A stretch of DNA of 64,000 nt from Amphiscolops sp. MND2022 (taxonomy: Eukaryota): positions 60,698,001-60,762,000 of the forward strand of contig OZ076414.1 of assembly GCA_964187785.1 (NCBI GenBank), written 5' to 3'. Positions 1 through 64,000 of the stretch are shown here, piece after piece. A model generated the notes under the pieces. It had not been told where the DNA came from. It saw only the letters and a list, made by a program, of their open reading frames with translations, and did not search any database. The position numbers were made by a program, and so were the translations under genes. Numbering within the stretch: the stretch's first letter is position 1; each line of letters begins with the position of its first letter.

Positions 1-715
1 TTATAATGCTCATGAACCCATTTCGGTACAATATGAACAACATGATTTTTTTCTTGAAAAAATTGACCAAAATGGCTACAGCATATGTGCACTTTTTGGA
101 TCAAACTCCCACCCGTTCTTTCCGTACACACGAATTCTTTACGCATTTTTCTTTAGATTACAGCCATCACAGCAAAAGCTCTGTTCTTTATCGAACATAT
201 GGCCGAAAAGATATGGAGTGTTTAATTCACCGTCTGACATTCACAACTTACAACTTTTCGCCCAGTAGACTATTAACCTCAACAGTACACCGAGAAGTTG
301 GAAAATTGAGAAGTTTTTTCAAAGCTTCATTTCTCCACGAATCAAATGCCGGTTGTACTCATAGCTGAAGCTTCATTGAAAAAACTTCTTTATGCGTTTA
401 CAATGGTGGCCTACTGTGTTACTAGAGTGGGACAGTATCTAGGCAAACAATCGCTCAGTTATTGAGAAAATACAAGTTTTTTGAAAAGTATTTTTTTGCA
501 AATTTTCACTTTTTTTCAGTTACTTTTTTGCCGGTGGCTCGGGAAAAAACTTCATTGACACAAATAACTCACCTCCGTTAGTCCAATAGATTGCTGACAA
601 GGACAAGAAAGATAAACCTTCGTTTTCGTACATGTTTTTGGTGTTCCGTAATTTTTTATTGATTGCGAAGAAAATCGCTGTCCTCATTTGAGGACGAAAT
701 AACCGTCAAGGTTAA
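1..715. mobile_element. Non-autonomous DNA element, piggyBac-like terminus; second copy at ~9337-9692
   Basis: About 350 bp shared with 9337-9692. Ends gtcctcatttgaggacgaaataaccgtcaagg|TTAA. The superfamily is inferred from the TTAA end only. Confidence 0.45.
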
Positions 716-825
716 AAGATAGTAAATGGACGACAGTGTTTTTTTTCGGAAATTTCCCACAAAATTACAAACACACACAAACGTCACAACTTGACACACA
801 TAGTAGACCCAGATGATGGCAAGAC

Positions 826-1096
826 TCAGTTGGCTTCCTTTCTGCTTTCTCCACCGCCTTCGTCGTGGTCTGCACTGAGAACCATTTGCAAGATGGCCTT
901 ATGTTGTTCACTCTCTTTGACGTCATCAACCGACTTCTCGCACTTGACGTAGAACAAGATGTAGGCCTGGGTGGCTCTGACGTCATCCTCGGTGCACCTC
1001 TCGGCCTTGGCGTCGTTGAAGTGCATCCAGAAGCGACTGCCCTCGTTCCAGCAGTAGGCCGTGTAGTGTCCAGAGGTGAAGCCACTCCCGTGGTGC
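826..1096 (-). CDS. USP44: USP44/49-like exon 9 (His box, C-terminus, TGA stop)
   Basis: Acceptor cttttcag|G, phase 2. Encodes [30 protein letters not shown]...AQAYILFY-like segment and ends KEAN*. Confidence 0.93.
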
Positions 1097-4000
1097 CTGA
1101 AAAGTCACACTTCAGAGTATATGATTCCGCTGTGATAGTATGATTTTAGCATGATCATACCATGGTGAGTATGTTTGGTCAACCTGGGGAAAAGACCAGT
1201 AACCTAGAGTCTTGTGATGAAAGAATGGAACACTTACTTGCAAAGAAAACCCTCACCTGGAATGATTTCAAGTTGCAATCATCCCAACAGGGGGTTTTGA
1301 AAGTAAAACTGAGGAAGATGAAAGTATCTAAAGCTACGTTTACCTGACGACTGCCCTGAGATTGTAGAGTGCCCCGCTGGTCTTCTTGATATGCTCGCTG
1401 ACGTAATCAGACAGGTCCAGTAAGAAAGGGTAGCTGACGTGGGCGTTGATCTTTTCCCTGCCAGTCCTGCCGAACCAGCGGAACCGCTTGAAGTGCACTG
1501 TCAGCACCAGAGGAAGGCGAGTGAATGCCAGTCGCTTCTCTGCGTCTGTAAGCACCTGTTTGCGTCTCAACCTACAAAATACAGCCGAACTCGAATAAAA
1601 GAAACACGGATAAAAGAAACATTTGGATATAAGAAACGTTTTCACTGCTCCGCTTTTATGCAAGACAGACCTTCTACGTTAATAGGACAACTGATAACAA
1701 GACGGGAACGTCTAAAGTCGACGCTATATCTAAGGCTCAAAAAGCGCAAAGTTTTTGAAACTGTAAAAGGGGGACCCTACGGGCTTTTTGAAAATCCAGT
1801 TTGTTGCAAAATATCAAAAAATTGAAGGAGGGACCCTTAGAGACATTTTAAAAAAATCGAAAAATTTTTTGAAAAAATTTTCGAAAAAACGAAAAATTTT
1901 GAAACATAGTGTCGAAAAACTAGGAAGGGGAGACCCTTTGAGCTTTTTGAAACTTCAGTTTGCTGCAAAATATCAAAAAACTTGAAGGGTGACCCTTTGG
2001 CGACAAAAACAATCGAAAAAAAGTCGCACAGTGCCGAAAAAATTCAAAGGGGAGACCATGTAGTCCCGTCCGGTTTTGTATCTTTCGTTAAAAATTGAGT
2101 ACACGAAAGGGGGCACCCTTTGCACTAACTTAGATGCGTTTCCGCTTGCCGGTCCAGTAGTTTAGTAGTTCTGTAAAAAATGTCCACTACGCATACATTC
2201 TGTTGTCTGACGAAAAAAAACTTGCCACTGTAGTAGTCGGGCTCATTTTGATAAAATGCGCGACTAAAAAAACTATCGATAGAAGAAACTCTTTTCTTAC
2301 CGCCCTATGAGTTTCTTTTATTCGAGCTTGACTGTAAAGTAGAATAGTTTATTTATTCCGAAAACTTTAAAAAAATCTGAGTTTAGATTCAACTAATCAT
2401 ACACTTGATATCTGATTACCTGATTAACGTGTGCGTTTCTTTCAACTTTGTCAATTTTTCTAATTCATACGTACACTACCTCTCATAATGGATTTTCAGT
2501 TTTCATTTTATGGTGGGAATTTAGTGTTTTTTAAAGAACAAACGTTATAGTAATTTCTCAAGACAAAACAGCTTTTCAGCTCGTCGAGCTTTTGCCCATG
2601 AGAACCAAGTTCCTGTGAACATGACAGTCTTTATTCATTTCCCTATCCGTTTTGTGGAATTAGAGAGAATAGTTCGAATAGTTCCTTTTCATTTATGTGT
2701 CTTACAACTTTATTGACTTGTTGCGCACTGAGGTAGTATATCAAAAATGGTGGATATGGTGATTGAATATTTCATACTTCTTAGCTGGTCTCACTTTATA
2801 CATTTTATACAACTACTATCACTTACTAGAGAAAAACGCATTTAATTAACAAAAGCACAGCTTTCGTCTCAGTTTTACAAATCAGGTTGATGATGCTCTG
2901 GTAACTTTAACGTGTAAACGCGTCGTCGCTGAGATCCGATTATTGAAGGTCAAAGAAATTGTTCAAAAATTGAGTTTCTCTTCAGTCCAAGAAATCAGTT
3001 TTGAGGGATGTCCGATTGAATTTTCAACAAAACCAAATTTTTTAAAATCCTGTTAAATGCCGCAACAAACCGCTAGATCTTTTCTAAGAAGTCTTTTTTA
3101 GTCCAACTGAAACAACGATCATTTAGAAAAACGATTAATCAAATAGTGTAATGAGTATCGAAACGTAATGAGTATTCAAAATAATAACGCGTTGTTATTG
3201 GCTATTCATCTAACTAGCAAGATCTGTTCGATTCAGCTCATGTATCGTAATGTCGTTGTTTCAGGTTCATAAACATATTCTTCTCGCTTTCTGACAAAAT
3301 TTCCCTCAAAATCTATGTAAAACTTCATAAATCCTTTGCAGATTTCGCCAGTGAGAGTGAAAAAAAAAACAAAATATTCCAAAAAATGGAATTCCAATGC
3401 CAAAACAAAAATGATCTCATTTCGGGCGTTCATACCAGTTCAAAAATATTAAATTTTCTCAACCCAGTAAACAAACAGAAATTCAAGTGTTTCACAAAAA
3501 TGAGAACTCAGGATGACTTTTATGATGACAATCCATAATTTGTCGTTGGTTCAACTGTATGGTGTAAATTTATATCATATCATGTACCACGTCTTGTATT
3601 TGCTGAAATATTGCCGCAATCTATTTACTCTGATCTCCATGGCCTATGTCTTTTCCACTTGATTCTCTTGAATCAATTTGACATTCAGAACAATGAACAT
3701 GTGGACAAAGTTAAGGGAGCAAGAACAAGACAGAAATGTAGAGGTAATTTTGTGGTTAAAGAATACAGACTAAAGAAAACAAATGAAAACTCATGGTACA
3801 GAGAGAGCAGTTTGTTTATGCAGTCCAATCAGCAAAAAGGTGAACTTTGGAGGACAAAGTCAAATCACTGAAGAGCAAGCTCACAACTTTACTGGGGCTT
3901 CTTGGATCAACACTACAACGAAAACAACTTTTGTGTTTGGTGAAATTCTATCTTTGTGTTGAAACTGCAACCCAGAAGCAAAACTGAAGGAACTCAAACT

Positions 4001-7000
4001 GAAGGGATTGATATCCATTGGGTTTGAACCCCTAAATACTGTACTTCTAAAACTACACATCTTTCGATGGAAGTGAAATAGATTCAGACAGTTCCTGATG
4101 AGACAGACACGTTCGATGATGAAAACGTCCCTCCTACAACGAGGAGTGCCAAGTTCGAGAAACAATGGAGGTCAGAGAGAGCGGATAACATATCCGCGAA
4201 CGTGGTCAAAATTGTATATTTGCAAAAAAGTCATTATATCTTTAATGGTATTGGCTAAACAGTTATCTTCAGAAAGAAACCATGCAACAAACCCTTGTTT
4301 GTCTTCTACGCATTGAGGGCAAAATCGAACAGTCGAGATGTGCGCATAACAACTGCGAAGCGCGACGGACAAAAAAATGTTAATTCAAACCAATTGTTAT
4401 TGAACCAAACCGAATGATGCCGAATGACGATTAAGAAAATTTTGTTATTGTTTATTTCTCCTCTTCATGTGATACAACCCTTCAAAAACAAAACTGTTGA
4501 AGTCACGTCAATCTAAATAAAATTTGCTTTCGTATTTTACGCAGTCATAATTACTTGGCACCACATCCAGACGAGTCACAAATCCAGCAAAGAGACGATG
4601 GAAGAGATCTTGACATTGAGTAAAGCACCATCTTTGTACGAACGAAAAATCAGGCATTCATGTACATGTATCTGGGATCAATAATCACCCAGTCGTTGCG
4701 ACGCTCATTGACGGCAACTACAAGCAATTTGAAGGTTACAAGTGAACCGAGCACGAACTGACAGAAAACCGTAGTTTCAAGCTCGTACTTATTCACTGAA
4801 AGTAAAACTAAACTATGATTTCGAGCGAAAATGTAAATCCAAGATGCTAACTAATCTTGTCCACAAATATCAATGTTATATATTAGTTTCATTTGAATAA
4901 CAGCATCTAATGCACTTTGTTCTTGAAATTTGATCCATGAACAATGGACACTCTTGGTGATAAATGGTAAAAGTAAGAAGTACCTCCAACGCGAAAGCGA
5001 TCTAAAACCCTTGCTGGTCCAATTATTTCCAGAGTACTACGATAGTCCTCGTGACATCGCCACACACGGACAATTCATGATGGACAATGTGCACTTTTGT
5101 GACTATGGCGCCTATTATGCCTCCCGCTTGTTAAACATAAGAATAAATTGTTATCTGATAGGCTTTTTTGTTTGTTCAACTGTTTGAGTTTATATCAAAA
5201 TGAAAACGAACTGATGGCGGCCGTGAGTTCTAGACCTGATGTTGATTCTACGTGCAATGACGCAGACAGCCCCATCAAAAATGGTCCGTTGGACCCACAG
5301 TATCGTCCGAAAAAGAGACCCGTCTTCAAGATTGCGTGGCACCACCCAAGACAATCACAAACCAGCAAATGTACGATGGAAAATGTCTTGACATCTCGAC
5401 ATTACCGAGCAAAGTACCATCGTCGTACGGGTAAAACATCGGTCATTTATGTACATATACCGTCAATTTTCACCCAGACGTTGCGACATTCATTGACGGC
5501 AACAAAAACCAGTATGAAGGTTATCAGTGAAGTGAGCTCGAACTAACGGAAAACCGTGTCTGTTTAAGCGTGTACTTATTCACTGAAGGCGAAACTACAA
5601 TTTCGAGCGAAAATGTTCCCAGATGGCAAATTACGTTCTGCACAAAAATCAATGTTTATCATCGCAATCTAATTCGAATAACACCGCATATCATGCAGCA
5701 CTGGCTGTGGTGGATGCAACTTGTAATAGAACACTTTTTTCATGAACTTTTATCCATGAACAATCAATCGACATTCTAGGTGCTAGATAAAAATAGTTTG
5801 AAGTCTCCTACGTAAAAACCATCTAAAAATTCCATTTTCAATCAGATCCCTCATCTTTCTAGTGCAACAATTTTTGCGGTAGATTCATTGCCATGTCAGT
5901 GATATGGATAAGTTCCTTGCAATTCGTATTCAACAACCGGCGAACGTCTAACTGAAAATTAAAGCATAGGCATTTTGGAGTCACAGAAAACAGCTCGAAA
6001 AAAGTGTAGAAACATCGGAGGCGTGCATCGGAAAAAGTGTTTAGTCTGAGCATTTTCAGACAATATGTGCCAGGCATTGTTTTATTTAATTAATTTTTTT
6101 TTCCAAAATAGGGCGCTCCAACCTGAGGAGGTGCATAGCGCACTTCTCCCAAAAATTCATTTCTCCGTGAATATATGGGTCTTGAGCGAATACTTCGCTT
6201 GTGAGCGTTGCGGTTCGATTGATTGTTTTTTCACTAGCGATACCCACTGGTGCTCAGTAAGTGGCTTGCGAGTGAGATGTCTAGCCAAACTAAGGTCAAT
6301 CTTTTCTGAGGGATGAATGATCTTGGGAAACACCCATTCAAACAATACTGAAGGCGCAGACACAGGAAGACGTAGTTGAGAGTTTGTTAGATCTCAACAC
6401 TTTTTTGGGACAGAGAAATTGTGATACGCAATAGCATATATTTGGGCTTCTTTATATATTGCCGCACACGGACATTTCCTGGTGGATCATGTGCTTCTTT
6501 AAGACTTCGGCGCCAATCATGTCGCGTGCTTGTTTAGCAAGACAGTAAATTCTGTTATCTGATAAGCTTTTTTGTTTGTTCAACTGTTTGAGTTTATCAT
6601 CAAAATAACGAACTGATGGCACCCATGTGTTCTGGACCTGATCTTTAATTCTACGTAGAAAGATGCAAACACACATCCTATCGAAGAGAGAGGGTCCTTT
6701 GGACCCCAGAGTACCACCTGAAGAAAAGACCCCTCGTCATTGAAGTTAGTTCTTTTCCTAGTTCTAGTTGGTAATGCAAACAACTGATAATTCAAGTACT
6801 TCTAAATCGAACTTCCGTTGCCCAGTAACAACGTTCAATGGAACATCAAAGTGTTTCCGAACTTTTGTGGCAGCGCATTTTGACTGTACTTACAAAAGAA
6901 ATCGGAAAAACCATGCTTGAGAAGGACCAAATTTCAATGTTGAGAAAAACCTTCAAGTTTCCTTCTGGTGTTGTCTTTTTAACCGAAGTTTGTTGGAATC

Positions 7001-10000
7001 AGTGACTTGATATATCTTTTCGGTTTCAGAAGAATTCTCGTGGAATCGTTTTTGACGTCCAAGCTTGTTTGCAACTGGTGCAGATTCTCCCTGAGCGTCC
7101 GACGGCTTCCGAATACATTATCTCTATGGAAAACGACTAGCTAAAACTGGAACTGATGTCTCGGTATTTCTATAAAAAATAGTTTTTAAAGAAATTTCTA
7201 TTCAAGTATCTTTTAGTTTCTGTCAGAACAGGATTCCGAGATAAGTCGGCGTTTTCATAGGGGAAACGAATTCTTGTTTAAAAATTCCATAGGTTGCAGG
7301 GGCTTTTTAAACGTTTTGATAGGAAATTTTTTTCCATGTAAAAAGTTCATGAAGGCCCATCAGGGCTTGCTTTTAACTAGACCAACTTTTTATGTTTGTA
7401 AAACAGGAATTTATATAGCTTCTACAAGGAATGAGAAACTTTGTGGTAGTTTCCACCGCACTTAACATCCTCAATTGTGAATGATGTTCTTCAACAGTAC
7501 TGATTGAGACTACATAGCATTGATACTTACTATAACAGGACCGTGCGGAATGAAACCACAAATGAGTTCTCTTGATTAGCTTGTATGTGCCCATAGTACA
7601 GAGGGGGCGTGTCGGTAAAAATGAGTCATTAAAAATAAAAAGAGTTCAGTGTCCGAACGCAGCAAGCTGCAGAGCCTCCTTACAGTGTCATTAACGGTCC
7701 CATGGTATTGTATGTACTGGCACACCTACCTTTGATTGGATTTGCAGAACTCACAACTGTAAACTCGACCCAGCGACTCAGTGTTTGTGAACTGTGACAA
7801 CATCTCATACAGGTCACAAGAGTCCATCTTGGAACACCTGTCGCTCTGGAACCTCTCCGGGAACTCCAGAGGCAGATCTGAGAAGGGTTCCAGCACTCTG
7901 TTCTCAGAATTGCACTTCAGACAGTTGACTTGGCTCTCTATTTCTCCGTAGAATATTCTCTCGTAAAGCCGCTTCCTGTTGGGAACATAGTCTTCCAGTT
8001 CGCGCTCGATTCTGTCGAGAAAGACCTGAAGGAATTCTTGGGCGTCTTGTTGGGCGTGGCCCCGTAAAAAGGGGATGGTCTTCCACACACTGCGCGATAC
8101 AGGAATATTTCAAAACCATCTTTATAAATTCATTATACCATTAGCTGTAGGACGCAAGCAATTATCTTTCATTTTGAATTTCTTTCTTGAATCTCTACAA
8201 ATGATTGAAAAGTTGAAAATTTTCTATTTTCTTCAGTTTTGAACTCAATCCAATGTATTTTCAGCAACAATGGCTCCCAATTCTACCAAACAAACGTCAA
8301 TGAGTTTGAGAACTTTCAAAACTTAATGAGAAGCTATGGAACCCGAAACGCAAATTTGGAATCGTTCATGAAGCCGAAGAGCAAATTTAGACGAAATCAA
8401 AGTGAATGTAGTTTTAAAAATAATTCAAAGGCATCTGATGTTTTCGAAACTGAAACTAGTTCCACTCTTCCTCACAGCAATGATCAAATCTATCGCATTG
8501 TAAAAAATTAATTTTCTAACTTTTCAGACTCAGTACCTCTTGTAAATGAATATTTCGCAATGGGAAATTAGATTTTTCCGGATCACTCAAATGTGAAGTG
8601 AACACTGTAACATTCCTGTGGAGCAGCCCAAAAGGAGCCACCAAGTGGTGTTTGCCGGCCCACATGACACGAAGCAGGGCGTGCAGCTCTTCGGCTAGCA
8701 TGACGTCATTGCTCTCGTTGTCGTCTATCTCCGAGTTGGCTTCGGATATCTCGGAGGCATCCACGGGAGTACACGAAGGAGTACTACTGCTACTACCGTT
8801 GTTGTTACTCGGCGTCGTTCCTTGTTTGGAGGAGGAGGAGGAAACATGGCTGTTGTTTGAGATACTTGAACCACCTTCAAACAACAGTGATGTACATTTG
8901 GAACATTTGTTTCACCATTGGTTTAAAAATGGTTTGTTAAACTTTTTTAACAATTAATCAATCTGTTAAACAGATTCGGTTTCGAAACCTAATTTTCTAG
9001 CCATTGAAAATAAAACTTTTGTCAATTTTATGTTCAAAACTCAAAGTCCCAAACACAAAATTCAGAGGTGGTTGAGGAGTTCAAGTAAGGCCAGGCTGTC
9101 ATGCCTAGTTTCCGCACCTTTTCTGAAATTCCAACCACTCATCCGATTGTTTTCAAAAACTTTGAGGAAATGGTCACAAAAGTAAACCCTAATGCGAAAA
9201 AAGTTGGTAAAAAATTAGATTCATGGTAAAAAATGGTTCAACAGATTCGGTTTTAAAATTTGTCAATCGGTTATTTTTAAAAAAAAATTAGTTGAAAAGA
9301 TTTACCACAACATCACTGTCAAACAAGTGTTGTGCATGAATCGAATGCCGGTTGTACTCATAGCTGAAGCTTCATTGAAAAAACTTTGTATGCGTTTTCA
9401 ATGGTGACCTACTGTGTTACTAGAGTGGGAAAGTAAGTTAGCAAACAGTTGCTCAGTTCTTAAAAAAGCACATTTTTTGGAATGTATTTTTTGCAAATGA
9501 TCATATTTTTTCAGTTATTTTTTTGCGGGTGGCTCCGAAAAAACTATATTGACACAAATAACAACTAACCTGTTAGTCCAATAGCTTGTCGATGAAAAAG
9601 ACAATTTTTCGTTTCCCATTTTTTGTGTTTCCTATTTTTTTATTGATTGCGAAAAAAATCGCTGTCCTCACTTGAGGACGAAATCACTGTCAACAATAAC
9701 CTAAATTAACATACCGATGTTTTCAAGCAGTCTACTTTTTTTCAACTTCTGTCGTTTTGTCAGTAGCTTATATTCTTCAGCACAGTTTTCATGTATTATG
9801 TTGGTACCGTGTTTGATTTTAACGGCACAAACATTAGAGTAGAAAGAGAATTTTTCCTTAATACAAGTTCCACCCAAGATTTTATGCGGTGAGAAAAATA
9901 CTAACCCTTGTGTCCATTTTTCTACTCATGAAATCGAGCGATGGTTCCGCTTTAAGATTACCACCACATGTACCGTTCTTGCATCTTAAAACCTATTCAC

Positions 10001-13000
10001 ATATTCGTATCAAAATTTGCGTGGAAAAGCGTTGAAACGGGCGCGCTTCAGTGAAAGACGACCCCTTCGGCTCAAAAGAGGTGTTTCCCCAACTGAAACC
10101 ATAAAAAACTTCAAGGAGGGAACATTTGGTGAAGAAGAAAGTTTCGAAAAAAATCACAGTGCCCAAAAAAGAACCAAGACATATGGTCTCGTGCAGCTTT
10201 GTAGAAATTTTGCCCCTCTGGGGCTCTAACAATTCTTGTTAAATATCTAAAACTATAAATTTTTAGTTTCACAGTTTTTCCTGATTATATCGCATTGAGA
10301 GAACTCTGGACAGATTTCTCAAATTAATAATAACAATTTACGAACATTGCAACAAAATTGCAAAAGAACATTGCAAAAAGTAAGAGCAGCTAACAGCACA
10401 AAACGGATGAGAAATTGTTATAAAAAATCAACTTTCCCGGGATTAAATTTGAAAATGTACAACACTGCGAACCTTCTAAACCATTGCATGTCTTCCTGCT
10501 GATTCTCTGGTAGCACTCCGAGGTCGACAAACGCTTCGTTCTGGGCTTCAAAGTTTCTGGCGAAGGTGGACTGCGAAATGAAACATTGTTTGATGGATAA
10601 TCAGTGGCTGAAGGTTGTTTTTCATCGCTGGCTGTTGTTGACACATCTGATGGAAAATTTATTTCACAACACAGTTTATCAAAAATATTTTCAGGTCGTT
10701 TGTCGAACTCTTCCAACTTCGGTCTCATCGGAGATCCCGGAGGCGAAGAGAAACCTGGCGTCATAGAGTGTTAGCAATTCATCTTTGAAAACAACTTACA
10801 ATTTTGTTGCGACTCAAACAGCGGCTATTCCGACAATTTGTCATTTGATCAAATCAATTAGCTTTTCAAATGTCGGCAGAAGCTTTAACTACTTGGAGAA
10901 CCTGGATTTGCTTCATGCAACAAGCCGGTTGCAGGCTTGACTATGTCTAGGGCTCAAAAATATGAGGACCGAAACAAAACAAAACGAAAAAAATTCATGA
11001 AAATTCAATTTCAACTCATTTCGATGGATTTTATTCGAGAAAAAAATCTGTCTGCCTTTCTAGCAAGAAATCTCTCATTGTAACCACTAAGCTATCCCTG
11101 GTTACAGTAATCTCGCAGATTGAAAAAAAAACTTTCGGTGAACCATTTTGGTAAAGTCCGTCGGATTGATAAAAACCAGCTTTATATAGCTCAGACTAAA
11201 AATAATAAGTCGGGAACGGCCCAAGTCGGCGTCATATCTAAGGCTCAAAAATATTCAAGGAACAACTATTGTGAAATTTTTCAATTATCACGCAGTGCCG
11301 AAAAATACCCAAAAAATTTCCCGAAACTCGAAAACAGCTTTCTTTCTGAACTGGAAACATCAGAAAAAAACGAACTTGCCTTTGAAAAAATATTTCAAAA
11401 AAAGTATTTGGTTAGAAAAGTAGCATATTGCCGAAAAACCCAAAGAGAGACCCTTTAGGCTCTTAAAACGTTTCTTACAAACCGAAAACTCCAATGAAAG
11501 TCAAGGGGTACCCTTTAGAAGAATTCAAAAATTTTCCGAAAAAAGTCGTTTGATCTCCCCTCTACTGTGGGAAGCACAAGAAAATTTTGTGGTTTAGTGC
11601 GAGACTCGAACCCACGCTCTCCTGCTTCTGAGACCCCAGAAAAATAGCCGGCCAAAAAGTTGAACAAATGAATAAAAAATGTGGACCGATCGCATCGAAC
11701 TAAAGAAAAAAACTAGCCACTGTAAGCGAAGCGTTTCAAGTTATAACAAAGTTCACCTAGAATAAATTAATCGCAACTAACTGATTTAGTTTTGTTTGTA
11801 TTTTGTACGCCTGAGGGCAACAAAATAATAAATTTTTTACTTCTTGCTAACACTGATATGTTCACCTGATATGTTGAGACGTAGAAAAAAGTCTGTGAAG
11901 GGTAAAAGGTGGCCCAAAACTTGAAGTATGGAGTTGAGATAGCACGTGTTGCCGAGGTTGCGGAGGCCGAGGACGCCAGGGGTTAAAGCTAATTTGGGTC
12001 GTTTTTTCTGAGGTCGAGTGGCTTGCGAGCTGGCAGCAGCACTAGAAGTAGAGCTAGCCATGGCACAGGGCGGGCGTGTACATAACACTTTATTGATGAT
12101 CAAAACCTCGAAAACAAACCCGGGAACGACCCGAACCTGCGCTTGGTTTCAATTTTAAAAATCCTTTTCGAAAATCGTTTGGGGCTCAGTTTTGAGAAAA
12201 CTCTAACGGAGGAATGAAGTAAAAAAAGAATATTTTGAAACAAAAAATGTTTGAAAAAATTTCAGTACCAAATAATATTCAAAGAGAGCCATTTCGCCAC
12301 AGCTATTTTTGAAGGGCTATTTTACTCAGATAATTGGGGAAAATAGCACATCTATCGCTGAGATCTCTTAAATGACTGACAACCAGTGATGATGTTGAAT
12401 TTTTATAACCATCGGTTAATAATTTAACCAATGAGAAGTTTTAAACAGAATTTTTTTTTCAACTTTATGATTATTTAACTCATTATTCAACAAATTAATA
12501 ATCTGAACTATAATTTTATTATAATATTAATTATCTGAAAGTGAAAGTCGTTGCTTTGATGCCTCAATTTACAATGTGAATTTAGTACATCTAACATCAC
12601 TAATAAATCTGTTAAAAACACCCCGAATTTAACCAATTTGGTCTAACAGATCTGTTAATTGTTAAATGCATTTAACAAATCATTTATTTAACAGATCTGT
12701 TAAACCAATGGTCAAATAATTTGTTAAATTGGTCATCATTGCTGATAACGTTTCCTCACCAAATATAGAAAATTCACAATTCGACGACGGAAGTGTTTGT
12801 GCGAGCATGAAGCACGCATGTTTAGAAGTTTGATCATGCCCACCCTGTGAGAGAAGAAGTTCGAGATGTGACGTCATCGCTTTCAGACGCACGTTTGCGC
12901 TTCTTTTTAAGTAGTTCTGCGAGTTTGCTGGACTTGGGGGACACGGGACTGGGCAGAGGTCGACCAGGGTTAGATTTGATCCACGATCGCTTGTGTTTTT

Positions 13001-16000
13001 GGAATGTCGAGTTTTCCTTCCACGCGAAATAGGCTCTACGTATTAAGCACAAACGGCGTTGACATAAAGCGTTGAGAACTATATCTTCCTGTTTGATTTT
13101 CTCTTTTTTAGCCTAAAACAAAGACAACTTTGATTGCAAGACTCCCAATTTCATGACCAATTTATGAAACTACTTTTCAAATTTAAAGGAAAAACAGAAA
13201 CCAGCAGAGAATCATAAAACAGGAACCAATAGCCATAATCTGGAGGTAGTGAATTGACTCGTGTATCGACAGTAAAATAATCAAGTTTTTGAAAATTTAG
13301 GTTTATTCAAAAAACAATTTAAACTATCTTTTCCAAATCCATTGATAGAAATCTGTTTCGCCTGTCAGCACATCTCAAATGATCGAAAGAACATACTTTC
13401 CACTAATCCAGAACTGGCCAGAACCTCCAGAAATAGATTTTTGATCCCTTGTTCTGGCACCTTTTCTCGCCAGAATGTCGTTTCATTCGTTTCCGAGTCA
13501 TTTTCGTGTCCGAGCGAACGCCGAATAACTTTTATACTCATGAATGAAAAATGTTCCATTTTCTCATGTAAATCGTGAACTTGGATTAAATCGAGTAGAT
13601 CGGTAGTTTGTGTAACGGTACAAAAAAATTCGTGTATTCTGGTACGGCACATGTATTGACGTCAATTCACTGACTGGAGGCAACGTAATTTTTGCACACG
13701 ACCGTGAGTATTTTCTAGACAAAAGACAACATACCATTTTACAATGGACTACTTAAGAATATATATTCAGGCAAAACATTTCCAAATCCATCATAAATAT
13801 AAGAGTGCCTAAAATACCCGAAGGAAGCCTTACTTTTGATGTTTCAGTTTTGAAAATGCGTTTTCTGAGCTTAAAGGGTCACACCTTTGAGTACCGGCAC
13901 TAATTTCGGCACTGTGCAACTTTTTTTCGAACAAAATTTTCCGAAGTAAATTGCAAATCCCGGTTATTGTTTTATTTTCAGTTGAAAACATTTTTCACCC
14001 AGAAAGGCCCCTAGGAAATTTTCCAATTTGTAACATTATACCAAAAATATCGCAGTGCAACTGCGCCTCTTGGTCACTGATTAAAAGATGGAATTCAATG
14101 AGTCTCGTCCAATACGGCTTAATTATGGACTCACGAAAAGAGTATAAATCGCGAAAACAGTGGACACTGAAAATAGTGCACATCTCCAGTGTGAATCCTT
14201 CGCCAACTGAGATTTTAAAAGTTATAACAAAGATCTCTCCAATTCTATTTCATGAACATAACAAACAACAGAAACAAAAATGAAATTGAGTAACATTTAA
14301 CACAATGTTACTTAGCCCAAACGCTTCTTGATTGAAAAACCATGCAACGGAATTCCATCTCCAACGAAAGGTCTACAAAATAAAGCAAGTCGTTGATAAG
14401 CATTTTATATCCAACAAATTACAGCAACAAATGGTGGACATAGTATACTGTCTATTACTCCGACCTAAGATCGTGTTGATACATTAGGGTACCAAAAAGC
14501 TAAGACACTCGATTTCACTGACAAAAATGTTCAAATCGCAATAAAATTTTGCATAATCGATTGACACAAGTCAGAGGGCAAAATTTTCTCAAAATTTGAT
14601 TAGAACTACAGGGGTATTTTTTGCTTTGAAGTCAAACAAAAATTATTATAACACTTAGATTATTTTTGACTTTTGGAACATTCTGAAAGTTATCATGCAT
14701 TATCTCGAAAACCGATGTTCGTAACAAAACATGCTTGCAACAAAGTTTGTACCAGTGATTCAGATCTTCAACTTTGGACTTCAATCCTTTCTCTTGAAAC
14801 ACCCTCTACTTTTTAGTCGGCGTTTTCGAAGAAAATCCCGACTCTTACAGTGGCTAGTTTTTTTTCGTCAGTTCAACGCGTAACGTCCACTTTTTGTGCA
14901 TTATAATGCACATTTACCAACTTTTACCATATGTACTTAATACTTCATTTTCAACGCACCCAAAGCGTCTAACATGAGAAAAAGCGTCCCCCTTTTACAT
15001 TTTCGGCACTATGCGACTTACCGGAAACTTCGAAAAAAAATTCAAAAAAATCGGAAATTTTTTTCTCAATTTTTAGTTTTTTGAGAGCTTTTGTTGTCTC
15101 CAGTTGTAGAAAAAGTGGTTTTCGAGTCTTTTCGAGCCTTAGATATGGCGCCGACTTGGGCCGTTCCCGGCTTGTTATTATTTATTATCCTGGTGCTTAG
15201 AAAAAGAGCTGCCATTTGTCCCAGCACGCTTTATCCGAACTTTTACCGTTATATACGAAGTTTTATTAAGGAGGAAGCGGAAGTTCGAATATATTGCGCT
15301 ATTTCCGCATTTTTAGTCGGCGCTTTTCTTAAGAAAAGAGCCCGACTATTACAGTCACTCGTTTTTTTTCTTTTTTTATTTAAGACAGACTCGAAGCGAC
15401 GAACGTTAAAATTAACGTTCAACTACTAAATACAGTACTACTAAAATACTGGCAGCGCATTTGAGATAGTGCAAAGGGTCCCCCCTTTCAGTAAGTCCAT
15501 TTTTATCGTAAGATACAAAACAGGACGAGACTATAGGGTCCCCCCTTTGAGTTTTTTTCGGCACTGTGCGACTTTTTTTTTCGAAATTTTTTTGTCCCCA
15601 AAGGGTCCCCCCTTCGAGTTTTTTGATATTTTGCAACGGAATGTATGTTAATAAATCCAGAAGGATCCCCCTTTTACATTTTTCGGCACTATGCGACTTT
15701 TTTTGAAAGAAAAAAATTTTTCAAAAATTTCAATTTTTTTCCAAAAATTTTTTTTGCGCTTTTTGAGCCTCAGATATGGCGCCGAGTTTAGACGTTCCCG
15801 TCTTGTTGACGTTATATCCAAACTACATTGCGTTTTATCAAGGAGAAGGTAAATTTTCGATTAAGCGTCTATTGTTAGCCAATTGAAGGCGGAAAGAATC
15901 CCGGTGCAAAGGGGGCGTCTTGTTAGCCAAATCGAGTGTCGTAGACGTTTTGGTACACCAGTGTACGTGGCGGCCAATTACCTTGTAGAGTTGTTGCCGA

Positions 16001-19000
16001 TATAAGGACCCTTTATGGACTGTCAACTTGACTTATCTTTTTGATTTGCAAGCAAATTGGCTCCAAATGATAAACTTTTCTAGCATTTTTAGCACAAAAA
16101 TACACTGTTTTTATCCAGAAAGTCGAAACGAGTAAAATTTTCCCTATTTTTCAATTTCATCGTTTCCACAAGCAACTGAACGCTTCTAGGTTTTTACAGT
16201 CAATCATATGAAATGGACCTGTAATTACATAACCAATATCTCAAAATTGATAATTGGAAGCTTCTTAAGATATCCAAATCTGTTTGAGTCAAAATTACCT
16301 GCCAATTTACTCATTTCTGTCGTGACAGATTGATTTATTTCAAACAAGAGTTGCCATTTCAAATGATTGACAGGCTCAAATTCGTATTTGAGAGCTATTG
16401 TTCTAAAGCAAATTTTTGGGTTACATTTGAAAATGTCCGAGGTTAAAATTTAATAAACAGAATGAAGTCAAAACATTGGTTGTAAGACTCAGCCCTCCTC
16501 TTTTCCGCGTCGCTTCGCTCATGCATTTAGGGCTCATCAGTATGTGAACGTAGCTAATCACAATTCTCTAATTTAAAAAAAATTAACTAGATTTTAACCA
16601 GATGCCAATTGTTGACAAATATTTTGTAACTCAAGAACTTTACGTGCTCCGTTTTTTTTGGACACCTAGTATTGAAAGATGTCTGACTTCAACAAGTGTT
16701 CAGAGAGTGAGTGAGCTCACCTTGATTTCAGAGTTAGAAGGTTGCACGGATCTGAGAACTCTGCCGGATCTTGTTTCGCAGATGCTGAATGACTGAAGAT
16801 GCAGTGACCTGAGGATGGACCTCGTCAGTTTCAGCTCCCCCGCCGCATTGTCGTTCAAAACGTAGTCATCACACAAGTAGCAGTAGACGAAAAGGTCATT
16901 AACCTAAAACATGATGTCATTAGCTTCCCATCGAGTACGTTTGCCCATAATCAGTAAGAAAAGTTAGCAACTTTCGAAATATTTCCATATTACCTGTTGT
17001 TTCAAAAAGTTTTCGAGAGAGCAATGTACAATCGAGTGTACTCTTACTTCGAGCGTTTTAATCTCTTCAAAAGTTCTGTTTGGGTACCGCAGAAAAAGAT
17101 CTACCGTTGATGCAATCATTCAAATAATCGAAAAATTCGAAATGACCAGTTTTCGTGTAAGTGTAATTGTTTGTTCCTCGACCTCCGCAAAGCCTTTGAC
17201 ACACTAGATCATGAACGTTAGATGATGAAACTAGAGCGGTATGGAATTAGAGGTCTTGCCTTAAAATGGTTCAAATCATACCTCGAAGGACGGAAGCAGT
17301 TTGTTCAGATCAATGAAACGACGTCTCAACCCAAGGTTTTGAGCACTGGCGTACCGCAGGGCTCGATATTGGGACCTTTGTTGTTTCTAATATATATGAA
17401 CGATCTGGAAGACATACGTTTTCACGTTTTCCCCCGACATTTTTTGCATATGATACAAATCTTTGATTTTCTATATCAAAAGCTAATTATAATGCAGATC
17501 AAAGTAACTATGAACTTTCCGTTATCGAAGAAGGGTTCAAAATGAACAAATTGATATTGAAATGATCGAAAACGAAAAGGGGTTTTCACGATAAGAAAAT
17601 ATATGTTTGATGAAAATTCGAGATACCGTCGCTTTTGAGAAATGAAATTCCAATAAAAGAGGCGCTTTCACCATTTTCGTCTATGATATCAGCTGTCTTC
17701 AGACTTTTGAAACTATAAGTGGGTCATTTGACGCCAGTTATTTCTCGATCTCGTCACCTCTGATGTAGCTAACCCTAAATGCACGATGGTACGATTTCGT
17801 ACCAATTAATTTTTGCAAACTTCTGAAGGCACCAGATGACCGCATGGTAAAGAAAACACTTGAATAAGATTTTCAGACGACATTACACAACATTGCACGC
17901 ATTGTCACGGAATATTGACTTGATATCTCTGAAATCAAGAAAACGGGACCAAAAAGTTGATAAACTGAGTGCATATTTTCGGTTTTTCTAGCTTCCATTT
18001 CCAGCCACTTTATCCCATTGGTATCGAGATTGGGTCAAAGCGGCCTTAGCATGTTTTGAAACATACTGAAATGCAATCAGACACCAGGAAGGTTTTGGCG
18101 CAAAGTCTGGCTCCCTCCCAGTGCCCCCAGCCCAGCACTTCATAAATCAATTTGAAAGCCCTGATTGTCTTCTTTCGAACGCGCTATAAATTGTTTAGGA
18201 GATATTGCAGTTTAAAGTTTAAACACAATATATTTTTTAGAAAACTTCCTCGTCCATTTAGGTTCAGAAATTGCGTTCAATTCCTAGATCCAAATGCTGT
18301 AGTATTAACAGTTCGTTGGGGAACCTTCTGTTTGAGATTAAATTTTTTCATTAAAACGACAAACCAATTGGTTCTCAAATGTATAATTTTTTATTCGAAA
18401 CAAAATTCTAAGATCATTACCTTACTTATTTTCAATTTGAAAAGTATCGACAATCTTTTATGAGACCACAATATTGTCCCACTCTTGCAGACCAAATCAT
18501 CAGCTAATGTAAGTTTTTTCTTTAAAAAATCCTCTCCGCATGAAATGAAATTATGCTTCATCCACAACGCAAAATTTACATCCAAAAGTTTTGAAGCGCA
18601 TTGAAACTTTCGTTACGAGTCAAGTGAACGTTCATTCAAGCTAGTTGAAGAGGCCTAATTAGTCAGCTACGGCAAAACCACAGAATTACTCATCATTACA
18701 ATTGAGAATTTAGAGTACAATGAACGCGATACTTCGAACGCAACGTGGGTCTTCAACTGAATAAAATAGAAAACGTTCTTAAATTGCAAACGGGCTCCAT
18801 GCTACGCTGGTACGATTTCAAACATGCTTACGACAAAAACGTGGCTCTAGCTTCAGGAACTAACTAATTTGCATGTATTGCTTATGGAGGCCTAAAATCA
18901 ACCACGGAATCTGGCTTAATATTACTAACAGCATAACATTAAAATGGTTTTTCCGTTAATTCTTCCGAAAAACTCACGTTTTAGTACCGAAAACCTTGTT

Positions 19001-21393
19001 TATTTAAATCATATTCAGACTGTTTTTGACAAGACTACTGAACCGGTAGCCTTAGACACATATTCACGCATTTGCATAATTCCTCTACAAAAATGGAAAT
19101 AGGTCCTCCGTTGTTTCAATTTTAAGAAATGAAGGCCGCGCCGGAATAATTTAGCTACATGTTGCTCGAACGTGAAAACTTGTCGTAATGCTTGTCAAAA
19201 CAAAGTATGCTTAGTAGCCCAACTTTTTGTTATTGAAATCAATGAATATTCATACTACATAAATATGCGCAGATTTAAAAAAACCTTGAAACGTTCAAAT
19301 ATGGAGATTCTTTGGCTCTCGATTGAACTTTTGTATAAACCAAAATCTGTTCAGCTTTTTCTTTTCCAGAAAATGTTAAAGAAGCAATTATTGTGTCTTC
19401 GAACGTTGTGAATATTCATACCCACCCAAAACTGCGAAAAAAAGTACAGCAATTGATCATTACAGTTGAAACTGAAGTTGTTTTGTGTGGGCTTTGTATG
19501 CCTTTTTCGAAAAAAAAACTGAACTTTCTCTTCTTAAAACGTATTGGGTAGTTGTTTCGTCCGTCGTTCAATTCAGTTGGTATTGTAAACTAGGAGATTA
19601 TCGTCACCTGGACTTTATTTGCAATTTTAAGCTCATTTTGAGGTATTTTTGTCCTAACGAGTCTCGTACGAAGAAGTTGAACAAAAATTGCAAAAGTGTC
19701 CAAAATGGAAGACATTTTCAAGAAAAAAACTGCTGACTTCTCTATTAAATGATCACCTAAATGAATGATTTTTTTCTTTTTGAAAGCTGTAAAACTTCAT
19801 ACACATGAAAACATTATTCTGCCGAATTTGTTTGAAACGGTCGAAAGAAAAAGTTTCGATATTTTGGGAGACATCATTGCATCTTTATTTTCCGCCCACA
19901 TATAATGGAGGAGGAAAATCATAATCTGTGTTGCGTTTTTTTCCAAATTCTGCCAAAAATCCTCCCAGTTAGCTCACCTATAGTTACTTGACTATTTTAG
20001 TTACTATTAACTGAAATAGTCAAGTAACTAAACTAAAACAGCTTAGAGGGGGGAATAAAGTGCGGATAAAATAACAATGCGGATTTCTTTTCAGGAGAGC
20101 GTCTTGGATAGCTGATCTTTCATAGTGGAGCTTCTTGGATTTCACAAGAAAAGACTCAAAAACTGAACCAAAACAGCAAGATATTGAAAAATGGAAAAAC
20201 TTTGGACTTTTCCAATTTTTGATGAACCATTTTGCAATTTTAGAGAATTTTCGCGGACTTTAGTGGGTTAGAATATTCAAAATGTTTCAGGCGAAACAAT
20301 GAGTAACAATCAGAACAGAACGCTTTTTCAAAGAGAAATTCAAAAGGTTTTGTTGAAAAGTCTCAAAAAAGACTCACAACACTTTCCGAATTCACACTCA
20401 AACCGAATTCCAATTTCTCCTCAAAAAAAAACCACCCTGGTATCTGGTCCTTTTGTCTTGGATCCTTTTGGATTTTCTAACCCACGAAAATAATTAAAAT
20501 CTACAAAAATTGCATTTTCGAAATTTTGGACTGTTTTGGAGGTCAGTTCGGTTCACAACTAGAAAAGTCCAAAAATCTTCAAAACATAAGACACGAAACT
20601 AAGTTTATGTCATTGGAATTTTATGTGAACTATTTCAATTTGGGTACGACATTGGAATATGGCAAGTTTTGGTTAAAAACACGTTGCTCAGTTAGTAATT
20701 TTCCTTTCCCATATGAAACATGTTCGGGAAATGAGAACGCATATGAAACTTGACAGGAGCACGTTCTTTCCTATTACCAAAGTTTAACAAGTCAAAAAAT
20801 TTCCTCTAGTTTGGATCACCAGGGTAGTATGAAACCGAAATATTCCCAAATTGTAGTGAAAACAATGGAAATGCAATTGAAACTTACAAGATCAAATTTA
20901 TGAACCCTTTTCAAATGTAATGAAAAAACGGGTAGAACCTCTTTAAAATATATAACCCCGACCAGAGATGACGGCAGCTTTTCAGAATTCAGTTTTCCCA
21001 GAAACAAGAAAAAGTTTTTTCGGAAAGTTATCATCTTAAACTCTTTCGATCATCGAAATTTAAAGCTATGATAGATTTCTTTTCATTCATTGTTTATAGT
21101 ACACGCTATATTAAATTCTATAATCAACGACTATAGTGTCATCTCTGGACCTGACCCCTATGAGTTGTGTTACTACTGACCTCAATGGCAAGTGGGTGGT
21201 TGGTCTTGTTGAAGTGTTTGAGGGCGTGTTCCTCGATGTACCTGCCACAGGCGACGCTGTTGCAGGAGAGACACGCCCACACACTCTCAGTGGTGCCGCA
21301 GTTCTCACTGTTGCAGCTCCACTCGCGGGGACTGAGCAGACACGAGTTGGAGGTCGGGAACAGAGAAGCCTTCGAGATGTGTTTACAATCCAT
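826..21393 (-). CDS. USP44: Ubiquitin carboxyl-terminal hydrolase 44/49-like gene (zf-UBP + USP/C19 peptidase), 9 coding exons, ~743 aa
   Basis: Exons 21181-21393, 16721-16903, 12844-13112, 11866-12041, 10482-10754, 8616-8874, 7730-8089, 1344-1571 and 826-1096 join in phase (2232 nt). Motifs: zf-[25 protein letters not shown], Cys box [19 protein letters not shown], His box [11 protein letters not shown] and HFNDA. It would be co-orthologous to vertebrate USP44 and USP49. Confidence 0.93.
1344..1571 (-). CDS. USP44: USP44/49-like exon 8
   Basis: Acceptor attttgtag|G and donor AG|gtaaac. Encodes [48 protein letters not shown]...YNLRAVV. Confidence 0.93.
1582..2334. mobile_element. pogo/Tc1-type MITE with nested DINE-like element
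   Basis: TA|cagccgaactcgaataaaagaaac ... gtttcttttattcgagcttgactg|TA: terminal inverted repeats with TA target duplication. Confidence 0.75.
1696..2270 (+). mobile_element. DINE-1/Helentron-like non-autonomous element (family copy a)
   Basis: Head aacaagacgggaacg...agtcgacg...tatctaaggctcaaaa, internal ggggaccc subrepeats, tail agtcgggc...gcgcgactaaaaa. Confidence 0.6.
4557..5790 (+). repeat. Diverged tandem duplication (~780 bp period) of a decayed coding sequence, probable TE relic
   Basis: 4557-4835 aligns by eye with 5338-5617, and 5155-5320 recurs at 6555-6720. Frames are broken by stops. Confidence 0.55.
7730..8089 (-). CDS. USP44: USP44/49-like exon 7
   Basis: Acceptor cgcgcag|T and donor AG|gtaggt. 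Encodes [32 protein letters not shown]...CLKC...[11 protein letters not shown]...YSCEFC. Confidence 0.93.
8616..8874 (-). CDS. USP44: USP44/49-like exon 6 (ends at a GA donor)
   Basis: Acceptor ttgtttgaag|GT. A Ser/Asn-rich insert is followed by [27 protein letters not shown]. The 3' boundary CACAG|gaatgt is inferred from phase and homology. Confidence 0.85.
8885..9318. mobile_element. hAT-type MITE
   Basis: TIR cagtgatgt/acatcactg with a perfect 8-bp TSD tcaaacaa (8877-8884 and 9319-9326). Confidence 0.85.
9337..9692. mobile_element. Second copy of the element at 1-715
   Basis: gaatcgaatgccggttgtactcatagctgaagcttcattg...gtcctcacttgaggacgaaat matches 339-700. Confidence 0.6.
10482..10754 (-). 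CDS. USP44: USP44/49-like exon 5 (variable insert in catalytic domain); boundaries uncertain
   Basis: Open frame with phase-1 ends matching its neighbours. Contains [16 protein letters not shown]. Alternative acceptor near 10651 and alternative donor at 10473 are both phase-compatible. Confidence 0.6.
11204..11740 (+). mobile_element. DINE/Helentron-like element (copy b) carrying an antisense tRNA B-box segment
   Basis: Head aagtcgggaacggcccaagtcggcgtcatatctaaggctcaaaa. gactcgaacccacg at ~11600 is a reversed GGTTCGAGTC. Confidence 0.55.
11866..12041 (-). CDS. USP44: USP44/49-like exon 4 (Cys box)
   Basis: Acceptor tctacttctag|T (alternative start 12053) and donor G|gtgaac. Encodes [34 protein letters not shown]. 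Confidence 0.88.
12844..13112 (-). CDS. USP44: USP44/49-like exon 3
   Basis: Acceptor tgttttag|GCT and donor GG|gtgggc. Encodes [14 protein letters not shown] and the basic NLS-like LLKKKRKR. Confidence 0.8.
13365..13560 (-). mobile_element. Possible hAT transposase C-terminal dimerisation-domain relic
   Basis: TFWREK...[14 protein letters not shown] resembles the hATC W-W/F...ASSASVERLFS motif. Weak. Confidence 0.3.
14810..15177 (-). mobile_element. DINE/Helentron-like element (copy c)
   Basis: ttttagtcggcg...ccgactcttacagtggc at the left end; ccttagatatggcgccgacttgggccgttcccggcttgtt at the right end. Confidence 0.6.
15310..15807 (-). mobile_element. DINE/Helentron-like element (copy d)
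   Basis: Same termini as copy c, with internal gggtccccc subrepeats. Confidence 0.6.
16721..16903 (-). CDS. USP44: USP44/49-like exon 2 (end of zf-UBP)
   Basis: Acceptor gttttag|GTT and donor AAG|gtgagc. 61 codons, [26 protein letters not shown]...[10 protein letters not shown]. Absent from the supplied ORF track. Confidence 0.93.
16925..17415 (+). mobile_element. L2/CR1-type LINE reverse transcriptase fragment (USP intron 1)
   Basis: Encodes [13 protein letters not shown]...[29 protein letters not shown]...[19 protein letters not shown]. Frameshifted and truncated. Confidence 0.85.
19830..20070. repeat. Interspersed repeat with 50-bp hairpin; relatives at ~33710-33930 and ~62545-62600
   Basis: Shared ggaggaaaatcatgatc...ccaaattctgccaa and tagttacttgactatttt blocks. 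Confidence 0.5.
21181..21393 (-). CDS. USP44: USP44/49-like exon 1 (zf-UBP)
   Basis: Encodes MDCKH...[47 protein letters not shown]. Donor GAG|gtcagt. Confidence 0.93.
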
Positions 21394-23396
21394 ACATACT
21401 TCGCTACACCTGCTGCAAAACCAGGGTTGTTATTAAAAACGATTGTTTCAATAAAAAGATTTTTTGTTTCAAACGTTTTAAACTGTTTTAAAACACTTTG
21501 TTCCTTCAATTTCCAATGAAGAGATATTCAATATCAAAAAATATCGGAAAATTTTACAAAGAATCACTATTCAGTAAGCGATAACCAAATGCAAGTTCTG
21601 ACACTTTCTCTGGATTGCGGTGATTTCTGAGGTTTTTCTTTCTATGTGCTCGAATATCATTGGCTAAGAAAAAACACATTGTTTTATATAAATACTGTGT
21701 TTTAAAACGCTTGAAACAATCCCTGTTTTATAACATAACAACCCTGAGCAAAACAGGGGTAAGCAGGGTTGGGGGATACTCATAAAAATCAATTATATCC
21801 TAGACGGCAAGGAACTATTCGATATTTTTTACTGAGGTTCCTCCTTTAACTCAATTTCCCTTTCCTTTAGTAAGGCTTTCAAGGGCAAAACTTTTTAAAG
21901 AGCAGCAGTAATGCTCATTTTCTGCCCTGTTTAGGTTTAAATTTGTTTGTATTTGATTTACCATCTAACGAAATGAACTTCAACTTTACTTTGAATATTG
22001 AATTGGAATGAAAAGAAAAACTCTCAACAATTCACAATTTTTGCTAGAACAAGCAGAGCTGAGTGGTTTTTTGAAAACTGTAATTTGAAAATTTCATTAC
22101 ACAAGACGGCCGTTGAGCACTGGGTTATTTGCCGCTCTGAAGTATCTTAGCAAGTACGTATTGTTAAAGCCCGTAACCAATAAACTAAAAAAAAAACTTT
22201 GACAAAGTTCAAACAATGACATTTTGGGACTTTTCGGTTTTTCAGTCAAAAAAACCTTTTTTGGAAACGCACGATTTCTTTATAAATATGATATTAGCTG
22301 ATTGTTTTTTCGTAAAACTGAGCTCTATGGTTATTGATACCTACGAAATTTGAAAAAAAATGCACAACAATTTCGTAAATGGAACGAAAATTGGAAACAT
22401 TTGGCATTTATTGCTATTTTTAGGCACTTTTTATGGTAGTTGAGTTTTATACCTCGAACTTATATCACATTTTTGAGGTAATTTCAAAAGATAGTTCAAT
22501 TCATAGATACTTTTATGTAATATCACCAAAATGAGGAAAAAAATTGATTATTGAAGGATTTATTTTTGAATACAGCCCATTATGCTGAAGGTTCGTTCAT
22601 TGGCGGAAAAACTGAACAAGACGCCCGCTGAGGAGCGGGATATTTTCCGCCCCGAACTGTTCTACAACTACATTTTCGTCATTTTCGTCATTTTTTAAAA
22701 AAACTTCAAAAATCTCTACAAATACATATCGCACGAAGCTAAATTTATGTGGGTTGAATTCTATGGGTAACACCCTTAAATTTAAATATAAATAAAATCT
22801 TGGCAAATTTTGTAAAAAAAAAAAAAAAAACCCCGTTTGATTTAAATATTTTCCTTTCCCATATGAAATATGGGCGGAAAATAATAATTGGTAGTTGTGT
22901 GGGTCAAAAATTCCAAGTGAGAACCTTTTCTAACCCTGCTTGCCCAACAACTCTTTTCCGTGGTTATTTTATTTTCAAGTTCCAGACACGATGACGATAA
23001 TTGTTGCTCCAAAGTGCCAGAAAGTTCCAATTGAGGTTCAGATCGGAAACTGCAGATACGTCCTTTTTGGTATATTATGGATTGTTTCAACTCCAACAGG
23101 TAAAATCACACAGCTAATTAAAGTGAAGAGACGGTAAGAACTTAAAAGATCTTTCATCGGTAACTACAGTAAAACCAAATCTGAAAAACAAATGAAAAAT
23201 GAAGAATTATTATCGCAATAATTTGAAATTTTAATGTTTAACAAAGACACATACATCCAATGATATCTTGAAACCAGTGATGAACCATTTAATTTTTAAA
23301 GGAAAATAAAACATCTAATAAATGACTTATGATTTTATTGGATCCATTAAATTGTATTTTAGAACAAACTGTTCCAAAAATTGCGATATTCATTTT

Positions 23397-24623
23397 CAGA
23401 GATTTGACACCGCTGTTGAGCGATTTAGCGACCGCTCAGAAATTTTTCAGCGATTCAAATTGGCGGTAACTGATAGAATGTCAAAATTGAAACGTTCGTC
23501 CGAGTATACTCAGATATTGAGAATGAATTGAAAAAAATCCAACTCTTACCCCTGTAAAACCCAGAGTATAAAAAATTCTGGACTTTTTTCTCGCAAAAAC
23601 AATCAAGTTATTATCAAAACACATTTCAAGTCAAACGTTCAAATAGTTTGAAGAAAAAGCACTTCAGCTAAATACAGTGGAGTTCGCTTATTAGCAATTG
23701 CTCTAATAGCAAGATTCATATATTAGCAAGTAAAAAATCCTCCCGAGCGGTATACGGTGTGAGATTGTTTGCCTATTAGCAATTTTCTTAATAGCAAGAT
23801 TTTTTATTAGCAAGGATTTTTCATGTCCCGGGAGTCACTTTTCTCAGAAATATTCGCTTAATAGCGAGATGGAAGGTGAAATTCTGTGACATTTCTGAGA
23901 AATAGGCACAATGCGTTTACATGCACATGCAAAGGAGTCTTGTTATTTTATTCAATAATTGAATCTGTTGATATCTTCAGATTGGTTAATATGTCTACCA
24001 AACGTCCACGCACGGAACTTTCATTGTGTAAGAAATATGATATTGTTAAAGAGCTGAACGGGGGCGCGAAGCAGGCCGATGTGGCCAAAAAATATGGGAT
24101 CAATGAGTCAACCGTTTCTAGAATTAAAAAAGAGCGTCAATCCATTTCAAAAAAATTTGAAACGGGTGAGAAAAACCCAAAGCAAAAAAGAAACCGCAAT
24201 ATTGGCTTTGCAGGAAAATGTTTGGAAAAGACGAAAAGATGCCCCAACTTCAAACTCCAGCTGGAGATACTGTTTTGACCATTGACAGCGATGAAGAAAC
24301 AGAGGAAAATGAAGAATGCCCCGTGCGCGCTCAAGATGCATTGAATGCAGTTGGGTTAATACGGCGCTTTCTTGCCAACCAAGAAGGTAGATGGCATCAC
24401 ATGAACAATCTGATGAACATTGAAGACTTTATTTCTATTCAGCGACAAGAGAATATGCATCAAACTACATTAAATGCTTATTTTTCCAATATTTAAGGGA
24501 ATTTAATTCATGTTTGCATATTAGAAAGTTTTTTTATTAGCAAGATTTACGAGGACCCCCTGCGACTTGCTATTAAGCAAACTCTACTGTAACGATTTTG
24601 AAATTAGAGATGTCAAAACCCTG
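23397..24623. mobile_element. hAT-type MITE (cagagttttgac/gtcaaaaccctg family) interrupted by a Tigger-like element
   Basis: The left end matches 41630 and 32963; the right end gatgtcaaaaccctg resumes right after the 23675-24589 insertion. Confidence 0.7.
23675..24589 (+). mobile_element. pogo/Tigger (CENP-B-like) internally deleted transposon, 915 bp
   Basis: TA|cagtggagttcgcttattagcaa ... ttgctattaagcaaactctactg|TA. Has a psq/CENP-B N-terminal HTH ORF at 23991-24278 and an out-of-frame acidic C-terminal piece ending QTTLNAYF. No DDE domain. Confidence 0.9.
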
Positions 24624-25139
24624 CTCTGTACGTACCAAAAGGACTACAAGAGTTGCTGTTGCGATAATCGGTTTAGAAAAGTTTAAATAGGACATCAGTG
24701 GTTGAAAGTGCGATACATCACAATCATTCATAGTAATTTACAATGGGTTGCTTTGATGAGTTTCTATCATTTAATCAATGGGAAGTTTCACGAATCCACG
24801 AAGTGAGTATTCAATGGGTTCGTTGTATTGGTCATCACTGCTTGATACAAAATGGCCTAGTTTTTAAGAACATGTGATTTCTAGGTCACAGGATCCGATA
24901 TCAGACACATGTCATTTTTAAAGCATGCTCACTTTCAAGGCACGATAGCCTGGTGGTTAGAGCACGAGATTTTGAGAGAGAGCGTCGTGTGATCCAACCT
25001 CACAACATTGAGTTCTTTTAATTTGAAATATACTTCTCTATATATACGACGATATATCTAGTGTTATGACCTTTCGAACCTTACGTATTCCCGGCTTGTT
25101 TATTTAAAAATGAAACTTGAAATTCCGAGCGCTTTCGAG

Positions 25140-25368
25140 CCATCAGGTAGAGGATTTGAATGCAGCATTGACCTTGAGCAAGTCAATTGGAAACCACAGC
25201 TTCAAGTCCACCATTGCTTGAAATCGACCTTGGCTTCAAATATGGTAGCATAGCTTGCCACGGGGAGATGGTATCCAAAAGGGCACCGACTTAGAAAAGC
25301 AGAACTGCTTATTCGGCGTCCACCCCGCGGTAATGGAGAAATTAACTACTCTACTCTACTCTACTCTA
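25140..25368 (+). mobile_element. SINE with gaccttgagcaagtca motif and (CTACT)n tail; related copy at ~31760-31910
   Basis: Degenerate B-box ggatttgaatgc, a post-tRNA gaccttgagcaagtca motif and a tandem ctact tail. Confidence 0.55.
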
Positions 25369-26159
25369 AATGCAACAATTGATCAAAGATCTTCTACGGG
25401 GAAAATTCCTCATACCGATGAAGCTTCTGAAAATAATAGAAAAAAAACATTTTTGGGTAGTTGAATTGGCTATTCAATAGTTCGCTCTGGACAAAATATA
25501 GATTACAAAGAAACAGAAAACAATCTCGAACCCAAGGAGTGAATGATTTCCAATGGAATAATAAATAATATCTCCAAACCTCATGAATTTCTCAGTTAAT
25601 TCAATTAAACTTCAATTACTGTTTAACGAATTTTTCTAAAACATGATGCTTTGAAATCAAGCACTCGCTCATTATTGTACCCAAAACTGAGCAAACTTTA
25701 AGTTACGATCCAGAGCATTGTTCAATGAAGATGGAATAGTTATCAAAAAACTACAATGACAAAAACTAATTACGATTTGTGTCAAATTAAACGTTCGATG
25801 AGACACACACGACAAAAATAGCAAAACAGTTGAGTTTAATCTAGAGAAACAAATAGCTTCAAAACAGCTGACTGTATTGTCAGTAAAGGATTGTAAGGTC
25901 AAATGCTTTTTATAACTAGTTCACAGTAGCCCAAAAATCCATTTCCGTTTTCCACCTCGACAATTTTTGAAACAAATGGGTTTCATATTTCCCCCTAAGA
26001 TCAGCGGAAACCTTCAGCGGGTGGAAAACAAACTTTTGAACAATGCAAGAATTTTCCCTTTAATCCATGTGATATTAGGTAAACTACTAAAAAATTTGAA
26101 GATGACAATTTGAAAAAATGAAGATGACAATATAAAAGAAAATACAAAATATATTCAAC

Positions 26160-26283
26160 GAGATGTGATGCCCGCTAAGCACCGGGATAATTTCCGTCAC
26201 AAAAATTCCATGCTCCAGCCCGGTTTCGAACCCACGACCTCCTGCCTGTCAGGCGGACGCGCTACCAATTGGGCCACGGTGAC
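26160..26283 (-). mobile_element. Short tRNA-derived SINE; tail fragments also at ~22120, ~22620 and ~33660
   Basis: A box TGGCCCAATTGG and B box GGTTCGAAAC, but acceptor and T stems are broken. Tail aaaattatcccggtgcttagcgggc is shared with the other loci. Confidence 0.65.
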
Positions 26284-26445
26284 TAAATTAAAATATCCAT
26301 AAACTAAATAGAGAAATAAAGTGAGATTTGGCAGAATTTGTTTTCTTTTTTAAAAAAACGCTACACTAAAAAATTATGGGAGCGGAAAATAACAATGTGA
26401 CAATGCTCTGGCAAATAATGAATGATTCAAGTGAGATACTTTTGG

Positions 26446-26762
26446 TTATACCCTCTCGACTATACCAGCAGCTACAGTAGCACCATTGGATCGCAACATG
26501 AATCGACCCAAAGTCTTGGATACTTTGAACAAGTGCACGCAGATATTGCGCTGCAGGGCCAACACCACTATGGCAGACGAATTCTTGGGCACAAACTTTG
26601 GGTTCTTCTTTGTGATTGTTCCACTTTTGTCTAATAAACTCACTATTTTCTTGATGTACACTGGCTCCTCGATACAGATGTAGTGCATTTCGGCCGCAGA
26701 GCCTCGCATTAGGATTTCCTCCGTGTTGAACGTCACGATTCGGGCGTGAAAACAACTGGTGA
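26446..26762 (-). CDS. HBS1L: HBS1L exon 12 (domain III, stop)
   Basis: Acceptor catttttag|TC, phase 1. Encodes FHARIVTFN...KKNPKFV...[21 protein letters not shown]. Confidence 0.94.
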
Positions 26763-29700
26763 CTAAAAATGACAAACCATGAACAAAAAACTACACTAGA
26801 ATACCAAAAAAATCCATCATGCAATATCTCAAAAACCGCCTTTCCTAACAAAAAATGCATGGGACAAAGGGTGTACCTTCCTTCGATTCAGATCTATCAC
26901 TTTTGATAAAAAATAATTTCTTTTCTGACAACGCTCTCCTTCATAATTTGCACCGCAAAACGATCACAAAATACGAATTCCTCAATTTTTACCCAGTAAA
27001 ATTATGTTTCAACGAAATTACAATTGTTTTTGATTGTTCATTTTTGAGGAAGCACATTTGAGAAAAAGTGTTGCATATGAAAGTTAAAGAACGATGACAA
27101 GGCTACAAAAATAATCTAAGGTTTTTCTCCTGAAGAGTACTTTTCGAAATATTGCGTAATATAAGCTCGAAATTCCACGAATTACAACGTGATATAATTT
27201 TTTAATTTTGGTTCAATTTTTCATCAGACAAATTTTGTGTGTAATGTAAGAAGGATGGTTGTTCATGCCTGATATAGAGGTTGAGGAGGGTGAACAGATG
27301 AAGGTGCCGGGCACGACTGAAGAGGCCTCGACGTTGTTGAGCACCCCGTGGACATGGGCTCCAGCCACTGCGATCTGCGCGGAGCCAGCGGCACTGGAAC
27401 TCTTGCAGCTGCCGTCCAGAACCTACGGTGGGTGGAAGGGTATGCGGATATACACCGTTGATATACACTGACTTGATCACTCTTGAATTGATATTTAAAA
27501 ATAGGCCCCTCCGGGGCTCAGTACTATTTCTGCTTTAATCTTTAATTTTTTTTGAAACAAAAAATTCATTAATAAAAGAATCATATCTGGAATACCAATA
27601 CACTCTTGTTTAATCATTATTTAGCGCACAATTACATGTAATCACTGTACAAGTTTACACCGCCTTTAATTCTTCCCGACTAAAGAAAATATAACTACTA
27701 AGCGTAGACGAAGTTTCGCATTCGCATTTGAATGCAGGCGAAGCTCTCAACGAACGAATAATTAACACTCATTCGCTTCATCTCAATAACTCGGGGCAAC
27801 GAAAGCACAATTACGAACATTCGCTCGCTTCATCTCAATGACGTCAGCATACGAATGGATAATTACCACTCGCTCGTTCCATCGCACTAGAATTGAATTG
27901 TCTTCGGCAGCTCTCTCGCGTACACTCACTGCCGAACAAAATATCTGAATTATTCAGATCGTCCGAAAAATTGTACTGAAAAAAAATAAGTAGACATTTT
28001 CGGATTTCAATAATATTCCTGCTAAAGCAGAAATATTAAAAAATGATGCTGCTATTTTTTATGAATTATTATTCAAAGTGGCTTTAGCAAACTTCAATCT
28101 TGAATCACAAACTTCAAGTTCATGTTTCAGAAAACTTCGATGCAAAAAAGCTCTGGAACTGCTACTGATGAGCAAAAAGTTTTAAAAATACGGCACTAAC
28201 TATCAAGTTTTCAGTGATAAAAGCAAGTTTTTATAGCTAAAAAACATCAACAACCAATTTTCTACTTTGGGTTACCTTGATTTTTACATTGAGACAAGGA
28301 AACCCAATATCAAAGTTTTGACATTGCTAATATTTTCCGCTAATCGCCAAACCGCTAATATCAAAATCGCCAATTCGCTGAAAATTTTTGAAACTATTAA
28401 ATGTTTGATATAAAGTACAACGTATATTTCAATATTAAATGATAACTTTATTATTTTTCCGAGAAAAAAGTGGAATTTTTATACTGTGCGGGTTTTTCGA
28501 GGGTGAGAGTTGAATTTGACAAGTGAGAGTTGGAACTTTCAGAAATTTATTTCGAAATTCCGTGTATTTTCCGTGGAAATTTTGAATTGGGACCATTTAT
28601 TAGCTGCCGCTAATTTGAATCGCTGAAAAAATTCGGCTGGTAAGCGATGTGAAAACTATGTCCAATATGTACCTTGATCCCTTTCAACGTTGCGGATATG
28701 TTGGCGGGTAGTAGGAGCACTTTGTCGTTGTGTTTCACGAAGCCGGTCTTGACGATTCCGGAAATTGTGACGTTGTTCGAGGAAGTCTTGACGATATCGG
28801 TCACAGCCAGACACAGCTGTTGGTCCACCGCCCTCGTGGGGGCTGGCAGCAAGTCTATTGCCTCTAACAACGTCGGCCCATCGAACCAACTCAAACTGGC
28901 TCCTTTTTCCTGGAATTATAGATAGGAAATGATTAAAACAGGCCTCGTAGTAAATAATCAGAGCAACATTTTGAAAATTTACCATACAATATTGAACTCA
29001 AATTTCAGGTCAATGAAGTTTGCCAAAAGCTATTGAAACTCCGGGGTATCGTATTTCAGTTTTCCACGGAGGAAACTGAAATTATCTTCAAATCTTTGAA
29101 AAACGAAATCAAAATTTCGCCCCAGTTTCTGCAACAGTTTACATAAAACTTCGCTCAACTGAACTCTTTTTGTGATTTCTCTGAAAAATTACCAGTTTCT
29201 TGGACCTAAGGCTTAGGTCCAAGAAAGTGGTAATTTTTCAGAGAAATCACAAAAAGAGTTCAGTTGACTTTCAATTATTTCATGTGACTTACCTTTATGT
29301 TGGTACCATGAAACCCACTGCAGGGCAAGAACTGGACATCGGTTTCTTTGAAGCCGGCCTTTTTGACCAAGAAGGGCAGCAGAATGTTCTTTATCTGCTG
29401 CATTCGCTCCTGGGGGTTGGAACAGGTGTCGATCTTGTTGACAACCACCACCAAGTTTGTGATGCCCAGAGACCGGGCCAAAACTGAGTGCTCCGATGTC
29501 TGGCCCAACGAAATGTCTTTTGCGTTGAAACCTGTCAGCCAAGACAAAGAAATTAACTTTAGAAAAACAATAAATTCCACTTGTTAAAAAATAGGCCCCT
29601 CCGGGGCACACTATTATTTCTGCTGTACCAGTTTATACCACCTTTGAATCTTGGACTAAAGCAAATAAAACTACTAAGCGTAGACGAAGTTTCGCATTCG

Positions 29701-32700
29701 CAATAACACTCATTCGCCGAATGAGTGTTCATGCGAATGCGAAACTTCGTCTACGCTTCAGTTATTTTGTTCGGCAGTTCATCTCAATAACTCGGGGCAA
29801 CGAAAGCACAATTACGAACATTCGCTCGCTTCATCTCAATGACGTCAGCGTACGAATGCATAATTACCACTCGCTCGTTCCATCGCACGAGAATTAAATT
29901 GTCGTCGGCAGCTTGAGAAAGTTAATTCCCACGCTTACAGTCACTGCCGAACAAAATATATGAATTATTCAGTATCACGACAAGAATTGTACTGAACAAA
30001 AAAAGTAGAATTCTTGAGATTGCAATAATATTCCTGCTATCGCAGAAATAATAAATAAACCGGAAATTTTATTTACAAGAGGTACTGTACCTAAACGCTA
30101 CAAAATGATACAAAAAGTTAAAACAAGATGGACTCACGTATTGATAGTTGTTAACATTGGACTGAGGAGGAAAAGTTTTCGTTAGACTTCCAAATTTATG
30201 AAAAAAAATTGACGCTGAGATGCGTATATATAGCATTTCCCATAAAAACTGTTTAACTTTGAATCGAAAAATGTCAGAAACTTGAATTCAGCTGGCCTCA
30301 GTGTCAGCTATGTCATATCAAACCTCGCAGTATTCGAAAGCCAATCAAGTGAAATATAAAAAAAAACTTGAAGTTTTTCATTTTTTTAAGACGAAAGAAT
30401 TTTTCATCATTTCTAGACAAATTCAATCAGTGACTGCAACCTATATGCATTAAAAAATCTCGCCAAATTTAATTTTTTGACAAAGTCCAAAATGTCCAAT
30501 GAAAAACCGGAGAAAAAACAGAAACACGTAATATCGTGGGAGGTTTTAAAAATCCAAAGATATCCCAAGTCCCAAAAGTAATTAAAAGCAGGTTATTAAT
30601 CTCTTGTATTTGAGAAGCTCCGAACCCGATTCGAAAGCATTGACGGATGCGTCGACCACGAGGAAGGCTGCATCGGCTTCGGCGGCACCCGTGATCATGG
30701 CAGGAACAAAGTCTTTGTGGCCAGGTGCGTCTACAATTGCAACGTTGTACTTGGAGGTTTCGAAATACCTTAAACATTACAAGTAACATTACTGTGTTCA
30801 GAAATGAGACGCAGAAAACAAGTCGGGAACGGCATAAGTCGGCGCCATATCTAAGACTCAAAAATAGCAAAAGGACATGAAAGTGTCATAAAACTCAAAG
30901 TATCAAACTCACAAAAAGAGTATCAAAACCCAAAAAACCGAACTGGCGCGCCAGGTGCCCGCAAGCGCGGGCCCCTGGTGCGCTAAAAGGGGGGACACTT
31001 TCTGATTTTTTAACACCCAGTGTTGCAAAATATCAAAAATTGAAGGGGAGACCCTTTGGGTAACATTTTTTTTTCAAAAAAGTCTCAATGCCGAAAAAAC
31101 TAAAAGGGGAACCCTTCGGGATTTTTCAACATCCATTCTGTCGCTGAACATCAAAAAAATGAAGGGGGACCCTTTGAGGAACAAAATTCGAAAGTCTCAA
31201 TTCGAGACCCTTTAGTCTCGGTACTGTGTGTTACGCAGAAAAACAGGAAAAAATCTTTTTGGTTCAGTTCGCTAGGCGAAATGGTTCATTTGACACCATA
31301 ATATTTTGTAGAAGTTTTGAACAATTTTCGTCATTTGGTGGGGATTCAAAAAAAAGTCACTATAATAGTCGCGTTTCACTTCATGAAGCGCCGACTAAAA
31401 AATGTCGACTAACATTCCTTTACACTAGAAAAGTAGTTTCTGTCATCAATGAATCTCAAAAGCGAACGTTTCAACTTCGCGTTATATTCCTTGATTACAA
31501 GGTTTCTATCTAACATGGTTTCGCAATTTCTCGAAAGTCATTATCAGTCTCTCTGGAGATTATAGGACTGACAAAACAAAAAATTCTCATTCAATTTCAG
31601 CTGGGACGTTGAGAAAAATATCAGAATCCAATAACTTCACCACCGCCTAAGACCCTCCCCCCCTTAGTGCAAGTCCTTAGTACAGAGCTTATTGGTATGG
31701 TCAATGACAAAAAATAAAGCATTTGACGAAGAAAAGCGAAATGAAAAGAGCAACGTTGAGCAGTCAGACCTTTGTGACCTTGAGCAAGTCACTTTGAAAC
31801 CACAGCTTCAAATCCATCATTACTTGACCATTTGGCTGCAAATATGGTACCATAGCTTGCTAAGGGAAGATGGTATTCGAAAGGGCGCCGACTTAGAAAA
31901 GCAGCATCCGTCGAACATTCAAATCGTCGAAAAATGAAAAGCTATTCAATGCGTCGAAAGAATCCCATATCAGCGATTATTTTCATTTGGTTAAATTTTG
32001 TGGCGATTACTTTTCTCAGAAATATAGCAGCCACGTTGTTTGGCCGAAGACGCTTTTCCAATTGGCTTGTAATAATGTTGCTTTATTCACTGTTTGCCAT
32101 GAAACTATTTTTAAAAAGACAGCAGAAATTATTGCAATAAGTGCAATATTTTTTCAATTTTCAGAAATAAAAATAATTTATTTCGTGAAACAAAAATGAA
32201 AACTTTTTTAACGCAATATTATTGCAATTTTTCATTGCGCATCCCTGAGGAGGCATAGTGAAAGGACACAAAAAGGGGGATATGGTGTAACGGGTCAAAG
32301 GGGGGCATATTGAAAGAGATGCACACTACCTACCTCTCGCTGATCTCCATGGTGACCCCCCGACTTCTCTCGGATGCATTTTCGTCCATGACCCAAGCGA
32401 GCGCGAACGAAGACTTGCCCTCCTTCTTGGACTCCTGCTCAAACTTGTTCATCTCCTTCTTCGTCACGTGACCTAAACATCAAGTGTTGTTTAGACAAAT
32501 TATCGCATAAACAAAATTATTTAATTAATTATAAATCAATAGTTAAGTATTTAAAACCCCGTAATTTCCAAGTTTGAGAGCGTGTATTACTATTATTATT
32601 ATGGATTTTCAGATGGTTGATGATGATTATACATGTATATAAAAAACAAAACAACTCACACTATAAAACCCAATTTTCGACCAATCTGAAAAGATTGCTT

Positions 32701-35700
32701 GTAAACACAAAATTGCCAAGAAGGCGGCTTAAGTCATTGTATTATCAGGAACCAAAACCAACTATTTCGAAGTTTTCCCATTTTTTTGCCCGGAGTTTGT
32801 TTCAGCACAGGGTTCAATGTAATTTTGATCAACCAGTATTAACTGCATTTGATGTACAGGCTGCAGAGAAAAGCACACGACACGTGTTACTTTCCAAGAC
32901 ATTCCGTAGATACCAGTAAGCTTTTCTCCTTAAATGTGGTAGAAATATGATGAACTAACAACCAGAGTTTTGACAGCGCTAATCAGCGATCTAGCGAATT
33001 AGCGGCCGCGCAGGATTTTTTCAGCGATTCAGATTAGCGGTAACAGATAGAATGTCCAAATTCAAAATTTTCTTTAAATCTTACATGGGGTTTCCGGATG
33101 AATGTCAACACAGAGGCGAAGCGGTGCTTCGCAACACATGACGAAGACATCGATTATTTTAAAGATAGCAGTTGGCTAGACGAATGCCGAAAAATCGTAT
33201 ATATTCAATCGCATGCGTATATATTCAACAGTTCAACTTTGTTCAATAACGTCCCTATGGCACAGTGGTCAACACTTATGCCGTGCAATCGGGAGGCTGC
33301 AGGTTCGAATCTCTCTGGGGTTTTGGCTTTTTTTAAAAGGCGTTCATTATGAAGTTGACTATAGTGGAAAAAAAACTTACTTAGCTGGACTGCTATGCAC
33401 ATTGACTTCGTCATGTGCAAAAACATCCAACTCCTACCGTCGTAAAACCCACACAGTACAAAAAATTCCAGTCTGTTTTTCTTGCAAAACTAAATAAGGT
33501 TATCATTCAATTTTGGAAGATAGCTAGACAAACATTTAATAATAAGAAATTTTTTTCACCGAAATAGCGAATTTGAAATAAGCGGTTTAGCGGAAAAAAT
33601 TAGCGATGTCAAAACCCTGTTAACAACCCACATACACAAAATGACATTTCAAAACTATACAAGACGCCCGCTAAGTACCGGGATATTTTCCGCCCTTTTC
33701 GCCTTCACCAACTAAGTTACAGCTACTTTGGGAGGGGAAATAGGATCTAAAGAATAAGATCTAAAATTTTAAATCTTATTCGCTTTAGATCTTATTCCCT
33801 TTTTTGACTTTAGGTCTTATTCCCCAATCTACGATATTTAGTTACTTGACTATTTTAGCTGAGATTTGGTAGAATTTGGAAAAAAACGCATCACAGATCA
33901 TGATTTTCCTCCCCCAAATATATTTGTGGGGTCGGAAAACAATAAGGAGGAAAGTAAGTTTCATCGCAGTCGTGAAAACACTGATGGAAACACTGATATT
34001 GGATTTTCAAAAACTAGAAACTTAGTCATGATATAAAAGAAATTGAGAGGCGAGAGTGTTAGAAAAAATCGCGGCCTTTCATTTAAAAAAGCCGAAGATA
34101 GTGGGTTTTAAGATTTAAAACAGGCTTACACTTTGAATAAATACGAGCCCAATGAAATCAAGACCAAAGCACTGCATTTGAAAAAGTTGTATTTGGCTAT
34201 AGAAATGATAGAGAAACTTTCGTAAAATAAGGATAACGATCGACAAGATTAAAATGAAAGCTTCAAAACGAGATTTCTATTATACTACAAGCTGGAAAAG
34301 TAAAGGAACTCAATCAATTTCAACTGCGCGCAATAAAACCAAAGCATTAAAATTTCCAAGCATTATCGCTTCAGGAAAACAAACATTTCGCACACTAACA
34401 GAAACTATGTTTGAAACGCTTAATAAAAACTTTTCTTCACTGGATTTTTTCGACTTTTAATGGATAATTCGATAAACCCTGTAGTATTTCTCATATTAAA
34501 TATATGCCGCAACAACGTTAAATTTTGGAAACATTTTTGGAAACTTGAAAAATTTATTGGAAACATTTTTCATTTCTCGACAATGAGAAAGACGTACCGG
34601 ACTCTTGAAGTCAATATTGGTGTCGAAGAAGTTCAAAAGCTTTCATTTTTATTTCTATATACCATGTAGATTCTGGATTAAAATATAGATTAAAATAGAT
34701 TCTGGATCGAAAAAAAACGTGGGTTTTCACAAAAAGTTAAATTATAAAAAGATCTTCCCATCTCTGAAGTCGAGTGTTATTGATTATCTGATAGCACTGA
34801 CCTATTTTGTAGAGTAGTTGGCCAATCAGGGTGCTTTTACCGGCATCGACATGGCCGATCACGACGATACTGATCACCGGTTTCTCGTTCGATTGTTCTT
34901 TCAGCAGTGCTTTCGTTTTCTCATCCAGCACAAACGGTTCGTCTAACGATGGCGTGGGTACCTAAAAGTATTACGTAATAGCAGCAAGGTACATTACATT
35001 TGAAGTTTTCATCGGCAGAACTTTTCAACAACAAAACAACTTTCAACATTTAAATATGGGAAACTATTTATCTTTTCAAACAAGCACAACAAACCTGGAT
35101 CTTATGAACCCCAAATATACCTTATCAGCACAACCCCGCCCTCAAATTGTACTCCCTGCAGAACAGGCACCCTATAAAATTGAGCCGACAGTTGGCCAAT
35201 TGTCCAAGACGTTACTGGCAAGTATTTCATGTCATGTCTAATTATGCTCCTTCAAATAATCATTTTCTAACTACAGTTGAATCCGCCCAATTCATATCGC
35301 AGGGGACCGAATAAAATGATACGAATAATGAAATACAAATGATATTCCTTTGGTATTCGCAAAATGGGGGTCTCGCATACAAACGAATTAAACGAAGATC
35401 CGAATTAACCGGAGTTGACTGCATACGTACAGTAGAGTTTGCTTAATAGCAAGTCGCAGGGGGTCCTCGTAAATCTTGCTAATAAAAAAACTTTCTAATA
35501 TGCAAACATGAATTAAATTCCCTTAAATATTGGAAAAATAAGCATTTAATGTAGTTTGATGCATATTCTCTTGTCGCTGAATAGAAATAAAGTCTTCAAT
35601 GTTCATCAGATTGTTCATGTGATGCCATCTACCTTCTTGGTTGGCAAGAAAGCGCCGTATTAACCCAACTGCATTCAATGCATCTTGAGCGCGCACGGGG

Positions 35701-38700
35701 CATTCTTCATTTTCCTCTGTTTCTTCATCGCTGTCAATGGTCAAAACAGTATCTCCAGCTGGAGTTTGAAGTTGGGGCATCTTTTCGTCTTTTCCAAACA
35801 TTTTCCTGCAAAGCCAATATTGCGGTTTCTTTTTTGCTTTGGGTTTTTCTCACCCGTTTCAAATTTTTTTGAAATGGATTGACGCTCTTTTTTAATTCTA
35901 GAAACGGTTGACTCATTGATCCCATATTTTTTGGCCACATCGGCCTGCTTCGCGCCCCCGTTCAGCTCTTTAACAATATCATATTTCTTACACAATGAAA
36001 GTTCCGTGCGTGGACGTTTGGTAGACATATTAACCAATCTGAAGATATCAACAGATTCAATTATTGAATAAAATAACAAGACTCCTTTGCATGTGCATGT
36101 AAACGCATTGTGCCTATTTCTCAGAAATGTCACAGAATTTCACCTTCCATCTCGCTATTAAGCGAATATTTCTGAGAAAAGTGACTCCCGGGACATGAAA
36201 AATCCTTGCTAATAAAAAATCTTGCTATTAAGAAAATTGCTAATAGGCAAACAATCTCACACCGTATACCGCTCGGGAGGATTTTTTACTTGCTAATATA
36301 TGAATCTTGCTATTAGAGCAATTGCTAATAAGCGAACTCCACTGTATTACGGTATTTCAGTCCAAAACTAGGTGTGAATTGAGTATTATCAGGTATTATT
36401 GGATCTTGTTTACGCCGTGTTCGGTCTTTGTTCAAATTACTTGTCTCGGTTGACACCTCTGATAGTAATTGTAACATCATGAAGCATATGCTCCCGAAGT
36501 TGCATCTCCTGAAGAACTGGCCGCATACTTGGGGGGGGGGGGGTTGCGGTCCAAGGAAACTTGATCAGCACCGTGATCACGTGATGTATTCCACGGTGTA
36601 TGAATCAAGAAAATATTTCAAAATTTATTTTTTTCGTGATGTGATCGGACACAATGGCCAGACAAATCAATCCGAGTTTTGTATGACCGAATTTGAATCA
36701 ACCGAGGAGGAAATTCCCGGAAAAGGAAAAGTATGATTTGTGAAATGATCTTTCACAAGAAAGTACTTCCAGGTTCAATTTTGCGAGCCTAATGCTAAAT
36801 TTGAAGTAATTCAATCTGATCGTTGAAAACTAGACTTTCAAGGAGCGAAATAATTGATGACGCGTTATTTTCCGTTACAAGCGTTATAGAAACGTTCCGT
36901 TACAGTAGTTTCAACAATCTATTAGATACAATTCGCATTCTTGCTCAGATGTTGAAAGGCCCAAACATCCTTCGTGATGTCAAGAAAATTCAATAATAGG
37001 GTTTAATTGTATCATTGTATCCAAATCTTTTGAGAGATCATAAGACGAGCTTTGGAATCAACTTTTGTGAAATTTGTTAGAAACAAGTTCAACACAATGT
37101 ATAACCAATAATAATTTGCGGGTGAGTCACTATTTCGAATATAATACTGCTCATTTTTTGTGGAATAGAGTGTTCGGAAGAGATTTTACAATGAGCTCTC
37201 CAGGTTTAATGAGAAATGACCTTTCTCATACCAAGTTGATTATCGCTTTTCCAGGTTTATCCTTCAAGTTAATTGTAACATTAACTTCTGGTGCGTCAGA
37301 AATATAAAATAGATAAAAATACATAAAATCACATGCCTGTGATTTCGGAGTTGGTGTGGAAATTGCAGTTTGGGAAGATGTCTGTAAACAATTGGAGGAG
37401 TTGGCTGAAACTGCGAGGCCGCCGGGGACTTTGTGCTGAGATTCTGCACTTTCTCCGTTCTGGACAGAAAGGCGGGAAAACTGACTTTCGTAGAGCACCG
37501 GACCAGACCCTGAAAAAGACAAGACACATCAAGTGCCAATATTCTGGTTTAACAAAAACTCGATTAACAATCGCCAAGATGAATCAATCCCGTTGCACCG
37601 AAATTTAAATAGAACTGGGGATCTTTTCTGTTAATTCACCGATTTAATCCCCCCAGTTAGGCGGTTAACAGAAATTATCATTGAATTAAAACAGCCCATC
37701 ATCAAATTGCAGCATTTTATAACTCTAGCTGCAGCCGAAACTCATTGCTCATATTGGGGAATTGAAAACTTCACGCTTAGCGTTGATAAAAAATACAACT
37801 TGATAATTTAATATTAAACTTAAGAACAGGTTTCACTGTTTGACTCCAACATTGAGGCAAAAAGTTGAATGCATTCAATCAAATAAAGGTTGATAAAACG
37901 ATAACTATTTTATCCAGGGTTGATTCTTAATCGAAAGAAACTATCGATCAAGGCATCGTTACTGAGTTTGCGAAAGCTCTCGACTTAGGTTTTTCTTAAG
38001 TTTCTGAAAAATAGGAATTATGAAAAATGTTCTTTCTTTAAATCGTTAACATGACTCATTTTCCATTTGATTGTTTTGAGGCTTCCATTAAATGGGCTTC
38101 TGCATCTGAAAGTCTCTTCTGCTGAATTTGTTTATTGTAGGTTTTTCGTTGTTTTGTTTGCAACATTCAACAGATAAATTTAATTACACCAATTTTGATT
38201 TAAATGAAGAGCATTCCAATTTAGTTGAATTCCGAAGCGGCGTTTACAGCCAATTAAAAACGACTTGAAACAAAAGCAATTCAATTCCAAAAAAGGTGAA
38301 GCATATTGTATTTCAAATAACAAACTTTCGGAAGCCAATCAAAAGTTCACCCAACTCAATCTCAAAATGAATAGAGAATCGCTTTCAATGAATATTGCAG
38401 AATGAGAACAAACGTAACTGCTGTCGATCACAAAAGAATTGTTCGTCACGGATGAAGTTTTCTTTCTCACTGCTTACTAAACGAGTATATGAAGCGACAC
38501 TATGGTTATTATACGACTCAATTTTATTGGTCAATTCACTTGATGCGTAAACATGCTTCATTTAAAGTAAAATTGGTGTATTACTTACTATTTGGTTTGC
38601 GCCTTTCAGCTTATCCTGAAAGTATGGGAACCGTGCGAAGCGAAACTATGTTGATCTGCAACGGTAATGATGGCCCAGTGTTCAGAGGGACAATTTTGAC

Positions 38701-41700
38701 TGAATGATGAGATAGTGCCGGTTCGCTGCAAGCTGCAGCCTCTTTGCAGTGTCAGTAACGGTCCCCGTAATATAAATATTGAAAACATCAAAAAGTGGAG
38801 GACATATTTACAAAACAAAACTTTCTACGTAGTTCTGTCTGTCTCAGAGGCTGCAGAGCGACATGCCGCCAACAAGCAATCGTAGAGTCATCTATCAGTG
38901 CTAAAGTTCACGAGGGAGGGCTGTCATAAATCTGACAATCCCTCGGATGCTTCCCATGAAACGATATAATTTCCGACGATCAATAAAATTTGAGATGCAT
39001 TGTCCTAATTTATAAATTACCCTCCACTTACCGATGTTTTCCAAATTTATTTTATAGGACCGTTATTGACACTGTAGAGGAGGCTCTACATCTTGCAGCG
39101 TACAGACACCCAAACTCTTTTCACTGACACACCCTCCATGTACTAGGGGCAAAAAATCCCACCTCTCTCTACAACATTTCCCGGTTTCAGTACGCGCGGT
39201 CCTTTTTATTATAGTTTAGGAGAGGAAAGAAAGGAAACAAAACAACAAAACAAAACTTACCATTCGGTAGGTTAACGGGGGACGCCTGACGCTTGATAGC
39301 ACCGTTAGAGGAGGAGGAGAAGGAGGTTGTGTCTTTGAGGTCGAGTGCCCTCTTAGTACCAGTAGCACCCCCTGTGGTCTCAGAAGTTGAGGTGGCGGCG
39401 AAGAAGTTGAGGTGAGACTTGTCTGGTTTGCGGGGACTGGCAAGCAGGGCGTCGATGGTGCAGTCCACACTGAAGTTGTTCTTCACCAGCAGCTGGGCGA
39501 CCTCGCCGTCTGGAAATGAGTCACCGACCACTTGTTGCACTTGCATCAGGCACGATTTCAACTTGGCTGCAACAAAAAACCACCCGGCTTGTTGGTTTTG
39601 AAATCATTAACGATTTACTTGTTTCTCGCATCTATAAGAGGTTCTTCATTTGCCCCAAATCATTTCACTAAACTTCAAAATCAGACTACTGAGTGCGCCA
39701 AAAAGAATTATTAAATAGGAGTCCACTGGCGGTTACACAAAAAATCAAAACCGATCCCGCATTGGGTTTCCGAAACAAACTCCAAAGGCGTTTTTCTCAT
39801 TTTGATCAGCATCAGCTGCCATTTATCATCGTCCTCGAGATAAAACCTTCCTTTAGGATCAAACTTTTGAGAGCGAGACAGCATTCCATTATACCACCAA
39901 GTATTTGCACCAATTTTGGGAGTATTATGAAACGTAATAAAAGCATGTTTTGAAAACTTTTCACAGTGTGCGTGCAACGTACGAACAAGCCAGGACCGGG
40001 CTAAGTCGGCGCCATATCTAAGGCTCAAAAATAGCAAAAGGACTTCAAAGTGTCAAAGTATTCTTTAAAATAGCAAAAGCACTTCAAAGTGTCAAAGCAT
40101 TCTCTTCTACAGTACCTGAAAAACCCAAAAATTGGCGCACCCTTTCGCATTTTTCAACATCAATTGTTCCAAAAAATTAAAAAAATTGAAGGGGACACTG
40201 TGGTGATTTTTTTCGGAAAAAAAGTCTCACAATGCCAAGAAAACTGAAAAGGTGGGACCCTTTAGTCTCTCCCGGTATTGTATGTTACGCGGAAAAAGAG
40301 GAAAAACCTTTTTGGTTCAGTTCGCTAGGCCAAATGATTCAATTTGGGACCATAAAATTTCGTATAACTTCCAAGAACTACTTTGGTCATGTTCGTATGG
40401 ATTGAAAAAATTTTTAAAAAGAGTCACTATAATAGTCGCGTTTCACTTCATGAAGCGCCGACTAAAAAGCATTGAAGCGTAACTTCGAAATTTGTATAAA
40501 GATTGCAATCAATGCAATGTTGCCTATGACGATTACAATTCAAATCGACCAAACAAATTTCGAATCGAGGTACCTCGGTCTTGTGGGGACAAAGACGAGG
40601 CGTCGAAACTCTTTGAGAGACTGTCACTCTCTTCGTCACTACTACTGCTGACAGGTTCTTCGGGGATCTTGGGTTCTTTCTTCGTTTCCACTCTGAACAA
40701 ACCAAATCATTCATAACATTTCCTTCATCCGGGAAAAATTTTCACGGAAGTTCCCATTAAAATGGATCGCAAAAGCTTGATTGACCAAAAAACTTTATAG
40801 CAGCAGATAGTCACAAGCCAGCGACCATGTCTTCAACAAGATCGGTTGCAATGAAAAACTATGACACCCAAAATGGTTGAATGAGTCAAAGTTTGCACTT
40901 TTTGAGGAGAGGAGTCCTCTCAGAGGACAGGTATAATATAACCACGAGTGATTTTTTGACGTACAGTAGAATGCCCTTATAACGGACCTGCTTCGGACCT
41001 AAAAATGTGTAGCTATAAAGACAATCCAATAAAAACACGGTATATGGATTTTTGGGGACAATGGCACAAAAAAATTCCGCTAGAAAAACTTTCGAGAAAA
41101 TATCCGTTATACAGCCATCAGGGATGCCAAAATAAACATTTGGTATTTTACCGGACCGTGGAATAAATTACTGTATTTTTTGCTGACATAAAATAAATAT
41201 TATTTCATGTAACAAAATATAAATTCAATACTTTCTCAAGTTAAAAAAATTATTTCAGAAAAATTTATTTTTCTGTGAGAATAGAATTAACAGAATTAAT
41301 GCGGCAGACACGGGGAATTCCCGCACAACAGAAGTCTCATACATCAGAAAATGAAAATTCGGTCCCATACGGCAGAATATTTGTTTATGCTGCAGTCTGA
41401 TTGGCTGGACTTTGAAATAGAATTGTTGAAAACGAGTGTCGGATTTTGCCGGAATTATTATTATACCGTAGTCAGCTATGTTCACATAGCCCTAAATGCA
41501 GGAGCAAAGCGAATCGGAGCGACGTGCCATATCGCCATACCTCAATGTTGCTATTTTGCGAAGCGACCGAGCCATACAACAAATATGCTAACCTCTTCAA
41601 AGAAAAGTTCCATACATATTGGCTGTAACCAGAGTTTTGACACCGCTAATCAGCGATTTAGCGAACTAGCGGCCGCGCAGGAATTTTCCAGCGATTTCAT

Positions 41701-44700
41701 TAGCGATTCAAATTAGCGGCAACTAACAGATTGTCCAAATTCAAAATTTCTTGTCGGTATAGACGGTGTTTCAAAATTAATTTCGGAAAAATTCCAACTC
41801 TTACCCTTGTAAAACTCGCACAGTACAAACAATTCTAGTCTTTTTTCTTCCAAAAACCGGATAAATTATTTTGAAACATACTTGAACTAAACATTTAATA
41901 GTTTACAGAAAAGCTTTTCAGCGAAATAGCGATTTTCAAATTAGCGGTTAAGCGATTTGAAAATCGCTATTTCGCTGAAAAGAGTAAGAGTTGGAAAAAA
42001 TAGCGATGTCAAAACCCTGGCTGTAACAGCACTAAAACCTAGTACACAACTCCGCTTATAACGATTTCCCGGGGACCGGCGTTTTTTATTCGTTATACCC
42101 GAATATCGTTTTAGGCGAAAATCGTTATATACTAGCATTGTGGCCGGAACAGTGAAACTATAGCTATAACTGGAATATCGTTATAAACGTAATCGTTATA
42201 AACGGAGTTGAGTGTAATTTGAATTCTGCTGTATGGGGCCGAATTTTTATTTTCTGCTGTATGAACAGGCCCCGGCAGAAACATCTAGCCAAAGCTGCTA
42301 CATGTATGTGTAAAAAAAACCTGCATTATTGGCCGCCAATTGCCAAGCTATATTTTACATGTAAACAATTTACATTTTATTCCTTTCTCTGTGAAATCAG
42401 AAATTTTATTAATAAAATACCTTTTTAGTTTTCATGACTAAAAATCACTAATTGATCTTTTTAATATCATTAAATAATTTTATGTAAAAATATGAAATAA
42501 TCTTGTTTGAATAATTTTTTTGGAATTCCTGATAGCCATCCGTTGTAAAGCCTTCTACTGTACTTGAAAAGTATCATATAGGCAGATAGTAGCAAAATTA
42601 ATTAAGATGCCGCCACTTACTTGATGTAGTTGGAGAAGGAGTGTGCGAGGTTGGTGGCCCCCTGGCCGGGGTACATGAACTGGGAGACAGAGGGGGAGGC
42701 GGGCCAGTCGTACTGCTCGTCCACCGAGGTGCTCATCGCCCCGTACTCACACACCTCGAAGTCATCAGTGAGCGACTCCCTACACGGTAAAACCCCCAGA
42801 TTAATTGATAATCAACCCCCAGAACTACAGGGTCTTTCAGAATTACGCGTCAAAACTATCGGTGAGACTCCCTTCGGATGCAAAACCCGCGAATCAATTA
42901 ATTAACCCCCAAAACTACAGGGTCTTTCAGAAATTATGGGTCAAAACTATCTTGAAATTGTAAGAATTGGTCAAATTTAACAAGAATGTGTTTTTTTTAG
43001 GTTTTACAAAGAAACAATTGGTTAAGTGGAAATTTCAATTTTCCCACTTCCTCTTTCCGTTTATGAATCAAGTTATCCAATACAGGGCTTTTCAATAAAT
43101 TATTTGTATTGCAATATATTGCAATATTTGTATTGCAATATATTTATTGGGGATGGCAAAAGGGAGCAATAATATTGCAATATATTGCAATAAATTGGAT
43201 TTGAAAACAAATGGAGCATTTCTCAGAAATATAAAATAACCACAATATAGCATACTTTCTGCGCTTTTGCTATTTCTCAGAAATATAAAACAACATATCC
43301 CCTGCGAGAAAATAGCCAAACCACACAAAGCAAGCAGGTCTAAGTATTGAAAATGCCTCCTAAAATTGATAACAGCGTGATTATGAAATTCTACAAACTT
43401 GTTGAAGGCATGCCTGCAGGCGGTTTGAAAAAATGACAACCAAAATATTTTAGGATCTTCTTAAAATTTTCATCAAATTAATTCGAGTATCAGATTTCAA
43501 CCCGCCTGATCAAAGGGTCAAAAAACCAGTATGAATGCATTTGTGGAAACAAACGTCAAAGAAATAAAAACTCTGGATGGAGCAATTTACTATCGCATAT
43601 TTCATCTCAGCATAAGGCTGATATGACAGATTTCTTACAAATTTAGCCCTTGATCAGACTACTTAACAGAATTTTTTGATTGTAACGCAGTTACAGCTAA
43701 ATCTAAAAACATTTATGGCAGGATTGATAAAATTACTTCTCAGTTGTTACCGTTTCCGGTCGTTACAGAAGAAGTCATCAGAAAAGGATCGAGATTTTTG
43801 GGACATTAGCAGCTTATAGACTGGTATTAATACTGACTCAAACATATCTGTTTATGACGTTTTTTTGTTGATATTTAATGAAAAATATTTTTCCTTGCTT
43901 TTTTCTCCCGAGTCTTCAAATTCTTCATATTGCAATATATTGCAATATATTTATTTCTGACAATGTTTATTGCAATATATTTATTGGAACTATTTTGATC
44001 CAAAATAATATTGCAATAATATTTTGAAAAGCCCTGATCCAATATACGGAAGCGATTACAGCTGTGTGAACATCATAATGGAGGTCATTTCCAGCACCTA
44101 ATGTAGATGAATAAACTTTTGATGTATGAAAAACAAAAGTTCCATATACTGCTGAAAATCTGTTGAAAAATGGTTACGTTCTGAACAGTAGTTGAGATAT
44201 TTGAAAATAAAGTTGACAATTTCTGGAAGAGACTGTAGAACATGTTTAAACACTGCATCAATTAATTCTATTCCATGTTCTCATTTCAGAGGGAATAAAA
44301 AAATTATTACCATTGATCATTGTCATCCTTTACTTAATCCGTTTGCTACAGGCAATCGTATTGCTTTGAACCCACTACTTGCTGACGTAATATGTCCTCG
44401 CACAGTATATTTCATTTATTCCAATTCAACTATTTTCCACGAAGCTGCTCGAGAAAACTCGTAGATTTCGTTTGTATCCAACTTTAGCTGCACTAACTTA
44501 GCTTTTGTGGGCAACCAAATAGATAGCGAAATTGACACACATTTTCTACTAGACACTTTCCAAAAGTTAACTTTTGGAAAGTGTCTAGTAGAAAATGTGT
44601 GTCAATTTCGCTATCTATTTGGTTGCCCACAAAAGCTAAGTTAGTGCAGCTAAAGTGCAAATTTGCACCTAATTAATAATCGACTAGTTAATTTTCGGCT

Positions 44701-46044
44701 ACTTTTCTGCCCTTTAATTTCGATGAGTTGCCTTCAGTGAGGTGTTTTCGACAAATTTCCCGCATACCTTTCATTAGGTTGACTGATTCAGGCAAGAATA
44801 AGAATTCTTATTCTTGCCTGAATCAGTCAACCTAATGAAAGGTATGCGGGAAATTTGTCGAAAACACCTCACTGAAGGCAACTCATCGAAATTAAAGGGC
44901 AGAAAAGTAGCCGAAAATTAACTAGTCGATTATTAATTAGGTGCAAATTCGTCAAAAATTACCGATTACCAACTGACTGTTATTAACCCACAAAAATGTT
45001 TCTCGTAAATATTATTGCCAAGTGATAATTATAAATTAATTTTCCGTATTTGATGGGTGAAATTTTTATTCTTGCTCATAATAAAGCTTAAACACTTGCT
45101 TATCGCAAGTGTAATTAGTTGTATAGGCGCATGAAACATTGTATTATTTGCTTAATGGTATAATTTACAGTGTAATATTTTGATGGTAATACAATAGGAT
45201 CACAAGATTAGCACTATATTTGCGTAAAGCGACAATTCGTCCCAAGCGACAATTCGTCCCAAATTCCAAAAAGCGACAATTCGTCCCAAGCGACAATTCG
45301 TCACATTTTGAAAAGGCGACAATTCGTCCCAATTATTAAAAGCTGCAATTTGTCCCCAATTTAATTGCCAATAAAGACCTTTGTAATAATGAATCCGGGA
45401 AGATTACAATTAGAGGCAGGTGCCAACAATTAATTTCAACATTCCACGACTAGTACGTTAAAATGCAACATTTTCTAATTATTGTCACGTGGTTGAATGA
45501 ATTCATTTGTAGTTGGTTTGATTATTTCTTTCATTTCAACCTTCAAAAGGTTGGTAATTAGCTGATCAATTAAACAATTTGGGACGAATTGTCGCTTTTT
45601 ACAAGTGGGACGAACTGTCGCCTTTTCAAAATGGGACGAATTGACGCTTGGGACGAATTGTCGCTTTTTGGAATTTGAGACGAATTGTCGCTTGGGACGA
45701 ATCGCCGCTTGGGACGAATTGTCGCCCAAACCTATATTTGGAGTCGATTTTCTGTGCTTGCGAGTTTTTCGCCGCAAAATTTTTGGCAAGTTCCTTTTCG
45801 GCCAACGGGTTTTTTTTGTAGATTTCTGATGAAAAGAGCCGTGAATGTGCTAGCGAAAAGTTTGAAAAAAAAACAATTTGTTTTTCTATAATCAGATGGA
45901 CTCCAGGGGACACCTATAAAAGATAAAAGCATATTATGCTTCTTGTGAAATGTTTTACAAGTTTCTATGAAATTTCAAAAGATGATGTAAAGCATAAATC
46001 TCTGAAACTCACTGTCTGTTTCTGATGTACTGGTGTCGAGCCAT
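26446..46044 (-). CDS. HBS1L: HBS1-like translational GTPase gene, 12 coding exons, ~725 aa
   Basis: Exons 46013-46044, 42621-42779, 40574-40692, 39261-39566, 37337-37509, 34802-34961, 32334-32472, 30626-30768, 29293-29531, 28673-28909, 27269-27422 and 26446-26762 join in phase (2178 nt). Shows an MARH N-terminus, an HBS1_N-like helical domain, G1 [23 protein letters not shown] and EF-Tu-type domains II/III ending [17 protein letters not shown]. Confidence 0.94.
27269..27422 (-). CDS. HBS1L: HBS1L exon 11 (ends at a GC donor)
   Basis: Acceptor caccgtag|GTT. Encodes [29 protein letters not shown]. Donor TCAG|gcatga, phase 1. Confidence 0.85.
27497..28040. mobile_element. Non-autonomous element (aaaaataggcccctccgggg family), copy 1
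   Basis: Colinear with 29586-30055. Subterminal inverted tatttctgct/agcagaaata. Confidence 0.7.
28312..28658. mobile_element. Degenerate hAT MITE of the cagagttttgac family
   Basis: gttttgacattgctaat...ccgcta repeats...agcgatgtgaaaac. Confidence 0.5.
28673..28909 (-). CDS. HBS1L: HBS1L exon 10
   Basis: Acceptor aattccag|GAA and donor AAG|gtacat. Encodes [34 protein letters not shown]. Confidence 0.94.
29293..29531 (-). CDS. HBS1L: HBS1L exon 9 (G4/G5)
   Basis: Acceptor ctgacag|GT and donor AAG|gtaagt. Encodes [26 protein letters not shown]...[12 protein letters not shown]. Confidence 0.94.
29586..30055. mobile_element. aaaaataggcccctccgggg family, copy 2, with internal foldback
   Basis: Colinear with 27497-28040 except for an 83-bp palindrome at 29676-29758. 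Confidence 0.7.
30626..30768 (-). CDS. HBS1L: HBS1L exon 8 (G3)
   Basis: Acceptor gtttaag|G and donor G|gttcgg. Encodes [41 protein letters not shown]. Confidence 0.92.
30817..31402 (+). mobile_element. DINE/Helentron-like element (copy e)
   Basis: Head aaacaagtcgggaacggcataagtcggcgccatatctaag; tail actataatagtcgcgtttcacttcatgaagcgccgactaaaa. Confidence 0.65.
32334..32472 (-). CDS. HBS1L: HBS1L exon 7 (switch I/G2)
   Basis: Acceptor atgtttag|GT and donor AG|gtaggt. Encodes [35 protein letters not shown]. Absent from the ORF track. Confidence 0.94.
32963..33619. mobile_element. hAT MITE with nested element and tRNA-SINE head
   Basis: Termini cagagttttgac/gtcaaaaccctg with TSD ctaacaac/ttaacaac (7 of 8 match). 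Confidence 0.8.
33251..33320 (+). mobile_element. tRNA-derived SINE head
   Basis: A box TGGCACAGTGG and B box GGTTCGAATC. No cloverleaf acceptor stem. Confidence 0.6.
34802..34961 (-). CDS. HBS1L: HBS1L exon 6 (P-loop)
   Basis: Acceptor tacttttag|GTA and donor G|gtcagt. Encodes [24 protein letters not shown]. Confidence 0.94.
35274..35421. mobile_element. Small pogo-type MITE
   Basis: TA|cagttgaatccgcccaattc ... gaattaaccggagttgactg|CA, an imperfect TIR. Confidence 0.55.
35430..36344 (-). mobile_element. pogo/Tigger deletion derivative, second 915-bp copy (HBS1L intron 5)
   Basis: Reverse complement of 23675-24589. Same length, TA TSDs, and identical translated ORFs in the ORF track. Confidence 0.9.
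37337..37509 (-). CDS. HBS1L: HBS1L exon 5 (low-complexity linker); 3' end at 37337 (GC donor) or 37232 (GT donor)
   Basis: Acceptor tctttttcag|GG, phase 1. Both candidate donors are phase 0, as exon 6 requires. Confidence 0.7.
39261..39566 (-). CDS. HBS1L: HBS1L exon 4 (HBS1 N-terminal helical domain)
   Basis: Acceptor tttgttgcag|CC and donor G|gtaagt. Encodes [41 protein letters not shown]. Confidence 0.9.
39984..40468 (+). mobile_element. DINE/Helentron-like element (copy f)
   Basis: Head aacaagccaggaccgggctaagtcggcgccatatctaaggctc; tail identical in design to copy e. Confidence 0.65.
40574..40692 (-). CDS. HBS1L: HBS1L exon 3
   Basis: Acceptor tttgttcag|A and donor G|gtacct. Phases 2 and 1 fit the neighbouring exons. 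Ends SLSPQDR. Confidence 0.82.
41630..42019. mobile_element. hAT MITE, 390 bp
   Basis: cagagttttgac/gtcaaaaccctg with a perfect 8-bp TSD gctgtaac. Confidence 0.88.
42045..42214. mobile_element. pogo-type MITE, 170 bp
   Basis: TA|cacaactccgcttataacgat ... atcgttataaacggagttgagtg|TA. Confidence 0.75.
42621..42779 (-). CDS. HBS1L: HBS1L exon 2
   Basis: Acceptor ccgtgtag|G and donor AA|gtaagt. Encodes [32 protein letters not shown], resembling the HBS1L 'GxSVEDD..SP...QF.Y' N-terminus. Confidence 0.88.
43083..44036 (+). mobile_element. hAT deletion derivative with BED-type zinc-finger remnant
   Basis: 13-bp TIR cagggcttttcaa/ttgaaaagccctg with a perfect 8-bp TSD atccaata. Internal [28 protein letters not shown]. 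Confidence 0.88.
44481..44656. repeat. Perfect spacerless palindrome, 2 x 88 bp
   Basis: Checked base by base; centre ...caaaagtt|aacttttg... between 44568 and 44569. Confidence 0.97.
44660..44949. repeat. Perfect spacerless palindrome, 2 x 145 bp
   Basis: Checked base by base; centre ...aataagaa|ttcttatt... between 44804 and 44805. Confidence 0.97.
45225..45730. mobile_element. Foldback/MULE-like MITE whose long TIRs are built from 17-bp AAGCGACAATTCGTCCC modules
   Basis: About 6 forward units at 45227-45357 and about 7 inverted units at 45580-45727, around a ~220-bp core. Confidence 0.75.
46013..46044 (-). CDS. HBS1L: HBS1L exon 1 (start codon)
   Basis: ATG GCT CGA CAC CAG TAC ATC AGA AAC AGA CA|gtgagt gives [10 protein letters not shown]. 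It matches the family MARH start and is phase 2, as exon 2 requires. Confidence 0.85.
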
Positions 46045-47798
46045 CCCGGAGAAAGACTTGAAGTGGAACGAAAAACTTCAATGGGTTGATTACTTTCTTA
46101 AGACATGTTTCATCTGAAAAAGTAGTTATTCTTGAGTTACAATTCCACAATCAAATCGCACGTTATGTAATAGATCACACTATTCTTCCCAATAATTCTC
46201 AAACCCTATTTCGATGACCCATCTTGTTTCTTAACCACAACCCCCCCCCCATCCCCCAACGCGAAAACCGCTTTCATGCCCAAATTTTTTAAATGACCCA
46301 AATTTTTAAATATTTTTCAAAATAGCAAAATTTTACGCTTGAAACCAGTCAAAATCATATGGACAGGCCACAATTTCAACGCAAAATTTCACCGCCATAA
46401 AATCCTATGAACAATTTTCAACTGTCAATCAATATGGAAGATAGGATTATGTCGACATCAAACATTTTATTAGACTGAAATTACATCGCAATCGATGTCA
46501 ACAAAATGGTATTTGAACATTGTTCCTCATAACCCCCTGCTTATTTCTGCGAAGTGTTCAGATTTGATTCTCGAAAATTTATTCAAAGCGTTTTTGAACT
46601 CCTTTCTAGCGAGAAAAACTTTTGCTTAGCGTTCTATCCCAGATGTCTCACGCGATTCAAAATGGTCAAGTATTAAAAGTTTGGAGTAATTTCTAAATTG
46701 TAAACATTTATAAACAGTACTATATATGATGGAAAAACAACAATGAAGGCAGTATTGTTAGCAGCCAAAGGACAACAATTGGTAACTAAATTAGAAAGTA
46801 ATCACGGAAGGTTTGGTCAGTTAGTTTGGAAAACAAGGCCTCAAAAACTCTGCGACCTTTCATTAGTTTCCTTAGTTTTCAATGGTTCAAGTTGAAGTTT
46901 TTCAAGAACAACTTCAGTTACGGTTTCAATTTGAACAAAAAAACTTCAAAATCTCGTTGCCACTTCTTCGTTGGCAGCATGCGCGTCAAAATCGACTGGT
47001 GTGATATGAAAAAAATAATCACAGAGTTTCCAACGGAACGATGAAAAAAATCTATACAAAACAAAGGGTTATATATAAATATCTAATGAACAAACAATTC
47101 AAGTGCTGAAAAGTTAAGTTTACCCTGACACCCAATCAAAAAATGATGAGAACTGCACAGCAGGGTTCTTCTCGGTGTTGCACATTGAATGCTTTGCCGG
47201 AACACCATTTTTGGGGCTGAAACCTAGAGGTCACAAACTTTTTTGCGAAACTATTGTCGGTATAAAAATTTTCAAATCCGTTTCCAAAACGAATTTCACA
47301 ATTTAAGGCAGTTCAAAAATAGTGTCCTTAACGCATTAACTTTAATACACAACACTGAATGAGTTGGGATAATTTTCCAGGACTTTTGGGGGACCGTCAC
47401 AAGGAATCTGAATTCGGTACAAAATTTTACTCAGCTTCATTACAAGAAAAGAATTACTGCAATAAGAACAACGACAACTGAACTTTTTACAAGGATTGGG
47501 GATATATTTTACACCATTTTAAGGAGCTGTCACAATGATTTTATCACGACAGAAAAGTTCATTCTAATTCATTTGCAACCAATTTCAACAATTATATGTA
47601 TAACGTTTGTGAACATGACTACAAAGTTTTCAGATCTCTATTAAAGAAAAATGAAGACAATCTGCTTCAACATTTTTGGATGAAACTGACAGCAAGAATT
47701 TTAGACTTACGCAACGTATAGGAAGGTATAGCTAAGTTAAGTTGTAGGGGCCGTCCAACAATACGGATGATAGATGAAATTGTTCATGTTATAATGAT

Positions 47799-49481
47799 CT
47801 AAAAATGCAACTGATTGAAGTGGGTCAAACTTTGAGAAGCATCAATGATATTGGTAGTACTTGATAAATCAACGACACTGAACAGGACAGAGTTATTGGG
47901 CTGATGAAAACTCAAGGATACGTTGCTGCTGAACGAGGGTCTCAGGTACTGGTTGTACCCTCTGGTTGTCGGCATGGTGTTAGCCGGTGCCCATTGTTGT
48001 TGTTGCTGCTGTCTGGGAGGGTTAACCCCGCTCCTTCTGAGGTCAGTGGCAGCAACAACGGTCGCGGCAGCAGCTAAAGCATCGTTTGATACAAAGCTGA
48101 ATGGTGAAGAGTTCGAACAGAAAGGGTTGCTACTGTTGCTCGCGTTATTTCTCATTTCGTTCATGACTTGAAAAGGGTTGGCTGGTAAAAATGATAAATG
48201 TGGAGCCAGAATATTAGTTGCTGGTTGTGCAGCTGTGGCTCTCTGGTCGAATGAGTTCCCAAGATTCAGGGGTATCGAAGGAGCATGAGTTGCTACCCTG
48301 GGGTTCACGTGTGCACTGGGCAACAGATTTGCTGTCATGCTGGTATTTTGAGGTAGAATTGAAGCTGCGGCTGAGTTGTGAAGACCAGCGTTGGCTAGAA
48401 CTTGTAGAGATAATGAATAGCTGGACAAAGATGTGACTTCTCTGGGCTGAGACGCTACTGAACTGACTCCGTTCAATCTGAGGTCATTGGCAGTCGCTTG
48501 CACCGGATTGAATTGTCCGAACTGCAAGATCCCAGGAGCCATGGGTAAGGCGCCAGGAGTCTCGAAGTTACCAGCCCACCTATTTTCTCTACTGCTGTTG
48601 TAGCCAAGCATCCGCTGAATATCAACATGGGCTTGTGGAAGAATAGTAGCAAAAGGAAACGAAGCCGAGCGGAATAGCAAATCTTGAACCTGCTGAGCAG
48701 CTCTGAACGCAATGTTTTGATTGGCATTAGCGGAAGCTCCGAAATCGTAGCGTACAAAAGGTTCTCCCAACTGTCGATGTCTATTCCGGGAGTGAAAAGG
48801 ACCCCGATAGTGCCTATACCGGGATCTATTCGGGAACGACGAGTCAGGATTTCTATGGTTGGGAAATGACCTGTACTGTGAAAGATTTCTATGTTGACCC
48901 TGTGTTGTGTTACCCGTTGCACGGTTTCCTTCATTTAGACCAGCTGCAGATGAAGCATGAGTCTCTAACTCTGAAAGAGTGGCTGTGATCCGTTGAGAAA
49001 TTCTCCGCTTAAACTCGTCTATTGTTAAGCCGTCTTCGAGCATGATAATGTTGCTCTTTCTATCATCTACTTCGTCAATATTATTTCCAGACCTGAAGCC
49101 AAGTTCTTCCTTCATAGTAGCTGATAGTCCTTCACTCAGGATCTGAATTTCCTTCGATAAATCAGAGCATTTTTTGAAAGCTGTAGGTTCGCATCGGCAC
49201 AAGGGACATGTAAGTTGGCGATTCATCCATTCACTAATGCATCGCTTGCAATACGTGTGCTTACAAGGTAACAGAGAGAACGGAATGTAGAAAACAAACG
49301 AGCATATACTGCACTGCATGTCTTCAGCTTTGGCGGAAAGATCATCGTCAGGCGCATCCAAGTGCGCACTGGTTAAACCTTCCAGCTTTCTCCGAATTCG
49401 CTTCCGCTCCAGTACCTTCAGCGACTCAAAATGAACAGCCCCATTGTTAAGACGAGTTTTGCTGCGGGTAACTGGCGCCAT
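47799..49481 (-). CDS. Single-exon C3HC4 RING-finger protein (RNF8/CHFR-like RING), probable E3 ligase with long low-complexity C-terminus, 560 aa
   Basis: Uninterrupted 1683-nt ORF. RING: CSIC...LLPCKHTYCKRCISEWMNRQLTCPLCR. The remainder is Arg-rich then A/S/N/Q-rich. An in-frame upstream acceptor means an additional upstream exon cannot be excluded. Confidence 0.85.
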   Translation of the reverse strand: MAPVTRSKTRLNNGAVHFESLKVLERKRIRRKLEGLTSAHLDAPDDDLSAKAEDMQCSICSFVFYIPFSLLPCKHTYCKRCISEWMNRQLTCPLCRCEPTAFKKCSDLSKEIQILSEGLSATMKEELGFRSGNNIDEVDDRKSNIIMLEDGLTIDEFKRRISQRITATLSELETHASSAAGLNEGNRATGNTTQGQHRNLSQYRSFPNHRNPDSSFPNRSRYRHYRGPFHSRNRHRQLGEPFVRYDFGASANANQNIAFRAAQQVQDLLFRSASFPFATILPQAHVDIQRMLGYNSSRENRWAGNFETPGALPMAPGILQFGQFNPVQATANDLRLNGVSSVASQPREVTSLSSYSLSLQVLANAGLHNSAAASILPQNTSMTANLLPSAHVNPRVATHAPSIPLNLGNSFDQRATAAQPATNILAPHLSFLPANPFQVMNEMRNNASNSSNPFCSNSSPFSFVSNDALAAAATVVAATDLRRSGVNPPRQQQQQQWAPANTMPTTRGYNQYLRPSFSSNVSLSFHQPNNSVLFSVVDLSSTTNIIDASQSLTHFNQLHF

Positions 49482-49966
49482 TATTGTTGCCTGAAAAAAA
49501 TTGATGAATCAATAGACGTGTATCAAAAATTCAGAAAGATTTTGATCTCAAATATTAATTGATTTCTGATGACTCCAAGAGCCACTTGCCCAAATTTCAG
49601 TAGGAAACACGGAATCATCAGCTATTTTAGAGTCGCGTTTATCATGAACAAACAGTGTTCTAGGGATTGTGAGCGACAGAGATGCGTTAGAAGAAATTTA
49701 TTACATATAGCTTATTTTTTAAAAACTTCTATATCATTGCAGTTTTTAAAAATTTTTCTACCGGTCGACTGCGATAGTGGCTGGTATGAGTAGTTTGTTG
49801 GTTTTTTTTGTTACAAATTTCACAACAAATTTAGACTTCGTAGGGTGCAGTCGGTTAAAATTGCTTTCTTATTTCACTCTATTACCATATTTAGCTGTCA
49901 ATCTATCTACTTTTATTGATCTTTCATTTTCTTGTTTGTCAACAAAAGTTTTATCACTCATTTTGT

Positions 49967-50316
49967 GGGTGGGCGGAAATAGGTCGAAGGAACGGGATCG
50001 AAAATCAGAGTTAGTCCTCAGGTCGACAATACCAAATTTTTGAATGGGATCGAAACAACTCGGATCGAAATTTTTATAACGTAGTCAGATATGTTCACAT
50101 ACCCCTAGTGCCCTGAATGCAGGAGCGAAGCGAAGCGCAGCGACGTGCCATATGGCCATGCCTCAATGTTGCTAGTTGGCGAAGGGAGCGAAGCGACCGA
50201 GCCATACAACAAATACGATAAAATTCGACCGCATTCCATTCGATCCCTGTAATTCGATCAAAAGGTTCGACCTCAGTCCTTTCGACCAGAAAAATTCGAC
50301 CTATTTACAGCCACCC
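49967..50316. mobile_element. ~350-bp TIR MITE inserted in the LINE 5' UTR
   Basis: gggtgggcggaaataggtcgaa ... ttcgacctatttacagccaccc, flanked by tcattttgt on both sides (8-9 bp TSD). Confidence 0.8.
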
Positions 50317-51511
50317 TCATTTTGTTTGTCAACAACTACTGATATACTGTTAAATTATACACCTTCAACACTGTTAAACAATGGAAAATATGATCAATTT
50401 CGAAACGTTCAAGAAACTAAACACGGAAGAAAAATTCAACCTATTCGAAAAAGTTTACCAACAAAACGTCAAACTCAACAATTTACTTGAAAATGTTACG
50501 ATGAGGCTGGATACCCATGAGAAAAGATTGAATGACATATTACGCAATCAAGAAACCAACCAAGTGAATAATCCCAACAATGTAACAGAAATCAAAGACA
50601 ATCAACAACAACCAATACAAATTCGTTCATTTCGATCTCACTTGCTGAATCCAGAAACGGAAAACCTTATTATTGGATCGAGCATCATCAGTAGAATAAA
50701 TCAGAACGACCTTCCTCGTGATGTGGCTATCCATGCTTATCCAGGATCAACGACTGAAGAAAAGGCTGGAATACTGGACTCATACGAAAACAAACAACTA
50801 CGGACGATAACCCTCCAGGATGGAACAAATAGCCTGCTAAAGCAGAGAAGTATCAATGTGAAAAATCATTTCGAAAAACAGAAACTGTTAGTTGAGAAAT
50901 TATCTTCGAAATTTTAGCTGCAGAAACTTTTCATTTGCGAAATTCCACCGGTAAAAAATGATGATACTGTCAATGAGCAAATTCGAAATTTCAATAATCT
51001 ATTGAATAACGAATATCATGATAATCCAGCGATTGAAATAATCAATTTACACGAACGAATATGTGCTGTTAATAATTCAAACAATCCTTTTTTCGACAAA
51101 ATACATTTCAATTATAAATATGGGTTGCCTTTGATAAAGTTTTCCTTACTCTCACATATTTTGAAATACTCAAACAATGTACCTCGTGAACAACTGGTTC
51201 AAAAGAGAAATTATTGGAATTATCCGAGATCATTCAATTATCAGAGAAACTTCAACTGATAATTTTCCATTTGTTCAGTGTTGAGGATGTCTGATGAATA
51301 TTCATACATGCAGTTTAGGTTTCTCTGTACCATGCTGCATTTTCTCTTTGCTCTACTTAGAGCTAATACTGTTAGCATAAATTCCTTGAATATTGCTGAA
51401 ACCTACTCTTTGTTGAGGTCATCTTCTATTCATGGAAGAAATAAATTTGGGTACTTTTATGAAAATCCAGAGATCCTAAAACTTGTGCTTCTTCTACTTT
51501 TGTTGTCTGGA

Positions 51512-51535
51512 GATATCGAGCGTAACCCGGGCCCT
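51512..51535 (+). other. 2A-like (StopGo) ribosome-skipping motif DIERNPG|P
   Basis: LKLVLLLLLLSGDIERNPGP in frame at the start of LINE ORF2; matches consensus D(V/I)ExNPGP exactly. Confidence 0.85.
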
Positions 51536-54533
51536 GTCATGACTTACACACAAACTCTGCGAACCATTCAGAATAAGGAAAATTACCTGAAATATGTACA
51601 TCTGAACTTTCAAGATATTCGAAAGAAACAAAATGGCTTAAAAAATTTAAGCAATGATCTTGGCCTAAACACAGTTCTAGCTATAACTGAAACATGGTTG
51701 ATCGAAAAAGATGAATATAAACAAAAGAATTACCCGAACTAAACTTGTGCGATACGGAACTGTTTGAATCATTATGGGTTGAACTTAAACGACCCCAAGT
51801 CGCCTCTCATGTGAACAAAGTTTTATTAAATGTTTCGTACAACCCTCAAAAATCCTTTTCTGGCCTTTTTCGTGAAAGTTTATCTAAACGTATTGAAGTG
51901 GCTATGCTTAAGACAACCAACATTGTTTTGATGGTTGATTATAACATAGTTTACTTGAATCAATCTGAACAAAATCACCTTGACTCGGTCCTAAATCATT
52001 TTGCACTAAATGTTTGTTTCCCAACGATTCCAACAAGAGTAGGCAAAACCTCTGAAACTCACATCGATTATATAATAATGGAAAATGTTCAAAACTCATT
52101 TGTGTTTGACATACTCTTCAAAACAGACCATTTCGCTTCAATACTTTTTAGTAGTGAGAAAATGAGAGATAGAAAACCAATAGAAAAAATAATTTTTGAT
52201 AAATCCAGGTTCAATAGGGATGAATTTCGCACAACTTTAAGATCTCTGGATTGGGACCTAATGTATAATCAATGTAATGCCGATTCTATGTTGTACACTT
52301 TTATTTCTCTATTAAGTGGAGCTTTAAAGCAGCACGCTCCTTTAAAGAAAGTTTTTATCCGTACTCAAAAATCAGAAAAACACCATAAATTAGAATGGTT
52401 CGACGATGGATGTAAATGCCTGCTACAAAAAAGAACAATAGCTCTTAAACGTTACCAACGCCAAACTTCTGCAATAAATTGGGAGAAATACAAAACATTG
52501 AGAGCAGAGTTTTCGGAACTAATAGCTAAAAAGCAATCTAATTACAGCTTGAACGTATTGGAAACCTTCAAATCGTCCAGAAAAACATGGAATTTTATCA
52601 ACAAAAAATGAAAACTCGCGAATATCGGCACTAATGAATTCTTTCGGAGATTTAATTACCGAAGACAAAAAGATTGCGAACCTACTGAACTATACATTTT
52701 CACACCTAGGTGATTACTACGGAAGAAAATTACCAAATAACATCGAAAGCAAAACTACACCTAAATTGTTTAGTTTCCGACCAACCACCATCAAAGAAGT
52801 CTTCGATGCAGTAAAATCGTTGAAAATCAATAAACCCCTAGGACCATGCTCGATACCAGCATGGGCTATTAAAGACGGAATGACTGAAATTGTACCACAT
52901 CTCACAATGGTTATAAATGAATACATTAAAGAACAAAAATTTCCCTCAATTTTGAAGAAAGGTCTCATTACACCTTTATATAAAAAAGATGACCCACTAA
53001 ACCCTTTGAACTACAGACCCATTACAAGAACGAGCAGTTTGTCAAAAATATTTGAAAAACTTTTGCATAAACAAATTAATCAATACCTATCATCTAATAA
53101 ACTTCTGTCTCCTCTTCAATTTGGCTTCCGTGAGAAAATATCAACTTAAGATGCTCTCATTTATTTCACCGAATCGATCCGTAAACATGTTGACGAAAAC
53201 GATACTATTTATTCAGTATGTATAGATCTTTCAAAAGCATTTGACTCCGTCTCCCATCAAATTTTGTTGGAAAAATTGAACTTAATAGGCATCAGTGATG
53301 ATGCTTTGGAACTAATTTTTAGCTTTTTATCACACAGAAGCCAACAAGTTGTCATCAATAATACGGTATCCGACATCACCGAAACATATCAAGGTGTACC
53401 ACAAGGAACAGTACTTGGACCATTACTTTTTAACATCTACATAAACGATATTACAAAATACATCTCGGAAGAGTGCAGAATTATCCAATACGCCGATGAC
53501 TGTTTGATATACTCAGCGAATCCAAAACCTGACATTGCATTTGAGAATTTACAAATCTGTCTTGAAAAACTAGAAAATTATTTTCGGTCAAATCAGTTAA
53601 CCCTGAATGCTTCTAAAACAGAATTCATACGTTTCTCAACACCAAAAATAACCGTATCCAATAGTCAACTTATAGTTGCTGGTTCCAATATAAAACTTAG
53701 GAATGAAGTAAAGTATTTAGGTATTATCATTGACAATAAACTAACTTTCGAATATCAAGTTAAAAGTGTGCTTAAAAAATGGCCCTTGGCATAAAAGCAA
53801 TTCAAACAATACGCAACAACCTACCCAAAAAATGTTTAAAAGTGCTGCTTCATGCTCTTGTCCTAAGTCATTTTGAATATTGTAACCTTCTTTTAACGGA
53901 CATCAGTAGTGCTCTTTTACTTTCTTTAAAGAAACAACTGAATTGGGCTCTTGGAACAGTGTTCTACAGATCTAGAAACAAATGCTCAACCTCTTGGAGA
54001 ATATCTGAAGAACTTTTAAGTATGAAACAAAGAATTGACTTGAAATCATTTGACTTATTATATTCGATTCTCAAAAACGAAAGGTCAGCTTTTCAGAATC
54101 ATCTTAAACTCCCAACAATGAGTTTTCGAATTAATGAAAGAAACAAAAAAATAATATTGAAAGAGCCTGGTTCCAGTAGGTTTCTTCATGGATCCTTTTT
54201 TTATACCTGTGTGAGAAGTTGGAATTCCTTACCCACTGAACTGAGAACAATCAAATACAAGAGAGAAAAATGGAAGAAACTTATCAAAGAACACATGCTA
54301 CAACTTTACAAAGATTGTCCAACTTTTTATAAGAACCATATTTGGCACGGCTTCCAACTTCTCCAATAGTTCAAAAGTGCTATTTTATTTTAACTTCATT
54401 TTAATTACTACGCCTACTGTACCAAATAAGTTGTTTCTTTTTTATAAGGTATAGTAATTAAGCGTCTTTCTCTCTCTCTCTCTCTTGTTACTGGTCTACT
54501 GGGATAGTGGCTGGTATGGGGTTCCCTACTTTC

Positions 54534-54873
54534 GGGTGGGCGGAAGTAGGTCGAAGGAACGGGATCGAAAATCAGAGTTAGTCCTCAGGTTGACATACCA
54601 AACTTTTGAATGGGATCGAAACAACTCGGATCGAAATTTTTATAACGTAGTCAGATATGTTCACATACCCCTAGTGCCTTGAATGCAGGAGCGAAGCGAC
54701 CTGCCATATGGCCATGCCTCAATGTTGCTACTTAGCGAAGGGAGCGAAGCGAGCGAGCCATACAACAAATATGATAAAATTCGACCACATTCCATTCGAT
54801 CCCTGCAATTCGATCAAAAGGTTCGACCTCTGTCCTTTCGACCAGAAAAATTCGACCTATTTACAGCCACCCT
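54534..54873. mobile_element. Second copy of the 49967-50316 MITE, same orientation, no visible TSD
   Basis: Colinear with the first copy along its length, with small indels. Confidence 0.8.
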
Positions 54874-55889
54874 GGCACACGTAGTCTTTTGCTGATGCTC
54901 TGTGTTTGGAGGGTCCTCTCACCTTTAGGAATACCTTTGGAGCAGAGGTGTGACAGCGATAGCGTTAGCGACAATTTAGCATGAATTAGTGGTAGCGATA
55001 GTTTTCGACAAATAAAAGCGTTAGCGAACACTTTTGTTCGCTAGAAGAATTCAAAATTAACTAATGTAATAATTTAATAGACGGCCAAAAAAAACATTTG
55101 ACATTGCTAAGTATTCGAAAACCTTGAGTCGATCTCATTATCGTTGACCTTCTTTCTTCGATCTCAGTCACAGTATGCATATTCGCGCAAACTCATTCGA
55201 TCCAATCGCCCACCGCCCGTTTTCGTCTCATTTTCAGCGAGTTTCATAATTGCGAGGTAAGTTCTTCGTTTTTCATGATTCAGTAGAGTTCCGCGATACG
55301 TAGGTGATTGTCGACTGACTTCTGTTCGTATTTCAGGTACATGGAACATATTGGAACAAACACTCCTAGTGAAAGCTGGTGAACTTTAATGGGTATACAG
55401 GGCCTTGATATAAGGCAGTTAATTCCCTCTACTTGTATGCACGGCGAACTTCAATAGTTTAAAAACGGAAACATTCATGATTTGACTTCTTTCGAACAAC
55501 TCGTCAGGATATCTTCGGTTTTCAAAAAACAGAATACAGGGACGTTTTTCTTGAACAAGAAATATATCATTCAGAAATTTTGCCCCGAAAAAGTCTGTAT
55601 TGAATCATAGGTTTTATGTATGTGTTGTAAAATCAATCAATAAAGAACTACGTGTGAAATGTCTCAGACGGTTCTTACCAGATATATTTAGCTAGTTAAC
55701 TCAATATTTATTGGACATGGAACACGTAAGTTATGTTTCTATCAAGGAGGCTACCCAGATTTTTGACGTTTTGAGTACAAGTTATATCAGTCTTTTTAAA
55801 GACTAAGTTGTCAACTTTCCAGTTTAAGAAACGGACAAATTCAGTTCTAGGAATGTTTTGACTGAGTTTATTCATGGCTCACCAAAATG

Positions 55890-56245
55890 GAAGACATAAG
55901 TAGCCAATTTCCAAGTAATCTTAAAGTTCAATTAACTAAAGCTAATTTTCCTCATAAGAACGGTTTTGACCCTGACCACTGTTCAAGAGCGTGTTCAAAC
56001 TCCTATAGCAATGCATCGAGGTTACTACAACCCAGCCTCCGAGGATTCGCAAGATTGTTTTGTATCGCTCCGGGTAAAAAACACACAAAACAACTCTGTG
56101 AACAGTTAAGACTCGAATTATGGAATCGCCGACTGAGAATTATTCTGCCCGAATTCCCTCCAATAGAATCGATAGAACAATTGTAACCAAGATCTTTCAG
56201 CAAACATGCTACCAAAGTGAAATTTGAGATGGTCACAAACAAATG
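55890..56245 (+). mobile_element. 3' fragment of the LINE family at 59340-62215
   Basis: Aligns with 61870-62210 (gtagccaatttcca...ctcataagaacggttttgac...caaacatgctaccaaa). Confidence 0.7.
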
Positions 56246-59200
56246 CAATTTATAAGACTTTCAATACCAAATATCAAGCAAATCATTACCACTCTGTATC
56301 TGCAACAACGATGAGACGTCTACGAATTTTATCTTTCAGAGCAGTTTTTACAAATACTTGAGAAAGGTGCACATAAAATTTGGGTCATTTGAAGAACTAG
56401 CAATAAGAAAAAGCTATACTAATATGATTGACCTGGTAGATGTTATGAAAAAAATATGTCCCGTTTTCTTTTACTGCGTGAAAACCAAATTTCACCTGAT
56501 GAAAAACAATCATGATCATTCGTATTGTTCATGTGATATTTGTATAATCATGGCCTGCAAATAGAGGCATTTTTCTTCGAATTTTTATGTATATGACGTA
56601 TCGAGTACAAGTTATTTCAGTCGTTTTGAATACTTAGTTGTCACCGGCCTAATTGTTTTCTTAAACTTATTACACAGCTTATGCAAGTGAACGCATTCGC
56701 TCTTTAAAAGGTCATTTCTGCTTTTCTGGTATAGGGCCCGGTTGTTTTTTGAGTGTCCCTTGTAAAAGGGTTTCAAAACCCGGCCCGATTTGGACCCTCA
56801 TCTATCTTATCAGCTCTGTCACCCGCGAGGAAATAAATCATTTCCAGCTCCTTTCACAAAATCGAAAGTGTTTATTATTACATATTGAAGAGGTTGGTTT
56901 TGCAGGTGTCGCTTTATGTTCCATAGGTTCTTTCAATTTACCAATGGTGTCACGCCAGTGAACTCCACAACCCTAATCACAAAACTCTCTGTGTTACGAC
57001 TACTACACGGGTCGTTGTTTTGAGTAGAGTTTATTCTAACTGATTTTGTAGGAGTGTAGAAAATACTCGTATCATTCTCCGTTTCTTCATCAGCATTTTT
57101 TCTTACGTTTTATCTTGTTTTAGGTTTAAGGAGCTTTAACATCTCTTTCTGAGACTCTACAAGGAGACCCTTGATTTCGGGAAAAATTTCTTTTTGTAAA
57201 GAAGCCCTCAAACTTTCTCAGAAACTACCTTCGATCCTGGGGGATTTTGGTTAAGACGATCCCGCAACACTTACATCCTGGTCTATAGGACAAGAATTTT
57301 CCACTTTAACTGGTGCAACAAAACTTTCACTTACACTATCATAAGCTTCTTGCTGGTTGTTCCTTCTCTTGTGACTCCTTGTTGTCGACATTTTGATGAA
57401 GGAAGACTTGATTCAGATGAATTCAATTTATCTTTTCAGGATTTTTCCAACAAAGTTGAAGGAGGTGAATTGAAACAAACAAGTTGAAGAGCAACTGATT
57501 TTTACAATTAGAAAGGACTGAGTCCCTTAATCATCAAAATGCGTCGTATTTATACCCTCCTAGCATCATTTGATCACGACTATAATCCCAATTTCCTTCA
57601 AACATCTAGTCATTTCCTGTTTTTTTTTGGTGAAAAAATTATTATTGATCCCAAATTTGCGTCGACATTTCGTCAAATTTTAAGACACGGCAATTTTAAT
57701 CTAGCATTAGTCATCAACCATGATCATATCATTTCATTCCGGCGTCTATTTGCTTCCTCCCAAGCAGGAATTAGATATTAAATCAGTCTGTCAAACCGGA
57801 ATTGTTTCCTTGACTTTCTGCTTTGGTTCGTAGGAAAATTGAAGCGGAGATGACGCTGACGTGAACAACTAATACCTGATTTTGAATTTCAACTTGAGAA
57901 ATTATGACTAATTATCTTGATTTAGGCAATTTGATGATGCTAAGAGAGAAAAAAGGATCAGGCTTTCGTTATATGTACCTAATTAAACAAATTAGCACGC
58001 ATAGTCTCTATTTCTAAATAAGTACAATCATCGTCAAACGTAAAAATAACGTCAAATTAGGTCAACTTCAACAGAAACTTTGAACAGTAACAGCAATTCC
58101 AAGCGATAATACACTTGGTTAGAATCCGGACTATGTGATCAAAACAACACTAAATAAAGCGTATCAAAACGATACAAGTGCAGCACTATAAAAATATGGT
58201 TTCATTTCCAAAATATTAAAGCATTTAATTTCTTTGGGACGTCAAGACGACGTTTGTTTGTATTAAATAGCGCCAGGAGTTTACATTGAGTATTACAAAT
58301 TACACATTTGTGAAGTGTTCTTTAGGATAAACTGTGACTTCTATTTTGAATGATGTGGAACAGTTTCATTCAAAATAAGTCCTAATAATAATATCTAAGT
58401 TGGAGATTTATTTGACGACAGTTGGACGATATTTTAAATGTCTTTTCCTTCTATCCTAATTTGATCGAATCTAGGACTGCATGACGCTCCAAGCCTAAAC
58501 CATTAAAACAGCGTTTACTTCATCCTTCTAGTTGGAACCAAGTGGATATTTCGATGGGGTTTGGACGTAACGTGGACGTACGTATTGGTATTAGCCTTAG
58601 TCCATCAGCAAAGTGGACGTGGCGACGTGGCGTGGACGTAAATTTGGAATGAAAATCAGTTATTTACCAGCGCTGAGACGTCATATTGGCGGAATATTGG
58701 AATGATTTCTAATGAGGCCATTAGTATAGGCGGTTAATTGGAATGGTTCTAGTGCACATAGACGAGGCAGTGACGTCAATCCGAATGCCTTCAAATCTTA
58801 TCTGCGTCTTACTGACGACAAATGTACATGTATCTTTATTTCTACCGCCGCCTTCTTTACTTAACGCAATTTTGTCGTATTAAACCACACTAAATGCTGT
58901 TCAAAGTGCACTTAAGCTGCCTTTCTTAGAAAAGGCTTAATTTTCTCGGCGTGCCATCTCAATGTATCTTCTATTTTAGATCTGATTGATGTTTTTTTGG
59001 AGCTGATTATGGATATGTTTTCATTTAGATTAGCTTATGATCTCATTATTTTAAAACGTGTTTTAATTTAGTTTTCAGGTAGCGAATGTTACTATTTTGG
59101 CGGGACTGAAGCCTCTTACCGGAAGTGCTTGAAAAATCATTTTAGTTCATTTGTCCTCTGTAACTAATTTCGTTTGAAAATTCCGTTGAGTATGTTTTGC

Positions 59201-59339
59201 GTTTTAAGTCACAGTTTATTTTGGTAATGGACATTAATTTAAAGTTTTATGACAGTTAGCATTTCGGGAAGTGCAGGTTGCAGCCTTGCCCTCTTCCGAT
59301 TTCTATGCGTCTGCAGGAGCATCCCGAGCCGGGAGCAGG

Positions 59340-62215
59340 TTGTGACACTCTGCCCGGTCAATTCAAATATGACTAAAGAAAAAAAAACAAAATCGCAATC
59401 TGAAACTCATTCAAAATCCGTTCCTTGCAGTATTTGCGAAAGTGAAGTCTCTGAAGGACTATGCTGTGACGACCCATGCCATATGTATCTTTCCTGGCCT
59501 CATTCAGCTTGAGACGAAAAACAAAATGCAGAATTACCCGACTTTCCTGGATATTTGACCATACCAAACAATTTATCTTCAAACCCTGGTCAGTCAGAGA
59601 GAGTTCTTTTTGCTCTCGATGTCAACATCAAGTCAAGCATTTCAATCTTGAAGTCGGAATCCAACATTCTACTTGTGCAATTTCTAATGCTTTGAGGAAA
59701 AAGATTCTAGTAGGACGGCTTTACTTTCGTCCAAATAGTATAGAAGAAATGAAATGAGCTCTCAATGAAATTAGACTTGCAGTAAAGAAAGGAAACGGCT
59801 TGGGCGTGTCCAATTTGCTTCTCCTTGACGACTTCAATGCAAGGCATCTAAACTGGGGTTACAAAAGCAATGCCCAAGGGGAAACTTCGAACAAGACCTC
59901 ATAGCACTGAATGATGGGGAGCCGAAATTCACTTGCAAAACGCCAAGCTACACAGGCCTTTTGCGGGATCGCAATGACTTTTACAGTGAAATATTCACTG
60001 GCGCCCAAAGAGAGGCCACTACCCAGTTATTGCCACTTTCGATCTCGCAGGAAACAGCAGATCCACTCATGTAAAAGACCTAAAAAAACTGATTGGGACA
60101 AATAGAGGGAACCCTAGAAATTTGCATTTAATCCCAATGTCTTGAAGTTGACGAATGCTGTGATGCTACATGTTTATGGGGCATCTTGCTGCAATGTTTC
60201 AGCAAAACAGCCAACCTCACTCTACCTCTCAAGCAAATCACTTCCCACTCAAATCCATACTTCAATGAAGAGTTGAAAATGCTATCACTTCAACTCCGAA
60301 AAGCCAGGAAAATAATGAAACTCAGATCGGACGCCATAAAAACTTTCAATTATGAAGCCCTCTGACATTATTTTCAGAATAACGTGATGAAATCCGAAGC
60401 TGAGCATTAGAAAAATTGTGCAGAAACCCTGAACACCAGCAAAGGCCCATATTTCTGAGAAGCCAAAAATTTGTTTACTCGGACCAGAGGAACAATACCA
60501 AAGGGTTGTCTCGTTTCAAATGTCAAAATTCGAGACAGTAACGCTGATAAATTTGAACATCACCGCGCTACGTTTTTCTCCGATGGTCACTATCACAGAA
60601 ATTTGTTTGACGAATCTTGGCTGCGAAATGTCGAAGACAAACTCACGGCAAATCTCCATCATGATTATATGCAAACACTGAGCACACAAATAAGCGAAGA
60701 AGAGCTTGACGACGCTCTGAAGGAAGCTTAAACGAGCAAGAAGTCATCCGACCGAGATAGCATGCATCCACTCATGCTTCGTCACCCCGAAACATTATTC
60801 AAAATTGCCTGTCTCAAGCTTTTTAACCTCTGGTTTTGTGCACCACCTAAATTTTGAATTAAAGTAGAGTCATTTTCCTCCGAGAACCTCATAAAGAAGA
60901 CTATATAATCGCTAACAATTACAGACCAATTACACTCTGACTTAATACACAGGAAGGTTGTTTGGACACAAAAAAGAGAGACGATTGAGAAATTATTTGG
61001 AGGCCAAAGTGCTGATTGGTGACAAACTCATAGACAATATTGAAAATTTTCTTGGGAAAAGAAAAGTAGCGGCTGCCCTTTTTATCGTCCTGGAGAAAGC
61101 ATTCGACTCAATTGGATTGACGGTCTCATGTATAAACACCGTGCAACAGCAATAAACAGCTTTAATTTGAACATCATTACCATTTTCTCCGCAACAGAAT
61201 TGTTTAAGTCGAAATAGGCGATAACCGATCAGAAAACTTCAAGCCAAAAGTTGGCTTCTCTCAAGGAAGCATTCTTTCTCCAAACGTTTTTAACTTCTAT
61301 ATTGCAGACATGTTCCAAGAATGCAACGGTAAAACTGAAAAGCACGCCGATGACGCCACACATTATTCACCAGGTGACACGATGGAAGAAACTAAGAAAC
61401 TCTTGTGCATCTCCGAGAAAATTTCGAGGAAATACACAAAAATGACTGGAAAGTGGCGTATGAATGTCGCGGGGCCGAAACCAGAAGTTGTCATCTTATG
61501 AAGTATCTGTGAAGAAATCCGATAATCTACAAGGAAAATAGTTTTGCGAGGAAGCACGATAAAATTTACGATAAAGTCAACGGCGCTCGGTATCACAATA
61601 GAGAACAAGTTGAACTTTCGAGCGCAATTCACGAAAACCTCAAGAAAAGCAGAAAAAGCCATGGACTTTGGAACCTCTTGTACAGAATCAATCTATCACG
61701 CCTTCTACCATTTTGAAGCTATTGTAGTGCATTGTGATCCCCGTGTGGACATACTTGAGTCATATTTGGGCCAATCCCAATGCATTCAGAACAAGCAGTT
61801 TATGGTACAAGATATTATCGAAATCCTCAAAAACCAAATACAAACACAAGCTCACCAATATGGATTACATATGTAGCCAATTTCCAACTAATCTTAAAAA
61901 TCAATAATCACAAGCTAATTTTGCTCATAAGAACGGTTTTGACTCTGACCAATGTTCAAGAGCCTTATCAGACTCCCATAGCAAAGTTTCGAGGTTACTA
62001 CAATCCAGCCTCCAAGGATTTGCAAATTTTTCAGGTATCGCTCCGGGTAAAAAATACACAAAACAAATCTGTGAACAAAAACTCGAACTCTGAAATCGCA
62101 GATTGAGAAATATAATGCCAGAATTATCTCCACCAGAATCAACAGAACAATTGATACCAAGATCTTTCAGCAAACATGCTACCAAATTGATTATTGAGAT
62201 GCTCACAAACCATTA
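59340..62215 (+). mobile_element. Heavily decayed LINE (PHD-like finger, APE and RT remnants)
   Basis: CSICESEVSEGLCCDDPC, LLDDFNARHLNWG, NYRPITL, EKAFDSI, FSQGSIL and HADDA remnants occur in order, with many stops. Confidence 0.7.
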
Positions 62216-63485
62216 CGTATAGTGTGCACAACATGTCTTCGTACCTCCATCTGCATTGAACTGATATTTGGCTCTACCTTTTGATTGCCATAATGGAAAA
62301 TTTGTTGACACTAGTACAAACTTATCAGGTCAAGATTCTTCAAAGCAGTCTGCACGCATGTCTGACTCTAACACTCATCGAACTTCCAGCCATGTGATGA
62401 AACAGTGTCGAAGGTTTTATGTTGCCATTAGTTTCGGCTAAATTAAGGTTTTTGGATGTGGCATTAAGAGGAAAACAAGACCAGGTTATTCGCTACATTT
62501 TTTGCCTTTTTTGTTTAGGAATTTAAAATGGAGTGAAAAGTGGAGTTTTGGCAGAATTTGGAAAAAATGGCAACATTGATCATGATTTTCCTCCCCCATA
62601 GACAATATAAGCAATAGTAACCTTGTCTGAGGGGGTTATTTGATGTTATGAATATTTGCAAGATGGCTCCAATCTTGGTTCAAAAGGTAAACAATATGGC
62701 TTTATGACATGTTGTTAAGGTGTGGAGCCATGGTTTTTCATGAGGTCTCATGCCAGTGATGTGCGCTTCAAAAAAGTTGCAAAATGACTTTTTGAGCATC
62801 TTACTTGGTGATAACTGATTTTTATTGTTTCCCTAGATTTGTAAGGTTTTATCTTTGTGACGTCGCATCAATGCAATGTGTACTTCATGCATTCCCAGTA
62901 GACAGTCTTCTCCATTATTATACAATCAGTTGCAGTCGGAGCATATTTCTCATTTTGTAGCAAGTTGTTAATTTGGGAAAAATTGGCCAAGTCTTTCAAC
63001 CTCACTCGAACTTCCAGTCATGTGAAAAAATAGTGATGCAGATTTTATTTAGAGAGTAGTTTCGGCTTTAAAGAGGATTTTGCAGGTTGCTTTAAAAGGG
63101 AGACTAGACAAGGGTATTCCTTACATCTTCGAGCCATTTTTTGTCCCTTTTGTTTCGGAAATTCCAGACGTTTTTTTCCAGTATCCGTCCGAGAACGATG
63201 TCAGAGTTGTTTTTCACTGTGAGAATCTCGTGTAAAATGCATGTATAAATGTTGAGGAAAAGTCTGAGAGGTTTTGTCCTGAATATAAGACTTTTCTGCA
63301 AGATTATTCCAAAAACATGCTTTGTTCAGCTTGGGAAGCCATTTTTTTCATCGATTCAGAACGATTAAAAATCGAGAAACGAAAACTTTATAAGCGAGTG
63401 GTGATCTTGGGTGCAGCTACTATCAAATGCCATCCAAAGAATTTCATTGTATGACAATAGTTTGTTTCAAGGAATACACAGTGAT

Positions 63486-63865
63486 CAGGGTGCAACTTCA
63501 ATTCGTCGAACATTCAAATCGTCGAAAAATGAAAAGCTATTCAATTCGTCGAAAGAATTTCATATCAGCGATTATTTTCTTTTGGTTATATTTTGTGGCG
63601 ATTAGCATATTTGTTGTATGGCTCGGTCGCTTCGCTCCCTTCGCCAAGTAGCAATATTGAGGCATGGCCATATGGCACGTCGCTCCGCTTCGCTTCGCTC
63701 CTGCATTTAGGGCACTAGGAGTATGTGGACATAGCTGACTACGTTATCGTAATTTTGAATGCTCGAATTTGATTGGCCGAAATCAATTCATTCCATTACG
63801 TTATACCATGCTCGCTAAATTAATACGTGTTCGACGAATTGAATGTTCGACGAATTGAACAGTTC
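63486..63865. mobile_element. hAT-like MITE carrying the shared gcgaagcg cassette in reverse
   Basis: cagggtgcaacttcaattcgtcgaa at left and ttcgacgaattgaa repeats at right; flanks acagtgat/ccagtgat. Confidence 0.5.
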
Positions 63866-64000
63866 CCAGTGATGACCAGTTTATTGCAGATTTGCAGGCT
63901 ACGCAAAAGTTCCTCTCGCTAAATTCAGTTTACAGTGTAATACGCCAAATTAGTCATAGGACCAGTTTTGCAACATAAGATAGTGTGTTTCTATCATGTA

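Follow-up and report, generated by a model that had tools for sequence, protein, structure and literature searches.

The question raised by this locus is whether an animal spliceosome can use 5' splice sites in which the second intron base (+2) is not T. A first-pass annotation of the window, which is the whole 64,000-nucleotide stretch analysed here, had proposed that two or three of the 19 introns in its USP44-like and HBS1L-like genes have GA or GC donors sharing the form CAG|GNATG, and that the lineage may accept any base at +2 when exonic CAG and a G at +5 compensate, possibly through a variant U1 or U6 snRNA. The host genome is that of Symsagittifera roscoffensis or a very close relative; the published spliced leader of this species (PMC9911081) occurs 1752 times in it, and a control 0 times.

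The nearest named proteins to the USP44-like product are USP44 of Lingula, Ptychodera and others, and the Pfam domains on record for its relatives are UCH and zf-UBP. The last exon of the HBS1L-like gene matches domain III of human HBS1L (E 1e-23). A protein search with the exon-6 ORF and a PDB search with HBS1L exon 11 alone gave no match. In the exact gene models (Table 1) the 750- and 725-residue frames are open only with 16 GT, one GA and two GC donors, so that the earlier estimate of two to three non-GT introns becomes three of 19; at a non-GT rate of 1.5%, three or more would be expected with a probability of 0.003. The CAG|GNATG form is indeed common to all three (CAG|GAATGT, CAG|GCATGA and CAG|GCATGT), and ATG at +3 to +5 is found in 0 of the 16 GT donors of these genes. 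When +2 is masked the three sites score 8.8 to 10.4 (CAG|GCATGA 8.8, CAG|GCATGT 10.4), the mean of the GT donors being 8.6. HBS1L introns 5 and 11 show the context of U2-type GC-AG introns, with a GC start, an AG end and strong donors. U12-type introns were considered and rejected, as none of the three donors (GAATGTTA, GCATGAAC, GCATGTGA) matches the form /RTATCCTT. Non-GT donors in both genes, as predicted from the sequence, are borne out, though only at the level of DNA and protein.

Table 1. Features of the two genes (window coordinates) and non-GT donors of the actin and tubulin introns
Feature	Position	Strand	Description
USP44-like gene	826-21393	minus	9 coding exons, 8 introns; 750-aa protein, translated without stop
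USP44-like exons 1-5	21393-21181, 16903-16721, 13112-12844, 12053-11866, 10754-10473	minus	
USP44-like exons 6-9	8874-8616, 8089-7730, 1571-1344, 1096-826	minus	
USP44 introns 3, 4, 5	12843-12054, 11865-10755, 10472-8875	minus	GT donors, strong inverted-repeat ends
USP44 intron 6	8090-8615	minus	526 nt, GA-AG; donor CAG|GAATGT, acceptor tatcgcgcag|T
GA donor motif CAGGAATGT	8610-8618	minus	one occurrence in window
USP44 intron 6, 5' arm ACAGGAAT	8612-8619	minus	spans exon end and GA donor; +2 A is base 8614
USP44 intron 6, 3' arm ATTCCTGT	8099-8106	minus	ends 9 nt before 3' splice site
HBS1L-like gene	26446-46044	minus	12 exons, 11 introns; open frame, 725-aa protein
HBS1L-like exons 1-6	46044-46013, 42779-42621, 40692-40574, 39566-39261, 37509-37337, 34961-34802	minus	
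HBS1L-like exons 7-12	32472-32334, 30768-30626, 29531-29293, 28909-28673, 27422-27269, 26762-26446	minus	
HBS1L intron 5	34962-37336	minus	2375 nt, modelled GC-AG; donor CAG|GCATGT, acceptor cttttag|GT
HBS1L intron 5 donor motif CAGGCATGT	37331-37339	minus	one occurrence in window
Insertion in HBS1L intron 5	35073-36365		1.3 kb, missing in second assembly
HBS1L intron 11	26763-27268	minus	506 nt, GC-AG; donor CAG|GCATGA, acceptor tttttag|TC
HBS1L intron 11 donor motif CAGGCATGA	27263-27271	minus	one occurrence in window
HBS1L intron 11 arms CATGAACAA and TTGTTCATG	27267-27259 and 26786-26778		9-bp perfect complement
Old interspersed repeat in HBS1L intron 11	26809-27227	minus	intron positions about 42-460
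Actin L066			non-GT donors AAG|GGATTT, CAG|GCAAGG
Tubulin L080			non-GT donors CAG|GCATGG, CAG|GGATGT
Tubulin L079			non-GT donor TAG|GCCAGT

At USP44 intron 6 the GA junction (CTC CAC AG|GAATGT joined to cgcgcag|T GTG TGG) gives LLH-S-VWK, which is identical in three intronless relatives and agrees with Lingula, Ptychodera and Patiria. Exons 3 to 9 form a single unbroken ORF in three relatives, and the intron is missing at the same position in relatives L048, L037 and L049 and in Lingula, whose USP44 junctions were read by eye. Intron 7 is not counted as common with Lingula, because the nearest Lingula intron lies 10 nt off. The sole GT alternative for intron 6, AAT|GTTACA with gtgtggaag|ACC, removes the conserved SVWK, and against a matrix of 44 local GT donors, which themselves score at least 3.1, its donor reaches only -2.0. 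The need for a GA donor, as claimed earlier, is upheld by this comparison, and the GA site is the sole predicted route to the USP44-like protein. HBS1L intron 11 was likewise correctly described as fitting GC best, in that the GT alternatives in frame there, with scores of -4.5 and -5.6, would alter the length of the protein by -8 or +13 residues; its donor is identical in the second assembly.

Certainty is lowest, among the three sites, for the GC donor of HBS1L intron 5, although that donor is favoured on sequence grounds. The intron had been called plausibly GC, and this stands in so far as the modelled pair of sites scores better, but an in-frame GT alternative leaves it unproven. That alternative, CAGGCAT|GTGATT with the acceptor cgttag|AC, has its donor (CAT|GTGATT) four bases downstream and is in frame with this second acceptor; the seven residues gained or lost fall in an unconserved linker and are uninformative either way, and the intron shows no clear complementarity between its ends. 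It is here above all that a junction could be mis-modelled, with transcripts using a nearby GT and non-GT donors being fewer than counted. We regard such an error at one or more of the junctions as unlikely. The alternative donor and acceptor score 0.5 and 3.2, under the modelled pair, whose acceptor scores 5.6; CAG|GCATGT has the motif of four other, independently placed non-GT donors; and at the other two introns the GT alternatives damage conserved protein and score -2.0 or lower. The intron 5 donor is also identical in a second, 4% divergent haplotype, which has two synonymous changes just upstream. When the last HBS1L-like exon was used to search for relatives, one distant fragment was the only match outside the species itself, and in the nearest relative a 20-kb stretch upstream of USP44 contained no HBS1L.

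A different objection is that the GA site is a defect: the assembly could be wrong, a GTATGT donor could carry a private T>A mutation, or the gene copy could be dying. A perfect donor, CAG|GTATGT, is certainly only one step away, yet several observations make this explanation highly improbable. A run search gave four DNA-type runs of one sample and none of RNA. Contigs of these four runs carry A at 8614 with no other letter in the reads (this check covered 6000-11900, that is, the GA site alone of the three), and the GA donor is identical in a second, divergent assembly of the same species, so that assembly error is ruled out. The second haplotype carries the same GA even though SNPs and two indels, one of 3 nt in an exon and one of 2 nt in an intron, set it apart; the second assembly differs by SNPs, indels and transposon insertions, with the GA and both GC donors unchanged. 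A dying duplicate is contradicted by the USP44-like locus being the only copy in the genome. As judged from substitution patterns, with a pN/pS of 0.07 vs the nearest relative, the window branch is under strong purifying selection, having 57 synonymous and seven non-synonymous changes, and this includes exons 7 to 9, which lie 3' of the GA intron and have 33 synonymous and four non-synonymous changes. Indels within the species are all multiples of three in exons and not so in introns. A-to-I editing of the GA donor was also rejected, because its product would be GG and not GT.

The sample was widened with 33 further introns of the same genome (19 actin, 14 tubulin), placed against intronless paralogues; the second intron of actin gene D was left out, as were beta-tubulin L081-L086, L075 intron 1 and L078 intron 2, for which the reference was too distant or indels were needed. 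The resulting 52 introns come from three gene groups with paralogous intron positions and form a small, non-random sample. Non-GT donors make up eight of the 52 (five GC, one GA and two GG), three GC and both GG being contributed by actin and tubulin. The usual frequency of GA or GG donors is 0.01-0.1%; at a rate of 0.05%, three in 52 would have a probability of 3e-6, with the same caution about a small, non-random sample. The idea that this lineage accepts bases other than T at +2 is therefore supported by an independent set of genes. What distinguishes the non-GT donors from the 44 GT donors is ATG at +3 to +5 (5/8 vs 1/44, p 1e-4), exonic AG at -2/-1 (8/8 vs 28/44) and T at +4 (6/8 vs 4/44); A at +3 and G at +5 are each found in seven of the eight, and the full CAG|GNATG in five. 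Compensation by exonic CAG and +5 G accords with the AG and the +5 G but is incomplete as an explanation, given that the excess of T at +4 runs counter to the U1 consensus and that the motif recurs as a repeat arm.

The suggestion of a variant snRNA fared worse. Twelve U6 loci were read, and 10 U6 copies are canonical with an identical ACAGAGA region; U1 matches mostly begin ATACTTACCTG, and position 7, the partner of +2, is unchanged in all 23 of those examined. With U6 and most U1 copies canonical, the idea that a U1 or U6 with altered pairing bases recognises the G-N donors is therefore not supported, and we consider it very improbable. The U1 family is large and varied, including ATACTAACCTG (three copies), ATACTTACCTT (six), ATACTTACTTG (one) and ATTCTTACCTG (one), but one snRNA variant would be unable to pair with A, C and G alike. 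A U1 isoform has been proposed as the cause of unusual donors in Eurytemora (PMC7072748), although canonical U1 is present in that animal too (PMC5714493).

The ends of the introns proved more informative. Complementarity of at least 7 nt between the two ends occurs in six of eight non-GT introns vs five of 44 GT introns (p 5e-4), and CAG|GNATG turns up repeatedly as an inverted-repeat arm whose CATNCCTG-like partner lies 7-15 nt before the 3' splice site. The arms of USP44 intron 6 form a perfect 8-bp complement (12/14 on extension), and the ends of L066 intron 3 are complementary at 18 of 20 positions. Since the non-GT introns mostly have inverted-repeat ends, the motif looks like an insertion-derived arm and not only a compensating consensus, and its recurrence points to a common structure or origin of these introns. 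Inverted-repeat ends are also found on GT introns 3, 4 and 5 of the USP44-like gene, none of which is present in three relatives; their end duplexes have energies of -28.7, -23.2 and -19.1 kcal/mol (z -4.2, -4.4 and -3.0), and introns 4 and 5 are bordered by short direct repeats that supply AG|GT. A near-identical multi-copy family was not found for the three non-GT introns, and a by-eye comparison for target-site duplications at the non-GT introns gave only 3-6/8 matches. A transposon origin of USP44 intron 6 is unproven because this intron is single copy and no target-site duplication is demonstrated; it may also be that the intron was lost from the relatives by conversion with a reverse transcript, rather than gained here.

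The strong link between end pairing and non-GT donors could be taken to mean that the removal of these introns depends on their structure and bypasses normal 5' splice-site recognition. Non-conventional introns of euglenids are of this kind, the cut being defined by paired ends. In USP44 intron 6 a closing stem is present in both the MFE and centroid folds and contains both splice sites, and it is the only consistent feature of the fold; whole-intron folds of this intron and of HBS1L intron 11 are no stabler than shuffles (z 0.07 and -0.21), and the arm helix of the latter is absent from its predicted MFE fold. Against such a route, all eight non-GT introns keep G at +1 and a 3' AG in an otherwise good U2-type donor and acceptor context, pairing is absent in two of the eight, and the USP44-like gene has helix-closed GT introns too. 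We therefore think a euglenid-like mechanism improbable.

The explanation that we judge to be rather probable from all of the sequence comparisons is that the three sites are real 5' splice sites of ordinary U2-type introns, one GA and two GC in two intact genes under selection, and that they are examples of a class spread through the genome, with GC, GA or GG at the start of about 15% of the 52 sampled introns. Only the first intron base would be fixed as G in this class, in a strict context of exonic AG, A at +3 and G at +5. Lineage-specific introns with inverted-repeat ends and a 5' arm reading (C)AG|GNATG would make up most of the class, and the common motif would be a terminus of inserted DNA, probably derived from a transposon, that has turned into an intron. 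The spliceosome, its U1 and U6 canonical, would then tolerate any base at +2 if the site is otherwise strong, and pairing of the intron ends may bring the two splice sites together. Only tentatively would we go further and suggest that young introns built from inserted DNA form a class of their own in S. roscoffensis: the inverted-repeat arm would carry the 5' splice site (CAG|GNATG), and its pairing would permit any base at +2 to a spliceosome whose snRNAs are canonical.

Comparison with known systems helps to place this class. GA and GG donors are established in the copepod Eurytemora affinis (Robertson 2017, PMC5714493; Frey and Pucker 2020, PMC7072748). As there, G-N donors are frequent in constitutive introns of conserved genes, the intron compared (USP44 intron 6) is missing in relatives and the 5' end of U1 is canonical; exonic AG is obligate and +3 A nearly so, and the frequency of +5 G fits the published context (PMC5714493, PMC7072748). 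Unlike in Eurytemora, GC is the commonest non-GT form here and GA and GG together account for some 6% of the small sample, T predominates at +4 (GNATG), the ends are mostly inverted repeats, unreported for the copepod, and splicing is predicted from DNA. If RNA confirms the donors, gene prediction in this model acoel, and perhaps in other acoels, must allow G-N donors; where they are disallowed a sizeable share of genes would be truncated or split, as in Eurytemora.

The larvacean tunicates Oikopleura and Fritillaria, which have non-canonical introns (Soo et al. 2026, PMC13326754), resemble the present case in that an animal lineage has relaxed the GT rule while its snRNA sequences are conserved. 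Weak splice sites from intron-forming transposons have been discussed as a source (PMC13326754). Fritillaria differs in that about 95% of its introns escape GT/AG, the 3' end included, and its U2AF subunits are duplicated, whereas the present introns retain +1 G and 3' AG and are mostly GT-AG. If the donors are confirmed by RNA, there would be, with the copepod and the larvaceans, a third natural system for studying how the spliceosome checks +2. If the more tentative reading of an arm-borne splice site is also true, acoels would be a third animal lineage, independent of the other two, in which the rules for 5' splice sites are relaxed, and the first to tie relaxed donors to a defined intron structure.

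Introners, which are transposon-derived introns (Gozashti et al. 2022, PMC9860276; Huff et al. 2016, as cited in PMC13326754), are, like USP44 introns 3 to 6, missing in relatives and have terminal inverted repeats. The likeness extends to the perfect end complement of at least 7 nt in most non-GT introns and in USP44 introns 3 to 5 (not HBS1L intron 5), and to the border direct repeats of USP44 introns 4 and 5. Unlike Introners, USP44 intron 6 is unique and no multi-copy family was found; the repeat in HBS1L intron 11 has at least 662 candidate copies in the genome (40 scored, 69-77% identical), but the terminal arms of that intron fall outside it. A testable link is added here between relaxed donors, the pairing of intron ends and the origin of introns from inserted DNA. 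The intronless orthologues in the related ENA assemblies ERZ26859043, ERZ25071359 and ERZ25071366 would offer exact before-and-after pairs of intron gain.

Ordinary GC-AG introns, which account for under 1% of animal introns (PMC7072748), resemble HBS1L introns 5 and 11 in that the rest of the consensus is strong and the acceptor is a normal AG, but here GC donors number five in 52 and three of the five read GCATG in place of the usual GCAAG. In human FGFR genes, too, the major spliceosome uses a GA donor (Brackenridge et al. 2003, as cited in PMC5714493). There the donor serves as an alternative splice site and depends on an element nearby, whereas the GA site of the USP44-like gene would be the only way to make the protein.

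Exact gene models, derived from ORF maps and a reading of the junctions, place a USP44-like and an HBS1L-like gene in the window, and their open frames require the removal of 19 introns, with 16 GT, one GA and two GC donors. The USP44 assignment follows from proteins named USP44 in the search results, and the HBS1L assignment from the last exon, which matches human HBS1L domain III (E 1e-23). The first-pass annotation had proposed two or three non-GT donors among these introns, all sharing CAG|G-N-ATG. Three are needed and all of them fit the motif, while ATG at +3..+5 is found in none of the 16 GT donors. Each of the three donor motifs occurs once in the window, on the minus strand. As far as sequence can tell, the non-GT donors in the window are confirmed at both the DNA and protein level.

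Features of the window discussed in the text
Feature	Position	Strand	Description
USP44-like gene	21393-826	minus	9 coding exons, 750 aa, open frame
USP44 intron 4	11865-10755		second arm family
USP44 exon 5, last ~20 nt	10473-10492		ACATGCAATGGTTTAGAAG
USP44 intron 5	10472-8875		CAGTGTT near 5' end
USP44 intron 5, end	8875-8894		ACATCACTGTTGTTTGAAG
USP44 intron 6	8615-8090	minus	donor CAG|GAATGT (GA)
HBS1L-like gene	46044-26446	minus	12 exons, 725 aa, open frame
HBS1L intron 5	37336-34962	minus	donor CAG|GCATGT (GC)
Element in HBS1L intron 5	35073-36365		1.3 kb, HTH-type ORF, window assembly only
HBS1L intron 11	27268-26763	minus	donor CAG|GCATGA (GC)
RING-finger-like protein ORF	47802-49508	minus	569 codons, no introns, directly upstream of HBS1L

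The +2 base of the GA donor (position 8614) appears as a single letter only in contigs of four sequencing runs from one sample, which cover 8183-9062 and display alternative letters at other positions. Both the locus and the intron are single-copy in the genome. In a second assembly for this species (ENA ERZ25074608; 92-99% identical, different transposon insertions), reached by contig walking, the GA donor is identical and lies beside indels of 3 nt in the exon and 2 nt in the intron; both GC donors are present as well. Indels between the two assemblies are of 3, 6 and 9 nt in exons, and mostly not multiples of three in intron flanks.

In three related genomes (ENA assemblies) the equivalent of USP44 exons 3-9 is one uninterrupted ORF, and in all three the protein across the junction is exactly the GA-AG splice product; introns 1 and 2, both with GT donors, are conserved in position in the nearest relative. 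Set against the relatives' DNA, intron 6 is 526 nt cleanly inserted between CACAG and TGTG, and Lingula USP44 is uninterrupted at this position. Relative to the nearest relative pN/pS is 0.07, with synonymous sites nearly saturated, and the window branch carries 57 synonymous and 7 non-synonymous changes (of these, 33 and 4 fall in exons 7-9, which follow the GA intron). Judged by these substitutions the USP44-like gene is functional, which would require precise removal of the GA intron. On a matrix of 44 local GT donors (mean score 8.6, minimum 3.1) the alternative GT donors all score <=0.5, and the three non-GT sites, with +2 masked, 8.8-10.4. HBS1L intron 5 is the weakest of the three cases: within an unconserved linker, splicing from a GT 4 nt further downstream to a different acceptor would also preserve the frame.

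The 1.07-Gb source genome contains 1752 copies of the 32-nt spliced leader published for Symsagittifera roscoffensis (control, 0), and its size and GC content likewise agree with that paper (PMC9911081). For an independent sample from this genome, the introns of actin and tubulin genes were located by residue-level comparison with intronless paralogues. The 19 actin introns have 17 GT, one GG (AAG|GGATTT) and one GC (CAG|GCAAGG) donors, and the 14 reliably placed tubulin introns 11 GT, two GC (CAG|GCATGG, TAG|GCCAGT) and one GG (CAG|GGATGT). Together with the window, non-GT donors make up 8 of 52 introns (P 1e-6 at a 1.5% rate), three of them GA or GG (P 3e-6 at a 0.05% rate), and the sample supports the suggestion that +2 may be relaxed in this lineage. 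Exonic AG is present in 8/8 non-GT donors, and +3 A and +5 G in 7/8 each, matching the non-GT donor pattern published for Eurytemora, which has a canonical U1 and gained introns of this kind recently (PMC5714493, PMC7072748). A literature search found no report of non-GT donors in acoels, and the S. roscoffensis genome paper is silent on them.

The exonic AG together with +1 G, +3 A and +5 G would allow a canonical spliceosome to recognise these donors, and pairing between the two ends of the intron may assist. The earlier proposal had exonic CAG and +5 G compensate for +2. CAG|GNATG is found in 5/8 non-GT donors against ATG at +3..+5 in 1/44 GT donors (p 1e-4), and its +4 T is not preferred by U1 pairing, so compensation is not the whole explanation. 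The accompanying idea of a variant U1 or U6 is not supported, since ten U6 copies have a canonical ACAGAGA region and none of 23 U1 matches, most beginning ATACTTACCTG, is changed at position 7, which pairs with +2. Three full-length U1 copies (L014, L020, L021) start ATACTAACCTG, in which position 6, the base that pairs with +3, is A rather than U; +3 T is unusually frequent in the sampled GT donors (10/44), and the two may be linked. Three further copies (L008, L015, L022), each from a different body subfamily, carry the same foreign 5' end (...ggtttaattgaaATATTTAAAC), attached at the CCTG in U1; this end is not the published spliced leader, and the copies may be chimeric retro-copies.

Comparing the donor region with the reverse-complemented final 45 nt of its intron shows the region again near the 3' end, with 7-15 nt between the 3' arm and AG. 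The arms are ACAGGAAT/ATTCCTGT in USP44 intron 6 and CATGAACAA/TTGTTCATG in HBS1L intron 11, and the ends of intron 3 of an actin gene (L066) match at 18/20 positions. A perfect end complement of at least 7 nt is present in 6/8 non-GT compared with 5/44 GT introns (p 5e-4). USP44 introns 3-5 account for three of these GT introns; they are absent from the relatives, their end duplexes are strong (z -3 to -4.4), and introns 4 and 5 have direct repeats at their borders. Both the MFE and the centroid fold of USP44 intron 6 include its predicted closing stem, within which the two splice sites lie; the end helix of HBS1L intron 11 is not in its predicted MFE fold. We therefore read the introns with paired ends as having arisen by insertion, probably from transposons, with the inverted repeats as their termini. 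No target-site duplication or multi-copy family was established for the three non-GT introns of the window. The middle of HBS1L intron 11 is occupied by a repeat, old and abundant, that does not include the arms.

A second arm family, (CA)GTGTTAGCAA...TTGCTAAC, in which the arm's own GT is the donor, is found in USP44 intron 4 and intron 2 of an alpha-tubulin gene (L080). CAGTGTT lies near the 5' ends of both USP44 introns 5 and 6. The end of USP44 exon 5 recurs, diverged, as the end of intron 5, and looks like a long border duplication providing both AG|GT sites. Contig depth is very high in all four runs, up to about 10^6, at 11122-11712, 9349-9742 and 7576-7772, which marks highly repeated elements within USP44 introns 4, 5 and 7. 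Transposon insertions differing between the assemblies lie at 35073-36365 in the window and, in stretches of the second assembly, at about 9853-11385 of L052 and from 5823 of L051 to 14753 of L053; in that assembly HBS1L intron 5 contains an insertion with a hAT-like ORF, and USP44 intron 1 contains one of ~17 kb bearing integrase/RT ORFs.

Follow-up and report, generated by a model that had tools for sequence, protein, structure and literature searches.

The USP44-like gene

The window, the whole 64000 nt stretch of Amphiscolops sp. DNA analysed here, carries on its minus strand a nine-exon gene for a USP44-like deubiquitinase with zf-UBP and USP/UCH domains (positions 829–21393). The gene model was built from a tblastn search with Convolutriloba macropyga XP_075245934.1 combined with enumeration of the junctions, and places exons 1–5 at 21393–21181, 16903–16721, 13112–12844, 12053–11866 and 10754–10473, and exons 6–9 at 8874–8616, 8089–7730, 1571–1344 and 1096–829. 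The spliced coding sequence is 2250 nt long and free of stops, its exons give a Pfam UCH match, and the Cys and His boxes of the USP/UCH catalytic domain were found in the spliced protein. The orthologue of the gene carries both zf-UBP and UCH, and by sequence the host gene is a USP44/USP49-type deubiquitinase, the sole such orthologue in the 1.07-Gb genome. Compared with its closest relative (an acoel gene that we call L010, with 84.7% protein identity versus 63–69% for the others), pN was 0.11 and pS 0.79, the latter being saturated, indicating long-term purifying selection. Seven of the eight introns are GT-AG at joins defined by homology, with the boundaries of I3 the least certain of the model since conservation is poor there; the sole exception is intron 6.

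Borders of intron 6

Intron 6 (8090–8615, minus strand) interrupts the catalytic domain. It is 526 nt long, starts with GAATGT and ends with GCGCAG, contains in-frame stops and has a length that is not a multiple of three. The initial annotation had exon 6 ending CTG CTC CAC AG|GAATGT at 8616 and exon 7 starting GCGCAG|T GTG TGG AAG at 8089, and both borders, as well as the 526 nt at 8615–8090, are what is read off the minus strand. Exon 6 (8616–8874) thus ends in GLLH plus AG, in phase 2, and exon 7 (7730–8089) begins with the split serine followed by a conserved stretch containing a tryptophan. At these frame-restoring boundaries, the first two intron bases are GA (8614–8615; context CAG|GAATGT) and the last two are AG (8090–8091; context TATTCCTGTATCGCGCAG|T).

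We enumerated every in-frame, stop-free join without bias and scored each against three relatives; the 526 nt excision ranked first. The same excision can be written in four slide-equivalent forms, CA-CG, AG-GC, GG-CA and GA-AG, among which only GA-AG has an AG acceptor, in agreement with the earlier claim that sliding across the repeated CAG gives worse dinucleotides. The predicted junction after GA-AG excision is CTCCACAG^TGTGTGG, and the joined peptide aligns to the relatives without gaps and contains the HSVW motif exactly; the vertebrate-like homologue P0008 reads FAMLHSVWSLIPAFRGY at this site. Of 110 homologues, 98 have the tryptophan of HSVW and 105 have V, I or L before it, with indels at the site in only two. 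Homology of exon 7 to solved USP structures begins at its second residue, this tryptophan, and the exon is 78% identical with homologue P0002. Searching the PDB with the ORF that reads through from exon 6 gave no match.

The GA donor matches the consensus CAG|GTAAGT at seven of nine positions, equal to the best of the canonical donors of the gene (range 4–7 of 9). It is preceded by an exonic AG and has A at +3, and AG|GAA is the context of the RNA-supported GA-AG introns of Eurytemora affinis and Oikopleura dioica (PMC7072748). An Rfam scan of the intron showed no family at or near threshold, and in the U12-type test GAATGTTA agreed with the consensus RTATCCTT at four of eight positions, too few for that class. 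Separately, an element TTCCTGTAT lying 9 nt from the 3′ end of the intron resembles a U12 branch site, a likeness insufficient alone to assign the class.

The donor in the sequencing reads

A search for sequencing runs of any kind at the locus gave four DNA-like runs from one sample and no RNA run; their raw reads were analysed as assembled into Logan contigs. Contigs spanning 8183–9062 and 7698–8122 were the same as the window at or near both splice sites, and GA was present at the donor in contigs from all four runs with no variant, at summed contig depths of approximately 21–66, with the proviso that contigs can lose rare variants. The two haplotypes are separable by heterozygous SNPs at 8123, 8135 and 8153 and are fused into a single contig across the donor; both carry GA. 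The protein collection gave no transcript-derived fragment for this species at 66–210, 110–351 or 384–1221 aa.

Intron 6 in related acoels

The orthologous site was then compared with that of the relatives, where the initial annotation had proposed to look for the intron. The intron is absent there: the region is one uninterrupted exon in three related acoel genes, including C. macropyga XP_075245934.1, which read CAC AGT GTG TGG, CAC AGC GTG TGG and CAT AGC GTT TGG (CAC-AGY-GTN-TGG), and the 526 nt are therefore lineage-specific. In a fourth relative, the metagenome scaffold L009, the junction falls exactly under a stretch of N, which we did not fill, and the scaffold gives no information on the site. 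L010 retains exon 2 and intron 2 further upstream, showing that it is a true orthologue rather than a retrocopy. Its sister relationship to the Amphiscolops gene is supported by pairwise identity, although the tree does not separate this from a rooting between both (delta lnL 0.32, p-AU 0.46).

All four new GT-AG introns within conserved parts of the gene (I4, I5, I7 and I8) are scarless relative to the relatives, so a scarless intron 6 matches the pattern of the gene; for intron 6, the 526 nt excision is the only one that leaves no scar. By parsimony, wholesale cDNA-mediated loss in two lineages needs fewer events than six gains, and thus parsimony alone does not decide between gain and loss. 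We nevertheless favour gain from the sequence comparisons, because no intron is present at the site in the outgroup genes checked (the bivalve exon continues through it; the Lingula exon over the site was not recovered), because the target-site repeat of I5 can still be made out although synonymous divergence is saturated, and because I5, which has inverted MITE ends at its borders, ends in a young MITE family. Direct repeats were found at the borders of intron 6 (CAG) and of the gene's remaining new introns (CAGGT, GAAGGT, AGGT and TCAGG).

The origin of the inserted DNA itself was also considered. Intron 6 matched only itself in the genome, with no related copies of the 526 nt, and its terminal 19-mer was barely enriched (235 genome matches compared with 174 for the control), with similarity confined to the 19-mer. 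An origin from a transposon family was rejected, the intron being single-copy and the 19-mer not meaningfully enriched; a recurrent match with three mismatches, CAGGTATGTTGCTGTGTTC, proved to be an unrelated repeat without further similarity to intron 6. Near the intron ends, but not at them, lies an inverted repeat of 11 bp that contains one G:T pair and whose 5′ arm takes in four ancestral exon bases.

Terminal helix and U1 snRNA

The 5′ arm of this repeat, ACAGGAAUGUU (8609–8619, minus strand; labelled inverted repeat I2), covers positions −4 to +7 of the 5′ splice site, and the 3′ arm, AAUAUUCCUGU (8099–8109), lies 10–20 nt upstream of the 3′ splice site. The helix is extended by a predicted pairing of exonic GCUGC (8623–8627) with GCAG|U (8093–8089) across the 3′ splice site. 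The duplex of the intron ends had an energy of −24.3 to −24.7 kcal/mol, with p values of 0.003–0.03 under six nulls, and was present in the MFE fold as well as in the centroid fold; end helices were also obtained for two new GT-AG introns, with p 0.004 for I3 and p 0.033 for I4. The A at +2 is Watson–Crick paired within the predicted helix, which argues against a very recent T-to-A mutation. A helix that sequesters a 5′ splice site normally obstructs U1 binding. The 11-bp helix with its 5-bp extension, as modelled, may bring the two splice sites together, or may just as well be left over from the insertion.

We read 21 copies of the U1 snRNA gene, the majority of which had the canonical 5′ end AUACUUACCUG; the variants were AUACUAACCUG and AUAUUUAAACCUG (three copies each), and AUACUUACUUG and AUUCUUACCUG (one copy each). 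None of the 21 had a 5′ end complementary to the +2 A or to a shifted register, and a U1 snRNA adapted to GA was rejected for lack of a fitting 5′ end among them.

How intron 6 is likely to be removed

Taken together, these results suggest that the 526 nt at 8615–8090 are a lineage-specific spliceosomal intron of a convolutid-like acoel, for which U2-type removal as GA-AG is the most likely route, with a probability of roughly 0.55; that the cell cuts at GA is itself inferred from the genomic sequence. According to this reading, DNA would have inserted into the ancestrally uninterrupted CAC-AG^T-GTG-TGG, and the major (U2-type) spliceosome would remove it at CAG|GA...CAG|T, with restoration of the ancestral reading frame together with HSVW. 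The site would be recognised via the exonic CAG and G at +1, A at +3, G at +5 and U at +6, a match to U1 and U6 everywhere but at +2, and the helix between the 5′ splice-site region and the area just upstream of the 3′ splice site may help to bridge the two sites. The initial annotation had reached the same 526 nt GA-AG intron. The comparative evidence favours that conclusion, but the annotation's argument by elimination was flawed: the solution that it took for the only GT-AG one (TTGA|gtgatc to an upstream aaag, inserting about 20 residues) is out of frame and meets stops, and three in-frame canonical solutions were overlooked, AGT|GTTCAC, which lies 12 nt downstream of the GA donor, and ACA|GT and AAT|GT joined to 8079.

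The first of these would splice from a GT donor at 8602–8603 (AGT|GTTCAC, with 8604 as the final base of the exon) and keep the acceptor, as a 514 nt GT-AG intron with 12 inserted bases kept in the mRNA; RNVTV would replace the serine (four additional residues) at a predicted junction CACAGGAATGTTACAGT^TGTGTGG. We consider this rather unlikely. The join is in frame and stop-free and shares its acceptor and phase with the GA-AG form, a GTTC donor is used at I5 (AAG|GTTCGC), so weak GT donors can work, and the three U1 copies with AUACUAACCUG would pair with the U at +3. However, the donor matches the consensus at only two of nine positions compared with seven for GA, and lacks the exonic AG found at all seven canonical donors of the gene but one, that of I3, where GG stands instead. 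Furthermore, the four extra residues would fall directly before the near-invariant VW, where indels are as rare as noted above, and, although scarlessness is not required of new introns, all four testable ones in this gene are scarless.

Alternatively, there may be no productive splicing at intron 6. The gene would then have lost its function, wholly or in part, in this individual or its population, either through the insertion or through mutation of T to A at +2 of a former GTATGT donor. In model systems, GA donors are reportedly dead ends in most cases, from the classic work on β-globin and yeast mutants. With a single sample sequenced, the reads are compatible with a fixed or high-frequency defective allele, and the nonsynonymous distances of this gene to the two Convolutriloba-clade relatives are slightly above those of L010 (dN 0.31 and 0.30 compared with 0.28 and 0.27). 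Nevertheless, inactivation appears improbable, as the coding sequence is open across its 2250 nt with all seven canonical introns intact, pN is low against a saturated pS, and no second copy of the gene is available to take over. In addition, GA is on both haplotypes, its A is paired in the terminal helix, and the polymorphic indels found here are of 3 nt in exon 6 and of 2 nt in intron 6.

The phase-0 donors ACA|GTGTTC (8606) and AAT|GTTACA (8612) had been set aside in the initial annotation as causing a frameshift. They are indeed phase 0, but the frameshift is avoidable, as both are in frame and stop-free as GT-AG introns with the acceptor TGGAAG|ACC (AG at 8080–8081, first exon base 8079), SVWK being replaced by RNVT or RN. 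Such splicing is very improbable. It would remove the conserved tryptophan. The SVWK codons are intact and 11 of their 12 bases are the same as in C. macropyga; the donors match the consensus at only two and four of nine positions respectively. The acceptor, rich in purines, comes 10 nt after a good CAG acceptor, and in 3′ splice-site selection the upstream site would normally be used first. Finally, a sequencing or assembly error at 8614 with a true base T, which the earlier reading had marked for a check against raw reads, can be dismissed within the reach of contigs, because the contigs of all four runs agree with the window over 8183–9062 with no variant near the donor.

Comparison with other non-canonical and newly gained introns

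The closest parallels to a U2-type GA-AG intron are those of O. dioica and E. affinis (G*-AG introns), with which intron 6 shares the AG|GAA donor and a normal AG acceptor. The new introns of Oikopleura are described as mostly GA-AG (cited in PMC4202315), and a link between GA-AG borders and recent gain would thus be common to both cases. In contrast, the Oikopleura and Eurytemora introns are verified by RNA and number in the thousands, whereas the acoel intron is known from DNA alone, in an acoel host with no U1 variant complementary to +2 A among 21 copies. Our literature searches turned up no report of non-canonical splicing in acoels. Like transposon-derived introns (introners) and the introns of Daphnia attributed to DSB repair, intron 6 is absent from relatives and has short direct repeats at its borders; unlike introners, it is single-copy and belongs to no family. 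Its target duplication contains no GT, and the donor must come from the insert.

In the nonconventional and 'intermediate' introns of euglenids, a helix is described as joining the exon–intron junctions next to non-GT borders (PMC3935182 and PMC4770533). Intron 6 may resemble them in its non-GT border and in a predicted helix that would join both junctions, but this helix is of only modest significance and has counterparts at GT-AG introns of the same gene, its AG acceptor is normal, and we saw no sign of a non-spliceosomal mechanism. A bolder and rather doubtful possibility is that the major spliceosome of this acoel lineage reads donors essentially as AG|G-N with +2 free, such that fresh GT-less insertions could become introns and pairing of their ends, a remnant of the insertion process, would help to define them while young, as in the euglenid 'intermediate' introns. 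If so, the USP44 intron would be a clean instance, with the empty orthologous site in the closest relative. If GA is the site of cutting, this would be a clean natural case of an intron that arose when DNA inserted into a conserved exon of the catalytic domain and that is removed without a GT donor, with the pre-insertion site kept in three relatives and the seven canonical introns as internal controls; such a case would bear on the birth of new introns and on the settings of gene predictors for genomes of this kind. If the GT-AG form that keeps 12 nt more in the exon is the true one, intron 6 would be a new intron of the usual kind that left a small scar.

A lone GA-AG intron in an otherwise canonical gene is also seen in human FGFR genes, where a single GA 5′ splice site is efficiently used and reportedly relies on a canonical GT located six nucleotides upstream (cited in PMC7072748). 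In the acoel intron 6, unlike in FGFR, the closest GTs are on the downstream side, where their Gs occupy +5, +11 and +13.

Host gene and boundaries of intron 6

The host gene lies on the minus strand, and its nearest named protein is the ubiquitin carboxyl-terminal hydrolase 44-like protein of Convolutriloba macropyga (XP_075245934.1), with which nine exons were mapped from 21393 to 829. The spliced coding sequence of 2250 nt is open, the USP/UCH domain is encoded on these exons, and the product comprises a zf-UBP domain and the full catalytic domain. The gene is the sole orthologue in the 1.07-Gb genome, the remaining matches being paralogues of 26–43% identity. The homology-defined joins give GT-AG ends for seven introns out of eight, with the donors GAG|GTCAGT (intron 1), AAG|GTGAGC (intron 2), AGG|GTGGGC (intron 3, the least certain), CAG|GTGAAC (intron 4), AAG|GTTCGC (intron 5), AAG|GTAGGT (intron 7) and CAG|GTAAAC (intron 8); intron 6 is the exception. 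The C-terminal tail past FYVKC (829–960) is longer than and unlike those of the relatives (ending ...IVxNxN), possibly because the tail has diverged or because a further small intron lies at the 3′ end.

Exon 6 ends with ...GGG CTG CTC CAC AG at 8616, followed directly by GAATGTTACAGTGTTC; the intron ends with ...TATTCCTGTATCGCGCAG at 8090, and exon 7 begins with T GTG TGG AAG ACC at 8089. The 526 nt between the two exons contain in-frame stops. When all in-frame, stop-free joins of exons 6 and 7 were enumerated and scored against three relatives, excision of these 526 nt ranked top, which bears out the GA start, the AG end and the exon borders proposed in the initial annotation. With CAG present at each border, the excision has four writings (CA-CG, AG-GC, GG-CA and GA-AG), and an AG acceptor is present in GA-AG only, again as proposed. 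However, the elimination argument offered there was flawed: the join from TTGA|gtgatc to aaag|, claimed to be the only GT-AG alternative, does not keep the frame, and in-frame canonical joins had been overlooked.

The putative GA donor in genomic reads

A search of sequencing runs recovered the locus in no RNA run and only in four DNA runs, all from one sample of one study. Logan contigs, assembled from the raw reads, span 8183–9062 and 7698–8122 and agree with the window at and around both splice sites of intron 6. Two haplotypes appear as alternative contigs over 8093–8212, distinguished by three heterozygous SNPs (8123, 8135 and 8153) and an indel of 2 nt (8181), all within the intron near its acceptor; a single merged contig runs across the donor. 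Exon 6 has an indel at 8828, within its Ser-rich coding stretch and in a contig of one run; it is 3 nt long and keeps the frame, in contrast to the intronic 2-nt one. Since the contigs match the window and the haplotypes merge across the donor, the GA is genuine and homozygous in the sequenced animal, and the possibility of an error or polymorphism there was not borne out.

How intron 6 is probably cut

We put the probability that intron 6 is cut as GA-AG at roughly 0.55, the rivals below and unforeseen options making up the remainder. The GA site matches CAG|GTAAGT at seven of nine positions, compared with 4–7 for the gene's seven canonical donors, and it is preceded by exonic AG, as are six of those seven (intron 3 is preceded by GG). 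The main rival, itself unlikely, is a 514-nt GT-AG intron running from AGT|GTTCAC (last exon base 8604) to the same acceptor, with a product four residues longer. A GTTC donor functions in intron 5 of this gene, and scarless removal is not required of new introns; nevertheless, indels are rare at this site (2/110 homologues). The rival donors at 8604, 8606 and 8612 match only 2, 2 and 4 of the nine consensus positions respectively, and none has an exonic AG before it.

Inactivation of the host gene seems less probable still. Compared with L010, its nearest relative (protein identity 84.7%, against 63–69% for the others), pN was 0.11 and pS 0.79, the latter saturated. The dN values to the Convolutriloba pair were slightly higher for the host gene (0.31/0.30) than for L010 (0.28/0.27), pointing to a branch that may be somewhat faster, yet far from neutral. 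Given the low pN, the open frame and the seven intact canonical introns, the insertion would have to leave the mRNA. Very improbable are the phase-0 joins of ACA|GT (8606) or AAT|GT (8612) to TGGAAG|ACC (first exon base 8079), which change SVWK to RNVT or RN and so replace a W kept in 98/110 homologues (the preceding residue is V/I/L in 105/110), and whose acceptor is preceded by a better CAG.

The GA site does not fit a U12-like donor. The 5′ end is canonical in most of 21 U1 snRNA copies; variant ends were AUACUAACCUG (three copies), AUAUUUAAACCUG (three), AUACUUACUUG (one) and AUUCUUACCUG (one), at L021, L023, L027, L028 and L033–L035, all above the Rfam cut-off, and none of the 21 has a 5′ end pairing with A at +2. 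GA-AG introns are cited as common among new Oikopleura introns (in PMC4202315) and as present in human FGFR genes (in PMC7072748). A limited literature search found no report in acoels, an absence that is not proof. Intron 6 is thus probably a further case of a known class.

Orthologous sites and probable intron gain

In C. macropyga (L001, L002) a single uninterrupted exon encodes residues 134–698, and L011 and L010 have the same build. L010 is the orthologous gene and no retrocopy, since exon 2 and intron 2 are present upstream. At the site of intron 6 these relatives read CAC AGT GTG TGG, CAC AGC GTG TGG and CAT AGC GTT TGG, matching the initially proposed GA-AG join, which yields CAC AG^T GTG TGG. 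They are likewise uninterrupted at introns 4, 5, 7 and 8, where the GT-AG joins are scarless; intron 3 is also missing from them, but the sequence around it is poorly conserved. A fourth, acoel-like relative on a metagenome scaffold (L009) holds the whole gene from exon 2 onward with a short intron 2 as its sole intron; it lacks introns 3, 4, 5, 7 and 8, and 10 N (L009:1146–1155) fall exactly over the intron 6 site, where 17 residues are missing. In the tree, L009 groups with the Convolutriloba pair, and the host gene and L010 stand together or adjacent. The Lingula and bivalve orthologues are intron-rich; one bivalve exon passes through the intron 6 site (the Lingula exon there was not recovered).

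Event counting alone does not decide, as two wholesale cDNA-mediated losses compete with six gains. Introns 3–6 and 8 share no position with introns mapped in these bilaterian outgroups, and intron 7 is the only new intron near one of theirs. Gain in the host-gene lineage is favoured because outgroup positions differ, intron 5 ends in MITE termini and its target-site repeat survives, the intronic copy being still recognisable (TTTAGAAGGT versus TTTGAAGGT) despite the saturated pS. That intron 6 itself was gained is suggested indirectly.

Repeats at the new introns

In intron 5 (8875–10472), CAGTG(T/A)TGTACATTT stands near both ends as inverted copies, at a distance of 5 nt from the donor and 10 nt from the acceptor. 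The genome has 904 occurrences of its terminal 15-mer, CAGTGTTGTACATTT, compared with 129 of the control; frequently these form inverted pairs ~430–460 bp apart, which marks a MITE family. The repeat at the flanks of intron 5 implies that a duplicated AG|GT target provides both splice sites. In intron 4, the final 10 exon bases, AACATATCAG, recur 3 nt into the intron. Stretches at 9311–9763 and 11123–11726 reach word depths of 10^4 to almost 10^6 in the DNA runs, marking high-copy repeats nested in introns 5 and 4. Border repeats at the new introns vary from 3 to ~10 nt, with AGGT in most. Such short repeats are known for introns newly created by double-strand-break repair and for transposon insertions (PMC4202315), and those here resemble both. 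In C. macropyga, intron 1 (L002:3085–7343), missing from the window gene, has the 9-nt direct repeat CAGGTAGAA, with AG|GT, on both sides, resembling a target-site duplication at an intron specific to that lineage.

Intron 6 is single-copy, its terminal 19-mer matched no family terminus in the genome, and no known RNA was found within it. The direct repeat at its borders is CAG only; ACAGTGT, a copy of the ancestral junction, lies at +8 to +14, and CAGTGTT is common to introns 4, 5 and 6, 6–17 nt from the donor.

Pairing of intron ends

Across the donor of intron 6, ACAGGAAUGUU (8619–8609) is predicted to pair with AAUAUUCCUGU (8109–8099), and exonic GCUGC (8627–8623) with GCAG|U across the acceptor, giving an end duplex of −24.3 to −24.7 kcal/mol. 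This helix closes the intron in both MFE and centroid folds, the overall fold being not unusually stable (z 0.6), and the end pairing had p 0.003–0.03, depending on the null. Among the new GT-AG introns, p was 0.004 for intron 3 (12054–12843; 12-bp helix CACAGGGUGGGC/GCCCGCCCUGUG) and 0.033 for intron 4 (10755–11865; 11-bp helix); introns 5, 7 and 8, also new, gave 0.11, 0.70 and 0.40, and the old introns 1 and 2 gave 0.16 and 0.24. A hand calculation with Fisher's method gave a combined p of ~0.001 over the six new introns. From the values for introns 6, 3 and 4, paired ends would appear common to several new introns of the gene, regardless of donor, and an insertion relic may be no poorer an explanation than a device for GA splicing. 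A recent T-to-A change at +2 would be mildly disfavoured, because the A at +2 is Watson–Crick paired in the predicted helix.

Follow-up and report, generated by a model that had tools for sequence, protein, structure and literature searches.

Two perfect palindromes lie back to back at 44481-44949 in the 64-kb window (the whole stretch of DNA that was analysed), where it is plausible from the sequence that they sit in the first intron of a putative HBS1-like gene encoded on the minus strand. The putative first coding exon of this gene starts with an ATG at 46044, is followed by a GTGAGT donor and has an N-terminus that we take to be HBS1-like; it lies upstream of, and on the same strand as, an exon at 39187-39561 whose match to HBS1_N is weak and falls below the Pfam cut-off. 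The first-pass annotation had assigned the palindromes to HBS1L, a gene context that is plausible, as they lie between the putative first exon and the exon with the weak HBS1_N match. Just upstream of the HBS1-like gene an intronless open reading frame of 560 aa with a RING finger (C3HC4) occupies 47799-49481 on the minus strand, and a CENP-B_N/HTH open reading frame fragment resembling a pogo-type transposase is found inside the HBS1-like gene region at 35741-36133, also on the minus strand.

The right-hand palindrome reaches into MITE-1, an old copy of a MITE family of ~450 bp with long TIRs, which lies on the plus strand at 44841-45087 and continues at ~45732-45800, as delimited by BLAST against six other copies. 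Its left terminus, GGTATGCGG, begins at 44841 in the alignment. Identity to the six copies is 81-85% over 44835-44973; in two of them the match resumes at 45021-45087 (79-81%), and a single copy (L008) also matches 45732-45800, at 76%, beyond a second MITE-like element that is nested in MITE-1 at 45227-45710. The TIRs of the nested element are ~135 nt long, 90% complementary and built from 17-bp subrepeats (GCGACAATTCGTCCCAA), and in being long and rich in subrepeats they resemble foldback or MULE-type ends (PMC5499845). Its summed contig depth of 10^5-10^6 in all sequencing runs indicates that the family is extremely abundant.

A repeat search of the window returned the two palindromes in the order A-A'-gca-B-B', exactly as the first-pass annotation had described them, with arms of 88 and 145 nt and neither mismatch nor loop. 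Arm A (44481-44568, 88 nt) abuts A' (44569-44656, 88 nt) and arm B (44660-44804, 145 nt) abuts B' (44805-44949), with complementarity of 100% and 0 nt between the arms in each pair; the palindromes measure 176 bp (A-A') and 290 bp (B-B'), and with the 3-nt filler gca at 44657-44659, which joins them, the whole stretch comes to 469 bp. HpaI and EcoRI sites mark the two centres. The chance of even a perfect 88-nt arm, ~4^-88, is negligible. A scan of the 64 kb found no other perfect long palindrome, and at arm lengths of at least 30 nt it yielded two further palindromes only, both imperfect and both with a single-base centre. When folded as RNA the stretch forms two complete hairpins, one for each palindrome, at -417.5 kcal/mol as against -108 +/- 6.7 for shuffled sequences (z = -46.5).

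The junction between the two palindromes has a symmetry of its own, since the 14-bp palindrome that the first-pass annotation had placed across it is indeed seen at 44655-44668. If bases are numbered by the last two digits of their positions, the filler g57-c58-a59 pairs with t64-g65-c66 of B, and the last two nucleotides of A' (g55 and t56) pair with c68 and a67 of B, so that the final 2 nt of A' and gca together complement nucleotides 5-9 of B exactly. B opens with the self-complementary AATT, which gca and the 2 nt of A' extend into the 14-bp palindrome. The chance of such a configuration is ~1e-3 (five specified bases at 35% GC), a figure that applies to a configuration recognised after the fact. 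By analogy, the junction looks like a small templated insertion with microhomology in the style of alt-EJ, an outcome that is described in yeast (PMC11724301) and in the Drosophila literature (PMC5728401, PMC2943611). Viewed on the opposite strand, the new arm, whose 3' end reads ...gcaaatt, could have been extended by tgc(ac) on a ...gtgcaaatt template, after which the extended end would have met the end of A' through 2 nt of microhomology; the filler thus appears to be templated.

The flanks distinguish the resident arms from the copied ones. On the right, B' is composed of 36 nt of unique DNA (44805-44840) followed by the first 109 nt of MITE-1; in the six family copies the match to B' crosses its outer border at 44949 and runs up to ~44973, and in a base-by-base alignment B' and the right flank track the family consensus straight across 44949|44950. 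In the inverted arm B the family match ends at 44662, and the reverse complement of B departs from the family exactly after ...gcaaatt. Because only B' continues colinearly with the family into the flank, B' is the resident arm and B the later inverted copy. On the left, two contigs built from sequencing reads, X3 rec19 (44315-44568) and X4 rec28 (44369-44568), begin in the flank, traverse A and stop precisely at 44568, from which it follows that A is resident and A' the copy. A and B' are thus ancestral and A' and B are secondary copies, each adjoining its own template, and only A'-gca-B, 236 bp in all, is new DNA.

The first-pass annotation had recognised neither arm elsewhere, and this is borne out for one of the two: a genome search found no other copy of A in the 1.07-Gb assembly, whereas ~109 nt of B are part of a dispersed repeat family, for which a first-look search gave at least 368 candidates that are 79-87% identical. 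The other copies of the arm-B repeat have neither palindrome border in common with the locus. As the arms are 100% identical and the MITE is only 79-87% identical to its relatives, the duplication must be far younger than the MITE. A direct reading of the sequence gives the order of the new piece as A' followed by B, as is to be expected if two ends each folded back; had a local segment been inserted once in inverted orientation, the order would be B-A', and for the same reason a simple tandem duplication, inverted, of the 233-bp local segment was rejected.

Sequencing reads bear on the locus through Logan contigs (k=31) of four runs from one study, no RNA run being among those that cover the stretch; X1, X2 and X4 derive from sample S1 and X3 from sample S2. 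For the reference allele, a simulated k=31 graph has a unitig ending at 44510, then unitigs at 44481-44583, 44554-44656, 44627-44689, 44660-44819 and 44790-44949, and one starting at 44920. Each of the S1 runs yields contigs that agree with the reference without a single difference, namely 44369-44510, 44660-44819 and 44920-45118 in X1, 44660-44819 and 44920-45158 in X2, and 44790-45158 in X4 (rec29), and the breaks observed in these three runs (44510, 44660, 44819, 44790 and 44920) all coincide with unitig borders of the simulated graph. For 44510 and 44920 to be borders, the k-mers of the A'-gca and gca-B junctions must be present, and the exact 15-nt overshoot beyond the centre of B (in contigs that end at 44819 or begin at 44790) implies that reads cross it. 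At the centre of A the binned depth in X1, X2 and X4 is compatible with crossing contigs, and none is found among the contigs listed.

Depth leads to the same structure. Over the left flank, S1 carries a haplotype like the reference, with depths of 28.8 (X1), 20.8 (X2) and 11.8 (X4), and a divergent one, with depths of 42.7, 32.3 and 30.7 in the same runs. The arm-B contig has a depth of 59 in X1 and 43.4 in X2, about twice that of the reference haplotype, as would follow if that haplotype contained every one of its k-mers in two copies. In the three runs, all of one sample, essentially every molecule of one haplotype thus carries the structure. In X3, the only run from another sample, no contig spans either centre or the junction, and the library was apparently cut at GATC/GANTC, which would destroy such k-mers. 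Contigs of X3 break with 25-30 foreign letters at a GATC (44315-44318) and a GANTC (44820-44824), which suggests that X3 is a Hi-C library whose contig ends at these sites carry no allele information.

The reading that we favour, at a probability of roughly 0.6, is that a single double-strand break, each of its ends copied by fold-back before the two were joined, left the locus as its scar, in a germline rearrangement that is real and very recent. The recent double fold-back, which had been one of several options in the first-pass annotation, is supported by the resident outer arms, the novelty of A'-gca-B and the reads. The break would have fallen between what are now positions 44568 and 44805. 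Before rejoining, the left end would have gained an inverted copy of its last 88 nt (A giving A') and the right end an inverted copy of its first 145 nt (B' giving B), presumably because short-range resection exposed a 3' tail that folded onto itself, or onto the sister copy, and primed synthesis over the resected stretch. If such synthesis stopped only on reaching the 5' end of the strand that had been resected, the lengths of the two arms (88 and 145 nt) would record how far short-range resection went at either end. The extended ends could then have been joined by an alt-EJ or theta-like step that left the 3-nt templated filler and used 2 nt of microhomology. The feature that such fold-back copying explains worst is the missing loop, for which synthesis would have had to be primed in trans, on a sister tail of identical sequence, or a hairpin ligated and then opened far away from the tip.

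Local fold-back inverted duplications at double-strand breaks, terminated by NHEJ or alt-EJ, have been obtained experimentally in yeast (PMC11724301). The Break-Ins of that system resemble the present locus in that an inverted copy adjoins its template in the local flank and the other side is end-joined with short filler or microhomology. At the locus both copies adjoin their templates (A|A' and B|B', 0 nt apart), the templates are resident DNA continuous with the flanks, by MITE colinearity on the right and by contigs on the left, and the 3-nt filler, the 2 nt of A' and the 14-bp palindrome at the junction are what capture by NHEJ or alt-EJ might leave, a pathway that we infer. Most of the fold-back insertions on record measure 5-34 bp, involve one end and retain a loop (of 41 nt in the yeast system; PMC11724301), whereas the locus is two-ended and loop-free, with arms of 88 and 145 nt and, at both of its spacerless centres, no loop or spacer at a short inverted microhomology; it is also a heritable natural allele, and the yeast Break-Ins are induced somatic events. 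A related case is snap-back synthesis by SD-MMEJ and polymerase theta, for which snap-back templated insertions are reported in the Drosophila literature (PMC5728401, PMC2943611). In the fold-back inversions and hairpin-capped breaks of yeast mre11/sae2 mutants and of cancer breakage-fusion-bridge cycles, broken ends likewise become hairpin-like inverted duplications, but these are reported as chromosome-scale duplications or dicentrics that are usually nucleated by spaced short inverted repeats (PMC10622511, PMC7467729), whereas at the locus the chromosome was resealed locally and only 236 bp were added.

The absence of a loop is accounted for best by enzymatic hairpin caps, a history in which a hairpin-forming nuclease or transposase (Transib/RAG-like, hAT or MULE) excised an element and sealed both flanks, and host nucleases then nicked the caps 88 and 145 nt from their tips, leaving giant 'P-nucleotide' tracts that were subsequently joined. 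A hairpin made by direct trans-esterification would be the simplest source of a loop-free palindrome on both flanks, and two MITE families with long, subrepeat-rich TIRs adjoin the site. The hAT, Transib, MULE and RAG1 enzymes form flank hairpins that are opened by the host and joined by NHEJ, and the P-nucleotide footprints of V(D)J/RAG, Transib, hAT and MULE events share with the locus loop-free palindromic additions on both flanks followed by end joining (PMC5499845). Against this origin, the break lies 36 nt outside MITE-1 and not at its end, and the tips lack an element end and any TSD pair: none was found of the length expected for hAT (8 bp), Transib (5 bp) or MULE (8-9 bp), nor a TTAA or TA, the last 5-9 nt of A being different from the first 5-9 nt of B'. 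Both centres are spacerless, whereas the offset of a hAT-type reaction, by the Hermes mechanism, should give a single-base centre. Known P tracts, moreover, are a few nucleotides long, and the additions at the locus are far longer. Enzymatic capping is on this evidence unlikely.

The inverted pieces might also have arisen without a two-ended break, by replication template switching of the FoSTeS/MMBIR kind, in which a nascent strand at a nick (A|B') switched strands twice, A' and B being made in a single pass. Three strand switches in succession are enough to spell out the new piece, its junction has templated filler and microhomology, and template-switch origins of inverted insertions are discussed for the yeast system (PMC11724301). 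Both switches would, on the other hand, have had to fall on one and the same base pair without any offset, a coincidence that a broken end predicts, and at neither centre is microhomology evident beyond that imposed by symmetry. Such an origin is decidedly unlikely.

Perfect spacerless palindromes are a classic signature of an artefact, which the first-pass annotation had listed among its options. It would have arisen in assembly or library preparation, from a foldback molecule that was chimeric, an adapter that was missed, or a chimera of amplification that became fixed in the consensus. Every run comes from one study, and the three decisive ones (X1, X2 and X4) come from one sample, which may be the source of the assembly itself. 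Foldback-read artefacts are read-sized, however, and the arms are 88 and 145 nt; contigs rebuilt from the raw reads of three runs break where the graph predicts, and the k-mers of arm B are present at twice the full haplotype depth and not in a minority of reads. Break points and depth together rule out a stray chimeric read or a consensus error, with independence from the sample of the assembly being limited, and an artefact is very unlikely.

A captured hairpin-ended linear DNA, the remaining option of the first-pass annotation, or a foldback transposon, in either case inserted between 44480 and 44950, is extremely improbable, for although the 469 bp formally equal an opened 236-bp dumbbell and the structure is young and polymorphic-looking, A is continuous with the left flank and B' colinear with the MITE into the right one, so that an insertion would by luck have had to restore MITE colinearity across 44949|44950, and both outer arms are resident, not the site-foreign sequence of a linear replicon of the protelomerase, parvovirus or poxvirus type. 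Foldback transposons and long-TIR MITEs share with the locus a long inverted repeat, and arm B is in part a MITE; a foldback element or a MITE composed of two TIRs was nevertheless rejected as the origin, since the borders cut through MITE and unique DNA and do not coincide with MITE ends, A is single-copy where such a class has multiple copies with the same ends, and there is no TSD. The arms are, in addition, 100% identical, whereas the MITE is ~80-85% identical to its relatives.

The double fold-back allele is probably polymorphic. X4 rec28 and X3 rec19 end at 44568 without extra letters, where a graph of the pure palindrome predicts an end at 44583, and in simulation an end at 44568 is obtained only if another allele has A in common with the reference and diverges from it at the palindrome's centre; these contig ends are a hint of a second allele that lacks A'. 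The divergent haplotype of S1 is the obvious candidate, and its k-mers merge with the reference over 44369-44568. Along the 210 bp of 44189-44398 this haplotype has 11 substitutions relative to the reference and an insertion of 4 nt (ACAT, after 44217), a divergence of ~5%, and over 44369-44568 it is identical save for G>A at 44405. Since the contig 44660-44819 is unbroken at 44804, this putative allele does not lead from A straight into an identical B'. An X3 contig that starts from 44821 with 25 unaligned letters was considered as the second allele and dropped, its end being a Hi-C-type break at a GANTC.

Most of what is known of repair by fold-back comes from cancer genomes and from breaks engineered in yeast, and if the double fold-back reading is correct, the locus offers a clean, natural and heritable specimen in which both ends were folded, the arms are several times the experimental length and no loop is present. 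The lack of a loop constrains the mechanism, as it is hard to obtain from simple snap-back priming. Perfect palindromes of 176 and 290 bp are able to extrude cruciforms and are expected to be fragile, which makes the allele a candidate for following palindrome decay in a population. If the intron of the HBS1-like gene is transcribed, its pre-mRNA would carry perfect hairpins of 88 and 145 bp, and the locus would be a newborn source of hairpin RNA; in that event the stems might serve as substrates for ADAR or Dicer, as the first-pass annotation had proposed.

A more tentative proposal, which we regard as possible but doubtful, is that the locus is the youngest case of a recurrent, lineage-specific germline process in which both ends of a break are turned into loop-free, hairpin-like inverted copies and then rejoined. 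Inefficient opening of hairpin tips, or an endogenous hairpin-forming nuclease, could be its cause. Such a process, if it exists, would leave a genome-wide mutational signature and would seed A-A'-B-B' double palindromes across the genome, with long perfect sources of hairpin RNA inside genes. A 200-kb sample of other chromosomes contained no further abutting pair; it did contain a perfect palindrome whose 48-nt arms flank a 1-nt centre (L031:6964-7060, G000:C3:20126964-20127060), the remaining match being an AT-microsatellite. In the window itself there is a near-perfect palindrome at 29155-29267 (56-nt arms, 1 mismatch, single-base centre G), which is unique in the genome, and another at 29676-29758 (41-nt arms, 2 mismatches, single-base centre C), which has two short partial relatives; both may be older products of a related process. 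The two are 409 bp apart and flank an apparent minus-strand exon at ~29285-29540.
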